Shown here piece after piece: positions 1 to 64,000 of a DNA stretch of 64,000 nt. The first letter of the stretch is position 1. Every line of letters starts with the position of its first letter. The notes under the pieces are model-generated. The model did not search any database. It was not told where the DNA came from and saw nothing but the letters and a program-made list of their open reading frames with translations. Source of the DNA: Amphiscolops sp. MND2022 (taxonomy: Eukaryota); NCBI GenBank assembly GCA_964187785.1, contig OZ076409.1, positions 46,440,001 through 46,504,000 on the forward strand. Reading direction: 5' to 3'. The position numbers were made by a program, and so were the translations under genes.

Positions 1-396
1 TTCATGCAATGTCCGGGTTATGAGTCACACTTATGTGAAATCAAAAAACGAAACTTTTTACTCATTTTTCGGCTTCAATTGCGAGTAATTGAGTTGGATA
101 TTTACACAAAAAGTGGTGTTTCATATTAAACAAACTTAATATAAAATATTACAAAATGCCTTTTTTTCTAACGAAAAACGACCAAAGAGTAAGAGAAGAC
201 AGTAAAACGGTTATTATCAATACTTACTCTTAACTGGCGCTGACAAGACGCCCGCTGACCAGCAGGATATTTTCCGTCCAAACTGTCCTAGCAACGACAT
301 AATTTTGAGGCTCTAAAGTAGCCAATGAAAATACAGAGAAGTTCGAAGAAAAGTAAGTTTTGACATATTGACAAGCTCATAATGTCACCCATTTTT

Positions 397-1136
397 AGTC
401 GGCGCCTTTTCCCTTAAGGAAAAAAGCCCGACTATTACAGTGGGTAGTTTTTTTTCTTTTTCAGCTTACAATCTCACTCTGAATGGTCCACTTTTTACAA
501 TTTGTTCATCTGTTCTGTTGTTCATCTTCGACTAAATTTCTGAAGCCGGAGAGCGGGGGTTCGATTCTCGCACTAAACCATAATATTTTTATGCTTCCAA
601 AAGTACAGCAGGTGAGACCAAAGGGTCCCCCCTTTGGGTTTTTTTTCGGCACTCTGCGACTTTTTTCGAAAATTTTCGAATGTCATCAAAGGGTACCCCT
701 TGCATTTTTTTGAAGTTTTCGGTTTGTAAAAAACGTTTATTGGGCCTAAATGACCTCTTTTTGGGTTTTTCGGCACTGTGCGACTTTAACCGAAAAATAT
801 ATATTTTTTTCAAATGCTTCCAATAGTTGTTTTCGGCTTAGTGAGACTTTTTTTCGCAAATTTTTCAAATGTCCCCAAAGGGTCCCACCCTTCATTTTTT
901 CCTATTTTTCCAAAGAATGGATGTTCAAAAACTCCCGAATGCCCCCCTTTACATTTGTCGGCACTATGCGACTTACCGAGGACCAAAAAAAATTCAAATT
1001 TTTTTTTAAAAAATTTATTTTTTTTCTATTTTTTCCTCACGTGGGTTTTGTAGAAGAGAATACCTGACACATTGAAGTCCTTTTGCTATTTTTGAGCCTT
1101 AGATATGGCGCCGACTTGGGCCGTTCCCGGCTTGTT
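397..1136 (+). mobile_element. Non-autonomous Helentron-type (HINE/DINE-1-like) element, family A
   Basis: T-run then AGTCGGCGCC (397-406); its inverted copy GGCGCCGACT (1107-1116); 3' hairpin GCCG-TTCC-CGGC; ends in TT. Related copies at 8367, 10210, 26305, 33034. Confidence 0.75.
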
Positions 1137-1514
1137 AAAGGTAACACCCGATTCGAGGACACACCCAATACCACGAGCTGTAAGGATACCAGTACCTAAC
1201 CTACCAAATTATGATTTTATACAAAAAGCCACTAAAAAATTCAGAATAAAAAGATGAAACTTTTGATTTTGGTTCATTCTTATTGTATTATTCTACCTAG
1301 CCTCGACAGTTTTTTTTCACAACTTGCTAAAACTTTGATTTGTCACTTGATTCAGACGTTCTTTCGCATTTCTATGCAAAACATGTTTGTAAGAAGTAGG
1401 CTGAGGTTTTAGTTGTCCTCAATTGAGGACAAATGGTACCCCGATGCTTGATATGTATCACTAAAATTGTCAAAAAATATGCAGTTGAAAACTTTATTGC
1501 AGTATGAAATTTTA

Positions 1515-3160
1515 CTATTCCAAACTGTATGGAAAAGTTTGAAACAATTATTTCGATCATTGAGACACATCGGAACGTTGCATTTCATGCACATCCAGCG
1601 AGATTTTCCACCACACGACTTTTTTGAAGGTCCATATAACGACATCTGGTGGCATTTTTGTTGCTACAGTGAACAGGAAGATGCCCGTCGGAACCGCGTT
1701 GGGATGGTACTGGTACGGGTTGAATTCTTAGAATATCTCCACTGATGATTCCGGAGCGCGTTTCGAGTTTTTTTCGCATGAACTGATATATCGTCAGTGA
1801 AAAGTATAGTGTATTCGAATAGGCGCATGGGTTTTCTCGGTCGAACCATATATTTATGGCGGCAAGTCTGAAACAATCTAAAATTACGCGGACAGTCCAC
1901 TTATTTGTCCTGTGTGCGAAATGTGGAAAAAGTGCAAGCATACGATCCATAAGATCCACAACACCCATGTTCGCATTGTATTCGCCACGGAATCAGATTG
2001 TCTGAAGGTTTTCTTTGCTTTCTCCCTTTCGTCCATATTTTGAATGATGTCTCGGGGTCAGCTGCGTGACAGGAACTCAGCAAAAGAACTACGCGACTAT
2101 CTTTCCATTATGTTGATGCTGTGTCCTCGCTTCGATTCTAAGAGACGCGACGAGCCTTTCTGCACTTTCTGGCAAAATTTTGTCTCTCCGACTTTTCGGT
2201 ATTCTGTTGCGTTGAACGGCTCCTGTCACGTTCAGACTTTGTTCATGAAGATACTTGAGAACTCCCGGGCCATTGAAAAACGGTCCAGATAAATCGTGCA
2301 TCCTTTTTGAACATTCTCACAGCTGCTTCCCCTTGGGGTTTGGCAGCTAGTTTCCCCTCAAACGTTCTTGCACCTGTGTACGGAATGAAGTTCAGAATGG
2401 TTCCCGAGGGATCGACGAGACAGAAAAGTTTGAGCCCAACAGGATAGGGTTTGGGTTTGATGACAACTTTGTTTGGCATTCCACCAGTAAAAGGAACAAT
2501 CTGTTCATGTATACATAAGTTTTCCGGGTTTCGCGGTATTTCTGACATGGTACGCTTCATTTAGTCCAAAACCGGTCGAATCTTCCAGAGCGGATCCCTC
2601 TGTTTTGGGAAAATATTTACGTCCACGTCGCAAACGCATTTCAAGTTAGCTCTGACTTTGAAAAAAAATAAGTTTGTTTGTACATAAAATTTCGCGCTCC
2701 AAAATCTCCAAATTCGTTGGCAAAATAATGCTTCAGCCTGTAGGCTGTGCAATTTTCTTGATGAATTGCATGGGAAAGTAATCAAGGAACATTTTTAGGA
2801 GTATTTTCGAGTTGACAACGGCAATGGATGATTCATTCTGGAAATAATTTTGATCGAAAAGTAGAAGTCGTTGTTCTGCTTCGAAATATTGTAACAATCA
2901 CTGGCCACTTCTTTCAATTTTTTCAGAGGAATGAGGTCCGATAATGCTTCTTCCTCTCCAGAATCAGAATGGGAACTCAATTTCAGCAGCTGTTGATAAA
3001 TCAAATGAATCGCCAGTTTTCCAAGATTTCGTTTGTTGAATTGTCAATATCGGGTAATTAATTCCGGCTTCACTGCCCAAACTTGTCTCAAAGTCCGATT
3101 CATTGGATCAAAATCGTTTTCCCAATCAATATAGGCGAGAATATCTTGCCATGAAGTCAT
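1515..3160 (-). pseudogene. Decayed piggyBac (PGBD/DDE_Tnp_1_7) transposase
   Basis: Fragments in several frames: RDPLWKIRPVLD; CIHEQIVPFTGG..KPKPYPVGLKLFCLVDPSG; MGVVDLMDRML; C-terminal Cys-rich domain CGGKSRWMCMKCNVPMCL..NNCFKLFH. Multiple frameshifts and stops. Palindrome GTCCTCAATTGAGGAC at ~1415 with a near copy at ~3272; true termini not found. Confidence 0.9.
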
Positions 3161-3895
3161 TTCAAATTGTAAACAAAAGTGACCTTCAGTTCTCGTGACG
3201 GAACAAGAAAACAGAAAAAAGATTATAAAAGTCACTTAATTGTAGTGATTTTATGGTTCAAAGTCTGAAACGTCCTCAATTGAGACCAACTTAAGCTGAC
3301 AATCTATAATATAATAAAGGAAAGTGTCTCTGTCTCGGCTCAGAGTGACTGATGAATGTTATGTAATACAATACGAATACTTCTCGGCTTCTACTCGAAG
3401 AACGATGATTATGTAATCGAATAAAACAGTAAGAACACTCAAAATGGTCAATATTAGTAAAACAACGTATCGAAAATAAATTCGCATCAGAACTACAGCC
3501 TGTCAATCATCAATACTAACAGTCAATCTGAGAACAATCTTCACCCCTTTTTTTAAAAAAAGACTGACAAACCAAACAGACGACCAACGACAACACCACC
3601 AACTATGTGCAAACAGAATTGAAAACCATTTTCTCCAGAAAGCATTCATTTACCATATGGTCTTAAATCAACTCATTATATCCAATTCTGATCGCTTTAC
3701 GATTGTAAACCTACTGAGTCGCAAAAAATTTGTCAGCTAAAATGAACCAATAATCTTCTTGAAACCAATAATCTAGAAATGGCATAAACAATGCCAATTT
3801 AGAGAAGAAATGACGTTTCAATCTTCACAGTTGGATTTTTCCACCATTGATTCGAAAACCTTAAGCGTACAAATGATTGCGACTCCGGCAAAGAA

Positions 3896-4568
3896 ATGGA
3901 CCAGAAGTCTGAACTCAAGGAGGACGTGTCAAGGGCGAGAAGCCAAATTCTGGAGAACCTGCAGGCAACGCAAGACAGTGTTCAAGGGGCAAAAGAACGG
4001 TTTTCTCAAGCAGCCAGTCAGGGTTTGCCTCATTTTGGAGCGATGTCGCGGCCAGATCTGGAACATGCCACGCAATCACTCCTACAAGATCTAAAGAAGG
4101 TGAATTTCATCAATGTTCGAATGGCTACAACACAAAACATGGCCAGAATCGTGCGACTGGGACCACCCAGTGCAGGCGACATCAGAGAGTCGGTGAGGAA
4201 AAAGAAACCTCCGAAGCCTTTCCTTGCTCCGCCAGAGGCGTCTTTCAAACTCAAAAACAACAGCTCTGTTGACAAAGAAAGTGAAGATAAAGGAAGTGAA
4301 GGTCAAAAAAGAGCTTCCCGAAGTTCTGTCTCAGGGTGTGGTCACAGAAGAAATCGTAGACATTAGCAGTGACGACGTGACAGAAGCGAATACGACTGAG
4401 ACTTCGAAATCTCAAGCCCCTGACGTAGTTAGAAACAACGTGGAAATGGTGCGGAACATTGCGGACAATGAGCCAGGTCCGGGAAAAGGCGACGAGAGTT
4501 CTCAAGGCACAAGCAGAGTCGGCGAAGCGAAGGACCAAAAAGAGATACCTGGTGGTGAAGAAGATTGA
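3896..4568 (+). pseudogene. Orphan intronless ORF with one frameshift near 4250 (basic N-terminal part, acidic C-terminal part)
   Basis: Overlapping ORFs 3896-4366 and 4224-4568 lie in a GC-richer, coding-like island; CCAAT boxes upstream (3746-3798). No recognisable domain. Confidence 0.45.
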
Positions 4569-5032
4569 TGTTTTGTGTATGAATAGACTTTATGTTTTGA
4601 TATATTCTTTTATGTTCGCCTTTAACTGAAAAGAAGACATTGGTATTACTTGAACTGAAGACTGAGAAAATGTTTTGTAGAAAGGATAGAAATGAGTAGG
4701 GAGCACAGGCCGCTGATTGGCGGTATCAGTCGAAATAGACACATTACTCAACCTAATAGGATTTGTCCTAATTTTTGGAAAATGACATACTGATCGAATA
4801 ACCATGATCGAAAGAGCGTTCTGTAACAATGATAAAAACAATTTGATCGAAATCCCGAGATCAAAAATACTGATCACCAGTGAGTTCAATATTCGGAAAC
4901 GGACACCGATCGAAACTTCGTCACTATCATTGATCACTATTAGATTTACCATTAGTAAAAATACAGCTGTTACCAAAATTGAGTAGACCAAAAGTTAATA
5001 CGATCTCAGTCTGTTGATCACCGAACTCTAAT

Positions 5033-5641
5033 GCCATGACTCACGACAAATGACTAACACCTTTGACTTGGAATCATGACTCACGACAATGGAAAGTGAC
5101 TCATGACTCACGAACCTTCTCAACCCTCATGACTTTAGCTCTCTTATGTCATGACTCATGTGTCCAACTGTGACTCACGACAAATGACTCACAAATTTGG
5201 TTTGAGATCATGACTCAGGACAATTGAAAGTGACCCATGACTCACTAACCTTCTCTAGACTCATGACATTAGCTCTCTTATGTCATGACTCATGTGTCCA
5301 ACTGTGACTCACAACAAACGACTCACATATTTGCTTGAGATCATGACTTTTGACAATTGAAAGTGACTCATGACTAACGGACCTCCTCATGACTCATGAA
5401 TAGGACTCTAATGTCATGACTCATGAGTCCAACTGTGACTCACAACAAATGACTCACACATTTGGCTTGAGATCATGACTCACGACAATTGAAAGTTACT
5501 CATGACTCACGAACCATCTCAAGACTCATGACTTCAGCTCTCTTATGTTATGACTCATGTGTCCAACTGTGACTCACGAGAAATGACTCCTATTTGCTTG
5601 AGATAATGACTCACGACAATGGAAAGTGACTCATGACTCAC
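5033..5641. repeat. Tandem array, ~133-bp unit, ~4.5 copies, rich in TGACTCA
   Basis: GTCCAACTGTGACTCAC recurs at ~5161, 5295, 5426, 5560; about 5 or more perfect TGACTCA per unit. Confidence 0.9.
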
Positions 5642-6017
5642 AACTACATTTTATGCTTCCGCTACACCAAAACCTCTCGATAAGTCAAGGTACAAAATGG
5701 AAGAGTTCATTCAAAATCGGCGTAAACTTCTATTATAAAAAAGGCCCGCTGCGGGGCACAGTAACATTTCTTACGGCTACAATAATCACTTCAATGGTCA
5801 AAAATAAGAACATATCTGAAATAACTATACACTCTTGTTGATTCACTCTATAGCGCGCAATCAGTCACTTTATCGCCTTTACAGTTAAATCAGTTTACAC
5901 CGCGTTTGATTCTCACTATAGGCATAAACTACAAGACGTATACGACGTTTTCACGTTCGTATTTGAATGCAGGCGAAGCTCTCGGTGAATGAATAATTGA
6001 CACTCGGTCGCTTCATC

Positions 6018-6440
6018 TCAATGAAAGCGTTGTATCGCTGCTAAAAGAATTGTCGACCAAAACGGGTGGAACGACAAACGTCTGGAAAAAAAGATACCAC
6101 ATCGACGGCTTCTACAACACTCCAGATTACGCCGATTTAAAATAAGAAACCCTGCCAGGCTTGTAATCAGCAATTCAGGGAAATACCAACCGACGAAGAC
6201 AGACTGGTTCCAGCAATCATTTTTCATGTCGGGAAACTTTCTCACGAAAATCTTCGCAATTCCGGCACTCATCTCCATATCCTCCGAGACGCAATGAGCA
6301 AGGGACTTGTTGGATGAGAAGAGGTCAGCATTTTCTTGCTGCAATCTGGGCTCAACGTCTTTTCGAAACTGATACGATTTCTCAAACTCTTCCACGTGTT
6401 TCCGCTGGCAAAACATGAACATGTTATCGATAATTTCCAA
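6018..6440 (-). pseudogene. Truncated TARG1/OARD1-like macrodomain ORF
   Basis: ADLFSSNKSLAHCVSEDMEMSAGIAKIFVRKFP matches the macrodomain motif GDLF...SLAHCIS-D--MGAGIA--F. Similarity ends near 6190 and the C-terminal half is absent. Confidence 0.75.
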
Positions 6441-7049
6441 ATGGGAGTATCAAACGTGACTGCAACTCTACTCACGTGATTGGCTAAATACTCTTCCTTC
6501 CAGGAATTGCCACTCGAATTACTGGCAGGCTAAAACAATGAAATTGGTGAATTAGAAAGTTAGCAAGGGCCATTGAGGTTGGAATACAATTTCAAGAAAA
6601 AAGTAACATGAAAGCAGCATCAAAATTCGAAAAGGTCTCCATACGTATACATATTACGTATAAACAATGTAAAATAAATACGTATTATAAATACATATTA
6701 AGTGTAATGATTGAGTTTATATTATAATTAGATGTCCGAAAATATACGTGTTTACAAGTTTACATGTGTTTACAATAAGTGTTTACAATACGTGTAATGT
6801 TTGAAATTATACCATAGCATACATTATGTACACGTGTTTCAACTGGTTTGTTACTGTTAGCTGTTACTGTTTATAAAGTCAAATTTACATAATAATTCAT
6901 TTGAACAAAGTGGGAAAACAGTGAAAGTTATCACCAACTACTTGCACACTTGGATTTTTCTTCACGTTGAACGTGAATTCCAGTCAAACTTTGTACCAGG
7001 TTAGTGTAAAATAAATCAGTCGGAAAATATTCAAAACGTTGAAAACATT

Positions 7050-7270
7050 AGGGCTAATCAAAGCGTCGAAAGAATTACATGGCAGCGATTACTTCCAGGT
7101 TATTATTTGAAGAGGTTAGCATATTTATTGTATGGCTCGGTCGCTTCGCCCCCTCGGCCAAGTAGCAACATTAGAGGCATGGCCATATGGCACGTCGCTC
7201 TGCTACACTTCGCTCCTGCATTTGGGGCACTAGGGGTATGTGAGGATAGCTGATTACATTATCATAATTT
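7050..7270 (-). repeat. Dispersed 'core X' repeat without terminal inverted arms
   Basis: Reverse complement of ~11185-11395 (the centre of the foldback MITE) with no ATTACGCCCAA arms. Confidence 0.85.
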
Positions 7271-8185
7271 TATCGTCGCTTGTGCTGTATTCATTTTACT
7301 GAATTTAATTGGCTTATTGAATGAAATTTTGGTCACGTGACGATGACACGCAGTATTCACTGCGTGTAAACTGCTTTCGACGCTTTGAATATTTTACGAT
7401 TTGAATAGTCCCCTGTAGAAAGTGTAAAAGTGGTCACCTACTGCATTTTGATCACTACGCTTACCGCAAAATCACACACTGTAACGAGCACAAAGCATCT
7501 AACGCGTTTTGAAAGGAATAACGCGTTTCTATTGGCTGTTAATCGAATCAGCAAGATCTTGCTAGTTCTTTTCGGCATATGTATCGTAATGATAAACCTT
7601 CACGATCAGAAAAATACGACGGCACATAATCTTCTGAATTTCGTTTATTGGAATATTGATCCCAGACTTCTAACTCTTGACTCAAATACCATTTTCAGAA
7701 ATTTGAAACATAGAAAAAAAATGGGATAATGTGTTTAAAAACTTATTGACCTGATACCAGTGACGAGATTACTGATGTGATCTGAGGTTACCTTCCATAG
7801 ATCAAGATAACATTGAAATCTCGATCAAGGTGATGATACTATAAATGTTTCTAGAACTATCATGTCAGCCTCTCCAACTAACTACTCTTGTTTCAAGAGA
7901 TCGAGATTTAAAATTGCTGTGACGTAAATGAAAAATAAAATGCGCTTAAACCAACGTGGGTGAGATGAAAATGGACCAATTTTTCTCGTAAACGGTGATA
8001 ACCTTGAGCATTTCTATTTGAGGGAAGTTCCAACGCGGCGAAATGCCGAACCTCCAAAAATGAAAAATGGATCCCAACCAGAACAAATTCTGTTCATCGT
8101 GCATACTGATTGGCTGATAATTGAAATCGAAATGAATTCATTAGGTTGAAAACAAGTATTGGATATTGTTTTGTATATCATAACA

Positions 8186-8350
8186 GTCAGCTATGTTCAC
8201 ATACCCCTAGTGCCCTAACTGCAGGAGCAAAGCAACGTGGCAATACTAGTCCAACGGCTGGTTTTGAAGAAGGCCGACCTCTGGAGAGGAGCGAAGCAAC
8301 CATAAAGGAGAAAAGTCACATGAACACATTCAACCTGCTATTTACCTATC
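8186..8350 (+). repeat. Divergent variant of the core repeat
   Basis: Starts GTCAGCTATGTTCACATACCCCTAGTGCCCTAACTGCAGGAGC like core X; the middle differs. Confidence 0.7.
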
Positions 8351-8366
8351 TATTCAGCCAAATGGG

Positions 8367-9119
8367 AAACAAGCCGGGAACGGCCCGCGTCGGCGCCACG
8401 CTCGAAGTTCAAAAAGTAAAGTTTTTTAACTATGCAAAAGGACACTATTGTTAAAATTTAACAAATTCTATTGTTCCAAAAAGTACCCGAAGGGATATGC
8501 ACATTATGGCATAAACGAAATCCACATTTTCAAAACCGGAGACGAGAAAACATATTTTGCTCCACCTAAAACCTCTCAAAAACGAAAAATTGAGGGGAAA
8601 AGTTTTGGAAATTCTTTCGAAAAATTTGATGGAGGTCTCCGGTAAGTCGCTTAGTAATGACAACCCTGAGGAGTCCTCTATGCTCGCAAACCGTTTCGTT
8701 TCTAGTAAAAGGCGAGGGGGCTTCGATAACGAATTAGAAAGTCGCATAAAAAACGCTGATTTTTCCGAAACCAAATTTGGATATTGCGTGCGGAAACCTA
8801 ATTATAAGACGATAAATAATCAATTTGAAAAATCTCATGCCGAAAATTCTAAAAGAAGGACCCTTTGAGCTTCTCGAAAATCCAATTTGTTGCAAAATAC
8901 CAAAAAATTGAAGAGTGACCCTTTGGAGACATCAAAAAATTTTCGGAAGTCTCACAGTGCCAAAATAACAAGCTACGTCCTTCTGCTTTTCAGGCCTCAA
9001 AAAACCCGGTTTGACAACAACTTTAAAACTTACAAAATCTGTCAGTTCATCGGTCTTGAAAAAATTTAAAGAAGTCACTGCTACAGTCTGATCTTTCTAC
9101 GAAAGCGCCGACTAAAAAA
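8367..9119 (-). mobile_element. HINE family A copy
   Basis: AACAAGCCGGGAACGGCCC..GTCGGCGCC at the left end and GCGCCGACTAAAAA at the right end: reverse orientation of 397-1136. Confidence 0.75.
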
Positions 9120-9499
9120 CGGATAACTCTTCCATATTATTATTATTATTCGCATAGTATGCGTTTAATGAATCGACACCCTACTTCGCAAACTTCGACT
9201 CTCTCTTGCGATCAATCAAGTTGAGCAAAATAATCAAATCAGTGGATGAGTCAATCGAAATGGATAAAGTGGTACTTGCAGAAAGTTTCAATCATAAAAA
9301 ATCGAAAGTGTTTCCTTTTAATTAACACCTTCCGAAATTTTTTTCACCAGTAATGTTTATGAAAATTCATCTTTTGAAATCAATATTTCTAAAGCAGATT
9401 CCCATATTGATAAGTTGGATCAGTTTCCAGTACCAAGACACCAATGTTCGTAGAATAATCTGTTTTTTGAATTGTTTTCCGGGACTATTTTGATTTCAG

Positions 9500-10110
9500 T
9501 GTTCTGGACATTGAACGAGTTCTAGGTGGCGATTCTGTGTCCTATGGGCCAGAAAATGTTCTTTCATTTGTTTCTAAATCGTGTTCTACTATTTTAGCAC
9601 CAGCATTTCAGTCCTAGCATGTCAAGAGCAGTTGTGTTTAGTAACCCTCTGAATGGAAGCACTGTTTCATCACAGCTCTGCACATATCTGGCTCAACAAA
9701 TGATGTAAAAGTTACAGACCAATTAGCATCTTGAGCAAATAATCAAAACTGTTCGAATGCCCTTTTTAATTTCTAGTTAAAAATCGGATCTCATCTTGTC
9801 AGCATTTTCATGGAACAAAACTAGCATAACTACTCACAACTATATTTACCTTCTTCAAAGTTTTATGTATACAAACGCGCCATGTGTAACTATCTACTTC
9901 AGCATTGCGAAAGCTTTCGATTCAGTTCCTCACGATGGTATTTTTAAAAAGTTGTTTGAATTTGGCCATCATAGAAAATTCTTGTTTCTTTTTGAATCCG
10001 ATACCTCAATGGGCGCACCCAAATTCGACGATTTGAAATTGTTGCTGTAACATCAGGTGTTCCTTAAAGGAGCGTGGTGGGGCCCATTTTATCCATTTTG
10101 TTTTTCAATG
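9500..10110 (+). pseudogene. Highly decayed non-LTR (CR1/L2-like) reverse transcriptase fragment
   Basis: IYFSIAKAFDSVPHD (cf. DFxKAFDxVxH); downstream GTAACATCAGGTGTTCCT...GGGCCC corresponds to VTSGVP(QGS)xxGP. Left boundary approximate. Confidence 0.7.
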
Positions 10111-10209
10111 AAAACTGAAGTCATACACAGTTAACATTATTTCCTCTATTGGGACAATCTGGGACAAGAATTTATCGAATATTGCTGAATAAACGGAAGC
10201 TGAGTTTTC

Positions 10210-10606
10210 AACATGACGGGAACGTCTAAAGTCGGCGCTATATCTAAGGCTCAAAAAGCGCAAAGATTTAAAATAGTAAAAGGGGGACCCCTTTGGGCTT
10301 TTTGAAAATTCAGTTTGTCGCAAAATATCAAAAAACTTGGGACCCTTTCGAGGCGAAAAAAAATTCGGAAAAATGTCGCACAGTGCCGAAAAAAAATCAA
10401 AGGGGGGAACCTATAGTCTCGTCCGGTTTTGTATCTTACGTTAAAAATGGAGTAAATGGAAGGGGGATCCTTTGCACTAACCTAGATGGGTTTCCGGTTG
10501 CCTGTCTAGCAGTTTGGTATTTCTGTAAAAAGTATCCACTACGCATACATTCTGTTGTCTGACGAATAAAACTAGTCACTTAAAAGGAAAAGGCGCCGAC
10601 TAAAAA
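10210..10606 (-). mobile_element. HINE family A copy (short)
   Basis: ACGGGAACGTC..AGTCGGCGC at the left end; GGCGCCGACTAAAAA at the right end. Confidence 0.7.
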
Positions 10607-13600
10607 TATTCAGCAGAATTACAGAGAAGTCTGTTTCAGAAGTATGAATCTGAAACTCATTATACGTGTAATCTCTGATTTATATTTCCGCATCTAAGTG
10701 ATAAAAATTTTCAGCACCTGGTGAATTAATATATTTCTCGGTATTCAAGAAACAACAACATGAGAACGTTCGAAGTCAGCGCCCCGCTTAAGGCTCAAAC
10801 AGCGCAATGTTTTTAAAAGATGTTCAGGGTGTTTTTGAGGAAAATCTCACAAATATGAGTGCCGAAAATGCGCAAAGGGTGTCTTTTGTGCTGGGGAAAC
10901 GCTTCTCTCTAAAAACCTAAGAAAGCAAAATCAGCAAGTTTTTTTTCTGGGAAAAAATTTCCGTCTAGAAAAGTCGCAGAGTGCCAAACAACCTGAAGGG
11001 CATCCTTCAAGCTCTTAACGCATTGCCGTAATTGAAGAAAATTCAAAGGCGGAATGATTTGGTGAAAAATGCAAAAATGACGCAGCGCTAAAAACGGTGT
11101 CCGGACATTACGCCCAAGGACATTACGCCCAAGGACATTACGCCCAAAGCGGACATTACGCCCAAATGTAAATTACCCACAAGGAAATTACGATAATGTA
11201 ATCAGCTATGCTCACATACCCCTAGTGCCCTAAATGCAGGAGCGAAGCGAAGCGGAGCGACGTGCCAATATGGCCATGCCTCAATGTTGCTACTTGGCGA
11301 AGGGAGCGAAGCGACCGAGCCATACAACAAACATGCTAACCTCTTCAAATAATAACCTGAAAAAAATCGCTGCTATTCTCTTTGAATAGCCTAATTTCCT
11401 TGGGCGTAATTTCCGTTTGGGCGTAATTTCCTTGGGCGTAATGTCTTTGGGCGTAATGTCCTAGAACCGCTAAAAACATATTCGAGAAGACGATAAAACT
11501 ATGAAATACTCAAAGGGAGTCCTCTTCTTCCTTTAATTCTGGATAAAGTTATGGACATAATTTAGTTATGAGCAAATAGATTTCTGGACAATGTGACAGA
11601 AATCAGGACAAGCTTGTGGCCAAACCATAGACGACAAATTTAGAACCTTTTCTGTAAAAAGTATCCACTACGCATACATTCTGTTGTCTGACGAATAAAA
11701 CTAGTCACTTAAAAGGAAAAGGCGCCGACTAAAAATATTCAGCAGAATTACAGAGAAGTCTGTTTCAGAAGTATGAATCTGAAACTCATTATACGTGTAA
11801 TCTCTGATTTATATTTCCGCATCTAAGTGATAAAAATTTTCAGCACCTGGTGAATTAATATATTTCTCGGTATTCAAGAAACAACAACATGAGAACGTTC
11901 GAAGTCAGCGCCCCGCTTAAGGCTCAAACAGCGCAATGTTTTTAAAAGATGTTCAGGGTGTTTTTGAGGAAAATCTCACAAATATGAGTGCCGAAAATGC
12001 GCAAAGGGTGTCTTTTGTGCTGGGGAAACGCTTCTCTCTAAAAACCTAAGAAAGCAAAATCAGCAAGTTTTTTTTCTGGGAAAAAATTTCCGTCTAGAAA
12101 AGTCGCAGAGTGCCAAACAACCTGAAGGGCATCCTTCAAGCTCTTAACGCATTGCCGTAATTGAAGAAAATTCAAAGGCGGAATGATTTGGTGAAAAATG
12201 CAAAAATGACGCAGCGCTAAAAACGGTGTCCGGACATTACGCCCAAGGACATTACGCCCAAAGCGGACATTACGCCCAAATGTAAATTACCCACAAGGAA
12301 ATTACGATAATGTAATCAGCTATGCTCACATACCCCTAGTGCCCTAAATGCAGGAGCGAAGCGAAGCGGAGCGACGTGCCAATATGGCCATGCCTCAATG
12401 TTGCTACTTGGCGAAGGGAGCGAAGCGACCGAGCCATACAACAAACATGCTAACCTCTTCAAATAATAACCTGAAAAAAATCGCTGCTATTCTCTTTGAA
12501 TAGCCTAATTTCCTTGGGCGTAATTTCCGTTTGGGCGTAATTTCCTTGGGCGTAATGTCTTTGGGCGTAATGTCCTAGAACCGCTAAAAACATATTCGAG
12601 AAGACGATAAAACTATGAAATACTCAAAGGGAGTCCTCTTCTTCCTTTAATTCTGGATAAAGTTATGGACATAATTTAGTTATGAGCAAATAGATTTCTG
12701 GACAATGTGACAGAAATCAGGACAAGCTTGTGGCCAAACCATAGACGACAAATTTAGAACCTTTTCTGTAAAAAGTATCCACTACGCATACATTCTGTTG
12801 TCTGACGAATAAAACTAGTCACTTAAAAGGAAAAGGCGCCGACTAAAAATATTCAGCAGAATTACAGAGAAGTCTGTTTCAGAAGTATGAATCTGAAACT
12901 CATTATACGTGTAATCTCTGATTTATATTTCCGCATCTAAGTGATAAAAATTTTCAGCACCTGGTGAATTAATATATTTCTCGGTATTCAAGAAACAACA
13001 ACATGAGAACGTTCGAAGTCAGCGCCCCGCTTAAGGCTCAAACAGCGCAATGTTTTTAAAAGATGTTCAGGGTGTTTTTGAGGAAAATCTCACAAATATG
13101 AGTGCCGAAAATGCGCAAAGGGTGTCTTTTGTGCTGGGGAAACGCTTCTCTCTAAAAACCTAAGAAAGCAAAATCAGCAAGTTTTTTTTCTGGGAAACAA
13201 TTTCCGTCTAGAAAAGTCGCAGAGTGCCAAACAACCTGAAGGGCATCCTTCAAGCTCTTAACGCATTGCCGTAATTGAAGAAAATTCAAAGGCGGAATGA
13301 TTTGGTGAAAAATGCAAAAATGACGCAGCGCTAAAAACGGTGTCCGGACATTACGCCCAAGGACATTACGCCCAAGGACATTACGCCCAAAGCGGACATT
13401 ACGCCCAAATGTAAATTACCCACAAGGAAATTACGATAATGTAATCAGCTATGCTCACATACCCCTAGTGCCCTAAATGCAGGAGCGAAGCGAAGCGGAG
13501 CGACGTGCCAATATGGCCATGCCTCAATGTTGCTACTTGGCGAAGGGAGCGAAGCGACCGAGCCATACAACAAACATGCTAACCTCTTCAAATAATAACC

Positions 13601-13891
13601 TGAAAAAAATCGCTGCTATTCTCTTTGAATAGCCTAATTTCCTTGGGCGTAATTTCCGTTTGGGCGTAATTTCCTTGGGCGTAATGTCTTTGGGCGTAAT
13701 GTCCTAGAACCGCTAAAAACATATTCGAGAAGACGATAAAACTATGAAATACTCAAAGGGAGTCCTCTTCTTCCTTTAATTCTGGATAAAGTTATGGACA
13801 TAATTTAGTTATGAGCAAATAGATTTCTGGACAATGTGACAGAAATCAGGACAAGCTTGTGGCCAAACCATAGACGACAAATTTAGAACCT
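10520..13891. repeat. Near-perfect tandem triplication (units 1129/1114/~1127 bp)
   Basis: TCTGTAAAAAGTATCC at 10522, 11651, 12765. Unit 2 lacks one 15-bp GGACATTACGCCCAA repeat; otherwise the units are almost identical. Confidence 0.95.
11096..11468. mobile_element. Mutator-like foldback MITE (arms of ATTACGCCCAA repeats, core X); triplicated copies at 12225-12582 and 13339-13711
   Basis: GGTGTCCGGACATTACGCCC...GGGCGTAATGTCCTAGAACC; 9-bp TSD GCTAAAAAC at 11087-11095 and 11469-11477. Confidence 0.8.
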
Positions 13892-14704
13892 CCGAGATTG
13901 GTTTCGAAGCATTACGGAAGCGTCCCGTTCATCAAATGAAAACTATTTCATTCTCATCAACATTCAGCTATGAATAATACCTGAATCAGTTGAATCAAAT
14001 CGATTAAAAAAGTACTTCATCTATTCGATTAAGGCCGCAAACCAATTTGCCACCAGTCATGGAGGGAGATGGAATTGTCGAAAACGAAACATCAACTCTT
14101 AAGATTTTGAACGAGATGTTTCAAGAAAAGCGGGCACTTCATGGAAAATAACTGGAAGTTTTTTGGCGGGGCAAAACAACCAAGCATTTTGTCCATTAGG
14201 AAATTAGAAGCAGTTTTAACAAAAGCCTCGGCAAAGCAACGATTTACTTTGAGATCTTCCGATTCTTGTTCTAGTTGAAAGTTGGGAAACTGATTTCAGA
14301 AATAGCTTCAGGAAGCGAGTTTTTTTCCTAACAGCATTTTGGCATTCGCAGCAATGTGTTCATCGTTGGAATGCAACATGTAACTACAGCATAAGCATGA
14401 AACGAAAATCTGCTGCACATTTCGCAGCAAACACTGACTCAAATAATTTAATCTGTGACACTAGTTTTAGAGATACAATATAAAAGGTGAACATACGTCG
14501 AAGCACACACGTTGCCTGTCTTGTTTATAGACTGTGTTTGCATTTGTTTCACTGACCAGCCAGCAATTGCGTGAAATCGTTTTAGTCGCAGTCTGAAGTT
14601 CATTCAGACTCTAAACTGCAGCTCCAATTTGCCGCTGTTTGAGTATATTAGAAATGAGAACTTGTTTCTCGAAATGAGAATTATTGAATAATATGATCGA
14701 GCAC

Positions 14705-14860
14705 TGTCACTGACGTGATTCATCAGCAACTGAAATACTTTAAAACTGTCAATGTTTTCATGATTGTTCATGCTTCGAGCTGGATAGTAGTACATTGAAC
14801 TGAATTGTAGTACGTTGACATAGAACTTTCAATTGAAGTAAAAGAAGTCAATCTTTTACA
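14705..14860 (+). repeat. BEL/Pao 5' LTR (156 bp)
   Basis: TGTCACTGACG...CTTTTACA, identical to 22002-22157. Confidence 0.97.
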
Positions 14861-15832
14861 TTTTGGCGCTCCTACAAATCCTTCTCCAACCTTCAACGCC
14901 GAGTTTTTTTTCTGCTGCTTTCTGCACCCTTCTCTACTGTTAGTGTGTTCCAATTTCGTGAGCAAAAAGAAATCAACCCTCATTTCCCTTCTCTGTTTTG
15001 GAAGAAAGACTACAGACAGCCTTTTTTTCGTCTTTTTTCCACAAAAAGATCTCTTCAACAGTAAAGTCAAAACCCTCTTCAGCAGTTTTTTCGATGGCAA
15101 AGCCAGCTACTAGCTTCCAAAGTTTCGACTACCCAGAAACAACTTCTTCAACCTTTCGCCTTTTTTCACCTTTACCCTTGCTGCACTGAAGAGAGTGCTA
15201 GGAGAAAAAAGAACAAACAAAAAAGTTCATTTTTAGGAACATTTTTTGTCTTAGTTTTGGTTCTGCCTTTTCAAGTAGCGATCTCTAATACAAGAGCGGT
15301 GTGAATAAATTTAAAAGACAAAAAGTAACGAAAGCACTTTACAAGGCCACTTTTGCCTAGGGGCTCAAAAGAACCCCCCTTTTCATCGCCGACCGAAAGT
15401 TTTTTTTCATCGCTGAGTTCAGGAATAGCTTCGTCCAGTTTTCGTCCTGTTGGATCCAGCTGCGTCCTGAACAGGTAAGTAAAACAGAATCGCCGTTCCG
15501 TTCCGTCTTTTAAGTCTTTTCAGCCATTTTTGTCGGTTCCCTTGCGGTTCGCTCGGTCCGTCTTCGCTCCTCAAAACAGCGATTTCACTAGCTTCAACCA
15601 GCGCATCGGTCTACCATTCATCTCTCTCATTGTATTCTTTTCCGTCGTGGTTGCGAATCGAACGGTTTTCTTGTTCCGTAAGTTGTCTCTTACCATTCTT
15701 TGTGTCAACGCAGCAGAGCTCCAGTCAAAAGATTGTCCTCCATCGAAAGATTCAGCCAGCTTTTCTACAAACAACAACCAACCACAGTGCATCAAAGCTG
15801 ACAACTTCTTCGCGCCACTTTCAGCAACCAGA

Positions 15833-18783
15833 ATGGGAAATAAAAAGGAACAAACTTTGCTCAATCGCTTCCGACTGGAAGAGCGATTGTTTGAGAACAC
15901 ACTAAAATCTTTGCAGCAGAATGTTCTTGACAACCAACCAGTTTCTGTTCTGAGGACAATTCTCAGAAATCTTTCTCATCGACATCAGCAATTGACAGAT
16001 ATCACCCAGCAGCTTACAGGTTTCCTCGCCAACGACGCTTTGGAAACTCTTTTCGACAGTATATCTCGAATCTCAAGTGAGTTCGAGAACGCCGAACTGC
16101 AAGTTTCTCTCAAAGAAACAGACCATCATCTACCAACCCGAAGCAGCAGTACCGCCAGCCGCCAGTTTCAACAAAACTTCTGTAACGAATATACTGACTT
16201 CCCACCGATATCACCTCCACTGAGTCAGTCACAACAGCAACCGCCGTTACCCATGGACCAAACAGCAGGTTCTGTCTTTCCCACAGCCGCATGCCAGCTC
16301 CAATTAGTGGAAGCTTCCACTACTCCAGCAGTCACTTTGTTCGAGTGAGCCGACACCCATTGTCACTTGCGGTAACCCATTTGGCACCTTGGCTACAAGG
16401 GTACCACCTGTTCTTCCTCAAACTCGCCGCCAAAACTCAGCAGTGCATCCTTTCCAAACTGATGACCGCTCCAAAGCTCACCCTCTTGCAGAAAATACGT
16501 ATCTCGTTCCACCGAACCCCGCATCGGTTATCCAATTGCCGTTCGACTGTCTGGCCCCTGACCGTACGCCACTCGAAACTCAGTCCAACTTGATTAACGC
16601 GAATACTTCGCCAGTTCCTCACACCTCACGTCTTGCTCCGACTGAACCGTCCGTGCCAGTTCTCGTCTCTCGCTTACCCAATTCGTATCAGTTTAACCAG
16701 CCCCTGCAAACCGGCAGCAATTTTCTGCCGGTCCTGCCATCACAGTTTAACCAGTTTCGATTTGTCTCCCAGCAGCAACTGCCGCACGCTACCGTCTCGT
16801 CCACTGCTTCAAATATCGCATTTGTGCAAAGCAATTTTGAGGCAGCCCTTCCGCCTACAACTAACGATCCGGTATTTACCGAAAGCCTGTCGCGCCCGAT
16901 TCCGAACCCAGAGCCGTTCCCTCCTTCCTCCATTACTGCTGAATCATCTTTTGCCGCAACATCCCATCCCGCTCCGACCAATGCTATATCAACAACATTC
17001 GATGGTTTCTCGCGTCCGATCGCTTCCACATACCATCCAACTCTCCAGCCGTCAACATACATTCCGACACATACACAACCACAAGCAATTAAACTCCCGC
17101 CTCTGCAATTACCCATGTTTGACGGTGACCCACTTCAATACCATGATTGGATCAACACCTTTAAAGCAACAGTCGATAGCAACAGGTCTATCACAGACAC
17201 TCACCGAATAACCTACCTCCAAAATTCAGTCGCCGGTCCAGCCAAAGACCTAATCAAAGGTTATTCATATAACCCCACCTCCTACGCAGCAGCACTTGCT
17301 GATATCGAGAAACGGTTTGGTGACGCCGACTATATCGTCGCGTCTTACATCGCAAAGCTGGAAAACTACCCACAATTTCCTCTGCATGATGCCAAATCCA
17401 TCACTACCTACAACACGTTCATCAAAGAATTCACTCGAATCTTCTCCGATCTTGGTTTTTCTTCCGACTTAACGTCTTCCACTGTCCTTCGCTTAGCCAA
17501 AGACAAACTCCCTAAACAACTTCTCGTCAAGTGGACTGAATACACCATCCAGAAGGCAATCGCCAAGCCCAGTCTACTTCATTTCCAAATTTGGCTGGAA
17601 CTCCAAACTGCAGTGTATGACAAACTCAACCTGCCGTCCTCCTCAAAAACTCACGCTTCGTCTTTTAAACCCAAATCTGATTCTGGTGATTCCTCGTCCC
17701 GAGATACTAATCGGAATTCAACAACAAAGAAAACATCCACCGTCTTGTCCATTCTGTAATCTTGAACACTATGCATCCAGTTGCCCAAAGTATCGCGATG
17801 CCACTCCGAAGCAACGTTTCAATTTCGTCAGAAATCATAACCTTTGCCTTAACTGTCTTGGTAAAGATCACATGAAATCTTCGTGTCCGTCCAAAAATCG
17901 ATGTTCCAAACACGATTGCAGTGAACTTCATCACACGACACTTCATGAAGCCTTCAACCAACCGCATACCCGATCTCAGCCTGACCAAGAATCAAACCGA
18001 AACACCTCCAATGCTACTCGTGGAACAGAACCCAACCGACAACGACCAATCCGATCGCCACCAACTGATCCCCCAACTCGCCCGTCACAGTTCAACGCCA
18101 CTGCCTTGAATCGGAAAACGGAAAAATTCCCGAAAGACCTGTTTTCAGTCCTTCAAATTGTCCCCGTTTCAGTTATCAATGATGGCAAAGTCTTCGATAC
18201 CTACGCCCTCATTGATCCAGGAAGTACTGGTACATATATCCTAGATCACATCACGAAAATCCTCAATTTGAAAACCAGTGAAACCTTTGACTTGGATGTA
18301 CAGTTTTTGAGTATCTTCCGCTCAATATCCGTCTCTTCGACACACTTTCTTCTCGCCCCCTACGCTGACTATGAGAAAACTTTCCCTGTTCGCAACGTCT
18401 TCTCCACTCCCAGCATCAACCTGCCCCCCGCCAACACAAAGGAATTGAACGAAATATGCCAACAATTTCCTCAACTTCGACATATAAAATTCCCCGATAT
18501 CGACAATGGTAAAATCGGAATACTCCTTGGTACAGCTTGCGTGCAGTTCACCCACGCACTGGAATGGATTAGCAGTGCTCCCAATTGTCCCGCCGGAGTT
18601 CGAACAGAACTTGGGTGGACCATTGCCGGTGAATTCACGCACCCAAAAAAGAAAAAACTCACCTCCAGGTGTCACCAAGTTTTCTTTGCCTCACACTCGC
18701 CTTCTCCCGAAATTCAACCTTCAACTGATGTGCTAGAAAACTACTGGACCATCGAAAAAACTCGACAAAAAGGTATCGCTTGA
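15833..18783 (+). pseudogene. gag: BEL/Pao gag-protease region, frameshifted near 16340, 17720 and 18760
   Basis: DUF1759-like IKLPPLQLPMFDGDPLQYHDW; three Cys/His knuckles (CPFCNLEH..C, CLNCLGKDH....C, CSKHDC...HHTTLH); protease YALIDPGS. Start ATG at 15833 is inferred. Confidence 0.9.
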
Positions 18784-18805
18784 AGACAAAGAAGCCCTCC
18801 GCATC

Positions 18806-21800
18806 TTGAATGAAACTTGTCACAATGGAGAACGCTATGAAATTGGCCTCCCTTGGAAATCTTCCGCAACGCTTCCAAATAACTACTTTGCCGCCGTCAG
18901 TCAAGCCCGTAGTCTTGAAAAACGTTTAAAAGACAAACCGATAACCTTACAGAAATACAAAGAAACCCTCACCAAAGATCTCGCCTTGAATTACGTCGAA
19001 CCTGTCACCAAACAACATCCCCCTCCTGATAAAATTTGGTACCTGCCAACACACCCTGTTGAAAATCCAAACAAGCCAGGAAAAATCCGTCGCGTCGCGA
19101 ATGCAGCCTCAAAGTTCAAAGGCTGTTCTCTCAACACTTGTCTTCTGACCGGACCTGATCTTTTGGCCGACTTGCTTGAACTGATTCTCCGTTTTCGCGA
19201 ACACGCCATCGGTGTCTTTGCTGATATCGAAAGCATGTTCATGCAAATAGCAATCCGTAAAGAAGACCAGTCAGCCTTACGCTTTGTATGGTTGGAAGAC
19301 AATTTAATTCGCCAGTACCAATACATCCGATTAATTTTTGGTGCTAATTGTTCGCCGTGTTGCGCAATCTTTGTACTCCGAAAATGCGCCGCCGACCATT
19401 CGACTCAGTTCCCGGAAGTTGATCAAGCCGTCCGAAAAAACTTTTACATGGATGACTTCATTAAGTCTTTTCCAAATGCGTCCGATGCTCGTCGTCTTAC
19501 CGAAGACTTACGCAACGTCCTAATGCGAGGCGGGTTCCGTCTCACGAAATTCCTATCTAACAACGCCGCCGCCATTAATCATCTTCCAGAATCCGAGAAA
19601 GAAACGCCCGTTCAAACGACCAGAGTTCTTGGTCAGACTTGGTGTCTGACTGATGACACATACACCGCCCCTCCGCCAAAGCCCGTACCCACGCCGACAA
19701 CTCTACGCCAGCTGTTCAGTCTTGTCTCGTCCGTGTTCGATCCCATCGGTTTACTAGCGCCCTTCGTCGTTCAATTTAAAATTCTTCTCCAGTCCCTTTG
19801 GAAACGTGGACAGAAATGGGATCAAATGATTCCGAATGACCTTCACACGATCGTAGTTAAACTCGTCAACGAATATCGGAACCTGCCTCATATTTCCGTC
19901 CCGCGTCAACTTTGCCAGCCCTGTACTCCCGTCCAGTTACACGTTTTCACAGATGCCTCGATTTCAGCATTCGCCGCCGTCATTTACGCCCGTCCGTCGC
20001 ATACCGCTTCGAAATCCGCTACAATTACTTTCGTACTCGGAAAAAGTCGCGTCGCCCCTCTCAAACAATTAAGCGTCCCGAAACTTGAACTTGAAGCCGC
20101 TCTACTGGGAGTTCGTCTACTCCAAGTCGTTCGCAGAGCTTTCGATCGAAACTTTCCTTGTGTTACTTTCTGGACAGATAGTTGTGTTGTGATCGACTGG
20201 ATCCAAAACCAGAAAAAACTCAAAAGTTTCGTTGCTCACCGAGTCAACGAAATTTCCCGCTCTTCTGCCCCTTCGGATTGGAGGTATGTTCCATCCAATC
20301 TAAATCCAGCCGATCACGGCACAAGAGGTCTGAAATCAACAGACATCACCGTGAAATGGACAAAAGGTCCAAAATTTTTGACAGAAAACGCTCAAAACTG
20401 GCCAACGAGGCCAAACAGCTCGTCCTCCGACAACGTTTGCGAATTCGCGAGTGCTAAGTATCCGCCCGTCCTGCTTGACGTTCGCCGATTTTCGTCATGG
20501 CTCCGCTTGTTTAAAACGGCCGCACAAGTCATACGTTTCGTTCGCCGCCTACGCTCTCGAAACTCTGATACAGGTCTAATTACCGCCGATTTCCAACTTG
20601 CCCGTCTTCTGCTCATCCGGCAGTCACAAGCTGAGTCGTTTTCATCAACCGTTGCCCACCTGAATTGCAACCTTCGTCCATCTCCGCAAGATATACTTTT
20701 GCCGTACAATACAGTCCTCGATGATCAAGGAATCCTTCGTTCTGCCGGCCGCTTGAAATACGCACCACTCCCGGAATCAACACGACTTCCCATCATTCTA
20801 GACGCTAAGAATCCCCTCGTGAAACTTCTTGAGCATTCCCATGCCGTTTGCCACCACGCCGGTCCGGAATACGTGAAAGCTTTCCTGCAACAACGTTATC
20901 TGATTATTGGAGTTCGTTGCGCGCTTCGAAGCGTAAGTCACAGATGTTTCGCTTGCCGCCGTTTTCGCGCCGAAAACATTCAACCTTTCATGGCTCCGCT
21001 ACCTCCTTTCCGCTATCCGTCACCAGATGCGCCTTTCCCTTTTGCTCAAACAGGTATCGACTTGTTTGGACCCTTTTTTATCGTCAATGGAAAAAAGCTC
21101 GAAAAGCACTACGCCATCATCTTCAACTGCCTGGTTACTCGCGCTTGTCATCTTGAGTCATGTCCTTTCATGACTAGTGACAGCTTCCTCAACGCTTTCC
21201 GACGATTCGTTGCCAGGCGCGGACAACCGCAACTTCTAAGATCTGACAATGGTAGCAATTTCGTTGGTGCTCGACGTGAATTGCAACAATCCCTCAACGA
21301 CAGCATAAAAAACGTCCGTGAGAATCTTCCTGAGTCCATTGAAATGCGATGGGACTTGAACCCACCTTTTGCCCCACACTTCGGTGGTGTTTGGGAAAGA
21401 ATGATACAAACAGCTAAAAGAACCCTCCTGATCATTCTTGGCTCGAAGAAACTGACACTCAATTTTTTCCAGACAATTTTAACTGAAACAGAACTGATGC
21501 TGAACTCCCGACCACTTACTCATGTAGCAGACCAACCCGATAACGAAGAACCCCTCACACCCAATCATTTTTTACTTCACAGACCGTACGCAAACCTGCC
21601 ACCAGGAATTTTCAACGATACGGAGGAACCCCTGTCCTTCAAGTCATGGAAAGACGTTCAGAAAGTAATGAACCATTTTTGGGACAGATTCCTCAAGGAG
21701 TATCTGCCCACTCTTCATCATCGCTCTAAATGGAATCAAGACCAACATCCTCTCCAAGTCGGGGATATTGTGTGGGTCCTCAAAGATTTGACCCCCCGTG

Positions 21801-21934
21801 GAATCTGGCCTCTGAGAAGAATCGTCTCTCTGCACCCTGGTCCTGATGGAATAACCCGTGTCTGTTCAGTAAGAACAGCTTACGGAACATTCGAACGACC
21901 CGCCGTTTCTCTTTCTCGCGTTTTCGCCCCGTGA
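18806..21934 (+). CDS. pol: BEL/Pao pol: RT, RNase H, integrase, DUF5641-like C-terminus
   Basis: ADIESMFMQI; FYMDD; LHVFTDAS; LGKSRVAPLK..SVPKLELEAA; HH..CFAC zinc finger; GIDLFGP; SDNGSNF; GGVWERMI. Open for 1042 aa. Confidence 0.95.
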   Translation: MNETCHNGERYEIGLPWKSSATLPNNYFAAVSQARSLEKRLKDKPITLQKYKETLTKDLALNYVEPVTKQHPPPDKIWYLPTHPVENPNKPGKIRRVANAASKFKGCSLNTCLLTGPDLLADLLELILRFREHAIGVFADIESMFMQIAIRKEDQSALRFVWLEDNLIRQYQYIRLIFGANCSPCCAIFVLRKCAADHSTQFPEVDQAVRKNFYMDDFIKSFPNASDARRLTEDLRNVLMRGGFRLTKFLSNNAAAINHLPESEKETPVQTTRVLGQTWCLTDDTYTAPPPKPVPTPTTLRQLFSLVSSVFDPIGLLAPFVVQFKILLQSLWKRGQKWDQMIPNDLHTIVVKLVNEYRNLPHISVPRQLCQPCTPVQLHVFTDASISAFAAVIYARPSHTASKSATITFVLGKSRVAPLKQLSVPKLELEAALLGVRLLQVVRRAFDRNFPCVTFWTDSCVVIDWIQNQKKLKSFVAHRVNEISRSSAPSDWRYVPSNLNPADHGTRGLKSTDITVKWTKGPKFLTENAQNWPTRPNSSSSDNVCEFASAKYPPVLLDVRRFSSWLRLFKTAAQVIRFVRRLRSRNSDTGLITADFQLARLLLIRQSQAESFSSTVAHLNCNLRPSPQDILLPYNTVLDDQGILRSAGRLKYAPLPESTRLPIILDAKNPLVKLLEHSHAVCHHAGPEYVKAFLQQRYLIIGVRCALRSVSHRCFACRRFRAENIQPFMAPLPPFRYPSPDAPFPFAQTGIDLFGPFFIVNGKKLEKHYAIIFNCLVTRACHLESCPFMTSDSFLNAFRRFVARRGQPQLLRSDNGSNFVGARRELQQSLNDSIKNVRENLPESIEMRWDLNPPFAPHFGGVWERMIQTAKRTLLIILGSKKLTLNFFQTILTETELMLNSRPLTHVADQPDNEEPLTPNHFLLHRPYANLPPGIFNDTEEPLSFKSWKDVQKVMNHFWDRFLKEYLPTLHHRSKWNQDQHPLQVGDIVWVLKDLTPRGIWPLRRIVSLHPGPDGITRVCSVRTAYGTFERPAVSLSRVFAP

Positions 21935-22001
21935 CGGCTCGCTCCGCAATTTCAAATTTGCCTCTCCTCCTCTCTTCTTTGCAGCTCGGGGGGGTGAAGC
22001 A

Positions 22002-22157
22002 TGTCACTGACGTGATTCATCAGCAACTGAAATACTTTAAAACTGTCAATGTTTTCATGATTGTTCATGCTTCGAGCTGGATAGTAGTACATTGAACTGA
22101 ATTGTAGTACGTTGACATAGAACTTTCAATTGAAGTAAAAGAAGTCAATCTTTTACA
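22002..22157 (+). repeat. BEL/Pao 3' LTR (156 bp)
   Basis: Identical to 14705-14860. Confidence 0.97.
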
Positions 22158-23446
22158 AGCACTAGCTTGTTTTCCAGAAACATCAAGTTTTTTTAACTGT
22201 AAACATCTTTCAACAACCAATTTGACACATCATCAGTTTCCAAGATAGCTAACACACTGTCGTTAAATTAACCCTTACCACATTCGCAGAACAAGATCGG
22301 GGCATGTATCCAAAAAGGAACAAACATAACACAGTACATTGTCAGGTGCCAATAAGGTCTTCCATCGTGTAAACGGTATTGTTGGTACGATAGTAAACGG
22401 GAACAGCGTATTGTTCTAGTAATTCTAAATCCAGCTAATCAAAATCAACTACTTCTGTGATTGATGTCATTTTTGGTAACTTTTGAAGATTGTTTCATTA
22501 GGGACATTTTCTTTATTCAATGGCGGCTTTTGTGTTCTGATACCACACAAGATTCACCTGTAATCACGTACTTTACTTTTACTGTGAAAACTTTTACGGA
22601 GCCTATGGAGTTCAGTCTAACAATCGACTTCTCATTAAGCCACCTTAAATGCATTCATAAACGTATCATCTTTCGTGCAAAACTACCATCTTTTCAGTTA
22701 GACTAGAGTAAGATTAAGGTATCTCACATCCAAGAGTCTGAAAAGAGTCATGTTAGTAATCAGATAAAGCTTGATTAACCTTTTCAGAACTGGAGGACTG
22801 ATGCGAGATTGCAGATGTTTGCTGTCCACTGGGTGGTAGATTTTTATTCTTTTCCTCCAACAAGCGCTTCATTCTGCCTTAAATATGAAAAGACATCAAA
22901 GTACAACACCCCGATAAAATTCCATTTAAGTTTCTCCAAAATTTTTCCACAGAAACTTAATCGTTAACTGACTAGTAGCATTATACACGCTAAAGCAAAA
23001 TCTGCTGAGTAAAGAAACATGCTACTTATCTGAAACGAAGAGCATGAAAAATCATTTCGATACTGCGCTTTCGAGAAAAAAGCAAGATCGACTGACTAAA
23101 ATTGATAGCGTGGCTCGTATATCCAAAAGCAAGTTGCCAATTTTGATAATGAAAATCGTTTCAGGCCTTATTCGTCAGCGGCTGACTTTCAGTCAGATAT
23201 CTAATTTCACAATTTTCCGTTCAAGTATTGGTATCGACACATTCAATCAGAGCCACATGTGCGGTGAAGAGTCAAATTAGGATTTTTCCATTTAACTCGC
23301 TGGAATCCCAGTAATACGATTTTGATGAATATGAAATCGATAATCTTATAGTTCTAACAGAGAAAATATTAAGTTCGAAATTGGTCAGAGTCGAAGCACA
23401 CACTCTTACTGGCAATACCAAAGACAACTCGCATACAAGAAGTACA

Positions 23447-23730
23447 ACCAGAGTCGCATATGCGGTAAAGGAGTCGGAAACAAAATAATGAAAAACAAAT
23501 TACGTGCTTTGTCATTTGGTTATTTTTGGACTAATTTTGGCTGTTTCTCAGATCCCAGTAGTAAGATTTTGATCTCACTGCGCACACAGGAGCACCTTTG
23601 GGCGTAGAATGACTGCGCTAAATTTTATTAAAATCGTATGGATAGTTTTCGAGGAATTTGAAATTTTCATTGAAAGGTCGGGAGAAAAAAGGTACGATTG
23701 CATAAGTAGTCGAAAATTTTGCCAACTCCT
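23447..23730 (-). mobile_element. HINE family B copy (single internal unit)
   Basis: Hairpin CGCATATGCG; subterminal inverted repeat AGGAGTCGG / CCAACTCCT followed by an A-run; homologous to 33239-34058. Confidence 0.7.
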
Positions 23731-24117
23731 AAAAAATAATCACAGATGCAATGACTTTATGAATGGCAACAGCAGTTCATATTTGTTGTCAATAAAAAAG
23801 CAAGCCGGGAACAGTCCCGCTCAAGGTTCAAAACGAGCAGTCGAAAAATATTCGAAGGTTCACATTTGTCGTTTTCAGTGAAAAAAAAAACAATACCTTC
23901 ACAGTTCCTCTTATAAGTACACTTCGCGAGTTTAATTGAATTGGCAGAGATTTGAGAATCAGACATCAACTTAGAAGCATTAAATTTTCTAGCATATTAA
24001 GCGTTGTACTTATAGAAAAGGAAAATTCTTTTCCGCTAGTGAAGCTGCTTTTTCCGGGATGTCTTCATGTTTTCAATAAATGAAGTCATTGTCTGACGAT
24101 TCAAGTTTTTTTCGGAA

Positions 24118-25955
24118 CTCCAGTTCCAGTTAGGACGTATCAGGCAGTCACTGCCCCCCTCTTGCACGTTACGAAAGATTGCGTTCCACTGGCGCCTGTT
24201 TCTTGCGGGCTGATGTCCGCTTTGACTAGGTCTCGCCAGGTCAACTACATGCCGCCCCTGGGCTGTTTCCAGTCGGGTCCCTTTACAAACTCTAGGGCGG
24301 AGTTTGGAAGAGTAGTGGGGTCATGGCGGAGAACATGACCGAGCCATTTCAGTCTGCGCTTCTGGATGGTCGTGGGGACGCTGCTATCGAGTTTAAGAAT
24401 TCCACGGATCTCGAAGCTGTCCAGTTTTTCAATATCAGATGTCTTGAGTGGCCACGTTCCACAGCAATACAGTAGGGAGCTCCGGATGCAAGCGTGGTAA
24501 ACTTTTGATTTGATCGTGGTTGAAATATCGCGACTACGCCAAAATTTTAACAGCTTCTTTATGGCGCCGAGACTTCGCGTAACGGAGTTTAATTTCTCCT
24601 GTGATGTCGCCATTAACCTGTATCGATAAGCCAAGGTAGGTGAATTTTTCTACTCTTTCTAGTTGTTCGTCCGAGCAGGTGATATTGATGTTGGGGTCAA
24701 TGGAGCAGAATTTGGTCTTTGACGCGTTGATTTTCAGGTCGACATTTTTGGCCGCTTGGAGAACACTATCAAGTTAGTGTTGACCATCTTCGGCGTTGTC
24801 TTCCAGAAGAGAGATATCATCGGCGAAGTCAAGGTACGTACGTATCGTCTAGACTAATACCATGCATTCTCTGACAAAGGGCGTTTTGCATGATCCATTC
24901 AATCGCCAGCTTGAAAAGAAATAGGGCAATTATTGAGTACTGACGTACTCCGTTCGCTATTTCAAACCCACGTGAGTGGGTGTTGTTTACGCGTACTTTC
25001 CTGGTTGTTTTTGCATTCAGGGTTCTTAGGATGTTAATGATGATGGGGTCAAGGCCGATGTTCGACACTATGGTCCAGATAGCTTCTCGGTTAACGCTGT
25101 CGAACGCCGCCTTGAAATCGATAAAGATAAGGACGGTCCATCGTCCTTATTGAATTGATATCGTTGTACCAGTATTTGGCGCAAGGTAAGACCTGATCCC
25201 GGCACGCGACACTTTTCTTAAAGCTGGCTTGGTTTATCCGGGCAGCCTTCGTGTAGGCCAGTTCCAAACGGTTTTTGATGACCGCTTCAAGAACCTTCAG
25301 GGCAATGGCGATCAAGCTGATTCCACGGTAGTTGGAACATTTCGCTTTGTCTCCCTTTTTATAGCACGGGATGACCGCTATGTTCCAATCATCTGGGATT
25401 TTCTGGTGTAACCAAACTAGGGCAAAGAGCTCCTGCAGCGGTTGGAATACTGATGGGGCACCACGGCGAAACAGCTCGGGGGGGAGGGCGTCAATACCTC
25501 CCGCTTTGTTCTTGAGCTTGTGGAGAGCAAGTAGGATTTCGTCTTTGAGTATATCGGTGGTAGTCGGACCGATGCCTGAGATTTTCTTGATGAGAGAGTA
25601 CATTTTCCGAGTGTTCCCACTCTCATCCGCGGCGATGACTTCGTCTGCGAGCTCGGAGTAGTACCGTGCTTTGTCCGCGCGCACTGCTTTCTTTATCTCC
25701 CGGCGAAGCTTCGCTTTACTCAATTTGGTTCTGGCTCTGCTGCGTTTGTCGATGAGTGCAAGAGTTTCGTGACTGATCCAAGGCTTATTTTGCTTTTCGG
25801 GCTCACCAAGTATCTTTTCAGCTGCAGTATGCAGAGAACTCTTGATGTTGTTCCAGTGCTGACTGATGTCTCCGGAACCATCTAGATCTCCAAGGAGACA
25901 ATTGAGTTCATTGTTGAAGCGCTGGGAGGTCTCAGCAGAATGCAGTGCTTGCACG
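24118..25955 (-). mobile_element. 5'-truncated, decayed RTE-clade LINE
   Basis: KKGDKAKCSNYRGISL; frameshifted FIDFKAAFDSV; GVRQ; DFADDISLL; FTYLG; KRRLKWLGHVLR; short ACTGGA repeat tail near 24120. Confidence 0.9.
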
Positions 25956-26304
25956 TTATATTTAATGGCACGTGTGGTGTTTGTGCATTTTTGAAAAAAA
26001 AATCGGAACTAAACTCAACCAAAAAACTGGACGTAGGGAGCAATTTGTAATAAACGTTTGCAAACGATGCAATTTGAGTTAAATGGGAATAACTACGTGA
26101 TTGAGTGTTTTGATGCGGTTTACGGGTCACATGGTATCAAAAACATTGTTTCGATTGAAGATAACGATAGCTTCGGATCACAAATTACTTTTTTTAGTTT
26201 GATTGCTCGTAGAATATCAAATTAGAACTTGTCTTATCAAATTAGAACAAAGTACACTTGTCTCTATTGTGGAAAGTCTCCAATCCAGCCCTTATATCAT
26301 TTTC

Positions 26305-26830
26305 AGTCGGCACTTTCGTAGAAACAGCAGACTATAGTAGTCTTTTATTTTCAACACCGACGAACTGACAGATTTTATAACTTTATAACTTCTACTGGCA
26401 CAGGTTATTCCGGATTTTTTAAGATCTGAGAAGCAGAAGGACGTGGGTTCGAGTCTCGCACTGGACCAAAATTTTTAAATTCTTGTTTCGGCTTTGCGAG
26501 ACTTTTTTCGAAAAGTTTTTAGTGTCTCCAAATGGTCCCCTTCAAATTGCAACAAAATTCAAGAAGCCCGAAGTGTCCCGTTTTAAAATTTTCAGCATTG
26601 TGAGATTTTTTAAAAATCATTTACAATTTCAACTTTCGTCTTTCTAAAATTTTATTTTTCGTCTAATTAGGTTTTCTCAGTGGCCAAGCACGCTATATCC
26701 GAATTTTGTTTTTTTTACACCGGCGTTTTTTCTGTGCAACTTTTTTGTAATTTGTTATCGAAAGGCTTTTTTCCAGTTGGGGAAATGCTTATCGAGTCTT
26801 ATGCGCATCAGTTCGGGTGTTTTAGAAAAG
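26305..26830 (+). mobile_element. Degenerate HINE family A copy, 3' end lost or interrupted
   Basis: AGTCGGCACTTTCGTAG start and GGTTCGAGTCTCGCACT internal motif shared with 397-1136. Right end approximate. Confidence 0.6.
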
Positions 26831-26865
26831 CAGTGGCTTTTTAGAGCAGTGGCGGTTTAGAAGAG

Positions 26866-27391
26866 CAGTGGCGGTTTTAGAAAATTTTTAAGGGGGATGC
26901 TGATTGTGTGAAAACGGCTTTTGCTTAGAATAGCGCCTATTTCTTACATATTGTAAATTATAGTGAAACCTAGAAAGGTCCCCTCTTTGAGCAATGGCAC
27001 CATAATTTTTCAACACAGAGGCGAAGCGGTGCTTCGCAACACATGACGAAGACATAGATTATTTTAATATGCGTATATATTATTTTAATCGCATGCGTAT
27101 ATATTCAACAGTTCAACTTTGTTCAATAACGTCCCTATGGCACAGTGGTCAACACTTATGCCGTGCAATCGGGAGGCAACAGGTTCGAATCTCTCTGGGG
27201 TTTTGGCTTTATTCTAAAAAGCGCTCATTATGAAGTTGACTATTGTGGAAAAAAAACTTTCTTAGCTGGACTGCAATGCACATTGACTTCGTCATGTGCA
27301 AAAAAGGCACTATAATTTTTCAAAAACTATAATTTTTTTCAAAAATTTTTTTTCTATCGCATCCCCCGCATGCCCCCTAAAACTGCCCCTG
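26866..27391. mobile_element. hAT-like MITE
   Basis: TIR CAGTGGCGGTTTTAG / CTAAAACTGCCCCTG (13/15 match); imperfect 8-bp flanks TAGAAGAG / TCTAAGAG. Confidence 0.6.
27131..27200 (+). pseudogene. tRNA-derived sequence (pseudo-tRNA or SINE head) inside the hAT-like MITE
   Basis: A-box TGGCACAGTGG and B-box GGTTCGAATC at tRNA-like spacing; the stems pair poorly. Confidence 0.55.
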
Positions 27392-27440
27392 TCTAAGAGG
27401 TCTGTCGAAATTAGAGTGAAGAATATAGCCGTCGAATACA

Positions 27441-30400
27441 CAGTAGCGTTGTAAAATACCGCAACCTCATTGCTCAAAATGGCCATTTTCAAATGCAAAT
27501 ACCTTGAAAACTGCTAGGAATACGAAAATTGTCAGCTAAGAAAGTTCAAGAATTTTTCGTAGTTTACAAAAATGTTTGTTTGAAATTTCTACGACCCATA
27601 TTGAGAAAGTTGGAAATTGCAAATTTTGGGAAAATTTAATTGAAATATGAGTTTTTTCGATATTTGAGAGGCTTAAATTCAACATTTTTAGAATGTAAAG
27701 ATATTCGGATATTCCTTACAATCTCTTGAACCTATTGAATTGTCCTGGTCGAAAATTACTTTGAAATCAAAAAAATGTACTCTTTTGTGTCATTGCAACA
27801 CATGTATTAAGATAGGCTATAGGAATTGTATTTAGAAAATAGGCCCCTCCGGGGCACACGATTATTTCTGCTTTTATATCCTTTCAGAAGCAAAAAAACG
27901 ATAGCCAGAAAAACTATTTCCAAGACAAAAGAGAAGTCAGCAAAAGTAAAAAAATAATGACGGAGCAAGCTAGTTAATTTCAAGAACAATTGATTAAAAC
28001 AATATTGCAGTAATTCCATACCACGTAGAGAAATTGTACAATTTACATGTGATACCGCCATATAGTCAGTGTAGAGGTATTTAAATCGAAGAGGGAAGAA
28101 AAGTGAAGATTGGAATCGAATCGAATCAGTACTTGTGCAAGAGATTTTGAGTGTCTACAGGAGTCTAGGGTTAACCTCAACCCGATTCTTGAAGAGTAGA
28201 GCTGTAACGGTCTACCTGCTTCAAGAGAGGTCAACCAATACTAAGAACCCAGTAGCCACTCGTACTGTGCAGGCTGGGTTAGGCCCGTCTTACCCAGTAC
28301 ATTGTGTCTACATCATGGGAGTAGTGAAATTACCAAATAGCAAATCAGAGGAAGACAAAATTTGCACAAGGAACCGAAAGAATAATCAATAAAAACTGAA
28401 AAACACTAAACAAAACCATTTTATAAGACAAAGACAAACTATTCACCAAAATGCCGCAAATAAGCGATATTTTTTCAATCGAACATAGCAGGTCCCTTAA
28501 AAATTACTCGAAACGAATACCTTTGGAGAGTTAGACAATTAAAAAACTAAAATGCTGGATATAATCACCAATTTTTCAGAACTTATCCCCCATGGAAGTA
28601 CACTAAAGTAAGCCATTTTGAGTTAAAAACAAATAAAAACTAAAATGCTGGACATAATCAATTATTTTTCAAACCGACAGAACTCATCCCCTATGGAAGT
28701 ACACTAAAGTAAGCCATTTTGAGAGTTAAAGACATTTGAAAAGTTAAAATGCTGGAAATAATCAACAAATTTTCAAACCGAGAGGACTTATCCCCTATGG
28801 AAGTATACTGAAGTAAACAATTTTGAGAGTAAAAGACATTTGAAAAGTTAAATTGCTGGACATAATCAACAATTTTTCAAACCGACAGAACTCATCCCCT
28901 ATGGAAGTACACTAAAATGAGCCATTTTGAGAGTTGAAGACATTTGAAAAGTTAAAATGCTGAAAATAATCAACAATTTTTCAAACCGACAGAACTTATC
29001 TCCCATGGAAGTACACTAAAGCCATTTTGAGTTAAGACAAATAAAAACCTAAAATGCTTGACAAAATCAACAATTTTTCAAACCGAGAGGACATATCACC
29101 TATGGAATTACACGAAAGTGAGTCATTTTGAGTTAACACAAATAAAAACCTAAAATGCTTGACATAATCAACAATTTTTTAACCGACAGAACTTATTCCA
29201 TATAGAAGTACACTAAAGTAAACCATTTTGAGTTAAAGACAAATAAAAAACTAAAATGCTGGACCTAATCAACAATTTTTCAAACCGACAGAACTTATCC
29301 CCTATGGAAGTTTACTGACGTAAGCCATTTTGAGAGTTAAAGACTTTTAAAAAGTTAAAATGCTAGAAATAATCAACAATTTTTCAAACTGAGAGAATTT
29401 ATTCCCTATGGAAGTACGCTAAAGTAAGCCATTTTGAGAGTTAAAGACAATTGAAAAGTTAAAATGATGGAAATATTCAACAATTTTTAGAAACGACAGA
29501 ACTTATCACCTATGGAAGTTCACTAAAGTGAGTAATTTTGAGTTTAAAAAATAAAAAACCAAAATGCTGGACATAATCAACAAAATTTCAAACCGAGAGA
29601 ACTTATCCCCTATGGAAGTACACGAAAGTAAGCCATTTTGAGAGTTAAAGACAAAAACCAAAAATGCTTGACATATTCAACAATTTTTCAAACCGAGAGA
29701 ACTTATCACCTATGGAAGTACACTAAAGTAAGCCATTTTGAGAGTTAAAGACAATTGAAAAGTTAAAATGCTGGAAATATTCAACAATTTTTAGAAACGA
29801 CAGAACTTATCACCTTTGGAATTACACTAAAGTGAGTCATTTTGAGAGTTAAAGAAAAATAAAAAACCAAAATGCTGGACATAATCAACAATTTTTCAAA
29901 CAAACAGAACTTATCCCCTATGGAAGTACACTAAAGTAAGCCATTTTGAGAGTTAAAGACAATTGAAAAGTTGAAATGCTGGAAATATTCAACAATTTTT
30001 AGAAACGACAGAACTTATCACCTTTGGAATTACAGTAAAGTGAGTCATTTTGAGTTAAAGAAAAATAAAAAACCAAAATGCTGGACATAATCAACAATTT
30101 TTCAAACCGACAGAACTTATCCCCTATGGAAGTACACTAAAGTAAGCCATTTTGAGAGTTAAAGACTTTTGAAAATTTAAAATGCTAGAAATAATCAATT
30201 TTTCAAACCGAGAGAATTTATCACCTATGGAAGTACGCTAAAGTAAGCCATTTTGAGAGTTAAGGACATTTGAAAAGTTAAAATGCTGGAAATATTCAAC
30301 AATTTTTGGAAACGACAGAACTTATCACCTATGGAAGTACACTAAAGTGAGTCATTTTGAGTTAAAGAAAAATAAAAACCAAAATGCTGGACATAATCAA

Positions 30401-32826
30401 CAATTTTTCAAACCGACAGAACTTATCCCCTATGGAAGTACACTAAAGTAAGCCATTTTGAGAGTTAAAAACTTTTGAAAAGCTAAAATGCTAGAAATAA
30501 TCAATTTTTCAAACCGAGAGAGTTTATCCCCTATGGAAGTACGCTAAAGTAAGCCATTTTGAGAGTTAAAGACAATTGAAAAGTTAAAATGCAGGAAATA
30601 ATCAAGAATTTTTCAAACCGAGAGAACTTATCTCCTATGGAAGTACACTAAAGTAAGCCATTTTGAGAGTTGAAGACAAATAAAAACCTAAAATGCTTGA
30701 CATAATCAACAATTTTTCAAACCGAGACAACTTATCCCCTATGGAAGTACACTAAAGTAAGCCATTTTGAGAGTTAAAGACAATTGAAAAGTTAAAATGC
30801 TGGAAATATTCAACAATTTTCAGAAACGACAGAACTTATCACCTATGGAAGTTCACTAAAGTGAGTCATTTTGAGAGTTAAAGAAAAATAAAAAACCAAA
30901 ATGCTGGACATAATCAACAATTTTTCCAACCGACAGAACTTATCCCCTATGGAAGTATACTGAAGTAAGCCACTTTGAGAGTTAAAGACATTTGAAAAGC
31001 TAAAATGCAGGAAATTATCAACAATTTTTCAAACCGACAGAACTTATTCCATATAGAAGTACACTAAACTAAGCCATTTTGAGAGTTAAAGACAATTAAA
31101 AAACTAAAATGCTGGGCCTAATCAACAATTTTTCAAACCGACAGAACTTATCCTCTATGGAAGTACACTGAAGTAAGCCATTTTGAGAGTTAAAGACATT
31201 TGAAAAGTTGAAATGCTGCAAATAATCAACAATTTTTCAAACCGAGAGAACTTATCCCCTATGGAAGTACACTGAAGTAAGCTATTTTGAGTTAAAGACA
31301 AATAAAAACCTAAAATGCTTGACATAATCAACAATTTTCCAAACCGGCAGAACTTATCCCCTAATGGAGGTATACTGAACTAAGCCATTTTGAGAGTTAA
31401 AGACTTAAATGCTGGACCTAATCAACAATTTTTCAAACCGACAGAACTTATCCCCTATCGAAGTATACTGAAGTAAGCCATTTTGAGAATTAGACATTTG
31501 AAAAGTTAAAATGCTGGAAATAATCAACAATTTTTCAAACCGAGAGAACTTATTCCATATAGAAGTACACTAAAGTATACCATTTTGAGAGTTAAAGACA
31601 AATAAAAAACTAAAATGTTGGACATAATCAACAATTTTTCAAACCGACAGAACTTATTCCCTATGGAAGTACACTTAAAGTAAGCCATTTTGAGACTTTA
31701 AGGCAAATAAAAAACTAAAATGCTGGACATAATCAACAATTTTTCAAACCGAAAGAACTTATCACCTATGGAAGTATACTGAAGTAAGCCATTTTGAGAG
31801 TTAAAGACATTTGAAAAGCTAAAATGCAGGAAATAATCAACAATTTTTGAAACCGAGAGAACTTATCCCCTATGGAAGTTAACAATGGTAAAAAGCCGGT
31901 TATTCAAAACAATTTTCCAATCAGACGTAGAATGTTCGCTACACTCCTTTTTTATTTTCAATAATAAAGTCATATCTGGAATATCAACACACTCCCTTCT
32001 ATCTTTCATTTTCAATAATAGAATCATATCTGGAATATCAATAAACTCCTGTTCAATCATTATTTAGCGCACAATTACATGTAATCACTGTACAAGTTTA
32101 CACCGCCTTTAATTCTTCTCGGACTAAAGAAAATATAACTACTAAGCGTAGACGAAGTTTCGCATTCGCATTTGAATGCAGGCGAAGCTCTCAACGAACG
32201 AAAAATTAACACTCATTCGCTTCATCTCAATAACTCGGGGCAACGAAAGCACAATTACGCGAACATTCGCTCGCTTCATCTCAATGACGTCAGCATACGA
32301 ATGGATAATTACAACTCGCTCGTTCCATCGCACTAGATTTGAATTGTTGTCGGCAGCTTTCCCACGCTTACACTCACTGCCGAACAAAATATCTGAATTA
32401 TTCAGATCGTCCGAAAAATTTGTACTGAAAAAAAGTAGAAAGTTTGAGGTTACAATAATATTCCTGCTAAAGCAGAAATATTAAAAATAGATGATTTTTA
32501 TTGGGAATCGAGAAAAATATTTCAATCAAATACCGGCATCCTCAAGAGATTTGGGGCAAATGATTGACTGAGAATTTTCCAAAAATATTTTCTCAACTTT
32601 GTGAAAATCGAGAAAAAGTTCTAATTCCATAAAATTTTGTCAAAATTTACAAATACTAACTTTTGTATTTTTCTTCGCAGAAAATTCAAACAAACATTTT
32701 TGTAAACTAGATAAAATTCTAAGAAACTTTCCTAGTTTTCCTAGAATTTTTTTGCATTTGTGGCAGTTTGCGAGTTATTTAGTTTTGAATTTGAGTAATG
32801 AGTAGCATTATTTTAGAACGCTACTG
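27441..32826. mobile_element. Non-autonomous DNA element with long imperfect TIRs enclosing a satellite
   Basis: CAGTAGCGTTGTAAAATA.. versus ..TATTTTAGAACGCTACTG; inverted similarity runs ~220 bp or more (TAGTTTACAAAAATGTTTGTTTGAA at ~27560 and its reverse complement at ~32690). Confidence 0.75.
28520..31880. repeat. Satellite array, ~104-bp unit, ~32 copies
   Basis: Consensus AAAATGCTGGACATAATCAACAATTTTTCAAACCGACAGAACTTATCCCCTATGGAAGTACACTAAAGTAAGCCATTTTGAGAGTTAAAGAC... Confidence 0.97.
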
Positions 32827-33033
32827 TAAAAGGCTCTTTTCGTTTACCACAAAATAGAAACTTTAAACTGCAGCAATCATTATATAATATAACTATCAAA
32901 ACGTGATTACACATAATTACACATAAACAGTGTCGAACAGTTACTAGTATCTAGAAAATTGATCTATCTACTAGAATATCTTTGACAGTGATTTCGTCTT
33001 CATATGAGGACAGGGAATTTTTTCGCAATCAAT

Positions 33034-34318
33034 AAACAAGCCGGGAACGGCCCAAGTCGATGCCATATCTAAGGCTCAAAAATAGCAAAAGGACTTCAAA
33101 GTGTCAAGTACTCGCTTCTACAGTACCCGAATGGGGAAAATTTTTTTGTAGTCTCCGGTAAGTCGTATAGTATAGTGCCGAAAAATGTAAAAGGGGAGAC
33201 CATTTGGGATTTTTTGAACATCCATTCTGTTGCAAAATAGACCAGAGCCGCATGTGCGGTAAAGGAGTCGGCTCAGGTTTTTTTCTGAAGTCGAAAAATG
33301 GCCTTTTTTTGACCATTTTTGGGCTAATTTTGGCTATGTTTCTCAAATCCCAGCCATACGATTTTGATGCCATTGCACATATAGGACTCTAATATGGTGT
33401 AGAATATCTGTAGAAAATTTCGTTCGAATCGTATGGACAGTTTTTGAGAAAATCGAAAAAAAGTCGAAAAATGGCTGTTTTTTGGCCATTTTTGGGCTAA
33501 ATTTGGCTATGTTTCTCACATCTCAGCCATACGATTTTGATGCCATTGCACATATAGGACTCTAATGTGGTTTAGAATATCTGTAGAAAATTTCGTTCGA
33601 ATCGTATGGACAGTTTTTGAGAAAATCGAAAAAAGTCGAAAAATGGCTGTTTTTTGGCCATTTTTGGACTAATTTTGGCTATGTTTCTCACATCCCAGCC
33701 ATACGATTTTAATGCCATTGCACATATAGGACTCTAATATGGTGTAGAATAACTGTAGAAAATTTCGTTCGAATCGTATGGACAGTTTTTGAGAAAATCG
33801 AAAAAAGTCGAAAAATGGCTGTTTTTTGGCCATTTTTGGGCTAATTTTGGCTATGTTTCTCACATCCCAGCCATACGATTTTGATGCCTTTGCACACGCA
33901 GGGGCCCCTTTGGGTGTAGAATGACTGTGCAAAATTTCGTGAAAATCGTATGGACAGTTTTTGAGAAATTTGAAATTTTCATGAAAAGGTCGGGAGAAAA
34001 AAAAACAAAAAAAAAACAACACGATTGCATAAGTAGTCGAAAATTTTTTCCGACTCCTAAAAAATTGAAGGGGGACCCTTTGGGTACATTAAAAAAATTT
34101 GCAAAAAAGTCTCACAAAGTCGAAATACCATGAACAAAAAATTTTGGTCAAGGGGGAAACCTCAAAAAATCCTTATTAACCTCTATGCCAGTAGAAGTAG
34201 CAGTTTAGTGTGGCAGTTAGTGTTAGCGGAAGCCAGCTTATAAAATCTGTCACTTCTTTGGTCTTAAAAAACTCACTGCTATAGTGTGCGTTTTTCTACG
34301 AAAAGCGCCGACTAAAAA
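33034..34318 (-). mobile_element. HINE family A copy interrupted by a family B copy
   Basis: AACAAGCCGGGAACGGCCCAAGTCG at the left end; GCGCCGACTAAAAA at the right end. Confidence 0.8.
33239..34058 (-). mobile_element. HINE family B with ~4 tandem 172-bp internal units
   Basis: Hairpin CCGCATGTGCGG; subterminal inverted repeat AGGAGTCGG / CCGACTCCT; inserted in an A-run with no TSD; GTCGAAAAATGG at 33290, 33463, 33635, 33807. Confidence 0.8.
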
Positions 34319-34759
34319 TACGGAACACAAAAATCATATAGTAATACAAAAATTGGGTTTCTTAACGACAAATTATTGGACTAACTGGTGTGAGGAGTTA
34401 TTTGTGTCAATAGTTTTCCGAGCTACAGGCCAAAAAGTAATCGGAAAAAAACCTACTTTAAACATAGGCGCAAAGGAATTTGCGCACGGCTTCGAGCGAC
34501 AGGTCCCGCAGCCATAATTGACTATCATCATGTGCATTTGAACCATATTACCAAGTTATTAGCTATGACGAATAGCTAAGGTTATATACGGCACCAGAAT
34601 GCTCAAAATACAATGAAATTGAAAAGAATTGCGGGTATTAATCATATGAAGCTTAACTTTTTCGGCCTTTACCACTATATAAAAGGAAGGGCTGCCCTAG
34701 TTATCAATAGGACGGTTGATATGTGCCATCACTAGCAAGCATACTTTCAGTTCTAAAAA

Positions 34760-35166
34760 TTAGCTGAATTGTGCATCAAACAACCTTCCAGCATCAGTGG
34801 GCACCGTTGGAAACGTATTCCAGAGGATGAATAACCTGTTAAAATTTGCGAATGGGGCAAAATCACGAAAAGATCCGAAATCATTTTTGTTTTCAATACA
34901 ACGTAGTTGAATATCATTGCACAGCGAGGTGTGAATATAACTTAGTGTTGTCTTGATTTGATCGTTGCATATGACATCAAATCTCTCAGGAATATTGCGG
35001 TAATGCATAATACCTTCTGTGCAGATATTCACTGGATAGAATACGTTAAGAACGGAAATTTCGCGGTTTTACGCTTCAAACAACCACATCATCAATAACT
35101 AACGGTGAGCATGTACTCCAGTGGTCCAATATGATCTCACTCTCGAAAACCCATACATCGAGAGGT
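34760..35166 (-). other. Possible exons (35166-35104 and 35031-34760) of an unidentified host gene or pseudogene
   Basis: GT-AG introns 35218-35167 (GTGAGT..TTTTCAG) and 35103-35032 (GTTAGT..CCAG); the two exons join in frame with ORF 34760-35032. The sequence upstream of 35219 contains stops. Confidence 0.4.
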
Positions 35167-37273
35167 CTGAAAAAAACTTTGGTTTCCGACATCAAAAATG
35201 GACAAAAAAACAACTCACCGAAAATTTTACAGGCATGAGACAAAGCAAATCAATGAGCAATTATGGAGTATATGATTCAATGTACATTGTCGATAGGTCT
35301 TCGAGCATTTTTACATTTTCTACTAGCAGTATAAATAAATAAAAACCTTCCAAGGATGAAGTCAGCATTTTTAACAACAGCCGTGCAAATAAGACAGTAG
35401 GAGGGTTACTAGGGGTAATCAGACCGCAATCTATGCATTTTTACAAGACCGATCCGGTAACTTCGTCTATTTCACTCCTTCCTAAGATTAGTTTGGAAAA
35501 TGTATATTTAAAAATTGAAGGATCAAATATTCATTTATTTCAAGATTCGTAGTAAAGCACAATTTGTATAATATACAATGAACTGCCCGAAAATCCAACA
35601 ACATTTAAATCTTCACCAACAAATTCAGTTCCAACAATTTGTTGAGTTTTTGGATGGTCTCGAAGTATTAGGCTCCGAGAAAATAGGCCAAAACTTTTAC
35701 AAAATTGAATAAAGAGAGCAATTTATCAAAAATTCAAAAAATTTGAAAACTTTTTTGTCTCTATCTGTCCGACGTAAACGTTGTGACTTTCCAATTTCTA
35801 ACTTTGGGCAGCTAAGCAGACCTGTTATCGAGTAGAAACACCACTGCTTGGATTAGAACTGATTGCTACTTGAAAATAGGTTGAGAAATTTTTTACGCAA
35901 AAAAACCGAAAATTTTTCCTATTTTTAATGGTCATTTTCGCAAAGCCCAATAATTCTAGGATAAAAAAACTTTCACCAAATTAGAGAAAACATCGTTTTA
36001 CGTCGGTTAGTACCTACATCGGGCCAATTCGCTGTGGTTTGCGAAAAGAAAAATAGCAAAATCGACAAAAACCCTAAAAATTTTCGAAAATTTCGCGCTT
36101 TCGAAGCTAATAAAATCGCGCCGGTGGAAAATTTTCGGAAAGTTTTTACACGGTTAGAAAGAGCATCAAGTTGCGTTTCTTTTTGGAAATTTTGGATGGT
36201 CGCGGAAAAATAGGCTCTGAGAAAATAGCCTTCAATTAATACAAATGCAGAGGGTATGTCACGCGAAAAAAAACCAAAACGCTAGTAAACGCGGAACAAT
36301 AGAGACTTCGTCGCTTCGCTTCGCTCGCTCGAAGCCTCAAAAAAAATTGCGTTTCTCAATAACTGTGCAACTATGTGCTAAGTTATTGTCCAACTCTAGT
36401 AACACAGTAGGCGACCATACCATTGAAAACGCGTATAATAGAAGTTTTTGTGCAATGAAACTTCGAGGGTTATTAAAAACGTGCTTTTCAATAAAAACGT
36501 TTATGTTAAAAACGTTTTAAACTGTTTTAAGACAATTTTAAATTCCTTGAATTTTCAATAAAAGATTCGAAATCAAAAAATGGAAAATTTTACAAAGAAT
36601 CATTGAGAGCATCATCGCTACCATTCAGTAAGCGATAACAAAATGTTTTGACGCTTTCTCTGGATTGAGGCGACTTCTGAGGTCCTAATGTATAAATCCC
36701 ATTGTTGAAAACATTCTTTCGAGCCCTTCGGTACTTGGAACTAACGCATCTAGTTTGAGTTTCTGTATGTGCTCGAATCTGATTGGATCAGAAAAAACAC
36801 ATTGTTTTATTTAAATACTAAGTGTGTTTTGAAACGTTTAAAACAATCCCCGTTTCAAAACAACAACCCTGGAAGCTTCGGCTATGAAACTATGAGTACG
36901 ACCGGCATTTGAAACGCCCGGCAAAACAAGTGGCGCTAACTTCCAGTCTAACTAGTGTGCATTTGAAACCTTAGGTAAAAAAGGGCTTACAGGAACAAAA
37001 AATCTGATTTGAGATGTGGCTATTATTCGTCAAGAAATGAAGCTTCAAAAAATTTGCCATTTCAACTTCTCAAAGGTTCTCAAAAAGGTGTTTGTCATTT
37101 TGAAAATTTTGTCACAAGTTTCTCTGCAAACATGCGCGGGTTGAATGTGTGTGTATTCCAATTGTGAATAAATTAAACATTCTAGAAACTCACAGTTGTA
37201 ATGAAAATTCTGCGGAGTTGTCAACAGTAAAATGCTTGATCCTAGTTACCGAAAATTTAGTGACTAATAGATA

Positions 37274-37444
37274 CAGTGGAAGCCGCTTACATGGGACGCC
37301 TCGGGACCGGGCATTCTTGTCTACTATATCCATTGTTTCTTATATCAGTAGTACAATTGACCGGGACAGGTAGGCCAGGGGACCGAAATATGCAGGCCAA
37401 TTAAGCGTTCACTGATACGCGTCCCATTTAAGCGGCTTCCACTG
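37274..37444. mobile_element. Tc1/mariner (pogo-like) MITE
   Basis: TA-CAGTGGAAGCCGCTTA...TAAGCGGCTTCCACTG-TA. Confidence 0.9.
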
Positions 37445-37610
37445 TACTAGCAACGATACTAGCATAATTTTATACTGGAATCGGTTACCGGTCAACACTA
37501 CACACGAAAATTTCAAGGCTGACGTTTCAAAGAAATAACTATGGTCACATTTCATTGGAAAAAGAGCAAAACTGTAAACCCCTATAATTTAATCAGGTTC
37601 AAAAACTGAC

Positions 37611-37829
37611 CTGCACTCTGGGGCTTCCATTTGGAAACATCAACGTCTTGGAGCTTCATTTGATTAACTTCGGGTATACCAAGACAGAATTGAGGTATCC
37701 TTGAGAAACACAACAAAGGTTCCCAAATGTCTTCTGCCACCTCATGTCTGACTTCCATTGGAAAGCAATCCAGAAGTCTAGAAAAGCGCTCGGGAGTTGA
37801 CATGAGTAGAAGAGATATTTCAATATGAC
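37611..37829 (-). CDS. Coding exon of an unidentified host gene
   Basis: Acceptor TTTCCCTTTAACCAG and donor GCAG|GTCAGT; continues in frame from exon 38160-37913 (..LAEN-R-HIEISLLLMSTPERF..). Confidence 0.7.
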
Positions 37830-37912
37830 CTGGTTAAAGGGAAACAAAAGTTGAGAATTTAGTCAGTCAACACAACTGAAAATTTTACTGAAATATGATG
37901 AAAATTACTAAC

Positions 37913-38160
37913 GATTTTCGGCCAACAATTGATGAGATCCAACTCTAATTGGGAAATGAAAAAACGAGAGAAGTAGTGATAGCCATGTATAATCGTTCTT
38001 CTCGTCTTTCATGAGCTGGTCTGAGTTTCCCTCGGCCTCCTCGATTCTCCGACGGGCCTCGGTGCGGAAAGAGTCATCCCAACGCGACACAGGTGAGTTT
38101 CGCAGCCCCTGCATGTACCACTTCGCCAAGATTTCGGGCAATCCCCCTTCCATGCCCGTT
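37913..38160 (-). CDS. Coding exon of an unidentified host gene
   Basis: Acceptor CTAAATTGCAG and donor C|GTTAGT; 83-nt intron to the next exon with compatible phase; GC-richer open frame TGMEGGLPEILAKWYMQG... Confidence 0.7.
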
Positions 38161-38720
38161 CTGCAATTTAGTGAAAACGTAAATAGCCGGCTGCAACGTG
38201 CTGTAATATTATTATGGTTTTGAACTATGAGTAGGCCTGTAACCGATATTAGTAAAAATTATACTATACAATAGTGTAAGAAAAGAACTGAACTCTTATC
38301 TGTAAGAGATAATTTGGACTGCATGTAAACAAAGCTAACATTTTACATGGTGATTTCTTTCATTCTCTAGTTTACTCATTAATTTAAAGGGACTGGAAAT
38401 ACAAATTGAATGTTTAAGATAAAGGGTACAATCGCCTTAATCAGCAGATTCTCCAAATTAATTTCATCGACAAAAAATCTCAAATCGAAAACAATCCCCA
38501 ATCTTTGAGAAAAACAGATGCGTCTCTTGTATAGTAAATGAAACGAAATACTAGAAAACCCCTCGTGAAAAACTATATAATACGAATTATCCTGATGTAA
38601 AATAGTTGAATTTCTTCAGGAAATGAAGTAATGGCCAAATAAGCTAAAGTTACAAATTAGGTGTCAAATATTACAAATTTGTCTAAAATGATGTCCCATA
38701 TGCCAGTTCAGTAGTAAATA

Positions 38721-38873
38721 CAGTGGAAGCCGCTTACTTATGTGGGACGCCTCGGGGCCGGGTATTCCTGTCTACTATTATCCATAGTACAATCGACCGG
38801 GCCAAGAGACCGGAATATGCGTGCCAATTACGCGTCGTCTCATACGCGTGTCCCATTTAGGCAGCTTCCACTG
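38721..38873. mobile_element. Tc1/mariner (pogo-like) MITE, same family as 37274
   Basis: TA-CAGTGGAAGCCGC...GCAGCTTCCACTG-TA. Confidence 0.88.
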
Positions 38874-39913
38874 TACAATCAATGGAAAATGAAATAAGGA
38901 AGTTTCTCCATTATTAATTAGGTTACCGAGCCGTCCCGAGACACAAGGTTCAAATACCATATGTCGACATCGTTTGCGTTGAAATTTTGGTCAATAAAAT
39001 AATCGAATCGATTAAATCGACATAATCTTATCCATTACATTGATTGTCAGTTAAAGTTGCTCAGTAGATTTCATCACGGAGAAAAGTTGCGTTGAAATGG
39101 GGGGCCTTTTTAATACGATTTTAGCTTGTTCCAAGCGCGAATTTCTGCTATTTTGGACAATAATATCAAAAACTTGGGGTAATTTTTTTGCCTGAAGAGT
39201 CATAAGTTGTAGAAACAATCCTCTAAGTATTTACATTCTGATATCTAATTAGTGAAATATTTTTATTCAAGAACAAAATGTGCTTTCGCGTTGGGGGAAT
39301 TAGCAACAAGGTGTACCTAGGGGGGATAGAACACATGGTCCTGTTTATTCTTTTGATTTTCAAATAACTTGGATGATAGAAATCAGAGCTAGTCCAAGTT
39401 TTTTTACAAATAGAGGTTCAGTTTATTTCTCACACTATTGTAACCGATACAACGTATTTACTAGCTAGTATAATGATTTTGATGCTGAATATTTCTCAGA
39501 AATATCACATTAACTTTAATGAAATGTTTATCTTTTCTATTTCTCGGAAATACAAATAGACGTATACCAACGAAAAACATCATTTGTCTCAGAAGTCACT
39601 CTAAGGCAACAATGTTTTGTGATGGCATCACAAGGCCTTCCAATGCTTTGCATCACTTATAAGACAACCTATTGAATTGACTGAAACAAACTATAAATTA
39701 CCTTTGACAAGGGAAAGCAAAGCAAATATTGCCGAAACACTATGGCGTGAAAATATCGAAAAAGCCGCCATGAACGATTGAATATGACACTCAGAAGTTC
39801 AGCGAAAGTTCTAGCATCCACAATCCAATATATATATTCTGCCACTTTCTGCCAACGGCTACTAGGTGCAGGCGAAAGTATTTTCAATACAACGCTAATG
39901 AAAAAAATGGGTT

Positions 39914-40107
39914 TGTTAACGATTACGAACTTAAGTGAAAGAAGAGAATTCGGTAACAACTGCGAATTAGTACGGAATCTGATGTTATGGCAGTTGATGT
40001 TAATTTGCCACTTTGGCTAAGTTTGGCAGGTTGTTATTACGTAATTTAATTATTTTCGCACTTCTGTTTTCTCAGCAATTAAGTTCAGTATTCTAGACTC
40101 TACTACA
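39914..40107 (-). repeat. Gypsy 3' LTR
   Basis: Matches 51112-51309; TG..CA ends. Confidence 0.93.
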
Positions 40108-40310
40108 CTTCCCTCTTTGATTGGTTAAGTATGGGGGGTTGTTATGACTTCCAATTAGTTATCAATTTACTTCGCGGATTTGGTTTGGGTCATGATTGGT
40201 TTCTGTTTTAGCCAATAAGCTCATAGTAATACGTCACAGTGTTACTCAGTGATTAACTTTAATAAATACAATAACAATAATAACTAAAATCATCAGTTGT
40301 GTTTCTACAA

Positions 40311-41002
40311 GGCGACGTATAACCAGGTCGAAAAAGTTTGGTCGAAAAAACTGAGGTCGAAACTGGTCGAAAAATAATTGGGTCGAAATTGAATATGTAG
40401 CATTTTTTGATCGAACGATTAAGGTCGAACTGCTTTTCAAGATAGAATTTAGTCGAAAAAATTAACCAACAATCTTATTTAATCTAATTTCAGGTTTGGT
40501 TATGGGTGACCGCGGTCGTGAACACATCAAATGGCAGAGACTTTTAGTTTATATAATGTGTGGCATATGCGATGTATGCACGCTCGCCCTCACCGTCGCA
40601 AAGACCAGCTCCCACTACGATCGCTTCGCGATCTCCGTTCCCGCTAGGTCTTTGCTCCTGTTCGACCTCGCTTAGCAAGATGGGAATATAAGCGGCCCCA
40701 AGGGGCCGCGGGGCATTAGAGGAAATGGGGACATATCCGAGGCACGTTTTGTACTAAAAAAACCGCGTTAAAGTTCGTCCATTCTGCAAAAAATCGCATT
40801 TCTGAACGTTTTGACATTTTTTGAGCAATTCTGACCACTTTCTAGTTGTTCGACGCTTTTCCTATTTTTCTATTCGGTATAGGTCCGTTTTTTGCAAACT
40901 TTCGACCATTTTCTTCGATCATTTTACTTCGATCAATTTCGTTCGATCACAGTTTCGCCCTTGCAATTCGACCGGATTATTTCGACCCGTTTCGTGTCAC
41001 CC
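40311..41002. mobile_element. Mutator-like foldback MITE (GGTCGAA arms, core Y)
   Basis: GGCGAC..GTCACCC ends; arms of GGTCGAA / TTCGACC; 9-bp TSD TTTCTACAA (40302-40310, 41003-41011). Confidence 0.8.
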
Positions 41003-41068
41003 TTTCTACAACACAAATGTAACAAACGTAAGACAACGTACAGGGTACTGGTGGGGTTAATTCAATTG

Positions 41069-41975
41069 GGGTGGGCGGAAGTAGGTCGAAGGAACGGGAT
41101 CGAAAATCAGTGTTAGTCCTGAGGTCGACATACCAAATTTTTTGAATGGGATCGAAACAACTCGGATCGAAATTTTTATAACGTAGTCAGATATGTTCAC
41201 ATACCCCTAGTGCCCTGAATGCAGGAGCGAAGCGAAGCGGAGCGACGTGCCATATGGCCATGCCTCAATGTTGCTACTTGGCGAAGGGAGCGAAACGACC
41301 GAGCCATACAACAAAAGGTTACCAGTCACTTGGCTTAATACCATTTGGCTTAATTTTTTCGTCGAGTCATTTGGCTTAAAAATTTTTAAGTCAAGTGACC
41401 ACAAAATTAAGCCAACTCCATTCTAACTCAAGGAATAAATATGTCAACTCCCGGAAAGATCATAATGTCGGGCATATGCGGTGTATGCACGCTCGCCCTC
41501 ACCGTCGCAAAGACCAGCTCCCTCTACGATCACTTCGCGATCTTCGTTCCCGCTAGGTCTTTGCTCCTGTTCGACCTTGCTTAGCAAGATGGGAACATAG
41601 GCAGCCCCAAGGAGCCGCAGGGCACTAGAGGTAGAGGAAATGGGGACATATCCGAGGGGTACTTCATATGACATGTTATAATAGTACGCTGACTACGTTA
41701 TAAAGATAAATTTGTGTTTTCAACTAAGTGGTTTCAAGTCAAATGTCTTTAAGCCAAGTGACCAATACCCGAGACACTTAGCTTTAAAAAATTAGGCCAA
41801 GAGACCAATTGTATTAAGCCAAATGACTTTAAGCCAAATGGCACTAAGCCAAGTGACCATTTACCCAACAAATACGATAAAATTCGACCGCATTCCGTTC
41901 GATCCCTGCAATTCGATCAAAAAGTTCGACCTCTGTCCTTTCGATCAGAAAAATTCGACCTATTTACAGCCACCC
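41069..41975. mobile_element. Mutator-like foldback MITE (GGTCGAA/GATCGAA arms, core X)
   Basis: GGGTGG..CCACCC ends; 9-bp TSD ATTCAATTG (41060-41068, 41976-41984). Confidence 0.8.
41317..41866. mobile_element. Foldback MITE (CACTTGGCTTAA arms, core Y) nested in the previous element
   Basis: GTCACTTGGCTTAA repeats on the left and TAAGCCAAGTGAC repeats on the right; imperfect duplication CAACAAA(A/T). Confidence 0.7.
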
Positions 41976-42069
41976 ATTCAATTGGAGTGGTTAGTACCGG
42001 GGTTTTGTATTAACTCAACAATTTTTAATAGCAACAGAACAATGTTTTGTATTGTTTATCTATTCTTGT

Positions 42070-45000
42070 CTATTTGGTTTCGGGTGGTGCTATTTCAAAG
42101 ACTCTTGGGAGACGCTCTTCGGCACTGGATTCTGGTTCCACTTTAGTCACCATTATGTTGTTACCCAGCCAGATTGGTTTTTTGGGTTTCTTGTTGAGCT
42201 TCGAGTTGGTTTTTTCTCCTTTTTCCCATTTTACGTTTCCTTTTATGCGTATCTTCTTTGTTTCTTGTTTGTCCATCGTTTCTTTTCTTTCTGGTTCTTC
42301 ATCTATTTCGGTTTTTGACTCTTTGATTTGGATTGGTTGCTCGGGGTTTTCTTCTCTTTCGGCTGCTTCTTGTGTGATGTTTTCTTCTTCTGATTGTTGT
42401 TCTATCTGTGGCGTTTTTGGAATTTGTCCCATTTCAGAGCTGCTTGTCGATTCCCGCCAAAATGGTTGTTCTGGCTTTGCTGGCCTTTCTTGGATTTTTG
42501 ACTTCTTTTTGACAGTTTTCTTCTTGGCGGAGTTTGCACCTTGTCCCAATTTGGCCACATCGCGCTTTGAATAGATTGTTTGTTTACCTGATTTGAGTAA
42601 CACCGTTATGGTATTTTCGCTTTGATTGATTATTTGGCCTTTTATCTTTTTGAAGTTTCCTTCAAGTTTCGTCCCCTTTACCCTTTCTCGAACGAGATTT
42701 GTTGAGTCGGCCTCCTCACTGAAGTCTTCCGGCTCGATCTGAAGTTGAGGATCTTTCTCTGAAAAACACTTTCTGATCATAGCCGACTTTAGTGCGTTCG
42801 GTTTTTTACCCATTTGTCTTTCATAAACCGATGTATTGTCTACCCCTTTTTCAGTTCTCAGTGCAAATAGTATTGTAAACCCGATGTACCTTTTTGAACT
42901 ACTATTTTTCTATTTGTTCTAAGTCTTTCGTTCAATGTTCTGATCATTCTTCTACCTTCCCATCACCCCGATGGTCTCGAATGGGGAAGATTATGTGTTG
43001 AATAAATCTTTCTTTACAAAGTTGCTGAAATTTTTCTCCCTTGAACACTGCCCTGGATCTGTTCTAATCCTTTTTGGGATTCCTTTAGTTGCTATATATT
43101 CTAGTAAAAATTCTACAACTTTATCTGCCGATGGGTTAGGTAAAACATTGCAGCTGGCCATCCTGAGCTATTATCTACTGAAACTAGCAAATATTTCTTC
43201 TGTTTGTATGCATTTTGAAATGGTCCTGCGAAATCTAATGAAATTTCATCATTTGGACTTTTTGCTTCAGGTAATTTTCCAAATTTGTTTTGACTATTTA
43301 TACATTTAAGGTTCTTACCTGCTTTTTGGCATTCGGTGCAGTTTCTTGCCATTTCTACAATCTCACGGTGGATCCTGGGCCACCACACGTCGGATGCCTC
43401 CCGTAACATGGCATCTCTGCCGGCGTGCCCGAAGTGTATGGCCCTTAGTACGTTTTCACGCATGCCTTTGGGGATTACCAGCCGTTGATCCATGTATAAT
43501 AAATTTTTCGAGTCCAGTGTCAACTGTCAACACACTCGCGTTCACGCTTGGGTTTCTTTTGCCTTCAATCTTAATTCTGATTGGTTCATTTTTATTGGCC
43601 AATTTTCTACTCGATGGCGGAACGATTTCGTCTACTACGTTTATTGTCAACCAGCTATTGAACATTTCTTCCGCTTTTACTGTTGATCCACAATATTCGG
43701 AAGGGTGTCGTGAAAGGTAATCGGCTAAGCCTATTGTTCTACCCGGTGCGTGTATTACTGAAAAATCAAATGGAAGTCGTCTGTCTACCTACCTGGTTAA
43801 CCTGCTTGAGAAAGTTTTGTTTCCTTTATTCGCTTTTAGTACACTCTGTAAGGCTTCGTGGTCTGACACTACTCCGAACTTTTCACCGTAGACGTAATTT
43901 TCAAAATGTTCAATTGCCCAAACTACTGCGAGTAGTTCTAATTCGTTAATTGAGTACTTCGCTTCAAGTTCCGTTAAAAACCTTGATGCGTACGAAATTG
44001 GCTTCCAGCCCATGTCTTCTTTTTTGTTGAAGGACCGCTCCTAGCTCTTGTTTACTCGCATCGCAGATTATTCGCAGTGGTTTTTTCTTTTTGAATTGTG
44101 TTAGTTCTGCAACTTTTTTCACTTCTTCATTTACTTTTTTGAACGCCGATTCATGCTCTTCGTTCCAATTCCATTCTGCGTCTCTTTTTGAAATTGATCT
44201 GAAGGGAAAACAAATAGTAGCTAAGTTTGGAACAAATCTGTTAAATTGATTTACCGCACCCAAAAATGACCTCAGTTCTTTCAAATTGGTTGGTCTGAGT
44301 TTATCGGAAATCCCTGGTACCTTTGTGTTAATTGGCGAAATGCCTGAGCTTTTCAGTTTGAACCCCAACCACTCTATTTCTTGTTTTGCAAAATTGCATT
44401 TTCCCGCCTTTAATTGTAATTTCGCTTCATTCAATGCTTTTAGTATTTCCCGCACTTTATCTAAATGTTAACTCTTGGTTCCCTTGGTTACTATTAAAAT
44501 GTCGCCAATAAAAACAAATACTTCTCTAAATTTAGCTAATAGTAAATCCACTACTTTTTGAATTTCTGTCGGCATAACCGTCAGACCGTAAAAACCTGTT
44601 ACAAATCTATATGTTCCAGTGGATTCGCCTCCAATAGTTTAAAAAGTGCAGTGTTTGGCTGTTAATGGGTGTAAAGGGACTTGACCGTATGCATAGGTCA
44701 TATCTACAGACGAGTACCATGCCTCTCCGTTTTCATTATCGAGTTTTTCTGCTACCATATCTAGTAAATTGTCTAGATTTGGCATCTGGTATTTATCTTT
44801 ATCAATCGCTTGGTTTAGCGCTCTAGCGTCTAATGCAATTTTCACTGAACGGTCTTTTTTTACCGTTATTACCGTTGGTTGTATAATAAAGATATCATCT
44901 TTAAATTCGGCTATTTTCTCGATATGACCGTCTTTCAGTAATCGTTTTATTTCCGCGTCTACCGCATTTTGTAGTTGTATTGGAATTCGCCTTCCTTTTT

Positions 45001-45669
45001 GATGAGAAATTTTTGCGTCTGATTTCAGATTGATTTTTACTTGGTGACTTTTTATTCTACTGTTTTTTTGAACAAATCTGGAAATTCATTACTTAGTTGC
45101 TTTGCTTCTGCACTTAGTTCATCTTTTTCTACTGAACTAACTTCCTACTCACCTTCATTCACTGGTGTAAATCTGTATCTCAACGTAGAGAGCCACTCTC
45201 GACCGATAATGGACTTTGTTCCCTTTTTGGCAATTAGAATTCTCGCCTTCTTAATGTACTGATTGCCGACTTGTAGTTCGCAGTTTCCATTAAAATCCAC
45301 ATACTTCTCTCATTCTATCATATCGCGCACGGGAAGGGTTTCTCTTTTCATGATCTGCTTTATTTCATCCAGCGCAAAATTTGTGACATGTGATCCTAAA
45401 TCGATCATTGTTTTGAATTTGTTTCCATTGATGAATCCTTCCATGTAATATGGTTTCGTGTTTTCGTCTCCTTCTACATTTAGAAGCATTATGTTTTCAT
45501 CGACTTCATCCTCCTGGTCGACTAATTGTACACGGCGGTTTGTTTGCTCACTGCTGCCATTTAGCTTGAATTTGCCATTTTGTTGAAGTTTGTCTTTCTT
45601 CTTTTGCAGACTTTATCCAAATATCCTTTTCTGCCACAGTAATTACACATCGTATTTGGCCCTTTGCAG
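42070..45669 (-). pseudogene. pol: Gypsy gag C-terminus and pol (PR, RT, RNase H, integrase, long charged tail), disrupted
   Basis: CNYCGRKG knuckle; KIALDARALN; SVDMTYAYGQV; FIGDIL (decayed xxDD); CDASK..LGAVL; YSINELELLAV; HFGHAG..CTEC; SLDFAGP. Many frameshifts and stops. Confidence 0.92.
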
Positions 45670-48600
45670 TGTAAGAAACAATAACTCTGATTCAGATAAT
45701 ATATTGAAGCCCTACCAAACTCATATCACTGAAACAGGTCTTAAATATATAAAATAAAAGATCAACAATCTCACGTATTTTGAAACAATAAATAGATAAT
45801 TTTATTTTTCCAGAAGCGTGAACTGACTAGTTGCTACATTATGGTGAGTCACAGCTACATAGGCGTGGCAATTGTGCTGCTCGCGTATGGCGGTGGTTTC
45901 AATGGCAATCACGTGTGTTTAATCGCACATGTACACATGACCAAGCGTGGTCTATAGGTTCAGGTAAGGGAATCAAGGCAAGCACTTAAAATGAATAAAT
46001 TACCAGCGCCATGACGTCACGTCTTTCTCTGAAGTTCACAGCGGTATGACGTCACGTATACAATCATAGCTCCACAAGTAAATGGCCATTTCGGATCGCG
46101 TTTGCCAGTTCTTGTGGCGGCGATCGCGGCCGTTTGGTCAGGCAATCTGCCAATTGGTTCCTTGTTTCTATCCATTTCAATTTCAGCGTTCCTGGTCCAG
46201 AATCTTCATTGACCAAACTACGTAAAGATCCAATATCCACTCTCAGACGTTTGTCTAGATTATTTTTCGTACTTTTAACGGAATCGATCAATCTCTTGTT
46301 ATCTGTAAAAGCAATCTGCGGAAATTGTGTATTTAGGAGTTCTTTAAAAAAGTTGAAAAATAAGGAATCCAGTGTCTATTCCTTCAATACGTGCCATTGT
46401 CTCTGCTGATAAAGTACTACGAACAACGTGGCGTAACTTTCGTGACTGCCAGGAGATTATTGAAGCATAATTTGTGATACTTTCACAAAGAAAAACAATA
46501 TGTCCCCCTTGTGTCGATCCATCTGCACAATTTGCGAGTGAAGCGTCCGAAAAGGTGACAATCGCCCAGTTTGCAATATCTCCGAGATTCGGAAAGAATA
46601 GTTCGATGCCTCCGCTGTGTTTAATCTTCCGAATCAACTTCTTTAACCGGATAAGGTCGCTTAAAGTGCTACTGGGGACAATGCTCAGGAAAGAAGAAAC
46701 ATCAAAGCAGATCATTGGTGACGCCTGATTGGACAACCACTGGAATTGCCCTAGAACTCTTCGCATCTCCGCATGTTCATCAATCGTAGTGGATCGATGT
46801 TTTCCTTGTGTAGATTGCTCAATGTGGATTTCTTCAAGCTTATCGACATAATTAGATAGTGATACATGTATTCCGTCCAAGTAATGTCGAATATCGAGTC
46901 CCAAAAATCTACAACGAATACCCTGTCTTTTCCCGATAGTAAAAGTTCGTGATAACTTCTCGACCACGCTTGTAAAGAAACTGGTCGTTCCACATGTCCA
47001 AAAATCGTCTACGTGTATACCAATTATCCCCCTGAGTATATCATCTACTTTATAGAAAAATAACGATTGATCCAGCGTGGAAATAGTGCAATTTAGAGCC
47101 AATAATTCAGTTTTAACTCTTTCATACCACAATCGTGATGCGTCATTCAGGCCGTATACTCCTTTATTCAATTTCCACAAGTTTCCACCTGCTGCCACAT
47201 CTTTCGGAGGTAGAAGAAAAGTATTTCGTTTCAATAACTGGCCTTGCAAAAAGGCTGTTCTGACGTCCAGAAATTCTACTTTCCACGAGGGCCGCGAAGC
47301 AATAATTGACAAAACTGCCCTGTCTCTTTTGACACCGTTGGTGAATCGGTGGTCAAATTCTTGGCATTTTCCTGACAACCGCGTGCTACCAATCGAGCTT
47401 TTAGGCGTCCATCATCCTTATTTGTCAAAACTCACCTGGAGCTTACATAACGCTGTCCTTCGTTTGGTACACTGGTATACACCTCATTAACGCGCCAGTT
47501 TTCTACTTCTTCCAGTTTGCGTCTAAAAACGGGTCATGGGCAGCTACTAACGCGTGATCACTTGTTTCATGTTTTGATCACTCGGTCACTTCGTTTTCAA
47601 AATCTATGGCACCAAGAGACCCTGCAACGCTGTCTGGCAAAATGTATTGCAGATTTAACCAATTTTTATGTTTTTCAGTGGCTTTTCCTGCCCTTCCGAG
47701 CATTTTTGCAATAAATTCGTCCCCAGAATCGTATTTCGTCGCGGTTTTAAATTTGATTTGCTCGTGTTTTGAGGGAAGAGCAGCAGAATGAGCATTATTC
47801 CCGTCTGATGACTCAATTGCTGGGGTAACAGTGATTTCTTTGCTCGCAACGGGTACATCGTCGTCTTCTGACCCAACAGAAACAGCATCTTGGTCGAATC
47901 TAGGCTGTACACTCGCATCCGAGGAAGGTTTTGCCAGCGAGTCAATTTCTTGAATTTGATCATTCGGAGGTTCTGGATCGTTCTGATAATGACATTTCCG
48001 TAACGAATGATTGTGTACACGTGATATAAGACCACCATTACGTACTATCAAGATTTGACCGTCCATGCCGATAATTTTTCCAGGACTGCGCCATTTTTCT
48101 TCGTTCTGCCGTTTATAATAAACAAAATCACCAATGTCGAATGGACCATCTGATGACCGAACGTTAGCTCGCAGAGCCCGTTTGATACGTGATGATCCCT
48201 CGGCTTTAAGAAACTCAGCTCGTGACTTGTTTAAAAGGCTCAGATGACGACTTATGACTTCTATTGTTGCCAAATTCTTGGTTGCTGGAACTTGGCAATC
48301 TACAACGCTTGGTAACCGAGGGTTTTGTCCGAAAACCAACTGGTGTGGTGTGAACCCCTCCTGGTTGTAAAGCGAGTTTTTAGCATAACAACAGTATTTG
48401 ATCAATGTTGCCTCAACCATAGTACAATCGTCGTCTTGGCGTAGTTTCAAGAACCTTTCTGTCAGTATGGCGTTATGGCGTTAGACCCGTTAGACCAGGG
48501 TCTTTCTGCACCGCTTGTTTTAACAAAAATTCCGTAATTTTCGGCCAAAGAGCGGAAGTGCTGATTATCAAACTCTCCTCCATTATCTGTTAGTGTAGCC

Positions 48601-50319
48601 AGGGGAACTCCGAAAACACTTATCCATTCCTCTAGGAAGGCAATAAGAACTGTATTGGAATTCTTGTCATAAATTATACGTGCTCAGCTGAAACGACTGA
48701 ATAAATCAATGAAATGAATATAGTATTTTCCCACAGAAATTTGATGTAGATCCATGGCAACTTCATTGAAAGTTGTCGCCAGTGGTAGTCCAACAACAGG
48801 GCGATTTTTCGGGCGACCGTATAAGGGGCAAATCTGACATTTGGCAATGGCCTTTTCCAGTTTTCTTCCTGGAAGATCGTGACCCGCTTGTGATAACAAC
48901 GACTTTAATTTGTCCGTGTGACAGTGTGCAAACTGTTTGTGCAGTTTCAAAATTTCTTTCTCGGCTAATTCTTCGTTCTTCATGAACAAAACATTCGGAT
49001 TATTTGGATTATCCCCACGTGATTCCAGATTAATAGCAAGATGGCCCGATGATAAAATCTTGAGCCTGACTTTCTCAGAATGATCTGCAATTGAAACAGA
49101 GCTATGTTTCATGTCTATCTCTGCCCCCATCAAATTCAGAGAGCGCAAACTGATCAAACAGGGTAATGATCCGTCGATTACATGGACAGCCAAATAACAA
49201 GCCATATTGCCAATTTGTACAAGAATATTGACCCGTTTCGTAGCGAAAACCTTTTGCCCATCCCCAAAGACAACAGAAACGTTCCGTACGCTATGATTTG
49301 TAACCTGCAGGTGGGTTGGTAATTTGCTAATGAAGTGTTCCATCCATTTTGATCCTGCAATGGTCAGAGTACAACCCGTATCGACAATTCCGTGACCATA
49401 CGAGTCAGACAATAGCATCTTTGATACAGTAGCAAAAGTAAAAAAAAACTCCACTTGGCTCGTCACTTTTGGAGATTTCTGGACAATCTTTCTTCCAGTG
49501 ATATCTTGAACCACATTGAGAGCATGTAGTAATATAGCCCGCATTGTTGGGCGGATTGGTGCCTCCACGTCCACGACCACCTCGCTTGAATCCACGATAG
49601 TTCCCACGATTGTGACCTCTGTACTTTCCTCTATTAGTCCGGAAGGCTACTCCTTCATCTTGAGCATTTTCGGCTTCTAATGCCTCGATACTGAGGTCAA
49701 CCATGAGTACAGGCTCCGATTTCACTGCTCAAGCAGACATTTCTGCATCACGCTTTTTCGTGTGATCATTTCCAAAGATGCGCCGTAGGGAGCTTTTCAT
49801 CGATTCAAATTCTAATTCTGTCGTGGCCGATAAAGCAATTTGGCGTTCCTGCTTATCAAGATTGGCACAATAAAGTAATTTACATGCTAGGACTTCTTTT
49901 GGTAATTTAAATTCAAACTTAACAAGCTCCGCGTTCCTTTTGTCGAATTCATGAATATAATCGGTCATTGACAGCTCGCCTTGGTTGATTGTTTCAAATT
50001 TGACATATGCATCATAAATTTGGTCCGTTTTATTGCGTCCAAACGTGTCGTTTAATTTGGTTGTGAGCACAGTCATTCCGGTATAAGCATCCAGCTCTTC
50101 ACTCTTTATACCAAGAGCTACCTCCCGTTTTCTTCCGGTCAATGTGAGCGTCACTTTCGAACGATTTGTTGTCCTCCCATTGAGGTGGGGTTTTGAAGCT
50201 GCTCGTCATCCTGCTACCATGTAAGAAACAATAATTCTGAGTCAGATAATATATTGAAGCCCCACAAAACCCATATCACTGAAATAGGTATTAATTATAT
50301 AAAATACAACAGAACAACA
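45670..50319 (-). mobile_element. Ty1/Copia LTR retrotransposon (GalEa-like) nested in the Gypsy gag
   Basis: LTRs 50220-50319 and 45670-45767; TSD TGCAG (45665-45669, 50320-50324); iMet-type PBS TGGTAGCAG; domain order Gag-PR-IN-RT-RH. Confidence 0.95.
46064..50209 (-). pseudogene. Copia gag-pol polyprotein, frameshifted
   Basis: MTSSFKTPPQW; CSQCGSRYHWKKDCP; GIVDTGC; KLHKQFAH..CQIC; VAMDLH; DNGGEF; LDVRTAFLQG; HVDDF; FSDAS; NQLADCLTK. Confidence 0.92.
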
Positions 50320-51111
50320 TGCAGAACTTTAAATGTTCTATTGGAAAGTTTCCAGCGCCGCATCTCCAACACTCTTTTGTATTGAAGCTGATCCCGCTGA
50401 CTGCACAGACTGGTTCTTCTTTTATCTTGGGCTCTTGTCCGATGTATCCATATGTCTTCTGTCTCTTTAGCCCATCTTCAAAAGCAATTGCGAATTGGAG
50501 AGCCTCTGCTGGAGTATCTTTTGGCTCTGTGCAGAGCTTTTCTTGAACCAGTTTATTTGACATGTTGAGAACGAAAATGTCATAGACTAAACCTTCTGTC
50601 TGATTGCCAAAATTACATCTAGCCGCCAATCCATTTAAAGCATTCCAAAACTGGGGAAGGGATACGTTCGGCTTCTGCTTTCTTGACAAAAAGGTATGTT
50701 TATCCATAGTTCTATTTCTTCGCGTTTGTAAGCATTCATTACAATGTTGCAAGAATTGGGGTAACTGAATAAGCAGGATGTTAATTTGAGGGAATTTGTC
50801 CATGATCATTTTTCTGCCATTTTTGCGAAGAAATGTAAAGTAAGCTTACTATCTTTCTTGCAGCCGCATTTTCTTCCAGGTTTCCCATCAGTGCTGGAAC
50901 ACGAGGGTTATGTTCATCCGCCGTCCTGGTGATTTCGGTTACAGAAATTGATTGTCGAGCCAGTACTGCTTCGAATAATTGTTGCCAACTTCGAATAATT
51001 GTTGCCACTGCTCCCAGTCGTAAGAGGGTTCTTTCTCGGCCTCTTGCCAAAAGTAGTTCAGGCCTGGTACCGGTGAATTAGAAGATTCATCATCAGTAGG
51101 TCGCAGCGCCA
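50320..51111 (-). pseudogene. gag: Gypsy gag (N-terminal part)
   Basis: MALRPTDD..YDWEQWQQLFE; FLSRKQKPN..QFWNALNGLAARCNFG; CWRCGAGNF..HLKFC, which resumes at 45669 after the Copia insertion. Confidence 0.88.
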
Positions 51112-51309
51112 TGTTAACGATAACGAACTTAAGTGAAAGACGAGAATTCGGTAACAACTGTAAGTTTGTACGGAATCTGATGTTATGGCAGTTGATGTTA
51201 ATTTGCCATTTTTGGCTAAGTTTGGCAGGTTGTTATTATTAGGTAATTTAATTATTTTCACACTTCTGTTTTCTCAGCAATTAAGTTCAGTTTTCTAGAC
51301 TCTACTACA
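51112..51309 (-). repeat. Gypsy 5' LTR
   Basis: Matches 39914-40107 and is followed (minus strand) by the PBS. Confidence 0.93.
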
Positions 51310-52939
51310 GGGTTCATAAATTCAATTAACTTCACGATATTAACTAAGTTCGTTTCAAGAAGCTGAGTGTTTACTATCATTTGGTAGTCATTGAGATGTA
51401 CATCCTTTGAAACGCGTTTTCAGATCAAAACGCCTCGCACAGATTGGAAATGATTACAATTTACAAATTCAAATACAAATTGGCAAAATTAATTGATTGG
51501 GCTGGAAAGAGATAATTGAATATCTGATTGGTGAAGTATCAATTAATTAAAAATGCAGCTGAAAGGATTTATGGCGTACTTTGATGAAGAAAACATTGGA
51601 ATTCAGTCCATCTTCGAAAAAAATGCGACGTCGTACGAAGTTCAAAAATTAGCTTTAATGGATCCGGTTACCATAACAGAGAGCGGATGCTTCATGCGTC
51701 AGGCTTCTTTCCGATGAATTCAAACGGAAAGACCCTCAGGGGGCTCAGGCTGATCTTGATGGTTCTGACAAGTATTTGCCTCCAATTGTGAGAATAATTA
51801 GAAGCCGTAATTTCGAATCAGGGATAGAAAAAATTCAGGATAAGGGAAAAGAAATGGCGAGAGATGAGCAACTGGCCTGCCAAAACCTCAGAAAGGACAT
51901 CGTGGTGGAAGACGTCCCAGATACTTCGCTAGTATGATTCTAAACAAGAAAAAAGCACAATCGACAAAATATGCTGATATTCGTTTTGCCAACCTCGAAT
52001 AGTCTAGAGCGACTTTTTAGTATTGCATCGAGTGAGTTCTGACAACGACTGAACCCGACGAACAATTATATTCGAAAACAAAGAAGCCAAGTAATTGCTG
52101 TAAAGTGCAATAATTGATGGATTTTCTCGTGAAATTCAATTAACTGATTGGTTCGCTTAAAAAGTAAAATGCAACCGATTTTTTCATATCACTGATGCCT
52201 CGGAGTGACGACAACGTTTGAAGTAAATTTCGATAAATTTGCAAAATGGATCAAAACGACCAGAATGTACCACTGTGAAACGTCGATGGACTGGTCGCCA
52301 GGATGAAGGCCCATGTAGTGGATTGTCTGCGTAAAACACTTTCACCGCCACAAGGCGACCCTCTAGTGCTTTTGAAAACTGATGAGTGTAACTGGCAACA
52401 CTTCGGAATTACTGCCGCGTACTGATAAAGTGTACCGTCACTTCGAAGACATTCAGAAAAAAGTTTAATTCCAAGAGCAGAATAAAATCTGACTAATTTT
52501 CATTACAATATGTTTCAAAGTTAAATATCCAATTATTTAAAAAAGGCAAGGAACTATCTATACTTCATCCACAGCAACGGAAAACCTAGTAACCTTGAAT
52601 AAAAGGCAAAACGCTGAAACTGAAATTAGAAAACAGACAACTGATCTCTTGACGTCCATTGAAAATGATATCCAAACCATCAAGCAAAAACAAACTGAAA
52701 ATACTCAAATCACCTCAGGAATTACATTCGCAGAAAAGAAAACAAAAAGGTTTGGAAGCATATACCGTCTACAACTCAAACAGAGCGTGAACCCCTAAAG
52801 AAAGAGAGTGACTTAAACACCATGTTGATTGTCAGTGGCCATCAAAAGTATCATGATCGTATAGAAATCAAGAGCTTTTTCTAAAGTCTTTCCGATGGAA
52901 AAAATAGTTGTAGCTTTCAATACTGCGCGAGGGAACATT

Positions 52940-53325
52940 CGGTATGGAACCAGTTTGTAGGAAAGCAGTTTGTAGGATCCAGTTTGTAGAAAAGTGACGT
53001 CCAGTTTGTAGAAGTTTTTTTCTACAAACTGGACCATGGTATCATTTTGAATTAGGTCCAGTTTGTAGAATACCTGTTTGTAGAAATCATCAATTCGAGA
53101 AGAAAATAAGACCAATAATGTAGGAATAATGCCAAGTATAAAACGTGCTTCGGATATTCCCTCATTTTCTCCATTTCCTCGTGGCCCCTTGGGGCCGCTT
53201 ATGTTCTCATCTTGCTAAGCGAGGTCGAACAGGAGCAAAGACCTAGGAAATAGGTCCATTTTGTAGAATATCACTTTGTAGAATTCTACAAACTGGAGAA
53301 TTAAATTCTACCAACTGGACATCCT
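52940..53325. mobile_element. Degenerate foldback MITE (CCAGTTTGTAG arms, partial inverted core Y)
   Basis: CCAGTTTGTAG repeats on the left and CTACAAACTGG on the right; core Y fragment at ~53150-53247. No TSD seen. Confidence 0.6.
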
Positions 53326-53394
53326 TCAGACAAGATCTTGAGAGCTCCACCGCCTATGATCTAGAGGAATAAGATCGAAAAACTGATTAGTGGG

Positions 53395-53725
53395 GCTTAT
53401 CCGGTGTATGCAAGCTCGCCCTCACCGTCGCAAAGACCTGCTCACACTACGATCGCTTCGCGATCTTCGTTCCCGCTCCGTTTGCTCCTGTTCGACCTCG
53501 CTTAACAAGATGGGAACATAAGCGGCCCCAAGGGGCCGCGGGGCACTAGAGGAAATGGGACATATCCGACGGCCAAAAACATTTTTATTTGAAAACGCTA
53601 GGTGTTCGGCAACTTGTCCCTTCAAAATTCGGCAAATTCAAAGGGACAATTAGATGAAAAAAATTCGGCAAATTGTCCTTCACGTTCGGCAAATTGGGTT
53701 ACGGCAAATTTTTTTACGGTTTTCC
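53395..53725. mobile_element. Half foldback MITE (core Y plus an arm of TTCGGCAAATT repeats)
   Basis: Core Y at ~53395-53570 followed by five CGGCAA(A/C)TT repeats; left arm missing. Confidence 0.6.
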
Positions 53726-53779
53726 TAACCCCATATCACGGGAATACTACAGATGAAGATTCCTGATATTTTTGTGGAA

Positions 53780-56700
53780 CGTACAAATTGGAAAAAAGGA
53801 ACGAATAGAAATTTTTCTTCATTACTTTATTTGCTGAAAAAATCCAGACCGAAAAAAATTCGACATCACTTTTAGCCTAAAACGTAGCCTACATAAGCCT
53901 CGTAAATTTAACGAAACCATGAACGCCATATTTGGTCCTCGTCATGAGATATACGAGCTCAAGTAAAAATAAACCAAGAAAATTTTTTTGAAAAAAATGA
54001 AGTTTTTTTGGCAGAAAAACGAAGGCGTCATTTTTGATGATGGTAACATTATTGGTCCAAAGGTAGCCCATATCTATATTGTTCTTCTCGAAAGAGAACG
54101 GTTTCTGTATCTTTTATCAGTTTTGAGAAGTATGAGCTACGAATGGGAAAAAATTTTTGAAAATTTTTTGTTTTCTCCTTTGCCCAAAAACACCAAGTAT
54201 GAAAAAAGTTTTGACGTCATTTTTAAGCTAAAATGTAGCATATTAAACTCTCGTACAATTTACGAAACCATGGACCCTGTATTCGGTCTCAATTCTGAGA
54301 TATAGGGGAACAAAGATGAAAAGAAGTCAAAAATAGCGATTTTTCAAAATTCTTTTGAAAAAAACCCATGAAGCCGAAATTTTTTCGAATTTTAGCCTAA
54401 GATCCTGCGCAACGTTTAGCGAAAAGATGGTGTCCGTATCTGTTCTGAGTTTTGAGAAATTTGCCTCACAACTTTGAAAAATTGTCTTATGTCACGAAAT
54501 CTGCAAAAAATAAACATTGGCGCGACCGCATGTCGCGCTTGGGCACGAGCAGAAACGTTCAATGGTCTGCAGAAGGTGTTACAAAACCTTTGGGATTCAG
54601 GGACAACAATTTTGTGAATTTATCCGGTCTCAGATGAGGACATTTTGATGAAAGAACTAAAAAGATGAAGCAAATTTTTTTTGAGAAAAACAAAAAAATG
54701 TACTTCTGGCAGAAACCCGAAAGCGTCATACTTCATGACGGAAACCCTGATAGTACAAAAAGTAATCTACATACTTGCCTCACTTTGTGAGGGAGAAAAG
54801 TGTTCGTATCTATTTTCAGTTCTGAGAAATGTTAGCTACAAATTGGAAAAAAATGGAAAAAATCCACAAAAATTTTTTAAATACTTTATTTGCTGAAATA
54901 AATCCAGAGCGAAAAAAAACTTCGACATTACTTTCAACCTAAAACGTAGCCTACATAAACTTCTTAAAATTAACGAAACCATGAACGCCATATTTGGTCC
55001 TCGTCATGAGATGTACGAGCTCAAGTAAAAAAGAACCAAGAAATTTTTTTTTGAAAAGAATGAAGTTTTTTTGGCAGAAAAACGAAGGCGTCATTTTTGA
55101 TGACGGTAACATTATTGGTCCAAAGGTAGCCCATATCTATATTGTTCTTCTCGAAAGAGAACGGTTTCTGTATCTTTTATCAGGTTTGAGAAGTATGAGC
55201 TACGAATGGGAAAAAATTTTTGAAAATTTTTTGTTTTCTCCTTTGCCCAAAAACACCAAGTATGAAAAAAGTTTTGACGTCATTTTTAAGCTAAAATGTA
55301 GCATATTAAACACTCGTACAATTTACGAAACCATGGACCCTGTATTCGGTCTCAATTCTGAGATATAGGGGAACAAAGATGAAAAGAAGTCAAAAATAGC
55401 GATTTTTCAAAATTCTTTTGAAAAAAACCCATGAAGCCGAAATTTTTTCGAATTTTAGCCTAAGATCCTGCGCAACGTTTAGCGAAAAGATGGTGTCCGT
55501 ATCTGTTCTGAGTTTTGAGAAATTTGCCTCACAACTTTGAAAAATTGTCTTATGTCACGAAATCTGCGAAAAATAAACATTGGCGCGACCGCATGTCGCG
55601 CTTGGGCACAAGCAGAAACGTTCAATGGTCTGCAGAAGGTGTTACAAAACCTTTGGGAGTCAGGGACAACAATTTTGTGAATTTATCCGGTCTCAGATGA
55701 GGACATTTTGATGAAAGAACTAAAAAGATGAAGCAAATTTTTTTTGAGAAAAACAAAAAATGTACTTCTGGCAGAAACCCGAAAGCGTCATACTTCATGA
55801 CGGAAACCCTGATAGTACAAAAAGTAATCTACATACTTGCCTCACTTTGTGAGGGAGAAAAGTGTTCGTATCTATTTTCAGTTCTGAGAAATGTTAGCTA
55901 CAAATTGGAAAAAAATGGAAAAAATCCACAAAAATTTTTTAATACTTTATTTGCTGAAATAAATCCAGAGCGAAAAAAACTTCGACATTACTTTCAACCT
56001 AAAACGTAGCCTACATAAACTTCTTAAAATTAACGAAACCATGAACGCCATATTTGGTCCTCGTCATGAGATGTACGAGCTCAAGTAAAAAAGAACCAAG
56101 AAATTTTTTTTGAAAAGAATGAAGTTTTTTTGGCAGAAAAACGAAGGCGTCATTTTTGATGACGGTAACATTATTGGTCCAAAGGTAGCCCATATCTATA
56201 TTGTTCTTCTCGAAAGAGAACGGTTTCTGTATCTTTTATCAGGTTTGAGAAGTATGAGCTACGAATGAGAAAAAAATTTCGAAAATTTTTTGTTTTCTCT
56301 TTTGCCCAAAAACACCAAGTATGAAAAAAGTTTTGAGGTCATTTTTAGGCCAAAAAGTAGCCTAATAAACGCTTGTACAATTTACGAAACCTTGGACCCT
56401 GTATTTGGTCTCAGTTCTGAGAAATAGGGGAACAAAGAAGAAAATAGTCAAATGTAGCGATTTTTCAAAAAATTCTTTTGAAAAAAACCCATGAAGCCGA
56501 ATTTTTTTTGAAAATTTTTTTCATTAAAAATGTAGCCTAGGATCCTGCGCAACCTTTAGCCAAAAGATGGTGTCCGTATCTGTTCTGGGTTTTGAGAAAT
56601 TGGCCTCACAACCTTGAAAAACTGTCTTATGTCACGAAATCTGCGAAAAAAACATTGGCGCGACCGCATGTCGCGCTTGGGCACAAGCAGAAACGTTCAA

Positions 56701-59700
56701 TGGTCTGCTGAAGGTGTTACAAAATCTTTGGGATCTAGGGCCAACAATTTTGTGAATTTATCCGGTCTCAGATGGGGACATATTGATGAAAGAACTAAAA
56801 AAATGAAGCAAATTTTTTTTGGGAAAAAAATTTACTTTTGGCAGAAACCCGAAAGCGCCATACTTCATGACGGAAACCCTGATAGTACAAAAAGTAATCT
56901 ACATACTTGCCTCACTTTGTGAGGGAGAAAAGTGTTCGTATCTATTTTCAGTTCTGAGAAATGTTAGCTACAAATTGGAAAAAAATGGAAAAAAATCCAC
57001 AAAATTTTTTTCTTACTTTATTTGCTAAAATAAATCCAGAGCGAAAAAAATTTCGACATTGATTTAGCCTAAAACGTAGCCTGAATAAACCTCTTAAAAT
57101 TAACGAAACCATGAACCCCATATTTGGTCTCGGTCATGAGATACACGAGCTCAAGTAAAAAAGAACCAAGAAATTTTTTTTGAAAAAAATGAAGTTTTTT
57201 TTGGCAGAAAAACGAAGGTGTCATTTTTGATGACGGTAACATTATTGGTCCAAAGGTAGCCCATATCTATATTGTTCTTCTCGAAAGAGAACGGTTTCTG
57301 TATCTTTTATCAGTTTTGAGAAGTATGAGCTACGAATGAGAAAAAAATTTCGAAAATTTTTTGTTTTCTCTTTTGCCCAAAAACACCAAGTATGAAAAAA
57401 GTTTGGACGTCAGTTTTAGGCCAAAATGTAGCCAAATGACCGCTTGTACAATTTACTAAACCATGGACCCTGTATTTGGTCTCAGTTCTGAGAAATAGGG
57501 GAACAAAGAAGAAAAATAGTCAAAAAGCGATTTTTCAAAAATTCTTTTGAAAAAACCCATGAAGCCGAATTTTTTTGAAATTTTTTTTTCAACGAAAATG
57601 TAGCCTAGGATCCTGCGCAACGTTTAGCGAAAAGATGGTGTCCGTATCTGTTCTGGGTTTTGAGAAATTGGCCTCACAACCTTGAAAAATTGTCTTATGT
57701 CACGAAATCTGCGAAAAAAAACATTGGCGCGACCGCATGTCGCGCTTGGGCACAAGCAGAAACGTTCAATGGTCTGCTGAAGGTGTTACAAAGTCTTTGG
57801 GATCTAGGGCCAACAATTTTGTGAATTTATCCGGTCTCAGACGAGGACATTTTGATGAAAGAACTAAAAAAATGAAGCACATTTTTTTTGAGAAAAATAA
57901 AAAAATGTACTTTTGGCAGAAACCCGAAAGCGCCATACTTCATGACGGAAACCCTGATAGTACAAAAAGTAATCTACATACTTGCCTCACTTTGTGAGGG
58001 AGAAAAGTGTTCGTATCTATTTTCAGTTCTGAGAAAAATTAGCTACAAATTGGAAAAAAATGGAAAAAATCCACAAAATTTTTTTTATTACTATATTTGC
58101 TAAAATAAATCCAGAGCGAAAAAAATTTCGACAATACTTTTAGCCTAAAACGTAGCCTGAATAAACCTCTTAAAATTAACGAAACCATGAACCCCATATT
58201 TGGTCTCGCTCATGAGATACACGAGCTCAAGTAAAAAAGAACCAAGGAATTTTTTTGAAAAAATTGAAGTGTTTTTGGCAGAAAAACGAAGACGTCATTT
58301 TTGATGACGGTAACATTATTGGTCCAAAGGTAGCCCATATCTATATTGTTCTTCTCGAAAGAGAACGGTTTCTGTATCTTTTATCAGTTTTGAGAAGTAT
58401 GAGCTACGAATGAGAAAAAAATTTCGAAAATTTTTTGTTTTCTCTTTTGCCCAAAAACACCACGTATGGAAAAAGTTTTGACGTCATTTTTGGGCCAAAA
58501 TGTAGCGTAATAAACGCTTATACAATTTACGAAACCATGGACCCTGTATTTGGTCTCAGTTCTGAGAAATAGGGGAACAAAGAAGAAAAATAGTCAAATA
58601 TAGCGATTTTTCAAAAATTCTTTTGAAAAAAACCCATGAAGCCGAATTTTTTTTGAAAATTTTTTTTTCAACGAAAATTTAGCCTAGGATCCTGCGCAAC
58701 GTTTAGCGAAAAGATGGTGTCCGTATCTGTTCTGGGTTTTGAGAAATTGGCCTCACAACCTTGAAAAACTGTCTTATGTCACGAAATCTGCGAAAAAAAC
58801 ATTGGCGCGACCGCATGTCGCGCTTGGGCACAAGCAGAAACGTTCAATGGTCTGCTGAAGGTGTTACAAAATCTTTGGGATCTAGGGCCAACAGTTTTGT
58901 GAATTTATCCGGTCTCAGATGGGGACATTTTGATGAAAGAACTAAAAAAATGAAGCAAATTTTTTTTGGGAAAAAAAATTTACTTTTGGCAGAAACCCGA
59001 AAGCGCCATACTTCATGACGGAAACCCTGATAGTACAAAAAGTAATCTACATACTTGCCTCACTTTGTGAGGGAGAAAAGTGTTCGTATCTATTTTCAGT
59101 TCTGAGAAATGTTAGCTACAAATTGGAAAAAAATGGAAAAAATCCACAAAATTTTTTTCTTACTTTATTTGCTAAAATAAATCCAGAGCGAAAAAAATTT
59201 CGACATTACTTTTAGCCTAAAACGTAGCCTGAATAAACCTCTTAAAATTAACGAAACCATGAACCCCATATTAGGTCTCGGTCATGAGATACACGAGCTC
59301 AAGTAAAAAAGAACCAAGAAATTTTTTTTGAAAAAAATGAAGTTTTTTTGGCAGAAAAACGAAGGTGTCATTTTTGATGACGGTAACATTATTGGTCCAA
59401 AGGTAGCCCATATCTATATTGTTCTTCTCGAATGAGAACAGTTTCTGTATCTTTTATCAGTTTTGAGAAGTATGAGCTACGAATGAGAAAAAAATTTCGA
59501 AAATTTTTTGTTTTCTCTTTTGCCCGAAAGCACCAAGTATGAAAAAAGTTTGGACGTCAGTTTTAGGCCAAAATGTAGCCAAATGAACGCTTGTACAATT
59601 TACTAAAACATGGACCCTGTATTTGGTCTCAGTTCTGAGAAATAGGGGAACAAAGAAGAAAAATAGTCAAAAAGCGATTTTTCAAAAATTCTTTTGAGAA

Positions 59701-62700
59701 AAACCCATGAAGCCGAATTTTTTTGAAATTTTTTTTCAACGAAAATGTAGCCTAGGATCCTGCGCAACGTTTAGCGAAAAGATGGTGTCCGTATCTGTTC
59801 TGGGTTTTGAGAAATTGGCCTCACAACCTTGAAAAATTGTCTTATGTCACGAAATCTGCGAAAAAAAACATTGGCGCGACCGCATGTCGCGCTTGGGCAC
59901 AAGCAGAAACGTTCAATGATCTGCTGAAGGTGTTACAAAGTCTTTGGGATCTAGGGCCAACAATTTTGTGAATTTATCCGGTCTCAGATGAGGACATTTT
60001 GATGGAAGAACTAAAAAAAATGAAGCACATTTTTTTTGAGAAAAATAAAAAAATGTACTTTTGGCAGAAACCCGAAAGCGCCATACTTCATGACGGAAAC
60101 CCTGATAGTACAAAAAGTAATCTACATACTTGCCTCACTTTGTGAGGGAGAAAAGTGTTCGTATCTATTTTCAGTTCTGAGAAAAATTAGCTACAAATTG
60201 GAAAAAAATGGAAAAAATCCACAAAAATTTTTTTCTTGCTTTATTTGCTAAAATAAATCCAGAGCGAAAAAAATTTCGACATTACTTTTAGCCTAAAACG
60301 TAGCCTGAATAAACCTCTTAAAATTAACGAAACCATGAACCCCATATTTGGTCTCGGTCATGAGATACACGAGCTCAAGTAAAAAAGAACCAAGTAATTT
60401 TTTTTGAAAAAATGAAGTTTTTTTGGCAGAAAAACGAAGGTGTCATTTTTGATGACGGTAACATTATTGGTCCAAAGGTAGCCCATATCTATATTGTTCT
60501 TCTCGAATGAGAACAGTTTCTGTATCTTTTATCAGTTTTGAGAAGTATGAGCTACGAATGAGAAAAAAATTTCGAAAATTTTTTGTTTTCTCTTTTGCCC
60601 GAAAGCACCAAGTATGAAAAAAGTTTGGACGTCAGTTTTAGGCCAAAATGTAGCCAAATGAACGCTTGTACAATTTACTAAAACATGGACCCTGTATTTG
60701 GTCTCAGTTCTGAGAAATAGGGGAACAAAGAAGAAAAATAGTCAAAAAGCGATTTTTCGAAAATTCTTTTGAAAAAAACCCATGAAGCCGAATTTTTTTG
60801 AAAATTTTTTTTCAACGAAAATGTAGCCTAGGATCCTGCGCAACGTTTAGCGAAAAGATGGTGTCCGTATCTGTTCTGGGTTTTGAGAAATTGGCCTCAC
60901 AACTTTGAAAAATTGTCTTATGTCACGAAATCTGCGAAAAAAAAACATTGGCGCGACCGCATGTCGCGCTTGGGCACAAACAGAAACGTTCAATGGTCTG
61001 CTGAAGGTGTTACAAAGTCTTTGGGATCTAGGGCCAACAATTTTGTGAATTTATCCGGTCTCAGATGAGGACATTTTGATGAAAGAACTAAAAAAATGAA
61101 GCACATTTTTTTTGAGAAAAATAAAAAAAATGTACTTTTGGCAGAAACCCGAAAGCGCCATACTTCATGACGGAAACCCTGATAGTACAAAAAGTAATCT
61201 ACATACTTGCCTCACTTTGTGAGGGAGAAAAGTGTTCGTATCTATTTTCAGTTCTGAGAAAAATTAGCTACAAATTGGAAAAAAATGGAAAAATCCACAA
61301 AATTTTTTTTATTACTTTATTTGCTAAAATAAATCCAGAGCGAAAAAAATTTCGACAATACTTTTAGCCTAAAACGTAGCCTGAATAAACCTCTTAAAAT
61401 TAACGAAACCATGAACCCCATATTTGGTCTCGCTCATGAGATACACGAGCTCAAGTAAAAAAGAACCAAGGAATTTTTTTGAAAAAATTGAAGTGTTTTT
61501 GGCAGAAAAACGAAGACGTCATTTTTGATGACGGTAACATTATTGATCCAAAGGTAGCCCATATCTATATTGTTCTTCTCGAAAGAGAACGGTTTCTGTA
61601 TCTTTTATCAGTTTTGAGAAGTATGAGCTACGAATGAGAAAAAAATTTCGAAAATTTTTTGTTTTCTCTTTTGCCCAAAAACACCACGTATGAAAAAAGT
61701 TTTGACGTCATTTTTCGGCCAAAATGTAGCGTAATAAACGCTTATACAATTTACGAAACCATGGACCCTGTATTTGGTCTCAGTTCTGAGAAATAGGGGA
61801 ACAAAGAAGAAAAATAGTCAAATATAGCGATTTTTCAAAAATTCTTTTGAAAAAAACCCATGAAGCCGAATTTTTTTTGAAAATTTTTTTTCAACGAAAA
61901 TTTAGCCTAGGATCCTGCGCAACGTTTAGCGAAAAGATGGTGTCCGTATCTGTTCTGGGTTTTGAGAAATTGGCCTCACAACCTTGAAAAACGGTCTTAT
62001 GTCACGAAATCTGCGAAAAAAACATTGGCGCGACCGCATGTCGCGCTTGGGCACAAGCAGAAACGTCCAATGGTCTGTTGAAGGTGTTGCAAATTCTTTG
62101 GGATCTGGGGCTAACAATTTTGTGAGTTTATCCGGTCTCAGATGAGGACATTTTGATGAAAGAACTAAAAAGATGAAGCAAATTTTTTTTGAGAAAAATA
62201 AAAAATTGTACTTTTGGCAGAAACCCGAAAGCGTCATACTTCATGACGGAAACCCTGATAGTACAAAAAGTTACCTACATACTTGCCTCACTTTTTGAGG
62301 GAGAAAAGTGTTCGTATCTTTTTTCAGTTCTGAGAAATGTTAGCTACAAATTGGAAAAAAATGGAAAAAATCCACAAAAAATTTTTTATTACTTTATTTG
62401 CTAAAATAAATCCAGAGCGAAAAAAACTTCGACATTACTTTCAACCTAAAACGTAGCCTACATAAACTTCTTAAAATTAACGAAACCATGAACGCCATAT
62501 TTGGTCCTCGTCATGAGATGTACGAGCTCAAGTAAAAAAGAACCAAGAAATTTTTTTTGAAAAGAATGAAGTTTTTTTGGCAGAAAAACGAAGGCGTCAT
62601 TTTTGATGACGGTAACATTATTGGTCCAAAGGTAGCCCATATCTATATTGTTCTTCTCGAAAGAGAACGGTTTCTGTATCTTTTATCAGTTTTGAGAAGT

Positions 62701-64000
62701 ATGAGCTACGAATGAGAAAAAAATTTCGAAAATATTTTGTTTTCTCTTTTGCCCAAAAACACCAAGTATGAAAAAAGTTTTGACGTCATTTTTAGGCCAA
62801 ACTGTAGCCTAATAAACGCTTGTACAATTTACGAAACCATGGACCCTGTATTTGGTCTCAGTTCTGAGAAATAGGGGAACAAAGAAGAAAAATAATCGAA
62901 TATAGCGATTTTTCAAAAATTCTTTTGAAAAAAACCCATGAAGCCGATTTTTTTTGAAAATTTTTTTTCAACGAAAATGTAGCCTAGGATCCTGCCCAAC
63001 GTTTAGCGAAAAGATGGTGTCCGTATCTGTTCTGGGTTTTGAGAAATTGGCCTCACAACCTTGAAAAATTGTCTTATGTCACGAAATCTGCAAAAAAAAC
63101 ATTGGCGCGACCGCATGTCGCTCTTGGGCACAAGCAGAAACGTTCAATGGTCTCTTGAAGGTGTTACAAACTCTTTGGGATCTAGGGCCAACAATTTTGT
63201 GAATTTATCCGGTCTCAGATGAGGACATTTTGATGAAAGAACTAAAAAAATGAAGCAAATTTTTTTTGGGAAAAATGAAAAAATGTACTTTTGGCAGAAA
63301 CCCGAAAGCGCCATACTTCATGACGGAAACCCTGATAGTACAAAAAGTAATCTACATACTTGCCTCACTTTGTGAGGGAAAAAAGTGTTCGTATCTATTT
63401 TCAGTTCTGAGAAATGTTAGCTACAAATTGGGAAAAAATGGAAAAAATCCACAAAAATTTTTTTCTCACTTTATTTGCTAAATTAATCCAGAGCGAAAAA
63501 AATTTCGACAATACTTTTAGCCTAAAACGTAGCCGGAAGGAACCTCTTAAAATTAACGAAACCATGAACCCCATATTTGGTCTCGCTCATGAGATACACG
63601 AGCTCAAGTAAAAAAGAACCAAGGAATTTTTTTGAAAAAAATTGAAGTGTTTTTGGCAGAAAAATGAAGGCGTCATTTTTGATGACGGTAACTTTATTGG
63701 TCCAAAAGTAGCCCATATCTATATTGTTTTTCTCGAAAGAGAACGGTTTCTGTATCTTTTATCAGTTTTGAGAAGTATGAGCTACGAATGAGAAAAAAAT
63801 TTCGAAAATTTTTTGTTTTCTCTTTTGCCCAAAAACACCAAGTATGAAAAAGTTTGGACGTCAGTTTTAGGCCAAAATGTAGCCAAATGAACGCTTGTAC
63901 AATTTACTAAACCATGGACCCTGTATTTGGTCTCAGTTCTGAGAAATAGGGGAACAAAGAAGAAAAATAGTCAAAAAGCGTTTTTTCAAAAATTCTTTTG
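53780..64000. repeat. Macrosatellite, ~1063-1078-bp unit, at least 9.5 copies, runs off the window
   Basis: Marker GGCGCGACCGCATGTCGC at 54519, 55582, 56657, 57726, 58804, 59873, 60950, 62027, 63104. Confidence 0.98.

What the first reader, a model, noticed from the sequence alone, without database searches (positions are those of the whole stretch)
11096..53725. One conserved internal 'core' family inside foldback elements with five different arm motifs
Seen: core X (CAGCTATGCTCACATACCCCTAGTGCCC...GCGAAGCGAAGCGGAGCG...CATACAACAAACATGC) lies between ATTACGCCCAA arms (11096-11468) and between GGTCGAA arms (41069-41975). Core Y lies between GGTCGAA arms (40311-41002), CACTTGGCTTAA arms (41317-41866) and CCAGTTTGTAG arms (52940-53325), and next to a TTCGGCAAATT arm (53395-53725). 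Three of these elements have clean 9-bp TSDs. Established: 9-bp TSDs and repeat-built arms are typical of Mutator/foldback elements, and MITE families usually keep their TIRs while the interior varies; here the pattern is reversed. Inference: either a modular system in which one core acquires arms recognised by different transposases, or a separate small element that preferentially lands in foldback MITEs.
Basis: partly seen in the sequence, partly recalled or inferred. Interest (0 to 1): 0.72.

Follow-up and report, generated by a model that had tools for sequence, protein, structure and literature searches.

The report
Foldback transposons sharing one hairpin core
Small jumping-DNA elements with unrelated ends in this animal genome carry nearly the same central piece, predicted to fold on one strand into an unusual rod held together by G-A pairs; the piece seems to be passed between transposon families, and whether it helps them move is still open.

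Summary
Confirmed and extended. Eight independent copies of one 140-190-bp core family lie in the window. X and Y are homologous in opposite orientation. Seven copies sit within or beside foldback elements with six arm motifs; one diverged copy (8187) has no arms. All 5 foldbacks found by a core-blind scan carry a core. Cores in different arms are 85-97% identical within a subtype while most arms do not align, so vertical divergence fails. The hosts are built like Tm1/Phantom Mutator elements: about 15-bp arm units, 9-bp TSDs in four.

New: the core is predicted to fold on one strand into rods punctuated by tandem G-A pairs and capped by GAA triloops (RNA-parameter z -4.1 in the best copy; X passes only a custom score; covariation is thin). 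Core ends are ragged, flanks are shared pairwise between arm families, and one foldback is nested inside another's core. This favours lateral relay of interiors over independent landing. Helentron, Helitron and SINE hallmarks were not met; Crypton is inconclusive. Galileo offers a precedent, but between homologous TIRs. No genome or transposase was available, so a cis-acting role is inferred.

The parts
11096..11468 (+). Element A: foldback with 15-bp ATTACGCCCAA units, 7-bp asymmetric ends followed by GGA, exact 9-bp TSD. Further copies at 12225-12582 and 13339-13711 come from a tandem triplication.
11202..11339 (+). Core X in A (head, middle G-A hairpin 11239-11261, tail G-A hairpin 11297-11320). 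The block shared with G runs 11185-11373.
7012..7420 (-). Element G (new): degraded arms of ATTCAAAGCGTCGAAAG-type units, exact 9-bp TSD, core X block at 7082-7270
8187..8345 (+). Z (new): diverged X-like copy with an internal deletion and no arms
40311..41002 (-). Element B: GGTCGAA-unit arms, exact 9-bp TSD, inside the 3' non-coding part of a Gypsy-type retrotransposon
40553..40740 (-). Core Y in B: duplicated head, GC-rich 18-bp palindrome (40692-40709) and a rod of about 100 nt with G-A loops (40578-40674, apex 40619-40633)
41069..41975 (+). Element C: GGTCGAA/GATCGAA-unit arms, exact 9-bp TSD. The interior is almost only core X (41187-41315, resuming at 41866).
41317..41865 (-). Element D: CTTGGCTTAA-unit arms, nested in the tail of C's core X, 8-bp duplication (7 of 8); core Y at 41462-41655
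52940..53325 (+). Element E: CCAGTTTGTAG-unit arms, no TSD found; first half of core Y at 53135-53246, cut inside the rod
53390..53731 (-). Element F: full core Y (53390-53569) with a single TTCGGCAAATT-unit arm (53585-53731). The other arm is missing where E abuts.

Best explanation
The hosts are non-autonomous Tm1/Phantom-like Mutator foldback elements of several unrelated arm families (architecture shown; transposase inferred). Their interiors are one small module that has moved sideways between arm families (strongly supported, about 85%). The likely route is that foldbacks insert into or next to each other, and internal deletion or template switching at short homologies during gap repair then leaves outer arms around an inner core (nesting shown once, abutting once; the deletion step is inferred). 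The module probably began as a free small repeat like the armless copy at 8187 (inferred). It is predicted to fold on one strand into rods of short stems alternating with tandem G-A loops under a GAA triloop, behind a fixed-spacing pyrimidine-rich head (fold predicted, not shown). I think it acts as single-stranded DNA in the loop formed when the arms pair, protecting or priming the strand and so raising the copy number of elements that carry it (inferred, about 40-45%; DNA over RNA about 60:40).
For: 5 of 5 foldback types found by a core-blind k-mer scan carry a core. None of 3 other TIR elements and none of 3 complete HINE-like elements does. Core identities across unrelated arms: 119/123, 114/122, 158/168, 156/165, 152/165. 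The GGTCGAA motif carries X in one element and Y in another. Flanks beyond the core are shared pairwise: A/G 17 nt and 35 nt, B/E 16 nt, C/D an exact 16-mer at a displaced position. In run X1, one contig joins core Y to an F-type arm unit on one side and an E-like leader (24 of 30 letters, compared by eye) on the other; a second joins Y to a TTCGATC arm piece. A's left junction coincides with a 7-of-8 match between an arm unit and G's leader (by eye). The Y rod folds with z -4.11, -2.89 and -2.26 (RNA parameters) against -2.24, -1.68 and +0.18 for the opposite strands. A G-A-aware score exceeds all shuffles in 7 of 9 X and Y segments. A window-wide scan for rods with two or more G-A loops gave 8 hits, all in cores, against 0-1 in each of 6 shuffles. 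One compensatory C-G to T-A change occurs in the apical stem in X1 record 1. The same fixed-spacing head motif occurs in all 10 core hits. GCGAAGC mini-hairpins are very stable in DNA, the related GCGAAAGC hairpin is much weaker in RNA, and such hairpins occur at phage priming sites (PMC13037366, passages). Precedent for interior exchange: Galileo (PMC3573991 section 8).
Against: One window only: no genome, so core-less alleles and the share of free cores are unknown. No MULE, HUH or tyrosine-recombinase frame among 88 stop-free frames of 75 aa or more outside the retrotransposons and arrays, nor among the longer frames scanned earlier. Covariation is thin: 0 of 59 predicted pairs show a two-sided change among B, D and F. 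X1 record 1 also breaks 2 rod pairs and has depth 2.1. X does not fold better than shuffles under standard parameters (z +0.37, -0.16, +1.05 as RNA; +2.08 as DNA). Y under DNA parameters gives only z -1.73 and +0.27, and F's minimum-energy RNA fold is a different one. My G-A score and the folded segments were chosen after seeing the motif. E carries only half a core. The rod also folds well as RNA.
Confidence: 0.45

Rival explanations
1. The core is a mobile element in its own right, moved by an HUH or tyrosine-recombinase enzyme as a single strand, and it inserts preferentially into the single-stranded apex of foldback palindromes. It gives the host element nothing.
For: Armless copy Z and an X-head contig without an arm motif in its 30 visible flanking letters (record 3). 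X, Y and Z share ends and differ inside, as subfamilies of a mobile element do. In A and C almost no spacer is left without the shared block. All 8 heads begin with TC.
Against: No TSD, sub-terminal inverted repeat or direct repeat above background around the core in 7 interiors tested. Elements with unrelated arms share flanks beyond the core. No core-less foldback among 5 found blind, and no element holds two cores of its own.
Confidence: 0.25
2. Neutral relay: a few early captures were amplified, and nesting plus deletion shuffled interiors among foldbacks. The G-A rod is a relic of the donor repeat and does nothing now.
For: Galileo copies of three subfamilies share one central region with no function shown in the section read. 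Substitutions that break the rod occur in D, F and X1 record 1; G's hairpins are decayed; E has lost half the core. B, C, D and E, F are clustered, so the events are not independent.
Against: Two different core subtypes were each retained in three or four arm types. Random deletion should often drop the core, yet 7 of 7 arm-bearing elements keep at least its head and the fixed-spacing motif.
Confidence: 0.2
3. The core is a transcribed RNA module (a SINE-like, small-RNA or protein-binding rod) carried as cargo.
For: The Y rod is the minimum-energy RNA fold of copy B, z -4.11. Tandem G-A pairs are common in RNA (recalled). The fixed-spacing head could be a promoter-like signal.
Against: No Rfam match at gathering score in the window and none on a core at E up to 10 in 40450-41750. 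No tRNA. No B box in 14 strands scanned. The loops are GAA triloops, the DNA-stable form.
Confidence: 0.07
4. Ordinary vertical divergence: one ancestral element whose arms diverged while the interior stayed constant.
For: All hosts share a general design. B and C share an arm motif, and G's units share 10-11-mers with B's interior.
Against: 19 of 21 arm pairs score no better than shuffles while full-length cores differ by only 3-10% within a subtype. One arm motif carries both core subtypes.
Confidence: 0.03

Closest known systems
Tm1 / Phantom subclass of Mutator foldback elements (PMC3169594; passages read)
   Same: Arms of 13-15-bp tandem units, unequal unit numbers, 8-10-bp (mostly 9-bp) TSDs, asymmetric 7-bp ends followed by GGA (clear in A), nested insertions; one Tm1 group carries a histone-hairpin motif in its interior.
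   Different: Tm1 is one arm family with varied interiors. Here six arm motifs share one interior family. No transposase was seen.
Galileo chimeras of Drosophila mojavensis (PMC3573991; passages and section 8 read)
   Same: One central region (98% identical) found with TIRs of three subfamilies.
   Different: Galileo TIRs are homologous (77% identical in the case given), so conversion explains the exchange. Here most arms do not align and the shared part is a predicted structured module.
DNA mini-hairpins at phage and plasmid priming sites (G4 origin, ssiA, N4 promoter; PMC13037366, passages read)
   Same: GCGAAGC-type triloop hairpins with a sheared G-A pair. An 18-mer from the tail hairpin of X occurs in 14 viral contigs against 2 for a rearranged control, 12 of 14 outside ORFs of 110 aa or more.
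   Different: The viral matches stop at 18-23 nt, 4 of the 14 are related, and their neighbours show no consistent replication gene (13 of 52 proteins had any Pfam family). This is a shared design, not homology.
HINE / DINE-1 non-autonomous Helentrons (PMC4067079; passages read)
   Same: Short non-coding elements with terminal hairpins. A separate family with HINE features is present in this window.
   Different: The core has no 11-15-bp sub-terminal inverted repeat and no T-run flanks.
SINE superfamilies with a shared central domain (CORE, V, Deu, Meta; recalled, no call)
   Same: A conserved middle is combined with exchangeable partner-recognition ends.
   Different: Those are RNA-polymerase-III retroposons. 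This case concerns cut-and-paste DNA elements and has no tRNA head or B box.

Membership tests
Tm1/Phantom Mutator foldback (host elements) | 8-10-bp, mostly 9-bp, target-site duplication | tested here: met
   Exact 9 bp in 4 of 7 (A, B, C, G); 8 bp with one mismatch in D; none in E and F
Tm1/Phantom Mutator foldback (host elements) | Arms built of about 14-15-bp tandem units in inverted orientation | tested here: met
   Periods of 14-15 reported for A, B, D, E; unit positions for all seven
Tm1/Phantom Mutator foldback (host elements) | Asymmetric 7-bp terminal motifs followed by GGA (Tm1) | tested here: inconclusive
   Clear at both ends of A, similar at F's end, not in B, C, D
Tm1/Phantom Mutator foldback (host elements) | Autonomous partner with FLYWCH-MULE transposase and the same arms | not testable with these tools
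   No genome held; no MULE frame in the window
HINE / Helentron (core) | Sub-terminal inverted repeats of 11-15 bp | tested here: not met
   Longest exact 4-8 nt in 7 interiors; background mode 6, range 5-10. The clearest HINE-like control gave 10 exact and 12 with one mismatch; the script missed the repeat in the two decayed controls.
HINE / Helentron (core) | 3' palindrome and T-run flanks at both ends | tested here: not met
   T run before the leader in C and D only; no palindrome conserved beyond the tail
Canonical Helitron (core; features recalled) | 5' TC preceded by host A | tested here: inconclusive
   TC in 8 of 8 heads, preceded by A in 2 of 8, and those two share the flank
Canonical Helitron (core; features recalled) | 3' hairpin, then CTRR followed by host T | tested here: not met
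   CTAA 13 nt after the tail hairpin in A and G but followed by C, with homology running on; absent in B, C, D
Crypton (core) | 4-6-bp terminal direct repeats (fungal, oomycete); no terminal repeats in animal Cryptons (PMC3212892, passages) | tested here: inconclusive
   Imperfect ATATG-centred repeats at head and tail of Y are at background level; lack of clear ends fits animal Cryptons but is not diagnostic
Crypton (core) | Tyrosine-recombinase partner with the same ends | not testable with these tools
   No genome; none in the window
SINE (core; features recalled) | tRNA/7SL/5S head with A and B boxes, 3' tail | tested here: not met
   ARAGORN 0, Rfam 0, B box 0 of 14 strands
Described structured RNA family (core) | Rfam match at gathering score | tested here: not met
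   0 in the window; 7 weak hits at E 0.36-5.3, none centred on a core
Selected single-strand structure (core) | Covarying base pairs across copies | tested here: inconclusive
   0 of 59 pairs among 3 window copies; 1 compensatory pair, 2 breaks, 1 wobble and 2 G-A to A-T changes in X1 record 1

The most novel reading that the evidence does not exclude
The core is a cis-acting single-strand signal, in effect a eukaryotic single-strand origin or protective cap, that unrelated cut-and-paste MITE families acquire and keep because it lets them amplify through a fold-back single-stranded intermediate. It would be the DNA-transposon counterpart of the shared central domains of SINE superfamilies, with a G-A rod design convergent on phage and plasmid signals.
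Probability: 0.3. Interest if true: 0.82.

Novelty: new variant of a known kind. Interest (0 to 1): 0.58.

Why it matters
How MITEs reach high copy number through a cut-and-paste enzyme is a long-standing open question (recalled). A short interior module shared by elements with unrelated ends gives a direct test: delete, flip or scramble it in a transposition assay, and compare copy numbers of core-bearing and core-less subfamilies. It would also mean that repeat annotation by interior similarity merges unrelated transposon families, and that G-A rods, which standard DNA folding parameters score poorly, are overlooked signals in animal repeats. If the neutral-relay rival holds, it is a well-documented but modest extension of the Galileo chimeras.

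Tried and rejected
No genome is held, so genome-wide counts, trees and empty-site searches were impossible. Sequencing runs: one holder, share 0.05, no RNA holder listed; 23 of 30 bins had no cover, which shows nothing. Collection scans with core patterns: head pattern 0 in genome contigs, 0 in viral contigs, 1 in metagenome contigs; other patterns gave 1 and 3 prokaryote hits and 14 and 0 viral hits. None of these 19 loci matches beyond 18-26 nt, so none is a homologue. Attempts to learn the broad host taxon from proteins gave no names. Vertical divergence, SINE, HINE and canonical Helitron readings were tested and not met. A circular-permutation reading (an 11-mer before the head in G and after the tail in C) is close to chance and was dropped. 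The k-mer foldback scan printed 21 rows: 9 belong to A-E, 1 to the 134-bp satellite, 9 to the terminal array, and 2 low-complexity rows showed no arms on inspection. Viral neighbours of the 18-mer gave no consistent replication gene. Literature: ten searches listed no paper describing a structured core shared by foldback elements with non-homologous arms. The library lacks most subscription papers and repeat databases were not available, so the core may already be catalogued there. PMC2955051, PMC4079207 and PMC5737381 (passages) added nothing specific. No supplements were opened; TIR tables there could bear on the arm families.
Full report
Setting. The window is repeat-rich eukaryote DNA: a BEL/Pao element, a Gypsy-type element with a Copia-type insert, LINE fragments, a piggyBac-like remnant and several arrays. 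An animal host is inferred from BEL/Pao (recalled as animal-restricted). No genome is held, so the evidence is the window, three contigs of one public run, pattern scans and papers.

Observation. I label them A (11096), B (40311), C (41069), D (41317), E (52940) and F (53390), and add G (7012-7420) and an armless copy Z (8187). A, B, C and G have exact 9-bp TSDs; the chance of such a match in the scan used is 1%. D sits inside the tail of C's core with an 8-bp duplication matching at 7 of 8. E has no TSD and half a core. F has one arm. A's three copies are one event. An HMM of the cores finds 10 hits at E below 1e-11 and nothing else under E 1, that is 8 independent copies.

One family. Reverse-complemented Y shares with X a 28-nt head, a CAGGAGC motif at fixed distance from a head and a CATACA tail; Y has a duplicated head. 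X-Y scores beat 498-500 of 500 shuffles in all six pairs, but an X-only HMM does not reach Y, so the relation is real but distant (about 60-70% in gapped global alignments of full-length copies).

Association. Seven of eight cores lie in foldback spans covering 6.1% of the window (P 2e-8; 1e-4 as 4 of 5 clusters). The unbiased figure is 5 of 5 foldback types from a core-blind scan (the other 12 of 21 rows are satellite, array or low-complexity). Three other TIR elements and three complete HINE-like elements carry no core.

Not vertical. Within a subtype, full-length cores are 90-97% identical across arm types and the half core of E 85-89%. Nineteen of 21 arm pairs score no better than shuffles; B-C share a motif and E-F (p 0.007) was not followed up. 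The GGTCGAA motif carries X in C and Y in B.

Ends. If the core landed independently it should have fixed ends. It does not. A and G share 17 nt before and 35 nt after the motif block; B and E share 16 nt before the head; C and D share an exact 16-mer at different distances from the head. In run X1 all three laid contigs fall on cores. One joins Y to an F-type arm unit and to an E-like leader (24 of 30 letters, by eye), one joins Y to a TTCGATC arm piece 68 letters away, and one holds an X head with a Z-like continuation (14 of 19 letters, by eye) and no arm motif in the 30 letters shown. These contigs have depth 2.0-2.6. No TSD, sub-terminal inverted repeat or direct repeat above background brackets the core. 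Exact words of 10 or more letters shared between non-core parts number 23 against about 7 in random segments, partly because of B-C and G-B arm units.

Structure. The conserved purine-rich words read as hairpins in which short stems alternate with GA-facing-GA loops under a GAA triloop. In Y this gives a rod of about 100 nt, which is the minimum-energy RNA fold of B (z -4.11, 0 of 200 shuffles). D gives -2.89 and F -2.26 (F in a different fold), with weaker opposite strands. DNA parameters give only -1.73 and +0.27. X is not significant under either set. A score of my own that rewards G-A steps puts 7 of 9 X and Y segments above all shuffles and far above their opposite strands; both G segments and Z fail. 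Score and segments were chosen after the motif was seen. A window-wide version found 8 rods, all in cores, against 0-1 in six shuffles; it missed D, F and G. Covariation is thin: none among B, D, F; in X1 record 1 one compensatory pair, two G-A to A-T changes, one wobble and two breaks. A review (PMC13037366, passages) states that GCGAAGC has a sheared G-A pair and melts at 76.5 C as DNA, that the related RNA GCGAAAGC melts at 39 C, that such hairpins resist nucleases, bind SSB poorly and occur at phage priming sites. An 18-mer of X's tail hairpin occurs in 14 viral contigs against 2 for one rearranged control, mostly between genes, without further similarity or a consistent neighbour: a shared design, not shared descent.

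Mechanism. Shown: shared interiors, unrelated arms, ragged shared flanks, nesting of D in C, E abutting F where F's arm is lost. Inferred: nesting followed by internal deletion or template switching relays interiors; the module came from a free repeat like Z; it is kept because the folded strand helps the carrier. I put lateral exchange at about 0.85 and the whole account at 0.45. Rivals: an independent single-strand element that targets palindrome apices (0.25), neutral relay (0.2), RNA cargo (0.07), vertical divergence (0.03).

Comparison. The hosts work like Tm1/Phantom Mutator elements (PMC3169594, passages); TSD and arm design are met, the transposase is untested. Galileo shows one central region with TIRs of three subfamilies (PMC3573991, section 8), but those TIRs are homologous. 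The core fails HINE (PMC4067079, passages), Helitron and SINE tests and is inconclusive for Crypton (PMC3212892, passages). Rfam has no match. Ten literature searches listed no report of this arrangement; repeat databases were not available. Earlier notes of this scan describe similar designs in prokaryotes and a diatom; they are unchecked leads and not counted as support.

Verdict. Real, non-random and stranger than first reported, but seen in one window, with a partial precedent and no partner enzyme. New variant of a known kind; interest 0.58.

Noticed in passing
window 395-1136 (+), 8368-9118 (-), 33034-34318 (-); ends also at 10230, 10593, 11722, 12836: A family with HINE/Helentron hallmarks: T run, 9-12-bp sub-terminal inverted repeat, 3' hairpin, TTGTT end. 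It carries no core. One end lies inside the 1.1-kb unit that is triplicated at 10520-13891.
   Followed up: partly
window 36290-36345 (-): An isolated G-A hairpin nearly identical in design to the middle hairpin of X (custom score above 199 of 200 shuffles), without arms or core head.
   Followed up: partly
window 5798-6022 and 32012-32330: A two-copy repeat (73% identical) holding GAATGCAGGCGAAGC and, on the other strand, words like X's tail; possibly another G-A hairpin family.
   Followed up: partly
window 39914-51309 (-): Gypsy-type element with LTRs 92.9% identical; a Copia-type element (45670-50319) and foldbacks B, C, D lie inside it.
   Followed up: partly
window 14700-22157: BEL/Pao element with 99.4% identical LTRs and long, nearly intact frames: a recent insertion.
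   Followed up: no
window 37277-37445 and 38719-38874; 38267-39442: Two short TIR elements ending in CAGTGGAAGCCGC with TA flanks (Tc1/pogo-like, recalled) and a 1.2-kb element with 39-bp TIRs that contains the second one.
   Followed up: partly
window 1412-2800 (-): Broken piggyBac-like transposase remnant (PF13843, E 2e-9 for one frame).
   Followed up: partly
window 27137-27200: Sequence with A-box and B-box-like words that ARAGORN did not call; perhaps a tRNA-derived SINE head.
   Followed up: no
window 5037-5641, 28372-31883, 33288-33975, 53782-64000: Tandem arrays with units of 134, 104, 172 and about 1075 bp; the 134-bp unit is rich in palindromic TCATGA words and the 172-bp array lies inside a HINE-like element.
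   Followed up: no
L022, L029, L032, L035: Four related small viral contigs (16-19 kb) carry the 18-mer in a hairpin-rich stretch; none of their 16 scanned proteins has a Pfam family.
   Followed up: partly
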